Source of the DNA: Eledone cirrhosa
Taxonomy: Eukaryota
Assembly (NCBI GenBank): GCA_964016885.1
Contig: OZ024740.1
Coordinates: 320,168,001-320,232,000 of the forward strand
DNA length: 64,000 nucleotides
Reading direction: 5' to 3'
Shown: in pieces, positions 1-64,000 of the stretch
How the letters are laid out: every line of letters begins with the position of its first letter
Numbering within the stretch: the stretch's first letter is position 1
Position numbers and translations under genes: made by a program
The notes under the pieces: model-generated
The model's input: only the letters and a program-made list of their open reading frames with translations
What the model was told of the DNA's origin: nothing
Database searches by the model: none

Positions 1-5
1 CCAGC

Positions 6-3000
6 CTACAGGCGCATGATCAGAGTAGGCCCACTCACGCGGGCCATTCTCGCCACATTCACCCACCTTTCAGTAAATGTACTGGGGGGCAGCACTTCTC
101 TCTCCACCCTCACCTTCCTTTCCAAGTGAAACTTGAAGAAGTTGATGAGGGATTGGCCGAAGAGAAAAGTGTCTGTCTTCAGTCCTTTCAACCTGGTCCA
201 CCATGCAACCTCTTTCGCTACTGCCACCAGGCAGAGGAAAATTGCCTGCCCTTCCTGACCAAAAGAAGGCGGCGGGTCAATCTTCACTATGGACTCGGAC
301 GATAGCCGGATCCGTTCTACACGCGACAATAGCTGTTCGACATAACCCCACAAGTCAGCAATGCACGGACACTGGACGAGTGCGTGCAGAACGGTTTCGT
401 CGCTCTGCGCGCATCTCGGGCAGGTTCGTCTGACAGCACTTCCGTGCCTGTAGAGTTTATCCCGAACCGGCAGCGCCCCCCGGTAGCACTGCCAAGCGAG
501 GGATTTCTGGAAGTTATCCATCGTCCCCGGCTCGAAAGTCCTCCGGAACATACTGGTCAGTTCTACTTCGTTGACGCCCAGAGCCTCTCCTAGTACGTCA
601 TCGCACTTGCCCTCCACTAATCCTCTATAGAAATCTTGAGTGGAAGTTCCACTGACCGCATTGCCCACCTTGCAGAGTGCAGTGAGCGCCTGGCAACATT
701 CCAGATGCCAGTCGCCCAGTCTCGGTCTCTTCTTGACCCAGGACTGCAGCTCAGTCAAAGAGATGAGCTGCGGAAAGGCCCGTCTAACAAACGGCGACCA
801 CACCTGTTCACCGTTTAGGCAAAATATCTGGAGATGTCGCAGCCTCAGCGCATGTCTGCGCATCATTAGCCACGGCATGCCCAGCCCTCCACGAAGAGGG
901 TGCTGGCAGCAGATGGACCGCCTCACCAACGGGACCCGTCCCCTCCACAAAAATTTGAAAAGGAGCCGTTCCAAATTGGCGAGGCGTGGACGGGGGCAAG
1001 GCACGACGGTCAGGCGGTAGTAGATGACGGACGCGATGTACGCGTTCGCCACCTCCGCCCGCCCTTTCAGTGATAGCTTTCTCTCAGCCCATTTCTGGGT
1101 GAGGTTGGCTATCCTGCTCGTCACCTCGTCCCAATTCTTATCCACCTGGAGGTCTGGTCCGAACCAAACCCCGAGCAACTTTACCGGTCCGTCTGTCCAG
1201 CGCCCAACGACGCTGTTGGACGGCATGGACTTTCCTCTCCAGGTGCCGAGCTGCAAGCCCACCGACTTTTCCGGGTTAAGTTTTGCTCCCGTCAACCTTT
1301 CATATTCCTCCAAATGGGTGCGGATCACCTCGATTTCCGAGGTGTCCGACACCATCACGGTGATGTCGTCCGCATAAGCGGACGCAGCCTTTCTACGTCC
1401 CGGTTCGAGCGGGATGCCCTGCAACAACTCCAGCTTCCGCAGTAGAGGCTCAAGAGTCAATACGTACAGAAGTGAGGAGAGAGGGCACCCTTGACGGACC
1501 GATCGAGAGATCTGAAACGGTTCCGAGAGGTGGCCATTAACTTTGACCACCGAGCGGATGCCGCTGTACATTGCAGCGATCCAGCTTCTGAAGACGGGGC
1601 CGCAGCCAGCCGCCTCGAGGACAGCCTCCAAGTACCGATGGTCGACCCTATCGAATGCTTTCGATTGATCTAAATTGATCAGAGCCCCACCGAAGCCAGG
1701 TTTGCACCCAACCCTCTCTATGATGTATCGCATGAGGTGGAGGTTGTCGTGTATGGACCTGGTCGGGATTGCGCAAGTTTGCGCCTCCCCAACCAAATCT
1801 TTGACGACAAGCGCCAACCTTTTCGCTAACACCTTGGCCAAAATCTTAAACTCTGTGTTGAGCAGGGTTATGGGCCTGAAATTATCTAGTGTGTCCCTCT
1901 TGTTCTCGTCTTTCCTTATCAGCGTCACTACGCCACGGCTCACAGAACTGGGAATGCTCCCGTTCTGCTGCCAGTTGCAGTAGAGCGCTTCGAGGAGATC
2001 GGAGAACAAGTCTGGCATATTTACGTAAAGCTCGTAGGGCAGACCATCCAAACCGGGTGACTTGCGACTCGAGCAGCCGACAAGGGCGTCCTGAATTTCG
2101 GCTGATGTTATCGGCTCTTCGCAGCGCTCAGCGTCGGCCGTCGAGAGGCGTGGCAAGCCGTCGAGGTAGGGACTGAAGTCCGCCGCCGTCTCCGACTCAC
2201 CCATCCTCCCGAACAATCGAGCAAAGTGCTGGCGAAAGGCCTCACACATCTGCTTGGAATCGCTCAGTTCGTGTCCATCTCGATCCGTCAAAGACCGAAT
2301 TGTGGTTTTATTTCCACGCTGCGTCTCTGCAAAGCGAGCCCATCGGGCAGCTTTGGTTCCCTCGTTCCTCAGAGCACGCGCCTTAGCTCTGACAATGCAA
2401 CCTTCGTGTTTCGCATTGAAGAAATGGTCTAGTGCCATTCTCGCCGCTAGCACGTCTGTTGCAATGCCACTACAAATAGCCTCGTCTAACTTAGCTATCA
2501 GCCCCTCCTCCTTTCTATTTTTCTCTATTGCTACTTCTTTGCTAAATCCTATCGAGGTTGCTCTAATCTCTCTTTTGAGTGCCCCCCACCACCTGTTGTT
2601 GACAACCCCCCCTGTCAACTTTTTCTTAACTAAGTTGTTGACCCGGTCCCTGTAAGCTTTACGTGCCGGAAACGACATGTTTAGCTTCCAGTAGCTAGGT
2701 CCTAACCTACGTGTCTTATCTAGGTCGACCATACAGATCACAAGCTTGTGATCTGAATAGGCAACCGTTTTAAAATGTGGACATCCTACACTATTTCTAT
2801 CTCTTTTCCTAATGAAAATCCTATCTATGTACGATCTAGATGACCCTATGCGATTGGTCCAGGTCCATACTGGCGCATTAGGGAAATCTAGTCGGTACCT
2901 GTCAGACAGTTGAAACTGGCTGATCAGGTACTTGAGGCTTTTGCACCCCCCGCTCCTATCAGATACTCCCACACAATCCCAGCGTGCTTCTAAGATGCCA

Positions 3001-3425
3001 TTCCAATCCCCTATTAACAGTAAAGGGCGAGACGTAAGCAGAAAGTTTTCCAGGCGCCTAAAGAAGTCCGGCCGACCGGCCCCAGTAGGGGCGTAGACGG
3101 CCACCAGTCTAAAGGCACCACCTTCGCTATTGCTCACGTCCAGGACCACCAACTTTCCGTCAGGATCCCGGAAGATTGACCTTACCTCGAGATCCAGACA
3201 TTTCCTAAACAGCACAGCCACTCCACCTCCCATTCCCGGCCGACTAACAGATGCAAAGATCTGATAATCGTCGAAAATCGGCGCCAGTGCGCGTGTGTCG
3301 GAAATTCTGGTCTCGCTGATGGCAATTACATCCATTCCTAGTGACCTGAGGTCGTTGAGCATGTGACCTTGCTTCCAGGGCGACCCCAGGCCACGAACAT
3401 TTAAACTTCCTACTCTTATGGCCAT
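6..3425 (-). CDS. ORF2: APE endonuclease + reverse transcriptase + C-terminal Cys/His zinc finger (1139 aa)
   Basis: APE motifs LNVRG, ETR, VYAP, GDWN, YIDRIF, SDH; RT motifs KSPGLDG, NFRPITLLN, DQSKAFD, RQGCPLS, YADD; CPRC..HALVQC; uninterrupted. Confidence 0.95.
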   Translation of the reverse strand: MAIRVGSLNVRGLGSPWKQGHMLNDLRSLGMDVIAISETRISDTRALAPIFDDYQIFASVSRPGMGGGVAVLFRKCLDLEVRSIFRDPDGKLVVLDVSNSEGGAFRLVAVYAPTGAGRPDFFRRLENFLLTSRPLLLIGDWNGILEARWDCVGVSDRSGGCKSLKYLISQFQLSDRYRLDFPNAPVWTWTNRIGSSRSYIDRIFIRKRDRNSVGCPHFKTVAYSDHKLVICMVDLDKTRRLGPSYWKLNMSFPARKAYRDRVNNLVKKKLTGGVVNNRWWGALKREIRATSIGFSKEVAIEKNRKEEGLIAKLDEAICSGIATDVLAARMALDHFFNAKHEGCIVRAKARALRNEGTKAARWARFAETQRGNKTTIRSLTDRDGHELSDSKQMCEAFRQHFARLFGRMGESETAADFSPYLDGLPRLSTADAERCEEPITSAEIQDALVGCSSRKSPGLDGLPYELYVNMPDLFSDLLEALYCNWQQNGSIPSSVSRGVVTLIRKDENKRDTLDNFRPITLLNTEFKILAKVLAKRLALVVKDLVGEAQTCAIPTRSIHDNLHLMRYIIERVGCKPGFGGALINLDQSKAFDRVDHRYLEAVLEAAGCGPVFRSWIAAMYSGIRSVVKVNGHLSEPFQISRSVRQGCPLSSLLYVLTLEPLLRKLELLQGIPLEPGRRKAASAYADDITVMVSDTSEIEVIRTHLEEYERLTGAKLNPEKSVGLQLGTWRGKSMPSNSVVGRWTDGPVKLLGVWFGPDLQVDKNWDEVTSRIANLTQKWAERKLSLKGRAEVANAYIASVIYYRLTVVPCPRPRLANLERLLFKFLWRGRVPLVRRSICCQHPLRGGLGMPWLMMRRHALRLRHLQIFCLNGEQVWSPFVRRAFPQLISLTELQSWVKKRPRLGDWHLECCQALTALCKVGNAVSGTSTQDFYRGLVEGKCDDVLGEALGVNEVELTSMFRRTFEPGTMDNFQKSLAWQCYRGALPVRDKLYRHGSAVRRTCPRCAQSDETVLHALVQCPCIADLWGYVEQLLSRVERIRLSSESIVKIDPPPSFGQEGQAIFLCLVAVAKEVAWWTRLKGLKTDTFLFGQSLINFFKFHLERKVRVEREVLPPSTFTERWVNVARMARVSGPTLIMRL

Positions 3426-3454
3426 GCTGGCAGGATGAATGGGAGAGGAAAGGT

Positions 3455-5365
3455 TTACTTACCTTCCGGGGTCTTGTGAAGGTCGGGTGGTTCGACCTCC
3501 ATGGTTTGTGGGGTTTCTTTTGGGAACCCCTTTAATAGTCTTGACGTGGGTTTTACGTTCGGGGTTCCCACATCCCGAGGAAAGCTCTTTCGAATTTCTT
3601 TGTATGAAGCGAGCGACATTCGCATCAGAAGCAAATTATCTGGTACGCGAAATGTGCTCGCTTCAAATGTTTCCCCGTCTTTTTCGATGTTTGTGCTTCG
3701 TGCTACATGGGCCATCAATTCCTTGTTGGCCCTTCTGGCAAGCACGAAGTTTTTAATGTTTTGTTGCTCAGGTTTTATTTGTTCGTGTGATTGTGGTGGT
3801 GATAGCTTTGTTAGTGTTGTTTCTATTGTGTCTGCGTTTGTTGTGGGTGGGGTGTCTGTAGTTTCTGATGTTTGTGTGTCTATTTGTTCTTGTGTCTGTT
3901 TAGCTTGTTTGCGTTTGGGGGATTTTGGTGGTTGTGTTGGTGATGCTGTGGGGAAAATGTTTGTGTGGGTGGTGTGTGTATTTTTTTTTGTGGGGGTGTT
4001 TGTGCTTTGTGGATTTCTTTTTTTTTTGTGTTTTGTTTTTTGTATTTTGGGGGACTTTGGTTTTCCCTCATCTTCACTGCTGGAGGATGAGGGGTCTGTG
4101 GCTGTGAGCGTGTTTGTGTCTGAGTGAGTGTTTATGTTCTTGTTCGTGTGTGTATTTTGGGGGGGAGGGGGAATGGGAGAGCTTTCCTCGTTTCCCCCCT
4201 GGGTGTGCAATTTTGGTGGTTCCATTGTTGACGGTGTTGCTGGTGGTCCTTGTCCCGGCGTCGCCAGCAGTGGAATCTTTCGACCCCTTGCGCTTTTCGG
4301 CAGTTGAGGGCAGAAGGCTCGCAAGTGTGTCGTTTCCCCACAAAGGAAACAATGCGGCCTTTTGCCCTCAGTCATTATATGCAACACCCTCCCGTTTTGG
4401 AGGCGGATGTGGTCCGGGATTGTTTTTACGTTTTCGGGTCTGATTTGGAGCAGTATCTCCAGATCAACCCCGGACCAGTCGTCCCTGGCAGTTCTCGTTG
4501 CCTCTACCGGGACTGTATCCGTTCCTTCCACGATTACGCAACCCAGGAGCCACCACATATCAAGTCCTGGTGGAATCCTGGGAATGCGCACACGTGCTAT
4601 TCGTTTTCCCATGTGGGAGGGGTACATTATGACCTTGCTGGTTTTGCAAGGGGTCATTGAATGCTTCACAGCGAGGGCTTCAGACTTGAACAGCACCGAA
4701 ACGGTGCCGTATTGCCTGCCCCTCTCTATGAAGTCTGTGTCCTCTCTGATGTATTTCAGTGCGGCTTCTATGTCAGCTTGGGCGATTATCGCTGCCCTCT
4801 TTGTCTCTACTGAGATGCATCTGAAATGCACCGTTCTTTTTTCCACTGCCTCAATGGCTTCTGCCGGGACAGTTAAGTTTGCCCAGGTCTGCTCTTGATT
4901 TATGATTTTCCAGGCCTGGGCCAACTTTTCCTCTCTGTTGGTTAAGTCGATGCTGTAGCATGGTCTCCTTTTAGCCGCTGCCACAGCAGCGAAAGTGTTC
5001 TTGTTGGTGTTGTCACTGTTGTTGTTCTTGTTGGTGTTGCTGCTGCTATTGCTGTTGTTGTTCTCCCCTGTGTCGTGGTTACCTTCTGTGCTGTTGGCCT
5101 TGTTGGTGCTGCTGCTGTCGCTACTATTCCTCTCTGTGCTGTTCGTTTTGTTGGTGCTCTCGCTATTACCACCTTCTGCGCTGTTCGGCTTGTTGGTGTT
5201 GGTGTTGTCGCTGTTACCACCTTCCGCGCCGCTCGGCCCGTTGGTGCTGGCACTGTCGCTGCTCACATTCGTGCTGGTGGCGCTCCTCGCCTCACCTCTC
5301 CTCTCAACGCTCAAGTCGCCGTTGCACGACAGCAGACCCGCCTCTAGGGGGCGTGGCTCCGCCAT
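3455..5365 (-). CDS. ORF1 gag-like nucleic-acid-binding protein (636 aa)
   Basis: CFLCGETTHLRAFC CCHC knuckle; N/S/T- and K/P/T-rich low-complexity tracts; lies upstream of ORF2. Confidence 0.9.
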   Translation of the reverse strand: MAEPRPLEAGLLSCNGDLSVERRGEARSATSTNVSSDSASTNGPSGAEGGNSDNTNTNKPNSAEGGNSESTNKTNSTERNSSDSSSTNKANSTEGNHDTGENNNSNSSSNTNKNNNSDNTNKNTFAAVAAAKRRPCYSIDLTNREEKLAQAWKIINQEQTWANLTVPAEAIEAVEKRTVHFRCISVETKRAAIIAQADIEAALKYIREDTDFIERGRQYGTVSVLFKSEALAVKHSMTPCKTSKVIMYPSHMGKRIARVRIPRIPPGLDMWWLLGCVIVEGTDTVPVEATRTARDDWSGVDLEILLQIRPENVKTIPDHIRLQNGRVLHIMTEGKRPHCFLCGETTHLRAFCPQLPKSARGRKIPLLATPGQGPPATPSTMEPPKLHTQGGNEESSPIPPPPQNTHTNKNINTHSDTNTLTATDPSSSSSEDEGKPKSPKIQKTKHKKKRNPQSTNTPTKKNTHTTHTNIFPTASPTQPPKSPKRKQAKQTQEQIDTQTSETTDTPPTTNADTIETTLTKLSPPQSHEQIKPEQQNIKNFVLARRANKELMAHVARSTNIEKDGETFEASTFRVPDNLLLMRMSLASYKEIRKSFPRDVGTPNVKPTSRLLKGFPKETPQTMEVEPPDLHKTPEGK

Positions 5366-5577
5366 GTTTTTTTGAGAAAAAAATTATTATTTTTTTTTTC
5401 AAAATAAAGTTCAAATATTTGGGCCAAAAGGCCCAAATATTATGAGTTATTCCTTCACAGGATACAAATTAATGTCTTATAATGCTTCAGCGGTACAAAA
5501 AATAAACAATTCTCTACAATTAATCCTCAAAAATTGCTTACTCACGGAGCTTCAAAAAACGTACATCCACTTTCGTC

Positions 5578-5601
5578 AATAATAATAATAACAACAATAA
5601 T
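5578..5601. repeat. (AAT)n/(AAC) microsatellite joining the head of Tx1 copy A to the tail of copy B
   Basis: aataataataataacaacaataat. Confidence 0.9.
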
Positions 5602-5851
5602 GATTTCTTTATTAACCACAAGGGTTTACATAAAGTAGACATTAAGGACAGTGCAGGACAATACAGGACGGTACAAATGGGCATTTCTGCGTGTAAAAAA
5701 CAAAAACAGAGGATGTAACAAAAAATAACAATGAAAAATTCCCCAATAGGGGGGAGACTTCGGAGGGACATTTGTGGAGAAAGCCCAGTAAAAGGCCACA
5801 ATGACCCTGACCACCAAGGCAAGTGCCCTCTCCCAGTTTTCCACCTTTAAT

Positions 5852-8800
5852 TTACAGATATATACTCAGAGTAGGCCCATTCACTCGGGCCATTCTTGCT
5901 TCTCTCACCCATCTTTCAACAAAATGCTGGGAAGAGAGCACTTCCCTCTCTACTCTGATTTTCCTTTTCAAATGAAATTTGAAAAAGTTAATCAGGGCAT
6001 CACCGAAGAGGTAAGTGCTCGTCTTCAGCCCTTTCAAACGTATCCACCATACTATCTCTTTCGCCATGGCCACCAGACAGATAAAAACTGCCTGCCCTTC
6101 CCGGCTAAAGGAAGAGGGCGGGGCAATCCTCACGATGAACTCAGCTGATAGCTGGATCCGTCCTACACGTGACAGCAGGTGTTCGACATAAACCCACAAG
6201 TCAGCAATGCTCGGACACTGGACGAGTGCGTGCAGGACGGTTTCGTCGCCCTGCGCGCATCTCCGACATGCTCGGCTGACGGCACCTCCATGCCTGTAGA
6301 GTTTATCCCGAACTGGCAAACTCCTCGGTAGCACTGCCAGGCCAGGGATTTCTGGAAGTTGTCCATAGGCCCCGGCCCGAAAGTCCTTCCGAAGATATTG
6401 GCTAGTTGATTTTCGTCGACGCCTAGAATTTCTCCAAGTACGTCGTCGCTCTTCCCCTCCACTAATCCTATATAGAACGCCAAGGTGGAGTTTCCACCGA
6501 TCACATTGCCCGATTGGTCGAGGGCTGTGAGCGCCTGAAGACATTCCAGTCTCCAAGCGCTCCCTCTCGGTCTTCGCTTGACCCAGGACTGCAGCTCCGT
6601 CAAGGAGACGAGCTGGGGAAAGACGTGTCTAGCAAACGGCGTCCACACTTGATCACCGTCGAGGAAGAGGTGGAGATGTCGTAGCCTGAGCGCATGTCTG
6701 CGCATCATCAGCCACGGCATGCCCAGCCCTCTACGTAGCGGGTGTTGACAGCAGATGGACCGCCTGACCATCGGAGCGCGTCCCTTCCACAAAAAGCGAA
6801 AGAGAAAACGCTCCAGCGCAGTCAGGCGGGGCTTAGGACAAGGTACGATGGTCAGGCGGTAATAGATGACGGACGCGATGTACGCGTTAGCCACCTCCGC
6901 TCGACCTTTCAGGGATAGCTTCCTCTCCACCCATTTCTGGGTGAGAGAAGCCACCCTGCTCGTCACCTCGTCCCAGTTTTTAACCGTCTGGAGGTCCGGA
7001 CCGAACCAGACCCCGAGCAATTTAACCGGTCCGTCCAGCGCCCGACGACGCTGTTGGACGGCATGGACCTGCCTCTCCAGGTGCCGAGCTGCAGGCTTAC
7101 TGACTTTTCCTGGTTGATCATTGCTCCTGTCACCGCTTCGTATTCTCTTAGTGTAGTGCCGATCGCCTCGATGTGTTTGGCGTTCGACACCACTACGGTG
7201 ACATCGTCCGCATATGCTGACACGGATCTTCCGCATCCTAGTTCACGCGGGACCCCCCTCAACGTCTCCAGTTTGTGCAGTAATGGCTCGAGAGTCAATA
7301 CGTACAAGAGGGACGAGAGGTGACATCCCTGGCGGACCGAACGCATGATGTTGAACGGTTCCGAAAGGTGACCGTTCACTCTCACCACAGAGCAGATGTC
7401 GCTGTGCATGGCAGCGATCCAGCCTCTGAAGACGGGCCCAAAGCCAGCTGCTCTCAGGACTGCCGCTAGGTAACGATGGTCGACCCTATCGAAAGCTTTC
7501 GACTGATCTAAATTGATCAAGGACCCACCCGTGCCAGGTTCCCTAGCTACCCTCTCTACGATGTATCGCATGAGGTGGATGGATCTGTCGGGAATGGTGC
7601 ATGTCTGCGCCTCTCCCACCAGACCACCAACGACAAGCGCCAACCTCTTTGCTAGCATCTTGGCCAAAATTTTGAACACTGTGTTTAGCCGCTTCTCGGC
7701 TCACAGAGCTGGAAATTCTCCCGTTCTGTTGCCAGTTGCAGTAGACGTCCGCCAAGAGGTCTCCGAACAAGTCTGGCATTTGTACGTAAAGTTCATAGGG
7801 CAGACCATCCAAACCAGGCGACTTACCCCTTGTGCAGCCAGTCATTGCCTCCCGTACTTCAGCGGCTGTTATCGGCTTTTTGCAACACTCCGCCTCAGTG
7901 GGCGAGAGCCGCGGCAGTCCGTCGAGGTAGACACTAAAGTCCATCCCTCGATCCGGCCCGCCGCTGCCCCCGAACAGTTGAGCGAAGTGTCGCTGAAATG
8001 CTTCACACATTTGCCCGGGATCGAGTAGCATGCGCCCGTCGTGGTCCACCAAAGACCGAATCGTGGCTTTGTTGCCACTACGCGCCTCCGCCACTCGGGC
8101 CCATTGAACGGCTTTCCTCCCCTCGTATCTGAGAGCACGCACCCTATCTCTGACAACGCAGTCTTCGTGCTTTGCATTGAAGAATTGGTCAAGAGCCAAT
8201 TTCGCCGCAAGTACGTCGGTCGCGATGCCTTTGCTAAGCGCCTCGTCAATTTTCTAACTAATTCTACCTCTGCTCTATTTTTCTCTATTGCTAAAGCCTT
8301 ACTAAACCTAATGGACTCTATTCTAATTGCTCTTTTCAGAGCAAACCACCACTTGTTGTTGACGATGGCCCCCGTCAACGCCCGCATAACTAGTTCGCTA
8401 ATCCGGTCTCTGTAGGCCTTGCGCGCTGGTAAGGACGCGTTTAGCTTCCAGTAGCCGGGTCCTCGTCTATGAAGCCTATCTAAGTCAAGCCCACAGATCA
8501 CGAATTTGTGGTCCGTGTAGCTGACTATCTTGAATTGTGGACAGCCAATACTAGACCTATGTATTTCCCTACAAAATACTCTATCTATATATGATCTGGA
8601 TGACCCTATGCGATTTGTCCAAGTCCACATTGGCACATTCAGGAAATCCAATCGGTACCTGTCAGACAGTTCAAAACGCCTGAGCAGGTTGGTGAGGCTT
8701 TTGCACCCTCCTCCCCTATCCGCTGATCCCACACAGTCCCAGCGTGCATATAAGATCCCGTTCCAGTCGCCCACTAACACTAAAGAGCGGGACGTTCCAA

Positions 8801-9189
8801 GAAAGGTCTCCAGACGCCGGAAGAAATCAGGCCGCCCTGCTCCTGTCGGGGCATAGACGGCCACTAGCCTGAAAGCTTGCACGTCTCCGCTGGTCACGTC
8901 CAGCACTACCAACTTACCTTCTGGGTCCAGGAAGATGGCCCGTATGGCGAGATCCAAACCTCTCCGAAAAAGCACAGCAACTCCTCCCCCCCGATCCCGG
9001 ACGGCTGGGAGATGCGTACACATCGTAGCCGCCGAAGATCGGTGCGAAGGCCCGTACTTCGGAGATTCTGGTCTCGCTGATGGCCACTACATCTATGTTT
9101 AGTGACCTGAGGTCATTGAGCAAGTGGCCCTGCTTCCATGACGACCCCAAGCCACGCGCATTTATGCTGCCTATTCTGAGTGAGGTCAT
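5852..9189 (-). pseudogene. Disrupted Tx1 ORF2 (APE-RT-zf) of copy B
   Basis: Consecutive ORF fragments collinear with copy A ORF2 (GDWN, YTDH, YADD, CRRC..HALVQC). Confidence 0.9.
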
Positions 9190-9875
9190 GTTGAAATGGA
9201 GTGGAAAAGATGGGAAAGACCACTTACCTTACTTCTCGTAGAGGAAGGATGGTTTCTCCATCCCTTTTCACTTGATCGTCTGGTGAAGGAACCGTTGAAT
9301 CGTCCCTTCGGCTGGGGTCGTCGGTGAGTATATCCGAATATACTCTCCGGTTGAGTGTCCCTCTTAGGTCTCTGAAATCACCAACTGCGTTGGGGAATTT
9401 CCTTTTAATGTTTGTGTATTGCTTCTGTGCTATTCGTACCAGTCTTATGTTCGTTGGTGTTTTGATTGGTGCTGGTATTATGTAGTCGTGCTGTGAAATG
9501 TCTGTGTATTCAATTATGTAAGTCATTAGTTTCTTGTTGTGTGTATTTATTGCTGTGCATTTGTTTTTCTGGGGGTGCGGTGTGGTTCTGATATTTTCTT
9601 GTTGTTGCAGGGTGTATGTGTTTTGTTGTGTTTGCGATGTTGGTGTTTGTGGTGGTGGTGTTGAAGGTGTTGTTGTTGTTGTTGGCGGTGGGGTTGCGCC
9701 GGTGGTGATGGTGGTGCTAGTGTGGGTGGTGATGGTGTTGCTGCTGTAAGTCTCTTTGCAGTAGCCTTTACCCTTTTTTCATTTCTTTCCTCCCTTTTCG
9801 AAGCCACGCGCATTTATGCTGCCTATTCTGAGTGAGGTAATGTTGAAATGGAGTGGAAAAGATGGGAAAGACCAC

Positions 9876-11482
9876 TTACCTTACTTCTCGTAGAGGAAGG
9901 GCGGTTTCTCCATCCTTTTCACTGCTTGTGGCCTCCTCAGGAAGGATGTCCTTATAAATCCTCCTGGAGAGTGTTTGTAGGAAGTCTCCGATGTCTTTGA
10001 GGAATTTTTGTTTTAGTGTCGTGTACGTTTTCTGTGTGATGCGAGTGATTTGTATATGTGGCGGTGGTGTGAACTTTTGGGTTGTTGTGTAGTCTTTTTC
10101 TGTGATGCTGGTGTTGTGGTGGATGTAGTGTAATAATTGGTTGTTGTTCAAATTTAATGCTGTGTAGTGTGTATGGTTTTGGTTGTTTTGTTTGCGTTTG
10201 TTGTGGGTTTGTTTCTGTTTCGCTTTTTGGTGACTTTTGTGGTGTAGGTGATGGTGGTGTTGGGGTTAATGATGGTGATGGTGTTAGTGTTTGTGGTGAT
10301 GGGGTTGGTGATGCTGGTGTGGATGGTGGCATATCTGTCCTAACTTTTTTGTTTGATAATTTATTTGTTTCCCTCTGTATTTTGTTTTTGGAGGGGGAAG
10401 GAAGAGAATTTTTTCTTTTTGGGTTTCTTTTTTTCTTTTTTCCTGATACCGTTTCCCACTCCTCGTCGTCACAATCTGTCTCCAGTTGTGATAGACCGGG
10501 GAGTGGAAAATCCTCCACAGGCGTTAGTTTTGGTTGTGGCGTGGTGGATGGTGTAGGCGCTGGTGCTAGTTCTGAAGCGTTGGGTGGTGGTGGTGTTGGT
10601 TTTGCTACTGTTGCTGGGGTTGTTGCTGTTACAGTTGCTTCTGTTGTTGCTGCTACAGTTGTTGGTGCCATCTCTGCTGCTGGTGGTTTTGATGGTTGAG
10701 TCACTGGGGTGGGTAGGAGAGGTGGCCTCAACCTTTTAGCCTGAGGGCAGAAAGCCCTTAGGTGGGTTCCTTCACCACAAACGACCCACCTAGGCCTTCT
10801 GCCCTCGACAATTACGGTGAGGTGGCTGCCGTCAGTGAGGATCTCCTCAATGCTTTTTTGGTCCGCTTGGATCAGGAGTTCCATCCCAGATCCGGACCAA
10901 TTCTCCTGCTTTTCTTTCGCTATTTCGATTATCTTGGTGTTGGCTTCGATGCTGGCGAGGACGGCAGCTATTAGCCAGGGAATTTCGATGGCCGGTGGAA
11001 CGTGGGTGACCCTGATCTTTACGAGTCTCTGGCCACAATAGCTTGGGACGAGTGTGAAGTCGTCACTTCTTAATGGGGCCATGGAGTGTTCTCTAGCCTC
11101 CTGTGGTGTTTCAAAGAACACGTCCACGGTTCCATACTTCTGCCCACGTCTGATGTGGGGTTTTTTTGCCCACACATGTACCAAAGCTTTTTGGATTTGG
11201 GACTCGGATGCCCGTTCCACTCGGCGCGATTTTATATTAATTGTTCGATAAGACACGCCGATGCTCCATTTTATTAGGTGGGGGGGGGGTGAGGCTAACC
11301 CTGAACCCATCTTTAACAACTGCAGTCATTGGTAATGGCGGGAAATGAATGTCTGCCTGAGACAAATTTAAAATATTGCTACTGCTTATATTTTTATTGT
11401 TGGCAAACGTAGTAATATTTACAATGGTGGTGTCGGTGTGAGGTTTTAGTTTGTGAGAAAGGAGTGACTCTGAGTCAGCCAT
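9876..11482 (-). pseudogene. Frameshifted Tx1 ORF1 of copy B
   Basis: GRRPRWVVCGEGTHLRAFC (degenerate knuckle); RRGQKYGTVDV motif shared with A and C. Confidence 0.85.
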
Positions 11483-11740
11483 GATGCTTCAAAGAAAAGT
11501 TTTTGTTTGATAATTATAAAAGTTTAAATTTTGGGCTCAAGGCCCCAATCTTTTTGGGTGTCCTTTTCAGATAACAATGTAGGTGCACTTATATACAGTT
11601 AACAATAAAATTTTCCATGAATGGCAATTTTGAACAACTGAAAATAACAAACCTTTGCGGAGCTCACGAAGATACGATTTACTACGTAGGTCGCCAATAA
11701 TAATAATAATAATAATAATAATATTAATAATAATAATAAT

Positions 11741-11920
11741 TGTTTCTGCTTTTGGCACAAGGCCAGCAATTATCCAGTACATTACTGGTACTTTATTTTA
11801 TTGACCTCGTAAGGATGAAAGGCAAAGTTAACCTTGGCGGGATTTGAACTCACACCATAAAGAGCCGTAACTCTTTGCTGCAAAGCATGGCGTCCGGCTC
11901 TCTACCGATACTGCCAATCC
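11741..11920 (-). mobile_element. tRNA-headed SINE with Nin/Deu-like core (partial)
   Basis: Minus strand has B-box GAGTTCAAATCCC and core CCTTTCATCCTT..GGTC.ATAAA...AAAGTACCAG; family recurs at least seven times in the window. Confidence 0.75.
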
Positions 11921-11939
11921 AAATAATAATAATAATAAT

Positions 11940-14900
11940 GGTTTCTTTATTGGCCACAAGGGCTGACATCAAGAAAAACATTACAGACGGCACAGGGCGG
12001 CACAGGGCGGTACAGGACGGTACAGGACGGTACGATGTGGGTTTTGTGCGTGTAAAGATTTTTATTATTTATATTATATAAGAAAAGAAAAAAAAGACAT
12101 AGAAACTTATATATAAACAATAAAAATGAAAATTGAAACAATGAAACATTCCCCAATAGGGGGGAAACCTCCGAGGGTTACTCGTGGCGAAAACCACACA
12201 AAAGACCACGGCCACCCTAACCACCAGGGCAAGCGCCCTCTCTCACTTTCCCACTCCTCAGTCTACAGGCGTATATTCAGAGCGGACCAGACTCGCCACT
12301 TTTACCCACCTTTCAACAAACTTACTAGAAGACAGCACTTGCGTCTCCACCCTAATTTTCCTCTTCAAGTGAAACTTGAAACAGTTAATCAGGGATTAGC
12401 CGGAGAGGAAAGTGTCCGTCTTCAACCCTTTCAATCCTGTCCACCACGCAATCTCTTTCGCCATGGCCACCAGGCAAATGAAAACTGCCTGCCCTTCCTC
12501 CTCTTTAAAGGAGGATGGCGGGGCTATCTGCACAATGAACTCAGTCGATAACCGGATCCGTCCTACACACGACAGCAGCTGTTCGACATAGCTCCACAAG
12601 TCAGCAATCCTCGGACACTTAACGAGTGCGTGCAGGACGGTTACGTCGCCCTGCGTGCATCTCGAACAGGCTCGGCTGACAGCACCTCCGTGCCTGTGGA
12701 GCTTATCCCGAACCGGCAACGCTCCCTGGTAACATTGCCAGGTCAGGGATTTCTGGAAGTTGTCCATAGGCCCCGGTCTGAAAGTTCTCTTGAAGAGAGC
12801 GAACAGCTGATCGTCTTCGTCGCTCTTTCCCTCCACTAGCCCTCTATAGAACGCCGAAGCGGATGTTCTACCGATACTAGTGCCCAGCCGGTAGAGGGCG
12901 GTGAGCGCTTGGAGACATTCCAGCTTCCAAGCGCTATCCCTCGGTCTTTTCCTGATCCAGGACTGCAGCTCCGTCAAGAAGACGAGCTGGGGAAAAGCGC
13001 TTCTGGCAAACGGCGACCACACCTGTTCACCGTCAAGGAAGCACCAGAGATGTCGCAGCCTCAGCGCATGTTTGCGCATCATCAGCCACGGCATGCCTAG
13101 TCCTCCACGCAACGGGTGTTGACAGCAAATGGATCGTCTGACCATGGGAGCACGTCCCTTCAACAAAAAGCGGAAGAGAAGGCGCTCCATTTTGGTCAGA
13201 GTTGGGCGGGGGGAAAGGTACGATGGTCAGGCGGTAGCAGATGACGGACGCTATGTACGCATTCGCCACCTCCCCCCGACCTTTCAGAGACAGCCTCCTC
13301 TCGGCCCATTTCTGGGTGAGAGAGGCCAGCCTGCTTGTCACCTCGCTCAAGTTTTTCTCCATCTGGAGGTCCGGACCGAACCAGACCACGAGCAATTTAA
13401 CCGGTTCTTCCGTCCAGCGCCCCACGACGCTGTCGGACGGCATGGACTTGCCTATCCAGGTGCCGAGTTGCAAGCCCACCGACTTTTCCTGGTTTATCTT
13501 TGCTCCTGTCACCGCTTCGTATTCCTTGAGAGCGGTGCCGAGCATCTGGACGTGTTTGGTGCTCGACACCACCACGGTGACGTCGTCGGTGTAAGCTGAC
13601 ACGGATCTCCCGCATCCCAGTTTGCTTTGGACCCCCCCCCCACTCATCGTCTCCAATTTGTGTAGTAACAGCTCTAGGGCCAATACGTACAAGAGGGACG
13701 AGAGGGCGCAACCCTGGCGGACCGAGCGCATGATGCTGAAAGGCTGCGACAGGTGACCATTCACCCTCACAATCGAGCAGATGTCGCTGTGCATCGGAGC
13801 GATCCAGCCCCTAAAAACGGGCTCGAAGCCGGCCGCCTCGTGGACCGCAGCATGGTCGACCCTATCAAAATCTTTAGATTGATCCAAGTTGATCAGGGCC
13901 CCACCCGTGCCAGGTTCCTTAACCACCCTATCTATGATGTATCACATGAGATGGAGGTTATCGTGGATGGATCTGTCCAGGATCGCGCATGTCTGCACCT
14001 CTCCCACCAGATCACCGACGACAAGCACCAATCTCTTTGCTAACACCTTGGCCAAAATCTTAAACTCTGCGTTTAGCAGAGTTATGTGCCTGAAGTTATA
14101 ACGTCCTCCTTGTTCGGGTCTTTTCTCAGCAGCGCCACCGCTTCCCGGCTCACAAAACTGGGAGTGCTCCCGTTCTGCTGCCAGTTGCAGTAGACATCTG
14201 CCAAGAGGTCGCCGAACTAGTCTGGCATATAGCTCGTAGAGCAGACCATCCAAACCTGGCGATTTACCCCTCGTGCAGTCAAACATCGCGCCCCGTATTT
14301 CACCTGCTGTTATCGGCTTTTCGCAGCACTGTGCTGCGGTCGTCGAGAGCCGCGGCAGTCCGTCGAAGTATGCACCGAAGTCCATACTCCGATCTGGCCC
14401 ACCGCCGCACCCGAACAATTGAGCAAAGTGCTGTTGAAAAGCCGCACACATCTGCTCGTGTTTGAGCAACATGCGCCTATTTCGATCAGGCAAAGACCGA
14501 ATTGTGGACTTGTTACCACGTCGTGCCTTCACCACCCGGGCCCATTGAACGGCTTTCGTCCCCTCGTGTCTTAGAGCACGCGCTCTAGCTGACAACGCAG
14601 CCTTCATCCGGACAACCTACACTAGCCTTATCTGTTTCCCTACAGAATACGCTATCTAAATACGATCTGGAAGACCCGATGCGGTTTGCCCATGTCCACA
14701 TTGGCACATTCGGATAATCCAGTCTATACCTGTCAGACAGTTCAAAACCTCTGAGCAGGTTGTTGAGGCTTTTACACCCTCCTGTCCTGTCTACTAGCCC
14801 CACATAATCCCAGCGTGCATCTAAGATACCGTTCCAGTCGCCCACTAACACTAAAGAGCGGGACGTTCCAAGAAAGGTCTCTAGACGTCTGAAGAAATCT

Positions 14901-17462
14901 GGCCGTCCTTCCCCTGTTGGAGCGTAGACGGCTACTAGCCTGAATGCATTGCCTTCACTGCCGGTGACGTCCAGCACCACCGACTTACTTTCTGGGTCCA
15001 GGAAGATGGCCCGTATGGCGAGATCCAAGCCTCTCCGAAAAAGCACGGCAACCCTTCCCCCGATCCTGGACGGCTGGGGGATGCGTATACATCGTAGCCG
15101 CCGAAGATCGGTGCGAAGGCTCGTGCTTCGGAGATTCTGGTCTCGCTGATGGCCACCACATCTATGTTTAGTGACCTGAGGTCGTTGAGCAGGTGACCCT
15201 GCTTCCAAGATGACCCCAGACCACGTACATTTATACTGCCTATTCTAAGTTCGGCCATGTTGGATGAGAAACGGGGTAAGTGAGAAAGGATCACTTACCT
15301 TGATCGTGTGGTGAAGGGACAGTAGAACCGTCCCTTTGGCTGGTCATGGGTGTTTCCAAGAGGATGTAGGTGTATATCCTCTTGGTAACCGACCCTCTGA
15401 AGTCTACAACTGCGTTGGGGAGTTTTTGTTTTAAAACTTTGTAATGTTCTATTGAGATTTCAATGATGTTTATATTTGTCAGGAGAGTTCTTGGTGTTGG
15501 TGGGGTGTAGTAGTTTGTTTGTGATGTCTGTGTGCTGCTTTATGTGTTGTAGGAGTTCTTTATTTGCCATGTTTATGGCTGTGTACTGTTTGGGGGGAGG
15601 GGCGATTTTGTTACTGTTTTTTTGTTGTTGCTGTTGGGTGTGTGGGTTGTGTTGTGTTTGCGATGTTGGTGTTTTTGGTGATGCTGATGGTGGTGGTGTG
15701 GTTGTTGTTGGTGGTGATGCTTGTGGTGGTGATGGTGGTGGTGTTGCTGCAAGTCTCCTTGCAGCCTTTACCCCTCTTTGTTTGCCTCCGCTTTTGGAGG
15801 GTGAAGCTAAGGGTTTTTTTTCTTTTTTGTTTTGTTTTTTGTGGCAGACCATTTGCCTCTGCTCTCCCGCCTCATACTCCGTGTCAGATTCCGTGGTGTC
15901 TGGTAGGGGTATGAGCTCCACTGCTGTTGGTGGTGGTAGTGGAGCCCGCTCTGGCAATTTTGCCGTCGGTGTAGCTATTGCGACTGTTGGTGTTGCCGCC
16001 ACTGCTGTCGCTGCTTTAGTTGTCCGTGGCCTTGGTATGGGTGCCACAGACGTTGCCCTCCTATTCTCTATGGAAGGGTCTTCTGCCTCTGTTGCCTGCC
16101 CTGCTCTTGGTAGCAGCGGATCAGGCGTCGAAAGGAGGGGCGCCCTCTTCTTGGCTGTCTTCTGCGGGCAGAAGGCCCTGGGGTGACCCTTCTGCCCACA
16201 GAGATAGCACTTTGGGCACCTTCCTTCCACGCTTATAGGGAGTTGGAGTCCTTCCTCGAGGTCTATGATGTATAGGATGGCCTCGATGCCGTCGTGGTCT
16301 GTTTGTATTAGCATTTGCATACCTATTCCTGACCAGTTTTCTCTTCCCATTCTCTGTATTTGCAGTATGGAAGTCTCTCCTCGATTCCAGCATGTACAGA
16401 CGCGGCCAGCCAAGGTATGGGCACGTCGAGCGGGGCCTGGGTCACTTTGACCCTCACAATTTTCTGCCCACAGTAGGAGGGCACTAAGACTATCTCCTCA
16501 CTCTTTAGGGTTTCTAAAGAGTGAGACTTCGCCTCTTGGGGAGTGGCGAAAAGTACGTCTACTGTGGCGTACTTTTTGCCTCGGGTGATGTGGGTTTTGC
16601 GCGTCCAGACGCACCCCAAGGCCTTTTGAGTTTGAACCTCCGTGGCTCTCTCCACCCGATGTGACATTTTGCTTACGGTGCGGTAAGTTACCGTGCGCAG
16701 CTGCTGGTCTTCGAAGAAATCGGGTGGAGGTTTCAGGGAAACTCTATTGTTGTTTCTCAACACCATGGCTCTTGCGACTGCCATCTCCTCCTCCGTGACT
16801 AGCACTGTCTCTATATTTCGGGCCACACCTGCGAAAGAAGTGGCCCCTTTTTCAGCGGCACCATTATTGCTGCCGCTACTGCTGCTACTGGTCTTGTTGT
16901 GGGTGCTGTTGCTGTTGCTGCTGCTACAAACGGTGTTGTTGCTGTTATCACTGTTGTAGTTGGTTGTGTTTTTGGTGCCACTGTTGTTGTTGTTTTAGGT
17001 GCAATTTGTATTGTTGCTGTTGGTGTAGTCGTTCTTTATTTTCTTGTTAGTGGTGTTAATATCGTTGTTGCATTTGTTGTCATTTTTTTCTGTTGTCTGT
17101 ATTTTGGTTGTCACTGTTATTGTTGTAGTTGGTGTGGTAATTTTTTAAAAATTAGTGTTCTCAGTATTGTTTTCTTTGATCTCGTTGTTTGTGGTGGTTT
17201 TTGTTGTATGAATTTCTGTAACCCTCCACTCAACTTTTACGCCGTAGTCACACGACAGCAAACATATGGGGGCGTGTCTCAGCCATGTTTTTTTTATATT
17301 TTTTAAAAGTAAAATGTTCAAATATTATCAAATATTTGCCTTCACATGGCAAAGTCCAAGGGCTTATACCCCTTACACAACAAGAAAAATTAAACAACAA
17401 ATAATTATAACAGGTAAATAAAGCGACTTACTGGGAGCGAGCAAAAAGCGTCCGAACAGACC
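11940..17462 (-). mobile_element. Tx1 copy C, full length with internal deletions and frameshifts
   Basis: ORF2 pieces 12263-15258; ORF1 pieces ~15292-17287 (CYLCGQKGHPRAFC); flanked by (AAT)n at 11922-11939 and 17463-17485. Confidence 0.92.
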
Positions 17463-17493
17463 AATAATAATAATAATAATAATAATATATATT

Positions 17494-19680
17494 CTCTTTT
17501 ACTCTTTTACCTGTTCCATTCATCCGACTGGGGCCTTTCTGGGGCACCGCCATTGTTGCTACACATTCTATCTCCAGCCTGTGTTGGCTGGTCATTGGTG
17601 TAAGATGGAGTTCGTTGCTGCTGGCGTTGGGTTACCTTAGTACCGTGCTGTGGGCTCATCCGGGATCCTGGATAGCAGGTGTCAAAATGTTTCTTGAAAG
17701 CATCCACGTCCACACCATGCAGATCTCTCAAATTTCTTGGCAGTTTGATGAAGAGTTGAGGGCCTTTGAATCCCAGGCTATTACAATATCTTCTCTTTAT
17801 TCTAGATGTGAAAAACGGGACCTTTGGTACCACACAGGGACGTCTTGTTCGGTGTTGGTCCAGCTCTAAATGTCAAAGTTTGGTGCTAGACCCTCTAGGA
17901 TTTTCCATATGTATATCCCTATCTCTTCCGTCTTCATTCCAAGGAGTAGAGTTTCGTTTCTTTTAGCCTCTCCTAGTAGCTCATCTTCTTCATCGTGGCA
18001 ATCCTCTTGGTGTAGCTTCGTTGCATTGCCTCAAGCTCCGTGGTTAGTTTGATACTATGGGGTGACCACAGTTGGGAGCAGTAGTCCAGTCGGCTTAAGA
18101 CAAATGTCCTCCATAGTATCAATATGGTCTCTCGATCTCTTCTCCGGAAAGTCCTCAAGATTCAGCCAGCGAGTCGTCTGCACATTGTCGCTACCCTTAT
18201 GATGTGTGAAGAAAATGATGCATCGTCGCTCATGTCTATCCCCAGGTCTCGTATCGATTTCGACACGGGGATTTTGATCCCTCCTGGTCCGGCATAGCTG
18301 TGTTGTACTGTATTTGTGTTTGTCGGTTGGTATTGTAGGGCTTGAAATTTTCCAGCATTAAACTGCGTATTGTTGTCCTCAGCCCATTTGTATATGGCAT
18401 CCAGATCTTGTAAAGGGCAGCATCAGCCGGGTTTTTGATTGCCTGTGCTACCTTTGTATCATCAGCATAGCTAGTGAGGCATGTCGTATGTACTACAGAG
18501 GGCATGTCTGAGAGAGCCACGAAAAACAGTAGTGGTCCCAAGACTGTGCCCTGGGGCACCACACTTGTTATTGATGTTTCCTTTGAGAGGGCCCCATTGG
18601 CTGCAACTGCCTGGCTTCTGTCTTTTAAGAAATAATGCAGCCACTCACCTACTTTTTCAGTTATGCCGAGTCTGTGTAATTTGTGACATATGATTCCGTG
18701 GTCGCCCTTGTCAAAAGCCTTCGCAAAGTCAAGATGTATCACGTCCACATGTGAGCTGTCCAGCAGTTGTTTAAGTACCCAGTCATAGTGCTGTAACAGC
18801 TGCGTGTTAGTTTGGCGGTCGTTTTTCTCGAGGAACGTGATCATCTTCTTTCTGATAATTCGTACCATGATCTTATTGATATGTGACGTCAGGAGACTGG
18901 CCTGTAGGTTTTTGCCTCCGCTCTGCTTCCACCTTTATGGATAGGGCATATTGTGCCTTCTTTTATCTCTCTGGATAGTTTACCGCTAGCCAAAGAACTT
19001 CTGAAGAGAAACTTCAGTGTTCTTGCTAAGGCACGTTTACATGTTTTTAGGAGAACTGCTGGGAATCCATTACGTCCAACAGCTGAGTTTGTTCTAATTT
19101 CTTCTATGGCGGATATCACATCTTCCTCCGTTATGTCTATGTGGTTGACAGTCGCCATTTCTGCATGGAGTGTTGTGGCATCAAAGAAATCTCTGGCTTT
19201 GTTATTTGCATGTGCTGCTTCAATGGGGGTTTGAACACACTTTTGTACTGTTCATTCAGTATTTCACTTATACCTTGGGGATCCATTTTTATGGAAACGT
19301 GGCCCAATCTTGCAGTGTACCGAGGCAGTTTCTTTTGCAAATTTAAAGAAGGCTTAGGGTTTTAATATTTTCTATAGCCCTGGCTTCTCTCTCTGCCCTC
19401 GCCTTCTCATGGGAAAGTGTGAGTGCAGTTTCAATTTCAAGTAGTGCCTGTTTCAGATAGGGTTCCTTCTTGTTCTTCTGTTGTGCATTTAACTGGTTTG
19501 AGAGCTTAGTTCTTCGTCTCATAAGGATTTTCCTGTCTCTGGGAATAAGATTTTTGTGTTCGTTGGCCTTTTTCTCCGGGACAAACTTATGGCATAAGGT
19601 TTGTATTGTTGTCATGAAATGTTGAAAATGTGTGTTGGTGCCTTGTGTGGTGATGTCGCTCCAGGTCATTTGACTTTTGG
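17494..19680 (-). mobile_element. Decayed CR1/L2-type LINE (RT and 3' end)
   Basis: DFAKAFD, VPQGTVLGPLLF, YADDTK, FVLSRLDYCSQLWSP, YRPVS; 3' tail of short (GTAAAAGA) repeats. Confidence 0.85.
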
Positions 19681-19749
19681 TAGGTAGCATTCTGGAGGGG
19701 TGGCCGAGGTAGAGAGTCTAGGTGTGTCGTGGATGTTAATGGGTTGCAT

Positions 19750-20317
19750 TTCATGCGTGTGCACTATTGCTTCTGCATGTGTTGGTAGCGGTGCACGTGC
19801 ATTTGGCTGTGAATATGTTATGTAGTATTTTTGTGTATGCATGTGCGTGTATGTTTTCAATGTGTGTGTGTATGTGTGTGCGCGTCTGTTTACGTGTGTG
19901 TGTGCACGTGTGTGTCTCTCTGTGTGTGTCTCTGTGTGTACATGTGTGTGTCTGTGATTTGTTTTTGTATTATTTTTGTGTGCACGTTTGTGTGTGTGTA
20001 TGTTTATGGGCCGGATCTTTTTAGTATTGTTGCGCATGTGCGCTTGCGTATATGTGCAAGTTTTTGTATGAGTGTGTGCGTGCATATTCACGTGTATCTG
20101 GCTGTTTTGTATTGTTTGTGTGTGTGTATACACGTGTGTGTCTGTGAATTATTTTGTTTTTGTTTTGCTTTTGTGTGCTTGTGTGTACACACACATAAGT
20201 GTGTGTATTGGGGGGGGGGTACTTTTGTGTGTGTGTGAGTGTGTATATACATGTGTGTGTATGTTTTCTGAGTGCATGCCTGTGCACGTATATGTGTGTG
20301 TGTATGTGTATGTGTAT

Positions 20318-20406
<89 letters not shown>

Positions 20407-21242
20407 CGAATACACACGTGTTTGTGTCTGAATGAGGTTTTTTGGTGTGAGTGTGGGTCCGTGCATGTAACTGCTGTTTTTGTATATGTCCTGGTCCATC
20501 TTGCGTGTGTGGTCAGAGCTGGGTTCTTTCAGGAAGTGGCTAGAGGCGGAAGTGGTTAGGGGGAGAGAAAGGAGGGGACTGGTTATGGCGCACGCAGAAC
20601 GGAAGTGGTTTGGGATGGGAGCTGTTGTGGCTGTGTGGGTGCATGTGTGTATGTGTACATGTGTATGTGTCCATGTGTGCGTGTGAGTGTGCGTGTGCGT
20701 GCGTGTGCATGTGCATGTGTGTGCATGTGTGTGTGTGTGTGCATGTGTGTGTGTGTGTGTGTGTGCATGTGTATGTGCATGTGTGTGTACATGTGTGTGT
20801 GTACATGTGCGTGCATATGTGTGTGTATGAGCGTGTGCACATGTGTGTGTGCATGTGTGTGTGCATGTGTGTGAGCATGTGTGTGAGCATGTGTGTGTAT
20901 GTGCATGTGTATGTGTGTGCATGTGTGTGTGTGCATGTGTATGTGTATGTGTGTTCATGTGTGTGCATATCTGTGTATGTGTGTGTGTGCATGTATGTGT
21001 GTGTACATGTGTGCGTTCATGTGTGCGTGTATGTGTGCATGTGTGTGTGCATGTGTGTGCATGTGTGTGAGCATTGTGTATGCGGATGTGTGTATGTGCA
21101 TGTGTGTGTGTGCATGTGTGTTCATGTATGTGTGTGTGTGTGTATGTGTGAGTATGTGTGTGTGTGTGTGTGTGTGTGAGTGTGTGTGTGTGTGCGTGTG
21201 TGTGAGTATGTGTGTGTGTGTGTGTGTGCGTGCGCGCGTGTG

Positions 21243-21275
<33 letters not shown>

Positions 21276-21310
21276 ACATGTATGCGTATGAGTGTGCGTG
21301 TGTGTTTGTG
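19750..21310. repeat. Long degenerate (TG)n/(TGCA) microsatellite array
   Basis: Direct inspection; the His/Thr and Val/Cys ORFs here are repeat translations. Confidence 0.95.
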
Positions 21311-21520
21311 ATAAAAGAGTGTAGTGTGAATGCAGTAAGAAGAGTTAGTTAAAGAACATTAGAGACAGAGGAGTTAAAAGTTAAAACAAACCAGGCTTTG
21401 TTTAGAAATAAAAAAAAAAACAAGAAACAAAACAAAAGACCGGAAAAGATGGGAAAGAGTAAGGATTGTTGAGCAACAAAAGAAAGGAGAAAGTGAATAG
21501 AGTGACAGACTCAACACCTA

Positions 21521-21933
21521 CTCTCGGGTCACGAATAATCATCCACCCTTATTAATTTTTCAGAATTTCTCCACCCCAACCCCTGCTCTTATTCCACCCC
21601 CCACCCCCACTTATTAAATTTTGCTAATCTATCTTCAGTGAAATTTTATTTTAAGCCTTTCTGTGACAATTAATTTTCTTAATATATTAAAAACATTATA
21701 TAAGACAAAACAAAGTACATTATTAGAAATCCCATATGTTATAAAATAAATGGGATGGGTGGGGGTCTCAATATGTAAACTAAACGACTAATTCTGTTTT
21801 TTTTTTAAATCAATGGCGGAAACAGCCGAGAAAAATTACCGATTTTCCACCACCTCCCCTCCTTCACTTATTCCAGCCCCCGTTTATTCCACCCTTTCCG
21901 CTTAATCCACCCCTATTGCCAGAGACCCGAAAG
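21521..21933. mobile_element. Tc1/mariner/pogo-type MITE
   Basis: TA|CTCTCGGGTC ... GACCCGAAAG|TA terminal inverted repeats with TA flanks; repeated subterminal ATTCCACCC/CTTATT motifs; no ORF. Confidence 0.7.
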
Positions 21934-22007
21934 TAAGTCTAGCAGCGGTTAGTTGTTGGTGTGAAAGTTGCCTGTTAGTCTACCGTAGTAGAAACATGCG
22001 ACGGTCA

Positions 22008-22575
22008 GCTGACCAAGATACACTCATGGAATGACCAAATGAGGTTTATTTTTCAACATAGTCACTGGAAAAAACAATGAAGTTATTAATAATAAGAGTT
22101 GAAATTAATACATGCAAGATTTCACAGCTCTAGCATCACTCCTTCATAGGCTGACCAAGATACTCTCAGGGAATGACCAAATGAGGTTTATTTTTCAACG
22201 TTAGTCCATAGAAAAAACAATGAAGTTATTAATAAGAGGAGATGAAATTAATACATGCAAGATTTCACAGCTCTAGCATCACTCCTTCATAGGCTGACCA
22301 AGATACTCTCATGGAATGACCAAATGAGGTTTATTTTTCAACGTTAGTCAATGGAAAAAAGCAATGAAGCTATTAATAAGAAGAGTTGAAATTGATATAT
22401 GCAAGATTTCACAGCTCTAGCTTCACTCCTTTATAGGCTGACCAAGATACTCTCATGGAATGACCAAATGCGGTTTATTTTTCAACGTTAGTCCATAGAA
22501 AAAACAATGAAGTTATTAATAAGAGGAGATGAAATTAATACATGCAAGATTCCACAGCTCTAGCATCACTCCTTC
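22008..22575. repeat. Minisatellite, four copies of a 142-144 bp unit
   Basis: Units begin GCTGACCAAGATAC at 22008, 22150, 22293 and 22437. Confidence 0.95.
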
Positions 22576-22796
22576 TTAATTAGCCTACCCTCGTACATTT
22601 ATATATTATTCCTGTGATACATGGGGCATTTGATTAATTGGTTATATAGCTAACTGTCTCAACATTCATCTTAAGAAGCTGGTCTTCACCAAATCAATAA
22701 AAGACTCGGATAATTAGGAAATTACAATTATGATTGCTATTACAAGCAATTGATAGAGTTGCACATACATACATACAAACATACATACATATATAC

Positions 22797-25700
22797 AGTC
22801 AACGCGATCAGTCGCATATGTTGGCGTGGGAGACTATATATTAAATTTAAAATTAATACTATCTCCGACAGTAATGCCACAACTACAGTCATGTTGAATA
22901 ACTGGTTATTCTTCTAACTATATCTTCTGAAGACACCTTTTATTCGAATTCGTAGAGATATCCGACTAAATACATAATTCATTTTACAAGGATTTGCTAC
23001 AAACAGCACGGCTGAATACAACATCAACAACAAAATTAAGGAAGTACCGAAGACAAATAACAAGGAAGGTAAACAAACTTTATTCAGTTGTAGCTACAAA
23101 AGAAACCGAAATTATAAATCGCATTTCTCTTGGAGTTGCGAACTTAATAATGATTTATTTAATTGTTATAAAATGGCAAAAAGCAATCCCTCCATTGGCT
23201 ATATGAACCGAATGAAGCTACACTGGGACGAAATGCACCCAGAGCTAAATTATTTCACAGCGAAACAATTACGCCAACAAGCGACGTTTGTTGAACGTAA
23301 ACATAAGCTAAATATTATTAATTGTAAGTCCCCCACAACAAACATAGGATCAACAACACGTACTACAGGTCGCCATGCTACTAGACTTCCTAGCAGCCAG
23401 GTCGAACAGCGCCTAGAAACAACTATGCCTGTAAGAAACATGACACCACCTGTACCATCTAAGTCTACCTCGAATGCTGGGGAAAACACTATCGATAATG
23501 ATAATAATCAAAAGTATAAACAATTGAAAATTTCCCTCAACGAAATCTTCCAGAGAGAAATTAATTCATGTATAAATATCTCTCTTGCTGAACGTATTAA
23601 AACGACAATGTTTAATAATAAACCAAATAATGAAATATTACGTGTTATTGACGAAATAGGGGATGAATATTTACGACGGATAAAAACCCCAACATTTTGG
23701 TAAATCAACGCCTGTTTATATGCCTTAGCAACGACAGTGAAGCATTATCTTGGTGATAGCAGAGATATTAACAAGAACAAAACACTACCAAATATACCAT
23801 CATATATAACTAAAATAGAAAAAGAAATTGCTGACCTACGAAAAACCATAGGATATGTGACAATGCTCCTTACATGCAAACAAACACAAAAAAACCTCGC
23901 TCCTCACCAACAAACAGTGAAAAATAAAATACGATGTTTGGTAACAGTAGAACCAGAACTCTCCAATATAAGCTGATCACCCTCAAACAAGAATTGAGAG
24001 CTGTTAGCAAAAAAAGCCGATACCTGAAGAAAGTAAATGAGAGAAAAGTGCTTAATAAAAGATTCAGACGAAACCAAACATCAGTCTATAGAGATATGAA
24101 GGGCAAAATAATAAGTGTCACTGAGACCCAATCCTAGAAAGACATAGATTTCTTTTGGAGCAAAATATGGGGTGAAAAGAAGAATTTCAATCAAGATGCA
24201 GTGTAGCTAAGAGAAATCCGAAAGAACCATTATATACGAAATAAGTGAGGGTACCCTTGAGACTGTGATAGGAAAACTCCAAGATAAGAAAACACCAGGA
24301 AGAGACATGATTGTCGGCTACTGGTACAAAAAACTGATATTCTATCGGAGGTATCTTACTGACCTCTACCAACAAATTCTTAAGGGAGATACACTTATAC
24401 CAGAATGGTTGACATTAGCACAAACATTACTGGTCCTCAAGAACAAAGACACCCACTTGGCAAAAAACTACCGACCCATTGCATGCCAGAACCTGATGTA
24501 TAAGATGTATACAGCCTGCCTGAACCTATTCCTCCAAGATCACTGTGAAAATAATAACATCATCACAGATGAACAAGCAGCTGGAAAGAAAAGGGTTTGG
24601 GGATGTGCTAAACAACTCCTAATCAACAAAACTGCGATGTCGGAGGTGCGACAACTTAGGAGGAATATGACTACAGTCTGGCTGGACTACAAGAAAGCTT
24701 TCGGTTCTGTTCCCCACTCTTGGATGATAGAGGCCCTCCAACTTGCTAAAGTCCCAGACATTATTGTCAGAGCCATAGAGAGGCTGTCTTCTTCTTGGGC
24801 TACTATCCTAAGGTTAAAGACAGAGAGGGAGGACTCTATTTTCACTGATAAAATAAAATATTGCAGGGGTATATTTCAGGGGGACAGTCTCTCTGTGATA
24901 TTATTCATCTTGTCATTAAACTCCTTGTCATTTCTGCTCAAGAAATGTCAGCGATAAATCATTGGCTTACAGGAGGACAGAAATACGAACCTAACCCATA
25001 ATTTCTTTGTGGACGATCTGAAACTCTATGCCAAGAACATGGATGGGATGAAGAAAAATCTTGACCTGGTTACAATGTTCTCAAAGGATATAGGAATGGA
25101 GTTTGGCCAAAATAAATCCTCATACATGACTGTAAAGCGGGGAAAAACATCAACCCAATCTAGCAACATTGTCATCAATAGCCTAACCATTTCACCGATA
25201 TCTGATGAGGTCTGCTACAGATACCTGGGGATAGATGAGAACATATCCTATAATAGTATCTGTAATAAGGAACGCGTAACCGGGGAATACTACTCCCGAT
25301 TAAGAAAGATTTGCAAAACAAAAACACCCGATTAAGAAAGATTTGCAAAACAAAACAGTGGCTCACAATGTGTTTGCTGTGCCTGTCCTAACACCAACGT
25401 TTGGAATACTCAATTGGACGATAGACGAAATCCGAGCAGTTGATGTTGGAACTCGAAAAATACTAAACAACACCGGAAACTTCCACATCAACAGTGACAT
25501 AGATCGCCTTTACTTGAAACGTAAGCAGGGAGGCAGAAGCCTAACATCAGTCCAGACAACATTTGAATGTCGCATCATATCTCTCCGACAACATCTACGA
25601 ACCTCGAAGCGTAGGAGCCCGCTTCTCGAGCAAATCTATCTGCACGAAACAGATAAGATCATGAGAGTTGGCAAGGAACTCCTCGAGAGATATTCCCTGC

Positions 25701-26569
25701 GTGATAATCAAAAACTCACACCCAGAGAAGTCGCTCAGCAGTATTACAGTGAATCCCTGGATGAAAAACTGCATGCTTATCAGCAAAACATCATGCATAG
25801 ATATGATGCCAGGAAGCTCCAGAGTGAGAGTAATATAGATAAGGAAAGTAGTCTATCTTGAACCAACAACCGCTATATTGGCTCCCATTTTGAAGGATAC
25901 GCTTTTGTAATCCAAGAACAGAAGATTAACACGAAATACCTGATTCACAAAAGAGATAGGGATGCAGGCAACACACCTAGATGTGATAACAAGTGCAGAC
26001 CCTGCAGAACTAACATCGAGGATATCACCCATGTCATCAGCAGCTGTCCAAATATGTCATCGCGGTACTATCTGCCTATGAGGCATGATGTAGTGGCCAA
26101 AGCACTGTACAATACAGTCCGTATAATAAACACATTAAAAGCTACAGCAATGAGGAAGACATCCACGTACATAATATGAAAGAGTACTGGTGGAATGTTC
26201 CAGTAAAAACCCCCTATAAAATGCAGGCATAACAGACCAGATATTATGATATGGGACAGGTAGAAGAAAGCATGCACAGTAGTGGAAATTAGCTGCCCAG
26301 CAGATACCAATATAATATCAAAAATTAGCGAAAAGGAGAATATTTATGCAGAACTGATGAGAAATCTGCAGATACTCCACCCTGATTACACCTTCAGATT
26401 TATGGCTGTGATTATTGGGGCACTGGGATATGTTAGTAACTGCCTCAATACAAATCTTGAGAAGCTAGGCTTCACAGGAACAGAAAGAACACAACTAGTT
26501 AGGAAATTACAAGTACAATCCATTAATTTACTATTGGTAAAAATTTGTGAAATTATAAAACCAGAAGAA
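22797..26569 (+). mobile_element. R4/Dong-clade non-LTR retrotransposon (RT + CCHC + restriction-like endonuclease), decayed, 3' end internally deleted
   Basis: NYRPIACQN, WLDYKKAF, GIFQGDSLS, FVDDLK, LYLKRKQGGR; CRPC..ITHVISSC, RHD and HNRPDI..VEISCP; flanked by (CATA)n on both sides. Confidence 0.88.
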
Positions 26570-26791
26570 CATACAAACATACAAACATACATACATTCAT
26601 ACAAACATACAAACATACATACATACATACATACATACATACATACATACATGAATCTATACATACAGGCATACAGGCATACAGGCATACAGGCATACAG
26701 GCATACAGGCATACATAGATGCATACAGGCATACATTCACACATACATATATATATACATATATACATACATATATACGTACATACATACA

Positions 26792-26901
26792 TGATGGCTG
26801 CCCCCCTCGTTATCGAGTATGGCCATTGCACGAGAATAAAAAAAATAAATAAATAAATAAAAAATAATAATAATAATAAATAAATAAATTAAAAAAAAAA
26901 G

Positions 26902-26932
<31 letters not shown>

Positions 26933-29900
26933 CACATATACACACACACACATATACACACACACATACATTAATAACAATAATAATAATAATAATAATA
27001 ACAACAATAATAATAACGACAACAACAATAATAATATACATATACATATATATATATACACATACACGCACACACATAAGCATATCTACACACACACACA
27101 CGATAGCAACTAACAGCGCTGCGATCGAATGTGGCTTTTTAGCCCAGCCAATGATCTAAAATGTCTTGCACAGAGTCGGCAACCAAAACATTCACTGGGA
27201 ATAGTCGGCTGTGGTTGGAGTTCGTGTACTTTTGCTTGTCCCTTGAGCCCTCCTGCTGATTTACATTCTCTACCACATGTTTGGCAAGCATGATGAGTAG
27301 CATCTCCAACAGCAGCCTGGTAGTCAACCACTGGTCTTACTTTATGACTGCGAAGATGACTTTCGAGTCCAGCTTTGCTTAGGCAGAGTCTCGCACATAC
27401 GCTGCATGTCAGCACCATAGGAGGACCCTCGCCGTCTGGAAGTGCAACAGCAATGCCCTTCCTCACATCCCGCTTTACTTTCTCGTATGCGATTCGAGAT
27501 ACCTCAAAGGCAACTTTTCCCTCATATACAGTCTTTCTCCATTTATTACGATCAGCAGCAATATTCTCCCATGTATCAGCAGAGATGTTAGCGTCTTTCA
27601 GAGAGGCTTTCAAGGAATCCTTATACCTCTTTTTTGGTTTATGTGGCGGTCGTTTTCCTTTAACCAACTCTCCATAAAAGAGTTGTTTTGGTATTCTAGA
27701 ATCCTTCATCCTGGCAAGGTGACCACTCCAGCGGAGTCGTTGCTTAAGCACAAGAGCTTCTATACTGTCACACATAGAGCTTTCCAAAATCTCGACATCA
27801 CTGATGTGGTCCCTCCAGTGAACGCCATGGATCCGTCTGTGACACATCTGATGGAAACGCTCCAATTGCTTAAGGTGGCGTCGATATATGACCCAGGTCT
27901 CGCAGGCATAAAGAAGACAAGAGAGCACACATGCCCTGTACACCTTTACCTTTGTCCTCCTGCATATGTCTCGCTGACCCCAGAGTCGCCTTTCTAGCTT
28001 TCCGAAAGCATCACTTGCTTTCCTAATCCTAAGTGAGATTTCACTGTCAAGGTTGCCGTATCGATTGACAGTGCTTCCCAGGTAGACAAACTGATCAACC
28101 ACTCCAAGTCGTTTGCCGTACACATAGATGTTTGGTTCAGTGTACTGCTTACCAGGGGCAGGTGGTACATGACGACGGTTTTCTTGAGACTGACAGTCAG
28201 ACCTAGGGCAGTGCAAGCGTCAGAAAATGCATTCAAAATGTGCTGCATATCACTATCTGTGTGCGCTACAAGATCGCAATCATCTGCATACAAGAGGTCT
28301 CTTATGATTGATGTAAACACTTTTGTCTTCGCAGCAAAGCGCCTGGTGTTAAATATGCTGCCTGAGGTTCGATATCGGATGTAAACACCATGCTCGCAAT
28401 TCCTGAATGCAATACAGAAAACCATTGCAAAGTATATGGCAAACAGGGTCGGTGCTGGAATATCCCCCTGTTTCACTCCATTTTTTACTGAGATAGGCTC
28501 CGACATGTTACCCCCGACATTAACCCAAGCCTTCATGTTGTCATGGAAAGACCTAACTAAAGCAAGGAACTTATCAGGGCAACCAAGTTTCTGGAGAACC
28601 TTCCATAATGCATCTCTGTTAACAGTATCGAAAGCTTTTGTCAGATCGACAAAAACCTGATACAGATCCAAGCCTTGTTCCATGCACTTCTCCTGGAGCT
28701 GTCTAGCTGAGAAGATCATATCAGTAGTGCCGCGTCCAGCACGAAAACCAGATTGACTTTCAGGAAGAACACAATCTGCAATGTGTGTCAGCAGACGGTC
28801 CAGAAGCACCCTACATAAAACTTTCCCTACGACAGAAAGCAATTATATACCTCTGTAGTTCCCACAATCGTTCCTGTTACCCTTTCTCTTGTACAAGACC
28901 ACCATTACTGCATCTCTCCAGTCCTCAGGTACGGATTCATTAGCCCATATCCTGCCAAACAAAGAGTGAAGATGTTGCAGGAGTCTCTCACCACCATATT
29001 GTAGGAGCTCAGCATGTATGCCATCCATACCTGGAGATCTTCCACTGTTCAGCTTCGAAATAGCCACTGCAACCTCCACAAGCGTCGGAGGTTCTGCGAG
29101 AGCTACTTTCACAGGACTTTCTGGAATGAGATTGAGGAAATCTTCACTGACGACAGACGGCTGATTCAAAAGATCATCAAAGTGCTCTCGCCACCTTCGT
29201 AGAATTCCTTGTGAGTCACAAAGAAGTTCTTTGCCATCCTTGCTGCGAAGCGGTGTCACCAGAGAAAAAGACGGTCCATAAACCTCACGCAAGAGACTGT
29301 ACAACAGCTTTGTGTTATTGGAATCAGACGCAGTTTGTATCTCACCAGCCTTCTCACTCCACCACTGATCCTTCATCTGAGAAAGACTCCTCCTAACACG
29401 TGATTTTACATCCCTGAGTTCCTCATTCAACGTATTCCTCTCCTGTGGTTTTGCCGTCAAGTAGCGTGACAGACCACGCCTCTTATCAGCCAACAAGTCT
29501 TCTATATGTACATCATTCTCATCAAACCAGTCCTGATGTTTCCTCTGCGCCAATCCCAGAACACGCCTGCCTGCATCATAAACCGACTTTTTAAGGGTCG
29601 GCCAATCCTCACCAAGATCTGCAGCCTGCATCTCTTCTTCCAATGTCCTCTTCACATTTTTATCCTTAAGACGAGCAGCATTCAATCTTTTGGGCAGGGC
29701 AACAGCAGGAGCCCGGATTTTACGTTTAGTGATTAGTTTCACTTTTGCGCGTACCAGGCGGTGGTCCGTCCAGCACTCAGCTCCACGAAGAACACGAACA
29801 CACTGCACATCCTGTCTGTCACGCATCCTGACTAGGACGTAGTCCAAAAGATGCCATTCCTTAGATGCAGGATGCATCCATGCGGTCTTGAATTTGTTCT

Positions 29901-31020
29901 TTTGTTGGAACATGGTGTTGGTAACACACAGATCCAGCTCCTCACACATCTGCAGCAGGAGCATACCATTGCTGTTACACTTTCCCACCCCATGCCTTCC
30001 GATTACATTCCATGTGTTAAAATCTCTACCCAGTCTAGCATTAAAGTCACCAAGCACGATGACTTTGTCTGCCTGAGGAATATTTCTTAAAACACCTTTC
30101 AATGCATGGTAAAAGGACATCTTTTCCTCATCGACAGAACTCATAGTTGGAGCATACACACTCACAAGGGTAGCATATCTTCCTTTGTCCAGCGGAACTC
30201 TCATGGACATAAGACGCTCACTAATCCCTACTGGGAATTCTTCTAATTTGTTCACAAGCACAGTCTTAACAGCAAATCCTACCCCAGCCTCTCTTCTGGT
30301 TCCTTCATCTCTTCCTTTCCAGAAGAATGTATATTCTCCACAAAATTCCGTAAGATGACCATCTCCAGCTAGCCTCGTCTCAGATAAAGCCACGATGTCA
30401 AGATCGTAACGTCGAAGCTCCTTTGCAACAAGAGCGGTCCATCGTTCAGGACGCCCCAAGGAATCCCTGTCAAGCAGCGTCCGTACGTTCCAGCATCCAA
30501 GACTAAATGCCTTGTTTGGCTCTATTACAATGGCACGATGACGAGCGGACCCAGGCTGTGATAACCTGGGGCCCCTGCCCTTATTGCCAATGATCTTTTT
30601 TGTTCCAGAACCTAAATTGCCAATTATCTCTTTTATATTGTTCTGGAACATCATTGAATTGGAAAAAAAAAAAAAAAAAAGTAATAATAATAGTAATAAT
30701 AATAATAATAATAATAATAGTATACTATTAATAATTATTAATGCACTCGTGCAATGCCTGTGCGTGACGAATATTTTTAAAGTGAGGAAAGACTGTGCAC
30801 TGAGCCAATCCCACTCTCTGAGCGACAGTAGCTATAACCTGAAAAGAAGAAAAGATCAACATCATCGGTAACTACTGAGCCGCAGGTTTTATGTCGGAGT
30901 TAACCCAGTTTCCTGAGATGCCTTCTCCTAGAAGAATGCCCTGACAAGGGCTAGGGGTTCTTCACTCCCAGTGGTTTAACTGCGCGATTGGGCATCCAGC
31001 CCGATTATTTCTATGTCACC
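26792..31020 (-). mobile_element. RTE-clade LINE, near full length, two frameshifts; 3' UTR expanded by microsatellites and ending in (TGTA)n
   Basis: WNVRTL, ALSETR, VYAPT, GDFNA, TDH; FVDLTKAFD, GVKQG, LYADD; RLRWSGH; 3' end GGCCATACTCG..GCAGCCATCA(TGTA)n. Confidence 0.92.
27110..30654 (-). pseudogene. RTE APE-RT ORF in three pieces, with three C-terminal C2H2-like fingers
   Basis: ORFs 28843-30654, 27994-28842 and 27110-28216 are collinear. Confidence 0.9.
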
Positions 31021-31162
31021 GCACAAAAAAAAAAAAAAAATCACTTATTGACACTTATACGTACGACATACACACACGCGCATACATATGCGCACACACA
31101 GCAACACTCATACATACAGACAAACACACACACGCTACTCTACTCACTTACACACACACACG

Positions 31163-31268
<106 letters not shown>

Positions 31269-31435
31269 TAGGTAAATATACACGGGTGTGTATCATTGTG
31301 TATAGAAGATTATATTAATAAGAGGAATTCCAACTTTGTCTGATTTACTCGTTTTATTTACAATCCTTTAAAATATATATATAATGGTATTATAATGAAA
31401 TAGTATGATAGAATATTAAATTCTAAGTGTTAATT

Positions 31436-31472
31436 GAACAAGTACTTTCATGCTTTCGCAATCTTCAGGTTC
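31436..31472 (-). ncRNA. Minimal type I hammerhead ribozyme
   Basis: GAAC-CTGAAGA-tTGC gaaa GCAt-GAAA-GTAC-TT-GTTC; palindromic stem III. Confidence 0.7.
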
Positions 31473-32215
31473 ATGATATGTGGTGACAGTCGAGTTTGCA
31501 ATTTTCAGCTGTAATGAGATGGGTAAATTTCCTACCTTTTATACATTTTATACAGAGAAAAGTGGCTCCAGAATGCAAAGCCCTGTAAACTGTATTTCGA
31601 CCAATCAGTGTGTAGTTTCACTGAATTACTACAGCTGATTGGTTTAAGCGTCACGGCTGGTTGAGCATGCTAACGACCAATAGTCATACCCAACGTATCA
31701 ATTGTTTTGCTTTTTGAAATGATGAAAATAGCATTTTCTATTAATCATCACCATTACACAGCCCAAGTGAAATCAAGAGAAAAATCAAAGAAAAGAATTT
31801 TATTGATAAATTCAAACCCAAGCTAAATGAACAATAATAACGCCTAGGGGTATTACTTCTACTACCACTATGACCACGACCACTAACAACAACAACAACA
31901 ACAACAATAATAATAATAATAAAAGTGATGTTGATGGTGATGATTAATAGAAAATGCTATTTTCATCATTTCAAAAAGCAAAACAATTGATACGTTGGGT
32001 ATGACTATTGGTCGTTAGCATGCTCAACCAGCCGTGACGCTTAAACCAATCAGCTGTAGTAATTCAGTGAAACTACACACTGATTGGTCGAAATACAGTT
32101 TACAGGGCTTTGCATTCTGGAGCCACTTTTCTCTGTATAAAATGTATAAAAGGTAGGAAATTTACCCATCTCATTACAGTTGAAAATTGCAAACTCGACT
32201 GTCACCACATATCAT

Positions 32216-32252
32216 GAACCTGAAGATTGCGAAAGCATGAAAATACTTGTTC
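32216..32252 (+). ncRNA. Minimal hammerhead ribozyme, mirror copy with one substitution in stem III
   Basis: gaacCTGAAGAttgcgaaagcatGAAAatacttgttc. Confidence 0.6.
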
Positions 32253-32363
32253 AATTAACACTTAGAATTTAATATTCTATCATACTATTTCATTATAATA
32301 CCATTATATATATTTTAAAGGATTGTAAATAAAACGAGTAAATCAGACAAAGTTGGAATTCCT

Positions 32364-32456
<93 letters not shown>

Positions 32457-32559
32457 CCGTCATTACTGATACAAGATTACAAGATTATGTCAACTGTTGA
32501 CTTTCAAGAGTTTGTATAGTTGAAGCCGATCGTACTACAGTCCAGTATTATTATAATTG

Positions 32560-32700
32560 CTTTGCAGCATAGAGTCACGGCCCTCCACGCTCTGAGCTCA
32601 AATCCCGCCGAGGTCAACCTTGCCTTTCATCTCCACGGAGTCAACAAAAGAGAGTACCAGTGATGCGCTGGGCCAGTCGCTGGATCCGTGCCAAAAGCAG
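32560..32700 (+). mobile_element. Nin-type SINE fragment
   Basis: gagctcaaatcccgccgaggtcaaccttgcctttcatc...gtaccag. Confidence 0.65.
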
Positions 32701-33514
32701 AAAAATTATTATTAAAGTTGTTTTCTTAAGGCCCGGTCGCTGGTGATGGTGATGGCGGCGGCGGTAGTGGTGGTGGTGCCAGTTGATGTTGTTGTTGTGT
32801 TGTGTGCGTGTGTGTGTTTTGTTATTTTGAGTTGTTGTTTTTTTTCTTTCTTTTTTTGCCCTTCTTTTTCTTTTTTTTTTTTGTATCTTTTGATGCCGCT
32901 GTTGTTGTTGTTGTTGTAAATGTTCATTTCAGTTCATTCTGAAGCTGTTGTTGCTGTAAACATTAGTGCCGGTGTTGTTGTTGTAGATGTTGGTGTTGAA
33001 ATCTGGTCGTTTGACTGAGTGATGTATATACACACATATACATACATATATATATATATACACATTAAACAGAGAGTTTGACAACAGGTCGATGACTTTA
33101 GTCTAGATAGGGTAATGACATGTTATGGTGGGGAGAGAGTGTAGAAGTTATTGTAGTGGCGGGGGGACAGTGCGATGTATCTAGTTCACTTGACCGTTTT
33201 TTCTTCTATTTTAGTATATTTTAGCAGAGCAATCCTTATTTATATTTTACATTTTACATTTACTTACATCTCAATATAACATGGCTAAAATTCAAACATA
33301 CATACATACATACATACACACATACATACATACATACATACATACATACATACATACATACATACAGGCATACGCACTTACATACAGGCATACATACATA
33401 CATACAAACAGGCACCCATACATACATACATACATACATACATACATACATACATACATACATACATACATACATACATACATACATACATACATACATA
33501 CATACATACATACA

Positions 33515-34121
33515 TGGTGGCTGCCAACTCGTTTTCGAGTACGGCCCCTACTTTATATCCATGTAGGAGAACCCCTACCGATGCACTGAACGAGTGTGAC
33601 TTTTTAGTCCAGCCAGCGATTTGAAAACTCTGGTACAAACACTACACTTTTGACAATTATTGACACATAGTGCTGGGCCCATGGTACCATCTGACGACAA
33701 GTGCAGAGAGATCTCCAGACATAAAGCAATGCCTGTGCCGTGAAGCTTTTATAGTGAGCAAAGGCACTGCACAAAGCCAGTCCCACTCTCTTAATCAAGA
33801 TGATATTTACCAAAAAGAAGAACAAGTCAACATCATTGGATACCATCAGGGTTGCAGGTGTTATATCAGAGTTTTCCTTCTCCTAGAATTCTGCCTTGAC
33901 AAAGGCTAAGGGGTCATCTCTCCCGGTGATTTTGGATGGCCATTGACTCTTAAGAGCTCCTTTGCCCTTTGACAGGTTTTGTTTTTAGTCCTGCAGGATG
34001 TCCAAAGTCACCCTCCTCACCAAGAAACCTTGGTGGGGTTGCCAGTTTAGTCGCCAACGACCCGACCATGAGACAGGTTGTACTGGGATACATGTTACCA
34101 GTAGCACCAACTGGTGACCTG
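33515..34121 (-). mobile_element. ~600-bp non-autonomous RTE-related retroposon, copy 1, with (TGTA)n tail
   Basis: Four near-identical copies; shares CCTTCTCCTAGAA..GCC.TGACAA.GGCTA.GGG with the RTE 5' UTR (~30920-30960) and a 3' end resembling the RTE 3' end at 26792. Confidence 0.85.
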
Positions 34122-34124
34122 ACA

Positions 34125-34505
34125 TATTTACGGGCGACAAGCCTCTCCGTCTGCTACGCCTTCATCCCTCCTCCGCGGTAATCTTTCAACAATCCCGTCC
34201 GCCTCCGCGCGACCAACCCGCAGCCGCCGCCGCCTTCTTCCTCTCTCTCCTCGCCGCCAACCGAAAGAAGGGCAAGGAAAAACGAAACGAACGCAACGAA
34301 ACGGGCGCAAACCGGCCACCCGACCGACGCTCGAACGTCGAGTCCGACGCCAACGCTACAGCCCCGTACCGGTTCACTGCTTCGCGTACAGACGTGCCGC
34401 GTGACCGATCCCGAGTTTTTGGAAAAAAAACAACAAGACGGCCGACAGGCCGACACACACACACGGCCCGACCGACCCGGTCCTCGGAGCCAATCCTTCT
34501 TCCGA
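34125..34505 (-). rRNA. 28S rRNA fragment (non-functional): conserved core entering a GC-rich expansion segment
   Basis: Minus strand TCGGAAGAAGGATTGGCTCCGAGGACCGGGTCGGTCGGGC closely resembles the eukaryotic LSU core TCGGGATAAGGATTGGCTCTAAGGGCTGGGTCGGTCGGGC (recalled, not searched); only CpG-rich non-TE segment in the window; left boundary approximate. Confidence 0.75.
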
Positions 34506-35637
34506 GTATGGCCCTTCCGCGAAAAAAAAAACCATAATAACGACAATAATAATAACAATAATAATAATAATGATAATAATAAAATATATATATACATACA
34601 CACACATACATACACATTATACATATCTATATATACATCCAGTATCGTCCTCAAGTTGCTTGACGTATGTCTTCTTGGGACGACCAGCGTTTCTTGCTCC
34701 ATGAGATGGACTCCATAACAACACATCTTGAGGACGATACTGGATGCACTGCGGAAGAACTGGCAAACGCTATGAGAGATAGAGATAGATTGAGGAAACG
34801 TGTCGTAGAAAGCCGAGCAAGCTCGACCTGATGATGATGATGATGATATATACATATACATACACACAATAACAATTAACAGTGTTGCGATCGAACGTGG
34901 CTCTTTAGCCCAGCCAATGATCTAAAATGTCTTGCACAGAGTTGGCAACCAAAACATTCACTGGGAATAGTCGGCTGTGGTTGGAGTTCATGTACTTTTG
35001 CATGTCGTTTAAGCCCTCCTGCTGATTTACACTCTCTAACACATGCTTGGCAGGCATGATGAGTAGCATCTCCAACAGCAGCCTGGTAGTCAACCACTGG
35101 TCTCACTTTATGACTGCGAAGATGACTTTCGAGTCCAGCTTTGCTGGGGCAGAGTCTCACACAGACGCTGCATGCCAGCGCCATAGGAGGACCTTCGCTG
35201 TCTGGAAATGCAACAGCAATGGCCTTCCTCGCATCCCTCTTTACTTTCTCGTATGCGATTCTTGATGCCTCAAAAGCAACTTTCCCCTCATATACAGTCT
35301 TTCTCCATTTATTACGATCAGCAGAGATGTTAGCGTCTTTCAAAGAGGCTTTCAACGAATCCTTATACCTCTTTATTGGTTTATGTGGCGGTCGTTTTCC
35401 TTTAACTAACTCTCCATAAAAGAGTTGTTTTTTTGTATTCTAGAATCCTTCATCTTGACAAGGGACCACTCCAACGGAGTCTTTGCTTAAGCACAAGAGC
35501 TTCTATACTGTCACACAGAGAGCTTTCCAAAATCTCGACATCACTGATGTTGTCCCTCCAGTGAACGCCATGGATCAGTCTGAGATACATCTGATGGAAA
35601 CGCTGCAATTGTTTAAGGTGGTGTCGATATGTGACCC
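34502..35637 (-). mobile_element. 5'-truncated RTE copy 2 (zinc-finger C-terminus and 3' UTR)
   Basis: ORF 34876-35355 nearly matches the C-terminus of 27110-28216. Confidence 0.9.
34636..34847 (+). mobile_element. Short 3' fragment of another LINE with (GAT)n tail and inverted 5' part
   Basis: Plus strand LEDDTGCTAEELANAMRDR..SRASST*; minus strand GRPKKTYVKQLEDDTG; atatacat on both flanks. Confidence 0.7.
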
Positions 35638-35649
35638 TTGTACAATACA

Positions 35650-36256
35650 TGGTGGCTGCCAACTCGTTTTCGAGTACGGCCACTACTTTATATCCATGTA
35701 GGAGAACCCCTACCGATGCGCTGAACGAGTGTGACTTTTCAGTCCGGCCAGCTACTTGAAAACTTTGGTACAAACACTACACTTGTGATAATTATTGACA
35801 CATAGTGCTGGGCCCATGGTACCATGTGACGACAAGTGCAGAGAGATCTCCAGATATAAAGCAATGCCTGTGCCGTGAAGCTTTTATAGTGAGCAAAGGC
35901 ACTGCACAAAGCCAGTCCCACTCTCTTAACCAAGATGATATTTACCAAAAAGAAGAACAAGTCAACATCATTGGATATCATCAGGGTTGCAGGTGTTATA
36001 TCAGAGTTTTCCTTCTCCTAGAATTCTGCCTTGACAAAGGCTAAGGGGTCATCTCTCCCGGTGATTTGGGATGGCCATTGACTCTTAAGAGTTCCTTTGC
36101 CCTTTGACAGGTTTTGTTTTTAGTCCTGCAGGATGTCCAAAGTCACCCTCCTCACCAAGAAACCTTGGTGGGGCTGCCAGTTTAGTCGCCAACGACCCGA
36201 CCATGAGACAGGTTGTACTGGGATACATGTTACCAGTAGCACCAACTGGTGACCTG
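35650..36256 (-). mobile_element. Non-autonomous RTE-related retroposon, copy 2
   Basis: Near-identical to copy 1; TACAATACAT direct repeat at 35641-35650 and 36257-36266 (TSD-like). Confidence 0.85.
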
Positions 36257-36329
36257 TACAATACATACATACATACATACATACATACATACATACATAC
36301 ATACATACATACATACATACATACATACA

Positions 36330-36360
<31 letters not shown>

Positions 36361-36452
36361 GCAAAAACCAAACAGAAATAACAAAGCAAACGACACAGTA
36401 CCATGAAGAAATATATTATTAGTCTTACGCTTGATATAGTAGGAAAAGAGTA

Positions 36453-36485
36453 TTAACGTTTCGGACGCTAATACTTCATCAGAAG
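36453..36485 (-). ncRNA. Degenerate hammerhead core in a probable Penelope-like terminal-repeat fragment
   Basis: cttCTGATGAagtattagcgtccGAAAcgtTA; stems I and II poorly paired. Confidence 0.35.
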
Positions 36486-37159
36486 ATAGAATGCGAAATT
36501 AAAGAAGAAATAGAAAGATAGAGGAGACTTGGCAGTGGCAAAAACGAAAAGAAATTCATGGGAAAAAACAGGCCTACTCACGTCGCCATCTCTTGGAAAA
36601 CTGTTGATGCTGGCGTTGTTGTATAAGATGATCCTATTTTAAAAGGCGGTAATCGCACTCGTCTACCTGAGAAAGAAAAAATTCGTTTTGTATATCGAAC
36701 GTGTACGTATGCGCGTGCGTACATGTTTGTGTGTGTGTGTGTGTTTGTTTGTTATTCGTCTTACGAAGCTAAGAAGATATGTGTGCGTATATGTAAGTTT
36801 AAGAGATTGCACGTGTGTGTTTGCATGTACGAAGCTGTGAGCATATGTATGTGTATATAATTTCTACCTCGACTTTCACCCCACATCCTACTCAGCTACC
36901 ACCACTGAACCAATCCTTACCCGCTCCTCTCGCGGGTGACCCTCTATTCCATTCTCTCTTAAATCCGTTCTCTCGAGAAAGATCTCCCAAATGCCTACCT
37001 CCTTCTTTCCTTAACTTGCCAAACCTATCGTCCAGTTCATCCTCCACCTCAATCGTCTTCTCTTCAATGTTCTCACCTCCATCAAGAAACAGAAACTTAA
37101 CAAACTCAGCTCCCTTTCTACCACCAACACACATACCCAACTCAAATCCAGCCCTAACC

Positions 37160-37330
37160 CATACATCCATACATACAAAGATACATAGGGTCATACATAC
37201 ATGAAATATATACACACACGCATACATACACACATACATACACACATACATACATACATACATACATACACACATACATACATACATGCATACATACATA
37301 CACACACACACACATACATACATACATACA

Positions 37331-37364
<34 letters not shown>

Positions 37365-37825
37365 CATACATACATACATACATACATACATACACACATA
37401 CATACGTACATACAAAGATACATAGGGTCATACATACATGAAATATATACACACACGCATACATACACACATACATACACACATACATACATACATACAT
37501 ACACACATACATACATACATACATACATGCATACATACATACACACACACACACATACATACATACATACATACATACATACATACATACATACATACAT
37601 ACATACATACATACACACATACATACGTACATACAAAGATACATAGGGTCATACATACATGAAATATATACACACACGCATACATACACACATACATACA
37701 CACATACATACACACACACACACATACATACATACATACATACATACATACATACATACATACATACATACATACATACATACATACATACACACATACA
37801 TACATACGTACATACAATCATACAT
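37160..37825. repeat. Compound (CATA)n array with a three-copy higher-order unit of ~220-240 bp
   Basis: Marker CAAAGATACATAGGGTCATACATACATGAAAT recurs at ~37176, ~37413 and ~37634. Confidence 0.9.
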
Positions 37826-38028
37826 ACAGACAGTACAAACAAACAGTATATAAAGTATGTATATACATCGGAATTCATTCTTGCTGAAATCACTAGATGA
37901 TCATGGCTGCTGAAATAAGTGTAGACTTGTACATTAGTTGCTGTTATTGTAGGGCTTCATAAAATCCTGGTTAAATTTCCTCACAAAACTTAATATATAT
38001 TATCTATATATAAATATATGTATATATA

Positions 38029-38183
<155 letters not shown>

Positions 38184-38690
38184 CACATATATATATACAT
38201 ATATATATATATCATATATATACATATATTTATATATAGATAATATATATTATATATACATATATATAAATATATATAATATATAATATATAATAATATA
38301 TATGTATATATATTATATTTTTATATGTACACATATATTATGTTTTATATCAACACACACACACACGCACACACACACACACATACATATGAATATATTA
38401 TTCATCATTCAGAAAGTATTATTCTCTTATGACACTATTACTGTGCTTGCTTTTTATCGATACTTAAACTACAAAACTACTAATATTTCTTTTAGGTAAA
38501 TCCAGTAATTGTATGCGATGCTCTATAAGAGCGAGAACTACTAGTTTTAGTTTCAGAACCTATAATTTCTTTATTAACTACCTTAAGATCTTGCGTTGGA
38601 AAATCCCTCGTGCTAAGAGACAAGTAGATTTAATAACAATAGTTTTAACTGTAATTTATACAAGAATATATTCATACGTAAAAAAACTAT

Positions 38691-38803
<113 letters not shown>

Positions 38804-39816
38804 CCCACTCTCTCTCACTCTCTCTCTCTCTCTCTCTCTCTCTCGCTCCCACTCTCTCTCACTCTCACTCTTGCTCTCTGTTATTAATAATGAATGGTAT
38901 CATCAATTCCTATATGCTGGTGAAAATATTTTATACAATGCTACTGTGAACAAAGACAGAATGATCAGGTTAACTCTAATTCTTAGAAAATAAGGCAGTA
39001 GGAATGTTTTTTTTTCTTAAAAGTCAATGTCTTGTAAGAATGTACGAACATTTTTGATTCTATATAAGACAAGGATACTTCCAAGAAATAGTAACACTCA
39101 GAGAAAATGTATCACATCAACCAAGTTTTTTAAATTAAATCAAAACATTATTTTACAAGTCTAAAAGTAGCATAGAAGACCTGCTGTGTAAATGTATCTT
39201 CACAGATACTGAGAGGATAAACATTTTGCTTACCAACATAATTGCTATATATGGATATACATTCTGTCAACCTGAGGGTAGTGTCAACATCGACCAGAAG
39301 TGTAGCCACCATTCTGAGATTAATTACTTTTATATCTTGTCACATTTCGAAGGCTCTACACAATAGCACACGAACCATAGAGATAATATGAAGCCATAGA
39401 ATCCCATGCTGCAACCGAAAATAGCGATTGTGTGTTGCATTTCTCTAGATGATATTAAACATATAATCTGTAGCTTAAGAGAAATGTCAAAGAATTACGT
39501 TCTTAGTCGCATGATGTTCTTGCGAAATTTTGACATACAATGCTTTCTGTAGGAAGAATAGCGCTGTAGTAACTATATCTACTCTGGTAAAAAAATATTA
39601 CTGATTAAGAATGTATCTACATCCATCAACACAAATAATATTAGTGCAAGCACTCGACTTACTAAAAATAGTTTAATTTCCCTTAAATCACACTGAACCG
39701 TCTTAAAAAGTGATGAACAAATGTTCTACAGATTTAATGTGTAACCTACACAGCAAAAATATACCAGGATTTTGTTGTTTAAATTGTATTGTTTGACTCT
39801 ACATGGTTGTTACTGT

Positions 39817-40560
39817 CTACATTCCAATACTCTGAGCAGGCCAGTTTACTTCGCCATGAGCTCTACTTTCAACCACCTTTAAAGAAACTGACTGGAAGGC
39901 AACACTCCCCCCCCCCCCCCCCCGCCTGATTTTCCGTTTCAACTGAAACTTAAAAAAGTTAATCAGGGCCTCTCCGAAGAGGAAAGTGCCTGTCCTCAAT
40001 GTTTTCAACCACGCCCACCACACAACCTCATTCACTATGGTCACCAGGCAGATGAAAACTGCCTGCCATTCCCGACTAAAGGAAGATGGCGGAATTATCT
40101 TCGCGATTGACTCAGTCGATATCCGGATCCGTCCTACAAACGACAGCAGCTGTTCGACACAGCTCCACGAGTCAGGAATGCTTGGACACAGGACGAGTGC
40201 GTGCTGGATGGTTTCGTTGCTTTGCGCGCATCTTGGACAGTTTTGATTAACGGCAATTCGGTGTCTATATAGCTTATCTCGAACAAGCCGCAGATTTCTG
40301 AAAGTATTCGTCAGCTCTGGACTGGAAGTTCTCAGGAAACAAGCAGCTAATTGACTGGCTTCAAAGCCCAAGTCTGCCCAAGAACGTCGTCGTGTTTCTC
40401 TGCCACTAATCCTCTATAGAACTCCAAAGTGGATTTTCCACCGATCGCAACTGGTAGAAGACTGTGATCGCTTAAAGACATTCCAGTTTGCAATCGGTCT
40501 TTATCGCTCTTTGCTTGACCGAGGATTGTAGCGCCGACAAGGAGACGAGCTGGAGAGAAA
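39817..40560 (-). mobile_element. Old Tx1 ORF2 3' fragment
   Basis: VRDKLYRH..CPRC..HALVLC..FFKFQLKRKIR. Confidence 0.85.
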
Positions 40561-41284
40561 CCTTTAAAAGAGGTGGCTCAACGGGGCTTCAGTAGAATGA
40601 CTGAAACCAGTAAAATACTAAAAGAGAAAATATGCTTTTATAGGTACAACGCTTACTTGGATTTATAACTGTAATTTTTATAGTAGTTTGGATCTAGTAT
40701 TTCTATGTCGTTTGCGGAATGATGTAATGGTGGACAAATATTGGATTTTTTGAAAATATGTTATGATTTCCTGTTCATGAGTTATTTGATGCAGAATGTT
40801 CAAACGAAGAATATGGGTCAATGCTCACACAAAACAAACTCTGAGAGCTCACTGAATTTAGCCTAAATCTATAAATTGTATAATTATAATGTAGTATAGC
40901 ATAAAAGTAGTGAAACGATTTTGTCTAAGGGGAGTGTATATACAACCATAGAGTAGGGATTAAACATTTTGCTTGGCTTTTATTCTCAAGTTAATGAATT
41001 GCAATTCAATACACATTAATCCTACCCTGAGCTCAAAAACGCCATTATATGTATCTATCTGATGAGAATCAAGGAATTATTCTAATGGAAGAATGGTATG
41101 GATAGAGACATAACAGATGAGAACTAACCAAGATTCCAAGATTTTAATAAATGTGTTTCACATTCAGATTGGATCGCTTGAGATTGTTTTAATGCACATC
41201 TGGAACTTTTTCCCAAACAAAAATATAATTAATTTTCTTAAAACACACACATCCTATTTTCGATAAAGTTGAAATTTGAATATA

Positions 41285-41495
41285 CAGGGTGACCACAAAA
41301 CAGTCCTTGATTTCAAATACTTATAATATCAAAACGTAAATGAATATTCTTACAATACTAGTGGCTACAGTTGCATAAACTAACAAAGTTTCTTTCCTCA
41401 TTTACAAAATTGATTTGATCCGCTAGATGGCTGTACAATTCAAGATGGCGTTCACTCGACAACAACGTAGGTGGTGAGTTTTTATGGTCACCTTG
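41285..41495. mobile_element. Tc1/mariner-type MITE
   Basis: TA|CAGGGTGACCA ... TGGTCACCTTG|TA. Confidence 0.75.
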
Positions 41496-42079
41496 TAGAT
41501 TAAAATGTAAAATAACAACATTTTTCATATAGTTGCTGAATGAAAGTAAATGCATTACGTAGTTATATTCGATATAAATTTTAGAACTAACCGAAACAAG
41601 TAACCATCATGTCAGTAAATAAGATAATATTTAACAATGTACACGAGAGAGAGAAAAAAGTTATAAATTTTCTATGAATTTTCAGTAATACAAAGACCTA
41701 GAAAAGACTCGGTTATGTTTGAAATTGAAATTGTTCTATAGGCAGAGTGGTCTTTAATGCTAAATTTATGGTTTGTAATGTTGGTATCATTTAAGCTCTT
41801 AACACTAGTACATATCAAGTAAATGTACACAGTAATTTTATGCAAAACATATCCCAAAGGATTTTAAGTTAGTAAAGGAACAAATATGTTTATTATAACG
41901 TTACTAACGGACAGAAGCGTTCAAAGAAACGACTCTCATACTATAAAATTTTCGTTACTTAATGACACCAGCCTCTCCCTCAGCCTTTCTTTCCATCTCA
42001 TTCTTTCTGGTTCTCTTTCACACAAAATCTTAATTCACCCCATCCGTTATAGCTATCTATCTACTAGCTATCCCCCCCC

Positions 42080-42143
<64 letters not shown>

Positions 42144-42293
42144 CCTGTACAGTCAATAGTTATTAGAATGCTTTGAAGTGTCTATCTCTCTCTATATATA
42201 TTATATGTATATATATTATATATTCTAATAAATATTGACTGTACAGGTAATCAAAGTGTGTATACATTTTTGGGGACACCTTGTATATATATG

Positions 42294-42361
<68 letters not shown>

Positions 42362-43106
42362 TGTATGTATGTATATATGTACTATCTATCTATCTATCTG
42401 TACATCCTTTTATTTATCTATCAATCTACTCGCGTGTGTGTTTGTTGAATTTAATGTACTTTGCTTGATGCTGATATTTGCATGTGTATCGTGAACGGCA
42501 AGAAGTAGACTTAAATTTCACTTCCTTTCACCAAGACTGAGGACATCTCCACGCCATCTGCAAGACTTCTTTTGCTATCAGACGGTAAGAACTTTGAAAA
42601 TGTACATCAACTTTCCGGTACTGTTTATGCAAATGCTGTCCAATTTTATTACTTTTTTTTTTATTCACAGACGTTGACATTTTCTTTACTCTGTAGTTAA
42701 AATAGTACTTGATGTAAGTGTCAATTACATTACATTTGCATAATATGCTGCAAACTACAATTCTTCCACTTTCAAAGCATTTGAATATTTCTACAGTTCA
42801 GGTTTATTGATGTTGATGCATCATCATGAATTGCAGTTAATACATATTTACAATGCTGTCTCACATTTCATTGCATTATCATCCTAAGTTAGCATTTTAC
42901 CGTAGCAGCCAATAACACTCACGTTTCTTCGGGCGTTCACAATTTACCATGTTAACGTTTCAAAAAAAAAAAAAAAAAAAAGAAACAAAGAAATCAATGG
43001 ACAGTGATCCAGTTGGTTGTCGAGACATGTTTAACGCCAGCAGACAGCAGATATCTCAGTTACATAAATAAATATATATGTGTGTATATCTGTGTGTCTA
43101 AATATA

Positions 43107-43230
43107 GAGGGTGGAGCATAAGTTGCACATAAATTGGATAGGAGTTTTTTTAAATATGTTTCTAATCGTATTTCTTACAAAGTCTGAATAACAATATAAT
43201 ATACCACCTATGCAATTTATCGCCACCCTG
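43107..43230. mobile_element. Short Tc1/mariner-type MITE
   Basis: TA|gAGGGTGG..ATAAGTTGCA ... TGCAATTTAT..CCACCCTG|TA. Confidence 0.6.
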
Positions 43231-43233
43231 TAC

Positions 43234-43360
<127 letters not shown>

Positions 43361-43856
43361 CACATGTATATATGCGTGTGTGTATGTGTCTTTGTGTAAG
43401 TGTTTCTGTAAGTGTGTGTCATTGTGTGTGTGTACATACTGCTCTCTGGGTGGTTTCTGCTAGTGTGTGTTTATGTATGTGTGTGCGGGTGTTTCGTACT
43501 GAGTCTTCAATGTATACAAATGTATGAAAAAGAGAAAACTATAGTTTTGACGTGCAAATGCTACCATCTTGCACCAATATATGATATTTCGTTTTTCGGT
43601 AGATCTAATTCAATAGAATGAAGTTTATTCGCTAGAGAATTATAATTCCTAACATAATCGAGCAAAGATGAGTATGAACCAGTCTCCGAAGTGATATTTG
43701 GTGTGATAAGTAAGGATATGATTTAAACAGCTTAGCACAACACCCACGATGAGTTTCAAACTGGTACAGGTGTCGAATAAAATAGATTTTTATCAACTCT
43801 TGAACGCTCTATAGCCAAAATTCTAAGTCAGTACTGTATAACGAATCGCTTATAAT

Positions 43857-44035
43857 GGTTTCTGATTTAGGTACAAGGCCAACAATTTTGGAGGAGTGTA
43901 AAGTCGATTAAATCGATCCCAGTGCATTACTGGTACTTTATTTTATCGACTCCGTAAGGATGAAAGGCAAAGCTAACCTCGGTGAGATTTGAACTCTGGA
44001 CGTAAAGGGCCACAACTCTGTGTCGCAACGCATGT
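43857..44035 (-). mobile_element. Nin-type SINE
   Basis: Same body as 11741-11920 and 55637-55850. Confidence 0.75.
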
Positions 44036-44395
44036 TAATAAAAATGTAAAACTACTTTTGTGGTGGAAGAACAATACGAACTCGCACGACATATTTAATT
44101 TTGCGGTATATTCACTTTAATACGATACCTTCGTTTCTGTTGACTGCGTGGGTGCAGTATATAAGTAGAAGTATTCTTGTACAGCACCAATTAAGTTCTT
44201 ACTGAACAGATGTATGGTATGTATGGACACGTGACTCCTGAGAGAGTCGTAAGTGCACCACATTGGCATAGGACGTTTCTAGGGCATTTTTAAATATGGC
44301 AGAGCCCCATCTCCTCTCAAGGTCTGAACGCAGCTGATTTCTTGCAGAGAAGGATAGAGAGCGAGAAAATTAAAGAGAGAAAGAGATATGGAGAA

Positions 44396-44557
44396 AGAAT
44401 CGACCCCAGTACGAGACTAGTATTTTTTTTATTGACCTCGAATGAATAAAAATCAAAGTGGACTTCGGCGGAATTTGAACTCAGAGAGCAGAAAACCGAA
44501 ACGAATACTGCAGAGCATTCTATCCGATGTTCTAACGGCTCTTCCAATTCGCCGCCT
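44396..44557 (-). mobile_element. Nin-type SINE with tRNA-like head
   Basis: Minus strand begins GGCGGCGAATTGG (A-box-like) and contains GAGTTCAAATTCC (B-box). Confidence 0.75.
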
Positions 44558-44748
44558 TGTATGCTTTGATAAAAGGCGTTCAAGCAATGAGCATGCTGTC
44601 ATTTTGTAGATCAGTGAGTACAGTGTTCCATTTCTTCTATGAGACTGTAGGTTGGGGGGTGAACTATCTGAGAGAGTTGTGGATGCAATCTTATCAGAGC
44701 TATCGGTTATTTAGAGTCTCCTACTTCGTTCATACTCACACACATACT

Positions 44749-44825
<77 letters not shown>

Positions 44826-44826
<1 letters not shown>

Positions 44827-47800
44827 TTTCTGTTTATTTGCCACTAGGGCACAAAAGAAAGGGACATGTACATGGGTGGGGGGAGTTTACATAAAAATCG
44901 AGTAAGAAAAATATAACAAACAAAATAATAACAAGAAGGTCCTCAATAGGGAGGGATCGTTTTGGGGTCACACACACCCCCGAAAAAAAGTGTGCGACCC
45001 TTCTCCACGGGAGCACAAAGAGAGGGTGCTCCCTTCTTTCTGTTCCACCTACAGGCTGAGGTAGAGAGAAGGCCCATTCACACGGGCCATTCTCGCAACT
45101 TTCACCCACCTTTCATAAAACTGGCTGGAGTGGAGCACCTCTCTCTCCATCCTGATCCTTCTACCGAAATGGTATCGGAAGAAAAGGACCAGTTGTTGGC
45201 CGGAGAGAAAGGTGTCCGACCTCAGCCCTTTCAGACGCGTCCACCATATAGCCTCTTTTACCATGGCTATTACACAGAGGAAGACCGCCTCTCCTTCATT
45301 TTTGAAGGGGAGAGGCGGCTTGATCGTTACAATGGACTCGGTGGTCAACCTAATTGGTCCCACCCGTGACAGCAGTTGTTCGACATAGCCCCACAGATCG
45401 GCAACGCCCGGGCAGTGCACCAATGCGTGCGCGACGGTTCCCTCGTCGCGCACGCATCTCGGACAGATCTTTTTCGAGGGGTCCCTACCCGGGCGCCCGT
45501 GTCTGTAGAGCTTATCCCGAACGGACAGAGCCCCTCGGTAGCACTTCCAGGCCAAGGACTTCTGGAAGTTGTCCATAGGTCCCGGGCCGAAAGTCCTACC
45601 GAATAGACTGGCCAGTTCGTACTCCTCCATGCCTAGGGCTTCTCCGAGGGCGTCGTCGCACCCGCTAACCACCATCCCTCTATAGAATGACGAGGTGGAG
45701 TCTCCGTCGATAGCCGGGTCTGCCTGCCAGAGAGCCGTGAGCGCCTGGGCACACTCGGTGTGCCAGTCGCCCAGTTTTCTCGGTCTTTGCTTCACCCAGG
45801 ACTGCAGCTCGGTGAGCGAGACGAACCTCGGGAAGGCTCGCCTCACAAACGGGGCCCACACCGGTTGACCGGTGAGGAATACGTGGAGGTGCCTTAGCCT
45901 CAATGCGTGTTTACGCATTTTTAGCCACGGCATCCCCAGCCCTCCTTTCAAAGGGTGTTGACAGCAGATGGATCTCCTCACCAGAGGAGACCTCTTCTTC
46001 CAAAGGAAATAAAAGAGGGCGCGCTCCATTTTGGCGAGGATCTCACCCGGGCAAGGCACGACAGTCAAGCGGTAATAGATGACGGACGCTATGTAAGCGT
46101 TCGCCACCTCCTCCCGACCTTTTAGGGATAGTTTGCACTCGGCCCACTTCTGGGTCAGTGCAAACACCCTATTCGTCACCTCACCCCAGTTTTTCTCCAC
46201 CTGGAGGTCCGGTCCGAACCAGACCCCAAGCAACTTCACCGGGCCCTCCGTCCACCGTCCGACGATACCGTCGCACGACATCGCTTTGCCCCTCCACTCG
46301 CCGAGTTGCAAAGCGACTGACTTGTCCCGGTTCAGCTTAGCCCCTGTCAACCTTTCGTACTCCTCTAGTAAGGTGCCGATTGCCTCGATTTCCGAGGTGG
46401 TCGACACCATTACTGTTACGTCATCGGCGTAGGCCGACACCGCTTTGCGCAATCCCGGTTCCAAAGGGATGCCCTGCAACAACTCCAACTTCCGCAGTAA
46501 TGGCTCGAGAGCCAACACATACAGAAGGGAGGAGAGAGGGCACCCCTGTCGGATGGAGCGGGTGATTTCGAACGGCTCCGAAAGGTAGCCGTTCACCTTG
46601 ACTCTAGAGCAGATGCGGCTGCTGTGCATGGCAGTGATCCAGCCCCTGAAAACGGGTCCGAACCCAGCCGCCGCTAGCACCGCATCCAGGTAACCATGGT
46701 CCACCCTATCGAACGCTTTAGACTGATCTAAATTTATCAGGGCCCCACCAAAGCCGGGTTCGTTCCCAACCCTCTCTATGATGTATCGCATGAGGTGGAG
46801 GTTGTCGTGGATGGACCTGGACGGGATAGCGCATGTCTGCGCATCTCCCACCAGGCCCCCCACGACAAACGCCAACCTCTTCGCTAACACCTTCGCCAAA
46901 ATCTTTAACTCTGCATTTAGCAGAGTTATGGGCCTAAAATTACTAATGTCATCCCCCTTGTTCTCGTCCTTCCTCACTAGCGAGACTACGCCCTTGGTCA
47001 CAGAACAGGGAATTCTCCCGTTCTGTTGCCAGTTGCAGTAGACCGCCTCGAGGAGATCAGGGAACAAGTCCGGCATATTAATATATAGTTCGTAGGGCAG
47101 ACCATCGAGTCCTGGAGATTTGCGTTTGCCGCATAGGCTCAGCACGTCCCCTATTTCAGCTGCTGAGATCGGCCCGTCGCAGGACCTCGCCTCCCTGTCC
47201 GAAAGACGCGGCAGGCCGTCGAGGTATGGACCGAAATCCACATCTCCAACCGGCTCCCCGCCCCTCCCGAACAATTGGGCAAAGTGCCTTTGAAAGGCCT
47301 CGCACATTTGCTTAGGTTCAAGGATCACCCGTCCATCCTGGTCTCGCAAAGACCGGATAGTGGATTTAATCCCACTTTTCGCTTCTGTCACGCGGGCCCA
47401 GCTAACAGCTTTGGTCCCCTCGTTTCCCAGAGCACGTATTTTGCTTCGGACAACGCAGCCTTCGTGTTTCGCGTCGAAGAACTGGTTCAAGACCGTTCTC
47501 GACGCTTGCACTCTGGCCACGTTGCCGCTTCTCATTGCCTCTTCAACATTAACTACCAACTCCCTTTCCTTCCTATTTCTATCTGAGGCTAACTCCTTAC
47601 TAACTCCTATTGAAACTACTCTAATCTCTCTTTTTAGAGATCCCCACCACCTGTTGTTGACGATGGCGCCCGTCAACTGCTCCTTAACTAAGGTTCTAAT
47701 CCGGTCCCTGTAAGCTCTACTTGCCGGTAATGACAAGTTGAGCTTCCAGTAACCGGGCCCCTGCCTATGCGTTCTATCAATGGACTACGCAGGTCACTAA

Positions 47801-50451
47801 CTTGTGGTCTGAATAGCCCACCATGAGCATTTCTGGACAACTTAAAAAGTCCCTATCCTTAATTCTAACTAAGAACCTATCTAGGTACGATCTAGATTGA
47901 CCACTGTTATTTGACCAGGTCCAGGTTGGTACAGTCGGAAAATCTAGTCGGTATCTATCGGCCAGGTCGAATCGGCCGATTAACCCCTTAAGGCTATTAC
48001 ACCCTCCTCTATCGGGACATGCCCCTACATAGTCCCAACGTGCATCTAGGATACCATTCCAGTCCCCCACTAAAAGCAAGGAGCGGGACGTCCCTAGAAA
48101 AGTCTCCAGACGATGGAAGAAGTCCGACCGCATTGCCCCAAAAGGGGCGTATACGGCGACAAGCCTAAAAGCTTCGCCTTCACCATTGCCAAGGTCCAGA
48201 ACCACGAGTCGACCCTCCGGGTCCAAGTGTACCGTCTGTGTAGCGAGACCCAGATGTTTTTGCAGCAGAACGACAACCCCACCCCCACCTCCAGGCTGAC
48301 ATAGAGATGCGTGCATCTCAAAGTCATCAAAGGTGGGGGTTAGCTGTCGCATGCTGCTGATCCGGGCCTCGCAAATAACCATCACATTTACACATTGTGA
48401 CCTGAGGTCACTTAGAAGTTTAGCTTGCTTCCAAGGTGAGCCCAGGCCACGCGCATTTAGACAACCTACTCTTAAGACAGCCATGTTGGTGGCAAAGAAA
48501 GAGGCACTTACCTCTCTGCGTCCCGGGTTTCGGGTCGCTCAGTTTCCATGGGGCTGGTGGAGGGGTTGATGGGTGGGGTGGTGGTTTGTGGTGGTGTGGG
48601 GGTATTAGTGTGTGGAGGGGTTGGGATCTTTGGAGTTGTGTGGGTGTTTGAGGAGGGGAGGGGAAAACCTTTCAGGAGTACGCGGTTGAGTGGCCTGGTG
48701 CAGGGTGGGCCCACGTCCTCAGGGTAAATGTCTTTCAAAGTTTTGAAAATCTCAAGTGGGATTTTCACCATTTTCAGGTTAGGGAGCCCCATTGCCGTTA
48801 CGAAATTCGGCCCTTCGGTTTGTATCGAAGGGTTGGTTTCTATTTTTAAAGTTAGGTTTTCATTGTTTTTGTTTATGTATGTGTAGAGTTTTTGTGTTGT
48901 TGTGTTTGTTTTTGCTTGTTGTTGTTGAGTGAGTTTGCGTTTTATTGTCTGTGTTGTGTTGTCAGGTGGGGTTATTTTTGTTTGTGTGGTGTGTGTACGT
49001 TTTTTTCTTTTCACTTTTTGGAAGGGAGCCCCCTCGTCTTCCGACGATATGAGCTCCTCTTCCGTATTGGAGGGGAGGGGTATATCTCCGGGTTGTGTAT
49101 GAACTGTTTTTGTATTTGTGTTCTGTGGGGTGGGGCTGGGTGGGACCGTGTTTTGGGTTGTTTTCTTGAGCTGTTGTTGATGTTGTTGTTGTTGTGGTGG
49201 TGGTGGTGGTGTTGTTGGTTTTTGTTGTCGTTCTGGTGGTGATGGTAGTGTATTTTGTTGTTTTTGTGATGGTGGTGCTGGTTGTTTTTGTTGTTGTTGT
49301 GGTGTTTGTAGCAGTGTTTTTTTTTGTTGTTAGTAGAGGGCAGGCCGTCCTCAGGTGACCTCTGCCAGCGCAGTGGTAACATGAGGGTCTCCTGCCTTCC
49401 ACTGTGATATTTATGAAGCTTCGCCCATCCAGTAGCACTCGGTCGGGTATTCCGGAGAGTCTCTCAGGTGTCATCTGTAAGAGAACCTCCAGACTTTTCC
49501 CCCCCCCCGAACAGTCCACTGGTGGACTCCCCTGCTGAAATGAGTATGTCCTTATCTAGGTCGGTAAATCCTGTTAGGACGGACCAGATGTTAATTTCTG
49601 GTGTAGGGCTCCACATTCTTATCCTTTGTGTTCTTCTTCCTTTATATGTGGGGAAGAAGGTGTATTGTGGTGACACTATAGGTGCCACCGAATATTTCTG
49701 AGCCAACATTTCGTCCTTCATTCGGACCATAATGCTGGCATACAGCTTTCCTTTTTGAATAAAGAGTATGTCCTTTTTAATGTCTTTCAGAACCAGCTCA
49801 ATTTGACTTTCGGTCAATTGCGCTGGCTTTCTCGTTTCGTTGGTTATGGTTCTGTAGGTTACGGTATTCTTGTAAATCTGTTGACGCACTTCTTCTGGGG
49901 AGTTGATCGTAAAAGAACCATCCTCCCCAAAAGATACGTATTTTCTAGCCTCTAGCAAATTTTCCTTAGCGTTCGTGATGTCAATGGGTTTGTATTCCGT
50001 GGCTTTCCTGAGTGTTTGGGCAAAAGAAATTTTGTTGTCTGTGTTTGTTGTTGTAATGTTGTTGGTTTCCTTATTTGTGGTGTTATTTTTTTCTTGAAAA
50101 TTAATTTTTTCATTTGAATTAAAATTCTTTTTTTTTTTATTGGAGAGGAGGGGCTGTTCAACAGTTTGAACTGTTGTTCCCTCTTTCCCGCTTGTTTTTT
50201 TGGTCGGCGTGGCGTTCGCTTCCAATATGGCGATATCGTTTTCGACGATAACGTTATCAACGATATCGATAAACATTTCTGAAATATTTATTTTTTCACC
50301 CCAAAAGGGGTGAAAATATATTTACCCTGCGTCTATAGTCCCAGACTAGGGGTTAGAGTTAATGATACAAAAGAATTCAAAAGAATTCACTCACAAATAT
50401 AGCAGGTAAAATTCCAAATCACAGAGCGATATGAAACACGTCTACTATCCT
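44826..50451 (-). mobile_element. Tx1 copy D, full length, inserted in (CAGA)n
   Basis: ORF1 50276-48508 in three frames (CYHCAGRGHLRTAC); ORF2 48484-45049 with one frameshift near 47777; (CAGA)n at ~44783-44825 and 50452-50481. Confidence 0.93.
45049..48484 (-). pseudogene. Tx1 ORF2 of copy D, single 1-bp frameshift
   Basis: 235-aa APE piece plus 895-aa RT-zf piece; catalytic motifs intact. Confidence 0.9.
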
Positions 50452-50481
<30 letters not shown>

Positions 50482-50483
<2 letters not shown>

Positions 50484-50593
50484 ATGAAAGGTAAAGTTGG
50501 CCTCGGCGGAATTTGAACTCAGAGAGCAGAGAATCGGAATGAATCCCCCAAAGCATTCTATCTGACGTTCTAACAATTCTGCCAATTCGCCGC
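50482..50593 (-). mobile_element. Nin-type SINE, 5' half
   Basis: aatgaaaggtaaagttggcctcggcggaatttgaactc...gccaattcgccgc. Confidence 0.7.
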
Positions 50594-52262
50594 GTTTGAG
50601 TTAAATAATTTTAGCTTAGAAAGGTTTAATTTAACGTTGTTATCATAATCGATGAAAATCGTTTCCTGGTATAACAATATTTGTCTTATTTTATTCATAT
50701 ACCGTTAGCTAATTTAATAGCTAATTTATCATGTCTAATTCTAAAGAAGTTTTCTCTTATTTCCTCTTCTTTTATTTTTCCACTGAAATAGGGATGTTTT
50801 CTAGCCAAAGACCAACTGCGTGGAATTTGAGAAAGATGATCACAGATGAATCTTACTTGATATATTGCATTAATTATTCCGGTGACTGGATAGGAAAGGC
50901 GGCTCAAAATTTTGAAAGATCTGTTATGTATGCACTAAAAAACTTTTGCAAAATCGTTTTGAAAACTCTGATAAACAGAAGACTAGAAACAAATGTTAAC
51001 TGATTGAAAATATGTAAGTGAAATATGTTAGAAATTCGAGGACAATTGTATAGATTTATACAGACAAATATCGAGACAAATATAGCCATGAACCAATCTA
51101 GAGAGCATCTACGCTGTTGTTTGATATGCTAGAAATAGCATCCCCAAATTTTCTCAAATCACAGGTTACTGCCTAAAACTAACAAGACACACTTGATTAT
51201 GTAGCCCTATATATATATATATATACAACGCTGGAATATGAAATCATATGATCATAACTGGAATGTCTTTGATAGTCAGTGTGTTCTTGCGTGTTAAAGA
51301 AAAGACTATGGAATATGAAGTCCCTGATACACAAAAAACATTGGAAGGTTGTTACTAGAATACCTTTGAATAAAGGTTTGTCGACTTATGGCTAAACAAT
51401 ACCAACTAAAACAACATTTAATGCATGCCGTTAATCTGTTGAAGTTGATGACTAAAATAACGTCAATTTATTGATGTTCGGAGAGCTGAACATGCATAAC
51501 ATTTTGTATAATTAAGCTAATATTTCTGGTATTTTAAGTTAAAAGACAACATTTCCTCATTTATTGAAGGAAATTTAATTTATCAATGTGTGTAATCTTC
51601 ATCAAGCTAGTGAAAGTCTGAAAGTGAGTTAATTTTTTTATGCGATCCCATTTAGCCTAACTTCCTGTAGTGGTACCAGTGAGACCGGGAGAAGATCGGG
51701 ATCAAAATCATTGTGTCACTCATTATCCTCCAGGCTTCCTGGACATCTTCCTGTTACAAATAATTATTTTGTTTTTATTAAAGAACATTGTTTTAATGAT
51801 ACTTAATTTTTTTAGATTAACATTTACTCCCACAAAACATTTTTAATTTGTGTATTGCTGCAAACTGTACTTTGATGCACCTTGCTGCGAAGTATAGTTT
51901 GCAGCTTCTTCTTCGCCCACTTATTCCTGAGAGGGTCGTGGGGGCAAAGTCCTCAAACAAGGATTCTGCCCCTACGACCCCCCCCCCCCCCTCTCACTCT
52001 CTCTCTCTCTTGTAAATGTCAACTTTGTTCAGTCGCGGAAAGGGATGGGCTCTGCCAGGTTTTAAAATTGCCACGGCACCCCTACATCTCCATCAAATAT
52101 TATGAGTACATACATGCATATATATATATATACATACATACATACATGCATGCATACATACATGCATACATACATGCATACATACATACATACATACATA
52201 CATACATACATACATACATACATACATACATACATACATACATACATACATACATACATACA

Positions 52263-52854
52263 TGGTGGCTGCCAACTCGTTTTCTAGTACGGCCACTACT
52301 TTATATCCATGTAGGAGAACCCCTACCGATGCGCTGAACGAGCGTGACTTTTTAGTCCAGCCAGCGACTTGAAAACTCTGGTACAAACACTACACTTGTG
52401 ACAATTATTGACACATAGTGCTGGGCCCATGGTACCATGTGATGACAAGTGCAGAGAGATCTCCAGATATAAAGCAATGCATGTGCCGTGAAGCTTTTAT
52501 AGTGAGCAAAGGCACTGCACAAAGCCAGTCCCACTCTCTTTACCAAAAAGAAGAACAAATCAACATCATTGGATACCATCAGGGTTGCAGGTGTTATATC
52601 AGAGTTTTCCTTCTCCTAGAATTCTGCCTTGACAAAGGCTAAGGGGTCATCTCTCCCGGTGATTTTGGATGGCCATTGACTCTTAAGAGCTCCTTTGCCC
52701 TTTGACAGGTTTTGTTTTTAGTCCTGCAGGATGTCCAAAGCCACCCTCCTCACCAAGAAACATTGGTGGGGTTGCCAGTTTAGTCGCCAACGACCCGACC
52801 ATGAGACAGGTTGTACTGGGATACATGTTACCAGTAGCACCAACTGGTGACCTG
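52263..52854 (-). mobile_element. Non-autonomous RTE-related retroposon, copy 3 (small internal deletion), within (CATA)n
   Basis: Identity to copies 1 and 2; CATA runs on both sides. Confidence 0.85.
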
Positions 52855-52960
52855 ACATAACATACATACATACATACATACATACATACATACATACATA
52901 CATACATACATACATACATACATACATACATACATACATACATACATACATACATACATA

Positions 52961-53033
52961 GAATCTTGTGTCTATGTTAGAAACCGACTCTCTCTCTATT
53001 GGTAAAACTTTGTGAAATTATAAAACCAGAAGA
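52961..53033 (+). mobile_element. 3'-terminal fragment of the R4/Dong element within (CATA)n
   Basis: ctattggtaaaa.tttgtgaaattataaaaccagaagaa matches 26531-26569. Confidence 0.75.
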
Positions 53034-53575
53034 ACATACATACACACATACATACATAAGCTTAAATCTTAGATTTAGAGTGTGATGGTGTCCAGCACTT
53101 TAACCAAACTTCACTGTAATAAATATACATTAACAAAGAAACAATAGTGCCTTACACGTGTTTGCAAATGTTCAAAGATAGTCGTGTTGCACAAATGGGG
53201 GTTTATTTCTTCCAGATAACATATATACGACAAATGCCCGAGTCATGAAGATGTCAGACTGCAATCCTAACTGAATCATATCATTTATGTTTCATTGTAC
53301 CCATATCTCGAACAGTACAGTCCATCTAGTTGTAGATACAACTTAGTATAACCCCTCTTTGTAAGATGTCTGACTCAATACTATAATAGTTATAAGTGTT
53401 TCGTTAGCGCTGACTTAAACTACTTCATGAGTACATAGTCTGTAGAATTGATAAGAAGGATAATTCTTTCTTTCTGTCTTTCTTTCGACCCCCACCCTCT
53501 CTCTCTCTCTCTCGGTGAGAAATTAATAAAGACAATTTTTGTAACCAGAAAAACGTACATTAACATCTATTTATG

Positions 53576-53641
<66 letters not shown>

Positions 53642-53783
53642 GTTTATGTAGGGAATAGAAGAGACAGAAAAGGAAGGGTCGGTCACAGATTGGTGTGACG
53701 GAAGAGCTTTGGTGGAGGAATAAAGATAAAGAAAAGTTATATGGTGCGTGTGTTCAATTGGCAAAATAGCCATCCTTAAATAT

Positions 53784-53874
<91 letters not shown>

Positions 53875-53924
53875 TGTATGAAAAGTAAAAACTCAGTGTA
53901 TGTATGTATGTATGTATGAATTGT

Positions 53925-54532
53925 CAGGTCACCAGTTGGTGCTACTGGTAACATGTATCCCAGTACAACCTATCTCATGGTCGGCTCGTTGGCGACTTAA
54001 CTGGCAACCCCACCAAGGTTTTTTGGTGAGGAGGGTGACTTTGGACATCCTGCAGGACTAAAAACAAAACCTGTCAAAGGGCAAAGGGGCTCTTAAGAGT
54101 CAATGGCCATCCAAAATCACCGGGAGAGATGACCCCCTTAGCCTTTGTCAAGGCAGAATTCTAGGAGAAGGAAAACTCTGATATAACACCTGCAACCCTG
54201 ATGGTATCCAATGATGTTGACTTGTTCTTCTTTTTGGTAAATATCATCTTGATTAAGAGAGTGGGACTGGCTTTGTACAGTGCCTTTGCTCACTATAAAA
54301 GCTACACGGCATAGGCATTGCTTTATATCTGGAGATCTCTCTGCACTTGTCGTCACATGGTACCATGGGCCCAGCACTATGTGTCAATAATTGTCACAAG
54401 TGTAGTGTTTGTACCAGAGTTTTCAAGTCACTGGCTGGACTCAAAGGTTACACTTGTTCAGCGCATCGGTAGGGGTTCTCCTACATGGATATAAAGTAGT
54501 GGCCGTACTCGAAAACGAGTTGGCAACCACCA
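53925..54532 (+). mobile_element. Non-autonomous RTE-related retroposon, copy 4 (opposite orientation)
   Basis: Reverse complement of copies 1-3; flanked by (TGTA)n. Confidence 0.85.
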
Positions 54533-54699
54533 TGTATGTATATATATATATATAATTATATTTAAGGATGGCTATTTTGCCTATTGAACACACGCACCAT
54601 ATAACTTTTCTTTATCTTTATTCATCCACCAAAGCTCTTCCGTCACACCAATCTGTGACCGCCTCTTCCTTTTCTGTCTCTTCTATTCCCTACATAAAC

Positions 54700-54802
<103 letters not shown>

Positions 54803-55636
54803 TATATAACGAAGGGAGTGTGGTAAGTAACCAGGTGGACCATAATGCACCAGAGTACTCGATACTTAGGGTAATAGAGTGGGTAATAGTTCAGATTTAG
54901 CTGTCGAAACTGCCGGAGCTCAGCCGTCGGGGTCCTGACTCTTTTCCTATATATATATTGGTATTGAAGGTTCAAGACCTTAGGGGTATAACCTAGTAAT
55001 TAATTTATTATTATATTTATTAATCTTGAGGAGATGGGAGGTAAACTCAATATCGGTGGGATTTGAACTCACGGCGCATAGAACCGGAACAAAAACCTAT
55101 CTAACGCTCTAACCCCTCTACCAATTCGGGGCCTTAAAATAGTGTTAGTTTGTTTTCTCTCTTTCACTGACTGCCTCGTCTCCCTCGCTTTCCCCATCTC
55201 TCATTATTATAAGCAAATGGGAGCCCAAGCGCTAGCCGCTCCGCTGCCCCGGCGAACAGGATTGTACCTGTAATAAAGATGCAGCCTTATTATACACTTC
55301 GTCACGCTGAATCTCACCGATGAGAATTACGTTAAGGGTATAAAGACCTGTCAACTCGTCCGACGGGGAGATTTCCCACCCACTTTGGGGTGGATGAGAG
55401 ATGTCTTCTCTTGTGAAAATGGGTATTTTGGGGCACGTTTTTTAATCCCCGTTTGGGCTTGAGAGGTTGGCATGTCTGGGTACATATTTCTGTAGTGCTC
55501 AACCGCTTACATAATAATTTCTTGAACTGAAAAGATGTTCCGTTATTCGAATAATCATCGTCGAAATTGACGAAGGTCTATTCGGTTGAGAGTGGCATGA
55601 GATCCATGAAACGAGAGGGAATGCTACATATAAGTA

Positions 55637-55850
55637 GTTTCTAATTTAGTGACAAGGCCAGTAATTTTAGGGGAGAGGAAAGTCGATTAAATCGATTCCA
55701 GTGCATTACTGGTACTTTATTTTATCAACCCCGTAAGGATGAAGGGCAAAGCTAACTAGGTGGGATTTGAAATCAGAATGTAAATGGCTATAATTCTATG
55801 CTGCAAATCTTGTTGTCCGGCGCTCTACCGATTCTGCCAATCCACCACCG
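55637..55850 (-). mobile_element. Nin-type SINE, near complete
   Basis: Full body; AATGCTACATATAAGT on both sides (~55620-55635 and ~55852-55867) as probable TSD. Confidence 0.8.
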
Positions 55851-56220
55851 TAATGCTACATATAAGTGAAATCTAAACAGTACAATAGTGAACATTCACT
55901 CAATTATTGCTTGTCTAAGAACCAAATTAGACAACTTCATCTTGTTTAACGTACAAGATACAGTCACACGTAAAAGAGGTAGTTCTTTCATATTCGTAAA
56001 GAAAACTAAATTTTAACAATGTCAACGACCTCTACAACATGTCGTACTGACGTCAATCTATTGTTCTAGCAGCATCTAGTCATTTGTTTTTACTTTTCGT
56101 GTTTAGCCCTGCTGTCAGATATAAATTAGTATGGTGATTCCGAGTCGAGGGAGAGGGACACAGAGGGAGCGGGATGGAGAGAGAGACAGAGGGAGAAGGG
56201 AGGGGGAGATAGAGTTATTG

Positions 56221-56301
<81 letters not shown>

Positions 56302-56361
56302 TGTGTGTGTGTGTGTGTGACAGACAGACACAAATTGACTGCCAAACATTGAGCGAGGTGG

Positions 56362-56392
<31 letters not shown>

Positions 56393-56500
56393 GATTTCTT
56401 TATTTACCATAAAGGCATAAAAAGAAGGGACAAATACAAAGGGGGAGTTTACATATAATCGAGTAAAAAGGGTGTAACATGAAAATAATCGAAAATAACA
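56393..56500 (-). mobile_element. Severely 5'-truncated Tx1 3' end (copy E subfamily) in (GATA)n
   Basis: Matches 59601-59707. Confidence 0.85.
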
Positions 56501-56542
56501 TAAATAGATACATACATACATACATACATACATTCATACATA

Positions 56543-56577
<35 letters not shown>

Positions 56578-56821
56578 GCGCGCGCATTCACACACACACA
56601 CTAATACATTCAGTCAAACATACATAATTACTTAACTGATGTCTAAATTCCACAAAAAGAGTTTTGTTTTTGTGTTCGAAACCGTCTCTCTCTCTCCCCC
56701 TCTCTTTCTCTCTCTCCCTCTATCTATCTATCTATCTTTTGGGGGGAGAAATTAAAAACAATGTTTTAAAACCAGAAGAATGTATGCTTACATGTATTTA
56801 TGTCTTGAGCTTCCATATAGT

Positions 56822-56962
<141 letters not shown>

Positions 56963-56979
56963 ACTATATGGAAGCTCAA

Positions 56980-57020
<41 letters not shown>

Positions 57021-57230
57021 CGTTTCTGAATTTGTTTAGCAAGATTCTTTATCTGAAAACGTGTGTTGAAACCGATATTGTTATACTTTGGGAGGGTCAT
57101 GTTGTCAATAAGAAACACACGCACCAGTAGCTTTCACTCCAATTTATTATAAATTAAATTTATAAATTCAAGAATTTATAAATTTCCGGTTGGTTGGTTG
57201 GTTCCATAACCGGACGGTTGTTCATATATT

Positions 57231-57273
57231 GTCAAAGTTCTTTCGTCACACATTATGTGAACTCTTCAGTGAC
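57231..57273 (-). ncRNA. Minimal hammerhead ribozyme (Penelope-like terminal-repeat fragment)
   Basis: GTCA-CTGAAGA-gttcacataatgtgtgac-GAAA-gaac-TT-TGAC. Confidence 0.55.
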
Positions 57274-57419
57274 TGGGGATTCTTTTCTTTGTTTTGTGCC
57301 TCTCCTTTGTTCTGTCCTACGCCATCTTGTTTTTTATATATATATATATATATGAATGAAGTAATTCCGTCGAAAAGGTCCAGGAAAAAAGAGTGCTCTA
57401 TGTGGGTTACAGAGCTTAA

Positions 57420-57643
57420 TAGTTATGTAATAAACAACATAAGATAATTATTTCATTTACCAGTGGTTTCTTGAAAGCAAACAAATCTGCTTTCAGTCAT
57501 CCGAATGAAAATAAAATGAAAAAATCCTGGTGTTTTTATTGAAAAACACCAGGTTTTTTCATTCTGAAGACTGAAAGCAAATTTGTTTGCTTTCAAGAAA
57601 CCACTGGTAAGTGAAATAATTATGTTGTTTATTACATAACTAT
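57420..57643. repeat. ~220-bp palindrome with a hammerhead in each arm (inverted Penelope-like repeat)
   Basis: Arms are reverse-complementary about ~57540; left-arm core mutated to CGGATGA (57451-57510, minus). Confidence 0.85.
57557..57616 (+). ncRNA. Type I hammerhead ribozyme with intact core
   Basis: Stem I TTTCATT/AGTGAAA; CTGAAGA; 10-bp stem II TGAAAGCAAA/TTTGCTTTCA; GAAA; stem III CCA-c-TGG; GTA cleavage triplet. Confidence 0.75.
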
Positions 57644-57654
57644 ATATATATATA

Positions 57655-58265
57655 CCAGAAACATTAGTGTCTGCAATTCTGTTTACATGCCAATACAAGA
57701 GCAACAATGATGGAGTCATTCTACTAACATAGCTTAAATAGAGGCTGTTTGCATGATTGCAAATGAATCGAATATTATTATTATTATTATTCGAAAAACT
57801 CTTTTATTGTATTCGGCCATGTAGAGCAATAAACTATTTGTTAGTTATTTGAATTAAACGCTCGTATACATGAGACTGACTGGCCAGTCTGCCGATATGC
57901 AAATCTGGCTGATCAGTTGGTCTGCTAATATGCAGATCTGGCTGATCAGGCAGTCTGCTAATATGTAAATCAGGCCGATCAGTCACTGCATATTTCAGAA
58001 AATATCACATATTTTCACTAGCATTGACAGTTGGCTGGTAAGCAGTATACTGTACTGATGAAAGGTAATCATCCAGAAACATTAGTGTCTGCAGTTCTGT
58101 TTATATGCCAACACAAGACCGAGAATGCTGGGGTCATTCTACTGACATGGCTTAAAAAGAGGCTGTTTGCATAATTGCAAACGAATCGAATATTATTATT
58201 AATATTCGAAAAGTTCAGATTACATTTATTGTATTCAGCCATGTAGAGTGATAAACTATTTGTTA
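57655..58265 (+). mobile_element. Partial tandem (~190-bp direct repeats) of a Penelope-like terminal repeat with internal ~31-bp repeats
   Basis: 57655-57843 resembles 58073-58265; hammerhead at the start of the second repeat. Confidence 0.6.
58049..58095 (+). ncRNA. Type I hammerhead ribozyme
   Basis: ACTGTA-CTGATGA-aaGGtaatcatCCa-GAAA-CATtaGTG-TC-TGCAGT. Confidence 0.65.
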
Positions 58266-58357
58266 ATTATATATACATATATCAAAATGGAGGCGGTAAA
58301 AACCATTTAGACCATTACTCGCCAGAGAACTCGATACTTGGGGTAGTAGAGTGGGTA

Positions 58358-58483
58358 ATATGAAAATTTCAGGACCCCGACGGCTAGCTCCGGCCGTTTC
58401 AACAGCTAGATCCGGTGCTTTAGTTCAGATCTAGCTGTTGAAACGGCCGGTGCTCAACCGTCGGGGTCCTGAATTTTTCATAT
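58358..58483. repeat. ~55-bp-arm inverted repeat inside a dispersed repeat also present at ~54810-54945
   Basis: tcaggaccccgacgg...aacagctagatc / gatctagctgtt...ccgtcggggtcctga. Confidence 0.8.
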
Positions 58484-58835
58484 ATATATTTTTAAATAAT
58501 TAAATAGCTCTGTACTATATATAAAGCATTCTTCTTTCCTTTATCTTTTCTACGGAAATACTTAACACACACACACGCACACACATATATATATATATGT
58601 TGTATACGTTATTCCGGGTTGAATCGGAGGTAACCACAGTAAGTAAGGTACTCAATAAACAAGGTACTCAAGAAACAGTTCTAGTCCTGTAGAATCTCAT
58701 CTATATTATATATGTTATATATATATATATCATATATATATATATATGTATGTATATCCATATCTATCTATTTATCTATGTAAACGAATTTATCTATATG
58801 TCTATCTGCGTATGTTCATGCGAGATAGATAGATA

Positions 58836-59535
58836 GATTTCTTTATTAGCCACAAGGGCGCAACAAGAAAGGGGACAATACAAAGACATGCCGGGGATTT
58901 TACATACAGTCGTGTAAAAAATATAAAAACAAACAATTTCAACAATCGAAATCCCCAATAGGGGGGAGGCGCTACAAATGGGTTGTTTAATACCCCGTCG
59001 ATAGAACAACCCTCAACTCGAGGAGCGTGTTGTGCAAGTTCTCCTTTCTTCCTTTTGCTCTCTTCCTCAACCTACAGGCTTATAAACAGAGAAGGCCCAA
59101 TCACTCGGGCCATTTTCGCTTCATTCACCCACCTTTCAGTAAATTTACTGGGGTGCAGTGCCTCTCTCTCCACCCTGATTCTCCTTCTAAAGTGATACTT
59201 AAAGAAGGGAATCAATTGTTGTCCGGAGAGAAAGGCATCTGTCCTCAGTCCTCTCAACCTCGTCCACCATATAACTTCTTTCACCATAGCCACCGTACAG
59301 AGGAAAACCGCCTCTCTTTCGTTTTTGAAAGAGTCTGGCGGTTTGATCCTTACTATGGACTCGGCAGTCAACTGTATTTGTCCCATACGCGACAGCAGTT
59401 GTTCTGCATAGTTCCACAGGTCGCTTACGCCCGGGCAGTGTACAATTGCGTGCAGAACTGTTTCAATGTCCTGCGCACATCTTGGACACGTCCTCTTGGA
59501 AGGATCCCTGCCAGGGCGTCCGTGCCTGTAGATCT
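58836..59535 (-). mobile_element. 5'-truncated Tx1 copy F with target-site duplication in (GATA)n
   Basis: ORF2 C-terminus (59072-59386); TGCGAGATAGATAGATAGA at 58819-58837 and 59536-59554. Confidence 0.9.
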
Positions 59536-59600
59536 TGCGAGATAGATAGATAGAAAGACAGACAGGCAGATAGCTAGCTAGCTAGATAGATAGATAGATA

Positions 59601-62600
59601 TATTTCTTTATTTACCATAAAGGTATAAAAAGAAGGGACAAATACAAAGGGGGAGTTTACATACAATGGAGTAAAAAGGGTATAACATGAAAATAATCGA
59701 AAATAACCTCAAAAGGAGGGGACGTGATGGGGGTTGCACACACCCCCGAAAAAGTGTGCAATCCTTTGCCCGGGGAGCACATGGAGAAGGTGCTCCCCTC
59801 TCCTTTACTTCTTTACCTACAGGATGGTATACAGAGAAGGCCCATTTACACGAGCCATTCTCGCCACTATCACCCACCTTTCATAAAACTGCCTGTGGCC
59901 AAGCACCTCTCTCTCCATTCTTATCCTTCTTCCGAAGTGATATCGGAAGAAGTAGACCAGACTATGGCCAGAGAGGAAGTCGCCTGACCTCAAACCTTTC
60001 AATCGTGTCCACCAAACAACCTCTTTCAACATGGATATTACGCACAGAAAAACCGCCTTTGCTTCCTTTGTGAAGAGGGGAGGCGGTTTGATTGTCATCA
60101 CGGACTCGGCGGTCAATTGAATCGGCGCCACCCGCGACAGCAGTCGTTCGGCGTAGCCCCACAGATCAGCCACGCCCGGACATTGCACCAATGCGTGCGC
60201 AACGGTTTCTTCGTGACGCACGCATCTAGGGCAAATCTTTTTTGAGGGATCCCTGCCCGGGCGCCCGTGTCTGTAGAGCCTCTCTCGAACGGGTAGAGCC
60301 CCTAGGTAGCACTGCCAGGCCAGTGACTTCTGGAAGTTGTCCATTGGTCCTGGGCCGAAAGTCCTACCGAACAGGCTGGCCAGTTCGTCTTCCTCCATGT
60401 CCAGCGACTCTCCAAGGGTGTCATCGCCCCTGCTAGCCACCAGCCCTCTATAGAATGATGAGGTGGATTCTCCACCGATGGCCTGGCCCGCTTGCCAGAG
60501 AGCCCTGAGCGCCTGAGCACACTCAGTGTGCCAGTCTCCCAGTTTTCCGGATCTTTGCTTGACCCAGGACTGTAGCTCGGTGAGCGAGACGAGTCTCGGA
60601 AAGGCTCGTTTCACGAACGGAGCCCACACCGGTTGACGAGTGAGGAATACCTGTAGGTGCCGTAGCCTTAATGCGTGCCTACGCATCATCAACCACGGCA
60701 TCCCCAGCCCTCCTTTCGAAGGTTGTTGGCAGCAGATGGATCTTCTCACCATAGGAGGGCGCTTCTTCCAAAGAAATTGGAAGAGCATGCGTTCCATGGT
60801 GGTGAGTGTTTCCTTAGGGCAAGGCACGACAGTCAGGCGGTAGTAAGTGACGGACTCTATGTAATTGTTCGCCACCTCCGCCCGGCCTTTTAGGGACAGC
60901 TTACACTTGGCCCATTTCTGGGTTAGTGCAAACACCTTGTTCGTAACCTCGTTCCAGTTCTTTTCCACCTGGAGGTCCGGTCCAAACCAGACCCCAAGCA
61001 ACTTTACCGCGCCCTCCGTCCAGTGTCCGACGACACCGTCGGGAGGCATCGGTCTGCCTCTCCACGTTCCGAGTTGCAGCCGGATGGATTTTTCCCGGTT
61101 CAGTTTCGCTCCTGACAACCTTTCGTAATCCTCCAGTAAGGTACCGATCGCCTCGATCTCCGAGTCGGTCGATACCATTACTGTTACGTCATCGGCGTAG
61201 GCCGACACCGCTTTGCTCAATCCTGGTTCCAGGGGGATACCCTGCAACAACTCCAACTTCCTCAGTAAAGGCTCGAGAGTCAATACGTACAGAAGGGAGG
61301 AGAGAGGGCACACTGTCGAATGGATCGTGTGATTTCGAACGGCTTCGAAAGGTAGCCGTTCACCTTGATACTAGAACAGATGTGGTTGCTATGTAAGGCA
61401 GTGATCCAGCCTCTGAAAACAGGACCGAACCCAGCCGCCGCTAGCACCGCATCCAGGTAACCATGGTCGACCCTATCGAAGGCCTTAGACTGATCCAAGT
61501 TGATCAGGGCCCCACCGAAGCCGGGTTTGTTGCCAACCCTCTCTATGATGTATCGCATGAGGTGGAGGTTATCGTGAATGGATCTAGATGGGATAGCACA
61601 TGTCTGCGCATCTCCCACCAGGCCACTCACGACAAGCGCCAACCTCTTTGCTAACACCTTGGCCAAAATCTTTAACTCTGTGTTTAGCAGGGTTATGGGC
61701 CGAAAATTATTTATACTATCTCCCTTGTTCTCGTCTTTCCTCACCAGCGTAACTACGCCCTTGGCTACAGAACAAGGAATTCTCCCGTTCTGCTGCCAAT
61801 TGCAGTAGACCGCTTCGAGGAGTTCGGAGAAGAAGACCGGCATTGCTAAATAAAGTTCGTAAGGTATACCATCGAGACCTGGAGATTTGCGTCTGCTGCA
61901 TTGGCTCAGCGCATCTCCGATCTCATCAGCCGAGATTGGTCCCTCGCTGGACTCTGCCTCTTCGCTCGAGAGACGCGGTAGGCCGTCGAGGTATGGACCG
62001 AAATCCACGTCCCCGCCCGGACCCTCGCCTCCCCCGAACAATCGGGCAAAGTGCCTTTGAAAGGCCTCGCATATCTGCTTAGGCTCCCGGATCACCCGTC
62101 CATCTTCGTCTTGCAACGACCGGATGGTGGATCGATTTCCACTCTTAGCTTCTGTCACGCGGGCCCAGCCAACGGCTTTGGCCCCCTCATTACCTAGAGC
62201 ACGTATTTTACTTCGAATGACGCAGCCTTCGTGCTTTGCATCGAAAAACTGGTTCAAGGCCGTCCTCGATGCCAGCACTTTGGCCACATCTTCGCTCTTG
62301 ATTGCCTCTTCTAATTTACCTGTTAATTCTTTCTCGTTTCTATTCCTATCGGCAGCTAACATCTTGCTATAACTTATTGATTCTGTTTTAATCTCTCTTT
62401 TGAGAGATGCCCACCATCGGTTGTTGACGATTGCACCCGTCAACCTCTCCTTAACTAATCTGCTAATCCGGTTTCTGTAAGTCTCTTTTGCCGGTAAAGA
62501 CAAATTAAGTTTCCAGTAACCGGGACCCTGTTTATGTGTTTTCTCGAGATTGACTACGCAGGTCACTAATTTGTGATCCGTGTAGCCAATCGTGCGCATT

Positions 62601-64000
62601 TCTGGACAGCTTAATATGTCCCTATCCTTACTTCTAACTAAGAATCTATCTAAGTACGATCTAGATTGACCACTGTGGTTTCTCCAAGTCCAGGTAGGCA
62701 CAGTTGGAAAATCTAGTCGATATCTATCGACCAAGTTAAAACGGTCAAGTAACCCCTTGAGGCTGTTACACCCCCCTCTATTAGGACATGCTCCTGCATA
62801 GTCCCAACGTGCATCTAGGATGTCATTCCAATCCCCCGCTAGAAGCAGGGAACGCGACGTTCCCAGAAAAGTCTCTAAACGCTGGAAGAAGTCGGGCCGT
62901 TCAGCTCCGAAAGGGGAGTAGACGGCGACCAGTCTTAAGGCCGCACCTTCACTACTATCAACGTCTAGCACCAACAAACGACCCTCCGGGTCCGAGTGCA
63001 CAACCTGTACGGCAAGACCCAGGTGTTTTTGCAGCAGTACGACAACCCCACCCCCACCTCCAGGTTGACAGAGAGATGCATGCACCTCAAAGTCATCGAA
63101 GGTAGGGGCCAGCTGCCGCACGACGCTGATCCGAGTCTCACAGATAACCATTACATTTATACCACATGACCTGAGGTCATTTAGAAGCTTTGCTTGCTTC
63201 CAAGTTGAGCCCAGGCCACGTGCATTTAAACATCCTACTCTTAACACATCCATGTGGGCGGCAGAGCCAAAGGAGAGTGTAGAGACCTACCTTTCCGCTT
63301 CCCGGGGTTCGGGTCGCACGACTTTCATGGTGTCGGGGGTGTTGGGTGAAGGGGTGTCTTGTGGTGGTGTGGGGTCGTCAGTGTGTGGTGGGGTTGGGGT
63401 GTTTGGAGTTGTGTTGGGGAGGGGAAGGGGGGGGGGGCTTTTTAGTAGGACGCGGTTTATGGGTTTGACAGAGGGTGGTCCTACGTCCTCCTTAAAATCC
63501 TTTTTTAGTTTTTGGTAGAGGTTCATTGGGATCTTTATTAATTTTAAATGTGGGTAGTTTTCTGAAGAAACAAAGTTTACCCCTTCGGTTTGTACCGAAG
63601 GATTATTGTATATGAGTTCAAATAATTTATTATTGTTTCTGTTGATGTAAGAATAGTGTAATGTCTTTTTTTCGGATGGTGTGAGTGTTTCGAAGAGGGG
63701 AGGGGCAGGTTTGGTTTTGTTTGTTGCTGGAGGGGTGTTTTCTGTTTTGTTGGATTGTGTTGAGATTTGGGTGGGGGTTGTTTGGCCTTGTGTGTTTTGC
63801 ACATGTTTTCTTTTTTTCCTTTTAATCTGTCTGAAGGACTCCGTTTCTTCCTCCGAATTCGTTGGGTTATCTTCAGTGTTGGGGGGAAGAGGTATGTTTG
63901 CTGGTAATGTTTCCGTGTTGGTTTTCTTTGTGGGGGAGATGGATGTCACTATGTTAGACTGTGTTGTGTGTTGTGTCTGCGGTGGTTGTGTTGTCTTATT
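59601..64000 (-). mobile_element. Tx1 copy E in (GATA)n; 5' part continues beyond the window
   Basis: ORF2 63253-59817 with one frameshift near 61313; ORF1 C-terminus 63287-64000. Confidence 0.93.
59817..63253 (-). pseudogene. Tx1 ORF2 of copy E, single frameshift at the RQGCPLS motif
   Basis: 657-aa and 498-aa collinear pieces. Confidence 0.9.

Follow-up and report, generated by a model that had tools for sequence, protein, structure and literature searches.

A donor motif at the ORF1 end and co-varying arms around ORF2 point to a possible RNA switch in an L1-group retrotransposon family of Eledone cirrhosa

LINEs express both ORFs from a single bicistronic RNA, and it is an open question by what means they reach a large excess of ORF1 over ORF2 molecules and keep that RNA unspliced. 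The question is raised by a 64,000-nucleotide stretch of the Eledone cirrhosa genome (contig OZ024740.1, positions 320,168,001 to 320,232,000; hereafter the window), in whose retrotransposon copies (Table 1) an earlier note, made from the letters alone, had read the whole of ORF2 as an intron. On their predicted domains, the elements are L1-group (L1/Tx1) non-LTR retrotransposons, with an APE/RT/zinc-finger ORF2 and a separate upstream CCHC ORF1: ORF2 matches PF03372, PF00078 and PF13966, carries GDWN, SDH, YADD and CCHC motifs, and has human L1 ORF2p as its best solved relative (E 6.7e-57; R2 at 2.6e-22). The label Tx1 is taken from the earlier note, the sequence matches here placing the elements in the L1-group. 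ORF1 gave no Pfam match and a homologue search with it found none; its look-alikes in the ESM Atlas carry zf-CCHC or ZCCHC3-like RNA-binding domains and serve as no more than a lead. A protein search with ORF2 returned 17 proteins unaccompanied by DNA, of which one shares 71% and fourteen share 33–37%, and a distant-protein query of this genome led to A-group copies in 30 of 30 fetched loci. Two metagenome loci were rejected as distant relatives, matching over just 34 residues, with L095 reading as an unrelated bacterial-type gene. The family is young and high-copy, with thousands of copies including a very young, intact lineage; B-type copies are the most numerous group sampled (45 of 100 among the matches listed). 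Copies stand in head-to-tail arrays with a 5.8-kb period and their ends adjoin (ATT)n or (TCTA/TCTG)n, repeats in which tail and putative target are read together. Kibi, Koshi and crocodilian Tx1 elements share the two ORFs, APE and RT, tandem copies and, putatively, insertion in or beside microsatellites, although their repeats are (TC)n or (TTC)n, and the available text of PMC4494074 describes no donor or clamp in them.

Table 1. Predicted features of the retrotransposon copies, in window positions
Feature	Positions	Strand	Remarks
Element A ORF1	3455..5365	-	636 aa, one CCHC knuckle at 339, C-terminus G-K-stop
Element A ORF2	6..3425	-	intact (1139 aa), with APE endonuclease and reverse transcriptase domains and a zinc finger; ends in TAG at 6-8
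A donor AAG/GTAAGT, phase 1	3457..3465	-	337 exact copies in genome
A pyrimidine spacer, reaching ORF2 ATG	3423..3459	-	predicted helix 5' arm; duplex -32.9 kcal/mol
A stop and start of 3' arm	1..8	-	rest of arm and 3' UTR lie past window start (L031 below 1506)
B upstream donor copy	9874..9882	-	followed by spacer with mutated ATG
B donor and spacer (5' helix arm)	9199..9230	-	duplex -36.8; 6/6 intron-side donor bases paired (predicted)
B ORF2, frameshifted	5852..9189	-	TAA stop, hence no AG there
B 3' helix arm	5818..5846	-	has donor-complementary segment
C donor (phase 1) and spacer (5' arm)	15262..15301	-	duplex -43.2
C ORF2, broken	12263..15258	-	TAG stop
C 3' helix arm	12228..12264	-	predicted to cover donor
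D donor (phase 2) and spacer (5' arm)	48487..48514	-	duplex -22.1
D ORF2, one frameshift	45049..48484	-	TAG stop; another AG 7 nt upstream
D 3' helix arm	45025..45050	-	competing local hairpin overlaps arm
E donor AAG/GTAGGT (phase 2) and spacer (5' arm)	63256..63293	-	duplex -29.9
E ORF2, one frameshift	59817..63253	-	TAG stop
E 3' helix arm	59785..59818	-	duplex prediction
F, 5'-truncated 3' fragment	59072..59536	-	TAG stop; no donor of its own
Decayed ORF2 3' remnant	39817..40448	-	TGTAG at homologous place; then no recognisable 3' UTR
Donor-like AGGTAAGT inside B ORF2	8912..8919	-	codons P-E-G-K

The donor half of the earlier proposal is borne out. All six ORF1 ends carry the motif on the minus strand (AG/GTAAGT at 3464-3457, 9229-9222, 9881-9874, 15300-15293 and 48513-48506; AG/GTAGGT at 63292-63285) and do so in two phases, G-K-stop (phase 1) in A and C and R-stop (phase 2) in B, D and E; in a tree of ORF2, phase 2 falls in two separate clades and the remaining lineages are phase 1. 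Among genomic loci sampled by an ORF2-start pattern, 27 of 30 have the G/GT form, and the variants ACG/GTAAGT, AAG/GTAGGT, AGG/GTGAGT and CAG/GTAATT all lie near the donor consensus. When GTs were scored with rough weights (the row for J having no poly(A) limit), the donor was top or tied-top in 11 of 12 representatives. The nine donor positions together show five changes, where four-fold sites average 1.5 each (P=0.012; about 0.08 for the protein-free positions alone), in a test that left out A2 and the partial G and read the phases for B–E from genomic representatives. The earlier note had argued that protein constraint does not explain a motif present in two reading frames; in these comparisons the motif is beyond chance and more conserved than four-fold sites, which supports a conserved, putative U1-type 5' donor marking the end of ORF1. 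A window scan for the motif also found AGGTAAGT on the opposite strand at 6009-6016, besides the copy in B ORF2, whose P-E-G-K codons yield it, so that protein codons alone can produce the donor motif. Two other accounts of the donor were rejected: a short intron ending at an AG before the ORF2 ATG is no general rule, as a well-scoring AG is present there in A, F2 and G and absent in B, C, D, E, H, I and J, and evasion of HUSH is unsuitable as its reason, HUSH protection being independent of the 5' splice site according to the available text of PMC8770142.

The pyrimidine spacer that follows the donor is complementary to the first 45 nt past the ORF2 stop. A duplex between these arms is predicted in 12 of 12 lineages, at energies from -17.7 to -42.0 kcal/mol that 0–18 of 300 arm shuffles equal, and none of 100,000 permutations across the 12 lineages attains the same-lineage pairing, values which overstate independence because the lineages are related. 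Own-pairing ranks 1 of 720 in one half of the lineages (A, A2, A3, B2, C and G) and 37 of 720 in the other half (F2, E, D, J, H and I); in nine control windows, 3,382–19,681 of 20,000 permutations do as well, which amounts to no lineage-matched signal. Compensatory pairs number 3, 3 and 5 in three sub-alignments, and in newly fetched A2 and A3 copies the changes match between both arms. (The sequence used as A2 in the ORF2 tree, splice scoring and duplex energies is the chimera L090, with an A2 5' part and a B 3' end; L137 stands for A2 in the compensatory-change and permutation tests.) Covariation is weaker in the D/H/I/J clade, where the own arm ranks 8th to 11th of 12, and in 7 of 12 lineages some other window of the element pairs better with the spacer than the 3' arm does. 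The minimum-energy fold of the 3.9-kb B2 contains the helix, with 35 of 45 nt paired; it appears in one of five such whole-element folds and is missing from four, folds at 3.9 kb being unreliable. What these tests show is lineage-matched complementarity, with compensatory changes, between the spacer and the first part of the 3' UTR; the helix itself is a prediction. The predicted duplex covers the donor in B, C, E and F2, 2–3 of its 6 bases in A, D, H, I and J, and none of the 6 in A2, A3 and G, and donor masking is therefore not universal.

The acceptor half of the earlier proposal fares less well. CTGTAG stops do stand at 6, 12263, 45049, 59072 and 59817, with TGTAG at 39817 and TAA in B at 5852, and the donor-to-acceptor joins read as the earlier note gave them: R-stop in E, Q-D-stop in the window's C and about 35 extra residues in the window's D. 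The join adds 71 codons in another D copy, and gives G-W-stop in A. Conservation of the TAG as an acceptor is not above background, a G in at least eight of nine lineages being found also at 17 of 48 conserved K/E/Q codons, a neutral two-fold control. Scored with the same kind of rough weights in nine lineages, the AG of the stop ranks 2nd to 34th among 119–314 AGs (2nd in E and J, 4th in A) and never comes top. With these results and the TAA in B, a conserved 3' acceptor with a pyrimidine tract was not found. Seven of the 11 TAG lineages (A, A2, A3, C, F2, E and H) do have an in-phase stop no more than three codons past the TAG, compared with 3 of 22 for the other phases, an excess with Fisher P=0.006 if lineages were independent, whereas they are related and represent few independent events; between F2 (phase 1) and H (phase 2), a one-base difference after the TAG holds the stop in phase. 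No such stop follows in G, D, I and J; in B, which has no AG at this point, the stop is nevertheless retained. The bases around the TAG, including its AG/G context, are accounted for by the co-varying helix with the spacer.

Were ORF2 spliced out precisely, retrocopies joining ORF1 to the 3' UTR might be expected, yet against 3,792 intact donors not one turned up. The genome pattern search gave none beside 337 (A) and none beside 1,427 (D/H/I), while the three pattern matches beside 2,028 exact donors in B are all point-mutated or deleted spacers with no junction; C and E also gave none, without a denominator. The patterns detect TAG joins and just 20–36% of other possible acceptors, they miss the AG 7 nt upstream of the TAG in D/H/I, and cis-preference could conceal spliced RNA from the test. 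Within that reach, the zero count limits any mobilisable spliced output. HAL1 and HeT-A-type elements, which are ORF1-only, non-autonomous and the result of DNA-level deletions, resemble the proposed splice product (ORF1 and 3' UTR, no ORF2); in the present family the search revealed no ORF1-only derivative carrying the predicted join. Human L1, another L1-group element carrying a donor, uses that functional donor little, and its spliced RNAs leave SpIRE retrocopies (131 of 6,609, about 2%); according to the available text of PMC5860796, its donor lies in the 5' UTR, the products are defective and ORF2 is retained, whereas the donor of the present family marks the ORF1 stop and the search turned up no spliced retrocopy.

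Assembled sequencing contigs were also aligned to element A. Those of X4, a run of unrecorded kind, span the donor (L031 4431-5006) and the ORF2 stop (1266-1569) unbroken, and on element A show three joints, none from donor to ORF2 stop, with 6 of 38 loose ends listed; Logan contigs of four runs, also of unrecorded kind, have 15 of 569 joints on element A listed. Depth in X4 is about 191–197 on two 3' ORF1 contigs, 20.5 on the 5' ORF1 contig and 6.5–21 on the listed ORF2 contigs, and in X1 and X2 it is even across element A. Contig depth cannot rank gene parts and the kind of run is unrecorded, and none of these contig observations is counted for or against splicing.

The reading we favour, with confidence just short of even, is that the donor and the two co-varying arms around ORF2 form a U1-and-helix switch that would set the ratio of ORF1-only to full-length RNA. 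During transcription of ORF2, U1 snRNP on the donor would protect the nascent RNA against early 3' cleavage, as in the Arabidopsis Ty1/copia element EVD; once the polymerase has passed the ORF2 stop, the 3' arm could pair with the spacer and loop ORF2 out, and in B, C, E and F2 the helix would cover the donor, so that full-length RNA stays unspliced for retrotransposition. In unclamped RNAs the donor might join a weak acceptor close to the end of ORF2 (mostly the TAG; another AG in B), or these RNAs might terminate early, giving an ORF1-only message in which ORF1 would be unharmed, because the donor sits at its last codons. The more specific form of this idea, in which ORF2 is a switchable 3.4-kb intron spliced from U1 at the ORF1 end to the ORF2 stop, with a donor-hiding helix locking a fraction as genomic RNA, is plausible yet somewhat doubtful. 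For EVD, the available text of PMC5580714 describes a U1 site that both splices (shGAG) and blocks premature termination. As here, this donor is strong and conserved and stands where the structural gene ends; in EVD it gives excess structural protein. EVD differs in that it is an LTR element whose Gag and Pol share one frame, in that its intron centres on the protease domain and is followed by termination, and in that its splicing has been shown; the present elements are two-ORF LINEs whose splicing is a proposal, with a stop of their own for ORF1 and a predicted long-range helix flanking all of ORF2.

The model of the earlier note makes ORF2 an intron from donor to TAG; in its full form this would be a dedicated 3.4-kb intron that yields abundant ORF1-only mRNA with the 3' UTR, and the helix would bring the sites together. 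What stands of that model is the conserved donor, placed where splicing would leave ORF1 intact, and the in-phase stops; what does not stand is the acceptor, neutral-like, weak and absent from the numerous B-type copies, together with the lack of a junction retrocopy in the five groups tested and the position of the 3' arm in the would-be second exon, outside the intron. We regard it as rather unlikely. Less probable again is a clamp that acts in translation or assembly, bringing the ORF1 stop and the ORF2 AUG close to the ORF2 stop and the 3' UTR for reinitiation, ribosome recycling or presentation of the 3' end to new ORF2 protein; the donor would then have a role of its own or be chiefly a stop signal in several frames. 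In favour of this, the predicted loop has its ends almost exactly at the ORF2 AUG and stop, the B2 fold pairs the context of that AUG with the region of the stop, and the helix is present also where the donor is uncovered; such a role leaves unexplained why the exon-side AG/G and the GT at +5/+6 are kept in both phases, and why the B and C arms hold a donor-complementary segment. That the donor simply descends with its G-K-stop or R-stop codons and that the pairing reflects mere pyrimidine-purine composition, as the P-E-G-K 8-mer, a single ancestor for all lineages and the stronger pairing of other windows might suggest, is highly improbable. The permutation test with its control windows, in which lineage-matched pairing is confined to the post-stop window, largely refutes it; the compensatory changes and a donor conserved across phases and above four-fold sites also speak against it.

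Returning to the U1-and-helix switch, searches of the openly accessible literature found no paper on an ORF1-stop donor or an ORF2 clamp in a LINE, and the available text of PMC12129022 and PMC13282606 mentions neither. If no splicing takes place, the clamp with its co-varying arms would still be a predicted structural element absent from the publications these searches covered, and the family supplies a defined, mutable control module of donor, two arms and candidate acceptor. A switchable-intron ORF2, if true, would give a non-LTR element a retrovirus-like balance of spliced and unspliced RNA through RNA structure, its spliced product being an ORF1-only mRNA with a nearly unchanged C-terminus. 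Should the switch prove true, LINEs and copia elements would have converged on U1-based control, to which the long-range ORF2 clamp would add a new layer.

The minus strand of the window (G000:C1:320168001-320232000, in a genome of 3.0 Gb) holds five two-ORF LINEs, A to E, together with two 3' remnants. Element A is intact, with an ORF1 of 636 aa and an ORF2 of 1139 aa that contains APE endonuclease, reverse transcriptase (RT) and zinc finger domains and has human L1 ORF2p as its nearest solved structure; the family belongs to the L1 group, and Tx1 is a putative label. Judged by identity, A is very young, since its 40 best matches are ~100% identical (99.8-100% in 30 fetched copies). Of 150 rows listed for a protein query of the genome, many retain a full 1150-codon ORF2 frame. 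Genome-wide, 8,850 copies match a degenerate pattern for the start of ORF2. The lineages are named A, A2, A3, B, B2, C, G, F2, E, D, J, H and I, and ORF2 DNA identity between them ranges from 64 to 98% (A3 lies outside that alignment). The ORF1 end of B is doubled, a first B-type ORF1 and a spacer lacking the ATG being followed by a B2-type ORF1 tail with its spacer intact, which probably reflects a nested truncated insertion or a template switch.

Features located in the window and elsewhere in the genome
Feature	Position	Strand	Remark
Second LINE type: endonuclease, RT, C-terminal zinc fingers	window 27110-30654	-	presumably RTE-like
Duplicate of 3' end of second LINE type	window 34876-35439	-	
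Decayed RT element	window 22978-26794	+	probably of restriction-like-endonuclease type
Decayed RT element	window 18236-18868	-	taken to be CR1-like
Two ORF1 ends of B	window 9189-9900		
CAG in B 3' UTR	window 5690 region		
GTGAGT/GTAAGC in A 5' UTR	window about 5560-5520	-	donor-like
GTAAGT in C 5' UTR	window about 17420-17390	-	donor-like
GTGAGT in D 5' UTR	window about 50440-50410	-	donor-like
Hairpin at 3' UTR start, D	window 45030-45005		
Hairpin at 3' UTR start, E	window 59790-59770		
Ten A copies, head-to-tail	G000:C1:423365592-423418128		period 5.8 kb
Chimeric copy L090	G000:C1:18927442-18934942		5' part A2, 3' end B

All six splice donors of AG/GTAAGT type (slash at the splice point) that the earlier note placed at ORF1 ends in the window were confirmed on re-reading the sequence. 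Among the first 30 loci of the ORF2-start matches listed, G/GT is kept in 27, the -1 base is changed in one and the site is lost in two. Lineages differ in having AAG, GAG, ACG or CAG ahead of GTAAGT, or in carrying AAG/GTAGGT, AGG/GTGAGT or CAG/GTAATT. The donor lies in phase 1 in A, A2, C and F2 and in phase 2 in two groups, B with G and E with D, H, I and J, a distribution over the ORF2 tree that requires at least two phase shifts. In a parsimony count over nine lineages its nine positions changed 5 times in all, whereas the 192 four-fold sites of ORF2 averaged 1.5 changes each (P=0.012; ~0.08 for the protein-free positions alone), and under rough splice weights it is the top or tied-top GT in 11 of 12 representatives. 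Caution on specificity comes from the same 8-mer inside B ORF2, where it is encoded by P-E-G-K codons. From the conservation, phase and splice-score tests we infer that selection acts on the donor at the nucleotide level.

The proposal that the whole of ORF2 is a dedicated intron, ending in an acceptor at the TAG of the ORF2 stop, appears unlikely. The stop is TAG in A, A2, A3, C, G, F2, E, D, J, H and I and TAA in B and B2, a single change on the lineage tree; B-type copies make up 45 of the first 100 ORF2-start matches listed (counted by eye). Retention of TAG is ordinary, since 17 of 48 conserved Lys/Glu/Gln codons equally keep their G in at least eight of nine lineages, and the stop AG never comes first among the 119-314 downstream AGs (ranks 2, 2, 4, 6, 7, 16, 18, 29 and 34 in nine lineages, by rough weights). 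In favour of the intron, joining at TAG brings a stop within three codons in 7/11 lineages against 3/22 for the other phases (P=0.006 if independent). Such a stop is absent in G, D, I and J, and, counted by descent, the matches perhaps come down to a single ancestral one plus one matched shift (F2 against H/E); B keeps a stop at that position although it has no AG there. Besides failing the acceptor test, the intron fails the retrocopy test: genome searches for the ORF1 exon end followed by anything except spacer, able to catch TAG joins and two alternative B joins, returned no precisely spliced copy in A (337 intact donors), D/H/I (1,427) or C and E (donors without a figure), and three matches in B, all non-junction, against 2,028 intact donors. 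The test is weaker than it appears, because an ORF1-only RNA requires mobilisation in trans; human spliced L1 copies, in the available text of PMC5860796, amount to ~2% of full-length copies and retain ORF2.

Other splice-like sites occur. In B and in G (copy L083) a CAG with a strong pyrimidine tract lies ~160-170 nt after the ORF2 stop; joining to it in B would add ~20 residues to ORF1, and the B pattern search of the genome found no retrocopy so joined. The donor-like sites in the 5' UTRs of A, C and D lie ~30-60 nt from the element starts, and such donors, with an AG before the ORF2 ATG (A, F2, G), could yield an ORF2-only message.

The spacer between donor and ORF2 ATG (5' arm) is predicted to form a long-range helix, or clamp, with the 45 nt that start at the ORF2 stop (3' arm), at -17.7 to -42.0 kcal/mol in 12/12 lineages. 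Composition alone is insufficient, since only 0-18 of 300 shuffled arms pair as well as the real one. Own-lineage pairing exceeds 100,000 of 100,000 permutations, and nine control windows near the ORF2 stop show no same-lineage preference. The signal is strongest in A, A2, A3, B2, C and G, where it takes rank 1 of 720; in F2, E, D, J, H and I it is weaker (37 of 720). Consensus folding of three short, gap-rich sub-alignments gives 3, 3 and 5 compensatory pairs, and in the A2 and A3 copies fetched later both arms are altered in step. Intron-side donor bases pair with the 3' arm, six in B and C, five in E, four in F2, two or three in A, D, H, I and J, and none in A2, A3 and G. The CC ahead of the ATG pairs with the G of TAG and the following bases, and in B2 an A/T-rich spacer end pairs with TAA, so that helix pairing accounts for the AG/G context once read as a conserved acceptor. 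What speaks against the clamp is that the helix turns up in just one of five whole-element folds and that 7/12 lineages have a stronger partner for the spacer elsewhere in the element. Hairpins in D and E overlap the 3' arm and could compete with the helix. That the clamp serves translation or assembly is rather improbable, and that donor and pairing are mere by-products very improbable indeed.

Donor conservation and co-varying complementarity of the arms are shown at the level of sequence. A literature search, with subscription papers and supplements outside its reach, found no report of an ORF1-stop donor with an ORF2 clamp in a LINE. Our favoured reading, held tentatively, is that U1 and the clamp together control the balance between ORF1-only and full-length RNA. 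By analogy with EVD, for which the available text of PMC5580714 describes U1 guarding of RNA as demonstrated, U1 would load on the donor while ORF2 is transcribed and guard the RNA; the 3' arm, emerging just past the ORF2 stop, would then close the loop and shield the full-length RNA, and escaping transcripts would undergo splicing close to the end of ORF2 or terminate early, leaving ORF1 only. If this mechanism holds, the family would share donor-based control with copia/EVD while being, unlike them, a LINE.

Follow-up and report, generated by a model that had tools for sequence, protein, structure and literature searches.

At one point of the 64,000-nt window analysed here (the whole stretch of Eledone cirrhosa DNA, contig OZ024740.1), a Tx1-like retroelement carries its ORF1 tail, spacer and ORF2 start twice, and the two copies are separated by a piece of ORF1 that resembles another subfamily. 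The question is whether this element captured a foreign ORF1 fragment where it now sits, as the first-pass annotation had proposed, or whether the mixed ORF1 is older than the locus.

Retroelement copies in the window

The window contains five L1/Tx1-type copies, all on the minus strand, with ORF2 sequences that are 65-82% alike (self-BLAST):

6-5.6 kb, minus strand: copy A
5.6-11.7 kb, minus strand: copy B
11.9-17.5 kb, minus strand: copy C
44.8-50.4 kb, minus strand: copy D
from 59.6 kb, minus strand: copy E

The ORF2 of copy A matches Exo_endo_phos (7e-14), RVT_1 (6e-30) and zf-RVT (1e-8), and its top match among solved structures is L1 ORF2p (7e-57). An APE endonuclease, an RT and a C-terminal zinc motif in ORF2 characterize Tx1/L1-type non-LTR retrotransposons, and all three are present. 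Copy A also has a separate ORF1, where a zinc knuckle appears as a sub-threshold match only (zf-CCHC_4, E 0.23). The Tx1 label given in the first-pass annotation is provisional and agrees with this anatomy. The exact copy A proteins are absent from the protein collection searched, and among the Atlas protein clusters copy A finds generic RT/APE clusters only. Both ORFs of copy A (6-5383, minus strand) are open, with 642 and 1150 codons from stop to stop, and the copy may be young.

Microsatellites border the copies, in keeping with the target-sequence preference of the Tx1 clade. (ATT)n is found at the ends of copy C and of the two parts of copy B, called B1 and the X copy below, and at the 5' end of copy A; (TCTG)n lies at both ends of copy D and (ATCT)n at the 3' end of copy E. 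Related families in the window thus use different microsatellite targets. The (ATT)n-flanked elements A, B1, C and the X copy lie on one strand, head to tail. Over 6-17480, copy C, a SINE-like repeat (about 11731-11921), B1/X and copy A form a head-to-tail stack with (ATT)n at each meeting point.

Several other features were seen in the window. The ORF2 of copy C lacks about 370 nt (window 8539-8166 versus 14610-14605), and about 24 codons are missing from the RT region of the X copy (7696-7688). Two more 3' fragments of the same retroelement group lie at 58823-59536 and 39827-40556, one of them adjoining the 3' microsatellite of copy E. The window also has a 143-bp unit repeated four times in tandem at 22008-22575, with the repeats 92% alike; four copies of a repeat of about 600-750 bp with 90-97% identity, one of them inverted (33359-36360, 52107-54553); and an inverted pair of about 580 bp (89%) at 31176-32454.

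Structure of the B1/X locus

The features of the locus, all on the minus strand, are as follows:

11696..11740, minus strand: (ATT)n microsatellite at the B1 5' end, target-type sequence
9801..11695, minus strand: B1, the 5' part of a B-type Tx1-like element (5'UTR, ORF1, tail, spacer and 12 ORF2 codons, with the ATG changed to ATT), ending at the local join
9801..9923, minus strand: upstream copy of the shared ORF1 tail, spacer and ORF2 start, part of B1 (self-BLAST)
9801..9803, minus strand: junction 1, apparently local; 3-nt microhomology (CTT in sense) joining B1 at ORF2 codon ~12 to the middle of X ORF1
9271..9803, minus strand: 3' part of the subfamily X ORF1 (C-like, 74% to copy C), native to the downstream element
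9270..9272, minus strand: junction 2, the family-level seam, with a shared AG at 9272-9271; the C-like side ends at the donor position and the B side follows GCAG
9228..9270, minus strand: second (B-type) ORF1 tail, 43 nt, in frame with X ORF1, ending in DQ-VKRDGETILPLREVR-stop
9222..9230, minus strand: donor-like motif AAG^GTAAGT containing the ORF1 stop; the B1 equivalent is at 9874-9882
5852..9189, minus strand: ORF2 of the downstream X copy (APE endonuclease, RT, zf-RVT), recovered by tblastn as 6 pieces with 5 breaks; domains read from the intact copy A
5577..5625, minus strand: 3' end of the X copy, AATAAA and (ATT)n tail, adjoining the 5' end of copy A
15293..15301, minus strand: donor AAG^GTAAGT of copy C, the reference for junction 2

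The direct duplication of ~123 bp described in the first-pass annotation is present: 9149-9272 and 9801-9923 align over 124 columns at 96.8% (E 2.7e-52, self-BLAST). The two repeat copies differ at four places, namely 9187/9839, where the annotated change of ATG to ATT in the upstream copy is seen, 9249/9901, 9250/9902 and a 1-nt indel at 9262. The 528 nt between the repeats (9273-9800) match the ORF1 end of copy C at 358 of 483 positions (74.1%) versus 322 of 482 (66.8%) for the upstream ORF1 of B. The piece is thus C-like, as annotated, but it does not belong to the subfamily of copy C itself. Piece by piece, the ORF2 of the X copy is 64-75% identical to that of copy A.

The C-like part stops where copy C reads CAAG^GTAAGT, and the adjoining B sequence comes after GCAG, as had been noticed before. 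The AG common to both parents is 9272-9271, which refines the position of a splice-type seam to between 9271 and 9270. Each repeat copy carries its own GTAAGT donor-like site (9879 and 9227), so the downstream ORF1 ends in a double tail, C-type and then B-type. Its C-type tail matches that of copy C at 37 of 43 positions (86%). Its B-type tail matches the upstream B tail at 42 of 44 (95.5%) and the C tail at 26 of 43 (60.5%). The homologous ORF1 frames of X, B1 and C agree, and the X frame continues through the seam to the natural stop of B. The C-terminal ends read PSPDDQ-VKRDGETILPLREVR-stop in X, SSEKDGETALPLREVR-stop in B1 and PSPHDQGK-stop in C.

Public contigs at the two junctions

Four public contig sets, picked among 19 runs (the best run contains 0.52 of the window words), were compared with 8850-9850 at 80% likeness: X1 and X2 from one sample of organism A, X5 from organism B and X6 from organism C. 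The results cover 32 of 37,594 pieces, 24 of 1,561 loose-end rows and 15 of 146 joint rows. Contig depth does not give copy number and was not used to count X copies.

Junction 2 is bridged by two of the 32 pieces listed (of 37,594), which come from organisms A and B and differ from the window by about 9%. X5 record 22 (organism B) is 389 nt long and covers 9163-9544 with 34 other letters and 7 gaps (net +7); X2 record 16 (organism A) is 209 nt long and covers 9207-9406 with 17 other letters and 9 gaps (net +9). Both extend more than 60 letters to either side of the junction. A source reading straight into AAG^GTAAGT would need a deletion of about 43-45 nt. All gaps in the bridging contigs are insertions, and the B tail of roughly 43-45 nt is therefore present in them, although rows beyond those listed may include an X form with the donor. 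From the gap arithmetic, record 22 probably also retains the extra G that sets the X ORF1 in frame with the B tail.

The same contigs contain the B-type form. X5 record 23 (B-type, 1535 nt) starts at 9163, like the X-form record 22, and matches 9163-9267 only. Among the rows listed, 24 X1 and 21 X2 contigs have loose ends at 9267 that match the B1 ORF1 (9920-9949) at 29 of 30 positions. X-form and B-type contigs that both start at 9163, together with loose ends at 9267 that carry B1 ORF1, indicate two types of ORF1 with one shared tail and ORF2 start. No loose end at junction 2 occurs among the 24 rows listed of 1,561, which is a weak hint only.

Junction 1 behaves differently. X5 record 24 matches 9546-9803 and then continues for 229 letters unlike the B repeat, and a loose end in 6 X1 contigs begins at the same base, 9803 (among the rows listed). 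Since both break at 9803, junction 1 is absent from those contigs, and the X-type ORF1 has upstream sequence of its own. A piece bridging junction 1 (9801-9803) was not found among the 32 pieces listed. Within 9316-9371, the X-type ORF1 of the window is about 6 nt shorter than that of other contigs; many X5 differences fall here, and the agreement of some X1 and X2 contigs with the window hints at sub-lineages within X.

A probable older hybrid subfamily and a probable local fusion

The locus is best explained by two events of different age (probability about 0.8): an old, family-level formation of a hybrid, X, and a later local fusion of B1 with an X copy. Junction 2 is bridged without deletion in two organisms and the sequence past 9803 is not of B type, so at the family level the arrangement of C-like ORF1, B tail and ORF2 is an older hybrid subfamily, and at least two organisms have contigs of it alongside contigs of B type. 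The marks of a recombinant LINE are seen: the two parents are identifiable on either side of the breakpoint (86% for the C tail, 95.5% for the B tail), and the breakpoint is common to independent copies (at least two contigs, organisms A and B). B1 has a single tail and can be aligned with copy C over its whole length, which makes the B tail native to B1; by parsimony it is X that is recombinant. We read the downstream part, 9803-5580, as a copy of the hybrid subfamily X, the upstream part, 11695-9801, as the 5' part of a B-type element, and the "123-bp duplication" as a tail common to two subfamilies rather than the product of one copying event.

In the old event, the B lineage supplied an ORF1 tail, spacer and ORF2, to which a C-like ORF1 was attached out of register. 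Its breakpoint fell on the shared AG at the C-type donor position, and the resulting hybrid has two tails while its ORF1 stays open. The probable route is an RT switch or a DNA join guided by microhomology, whereas duplication of the tail inside one lineage is improbable. An AGTGA match of 5 nt with a short slip would also yield the seam.

In the local event, B1 and the X copy appear to have fused at the 3-nt microhomology, which would have cost B1 about 3.6 kb and X its 5' part, about 1.7 kb (sizes by analogy with B2 and C). The ages of B1 and X could not be told apart from their ORF breaks, and we therefore infer the route of this join. Insertion of X into the (ATT)n tail of B1, with loss of the intervening DNA at or after integration, has slightly better than even odds; a single RT switch from X RNA to B RNA has clearly lower ones.

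The donor-like site and a possible splice origin of the seam

The position of the old seam raises the possibility that it was made by the spliceosome. A motif (A/G)AG^GT(A/G)GT stands at the ORF1 end of every copy (3462, 9227, 9879, 15298, 48511 and 63290, minus strand); beyond it come a spacer of 27-40 nt that is rich in pyrimidines and then the ORF2 ATG. In a GT-anchored alignment of A, B1, C, D and E, with flanks compared without gaps, 7 of 9 motif columns are invariant versus 0 of 51 flanking columns, two of the seven being the GT anchor and invariant by construction. Relative to the ORF1 frame the motif has two positions, G^GT in A and C but AG^G in B, D and E, and the presence of the stop codon is thus not enough to account for its conservation. 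Seven sites in the 27,102 nt of element sequence match the U1 consensus at 8 or more of 9 positions, and 5 of them are at ORF1 ends. The motif may be a U1 site or a candidate donor, and its conservation across five subfamilies calls for a function. In each of the five copies an intron of 46-59 nt that would fuse ORF1 to ORF2 can be drawn; but every donor has AGs of both phases downstream, and an in-frame acceptor is therefore no evidence for such an intron.

If the site is used, the hybrid family itself could be a splice product. A read-through RNA of a head-to-tail stack would be spliced from the donor at a C-like ORF1 end to an AG 42 nt upstream of the B-type donor, and the resulting RNA, with a C-type 5'UTR and ORF1 followed by B tail, ORF2 and 3' end, would be retrotransposed and found X. 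The seam lies on the donor base with CAG preceding on the B side, the donor motif is conserved in five subfamily copies and two reading phases, and the window offers the required geometry, with a C-type copy upstream of a B-type one on one strand. By our own rough estimate (3 equivalent positions, a viable stretch of 55-100 nt), chance would place the seam there with p about 0.03-0.05. Chimeras of mRNA and L1 that end at donors have been reported (10.1101/2025.02.02.635956).

Against this, the acceptor is poor and purine-rich, with 8 pyrimidines counted in the 19 nt upstream; a higher count precedes 12 of the 16 AGs in 9879-10100, and another AG lies 3 nt upstream. A microhomology of 2 nt suffices without splicing, as the first-pass annotation had allowed, and junction 1 at the same locus has one of 3 nt. 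The C-like parent sequence at the seam is deduced from copy C, which is 74-86% alike. Human SpIREs, moreover, are generally dead ends (PMC5860796). A splice origin of X is therefore possible but doubtful, and the wider picture shares that grade: microsatellite-targeting elements would retain a strong putative 5' splice site at the ORF1 end, stacked copies would be spliced from ORF1 to the next element, and X would be a fossil of spliceosome-driven ORF1 swapping. If this is true, splicing yields a complete hybrid RNA and hence a new propagating family. If the seam reflects microhomology only, the locus combines an ordinary recombinant family with an ordinary local fusion.

Other readings of the locus

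Junction 1 could be an artefact of assembly that joins two unlinked copies. This would be in line with the finding that none of the 32 pieces listed bridges it, and several ORF breaks lie in homopolymers and may be sequencing errors. However, a false join through the shared 124 nt would delete the repeat and not create it, the overlap at the join is only 3 nt, the window contains no N, and the upstream repeat copy has a private change to ATT. An artefact is accordingly quite unlikely.

Slightly less probable still is the double template switch at this locus proposed in the first-pass annotation, in which one B RNA would have been left for, and regained from, a C-like RNA that stopped at the donor as a free 5' exon, with 528 nt captured and 123 nt duplicated. 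The B-insert-B layout and the donor-exact end are real, but junction 2 is bridged in the contigs of other organisms, where the X ORF1 runs upstream of 9803 in non-B sequence. The two repeat copies also differ at 4 places, and their indel types recur in the contigs: record 22 probably has the longer form, and the 24 and 21 B-type contigs end their match at 9267, which is what the shorter form should do. The proposal that copy B captured 528 nt of foreign sequence here is thus not upheld. The source was found to lack GTAAGT at this point and to continue as in B (X5 record 22 and X2 record 16), the outcome that the annotation had itself named as contradicting capture. Its suggestion that ORF1 is swapped between subfamilies stands in so far as the swap is real, but it is an older, family-level event that did not occur at this locus.

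The least probable reading, a 5'-truncated insertion of 528 nt with a 124-bp target-site duplication, draws on the direct repeat that flanks the piece and on a TG/AAAA in the seam region that may resemble an L1-type cut site, but the piece has neither a 3' end nor a tail, these elements occupy microsatellites, the repeat copies show subfamily-type differences, and the seam occurs in other organisms and without the upstream repeat (records 22 and 24).

Searches for relatives outside the window

Several protein searches for relatives gave no matches, and one gave 3 matches, none of them usable. Two candidates (P0001 and P0002) proved to be unrelated repeats, and a third (P0003, a 92-aa ORF1 end) lacks the second tail and is too distant to inform on the seam. 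The seam-side pattern was found at 48 loci in metagenome contigs, of which 0 of 48 continue as donor or B tail; 0 of 49 metagenome loci fetched have a BLAST match to the window, and a phage sequence search gave no match.

Comparison with known systems

Microsatellite-targeting Tx1 elements are known (Kibi, Koshi and crocodilian Tx1) and, like the copies described here, are L1-type APE-RT elements that reside in microsatellites (PMC4494074). The targets in the window, (ATT)n, (TCTG)n and (ATCT)n, are unlike those given for them, and the accessible text of that source makes no mention of a donor at the ORF1 end (PMC4494074). In another cephalopod, Octopus vulgaris, L1-Tx1 families are listed among those recently active (PMC13282606).

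Recombinant LINE families are already known. In mouse, the L1MdTf and L1MdGf families have a breakpoint common to their descendants (PMC3600994). As in X, the 5' part and ORF1 of one family are joined to the ORF2 of another and the breakpoint is inherited, and RT strand switching or an RNA/DNA heteroduplex was proposed for the origin of a new family (PMC3600994). Unlike the mouse L1 cases, as far as the accessible part of the source describes them, the X join is out of register, leaves two tandem ORF1 tails and sits on a conserved donor-like site, and over this stretch of ORF1 its parents share only about 67% identity. Among the papers that the literature search covered, none was found to describe a donor at the Tx1 ORF1 end or a splice-made propagating ORF1 swap.

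If the splice reading holds, X would resemble SpIREs, which are integrated, spliced L1 copies, generally dead ends, whose RNA was spliced at the element's own donor and then retrotransposed (PMC5860796). At junction 2 the putative donor is strong and conserved and the candidate acceptor is weak. In contrast to SpIREs, which are internal deletions of one element, the X seam joins two families, retains both ORFs and occurs in more than one organism (PMC5860796). A SpIRE in the strict sense was rejected, as the two sides of the seam come from different subfamilies.

The mRNA/L1 chimeras offer a second likeness: their 5' partner ends exactly at a donor, an acceptor is present only sometimes, and (trans-)splicing was proposed for them from sequence (10.1101/2025.02.02.635956). 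Their 5' partner is a host exon and they are single insertions, whereas in X the partner is the ORF1 of another retroelement and the product is a subfamily (10.1101/2025.02.02.635956). For the exchange of ORF1 or 5' modules between LINE families, which is frequent, three routes have been proposed, DNA recombination, an RNA/DNA heteroduplex and RT switching; splicing is not among them in the accessible part of that source (PMC3600994), and a seam on a conserved donor makes this fourth route testable.
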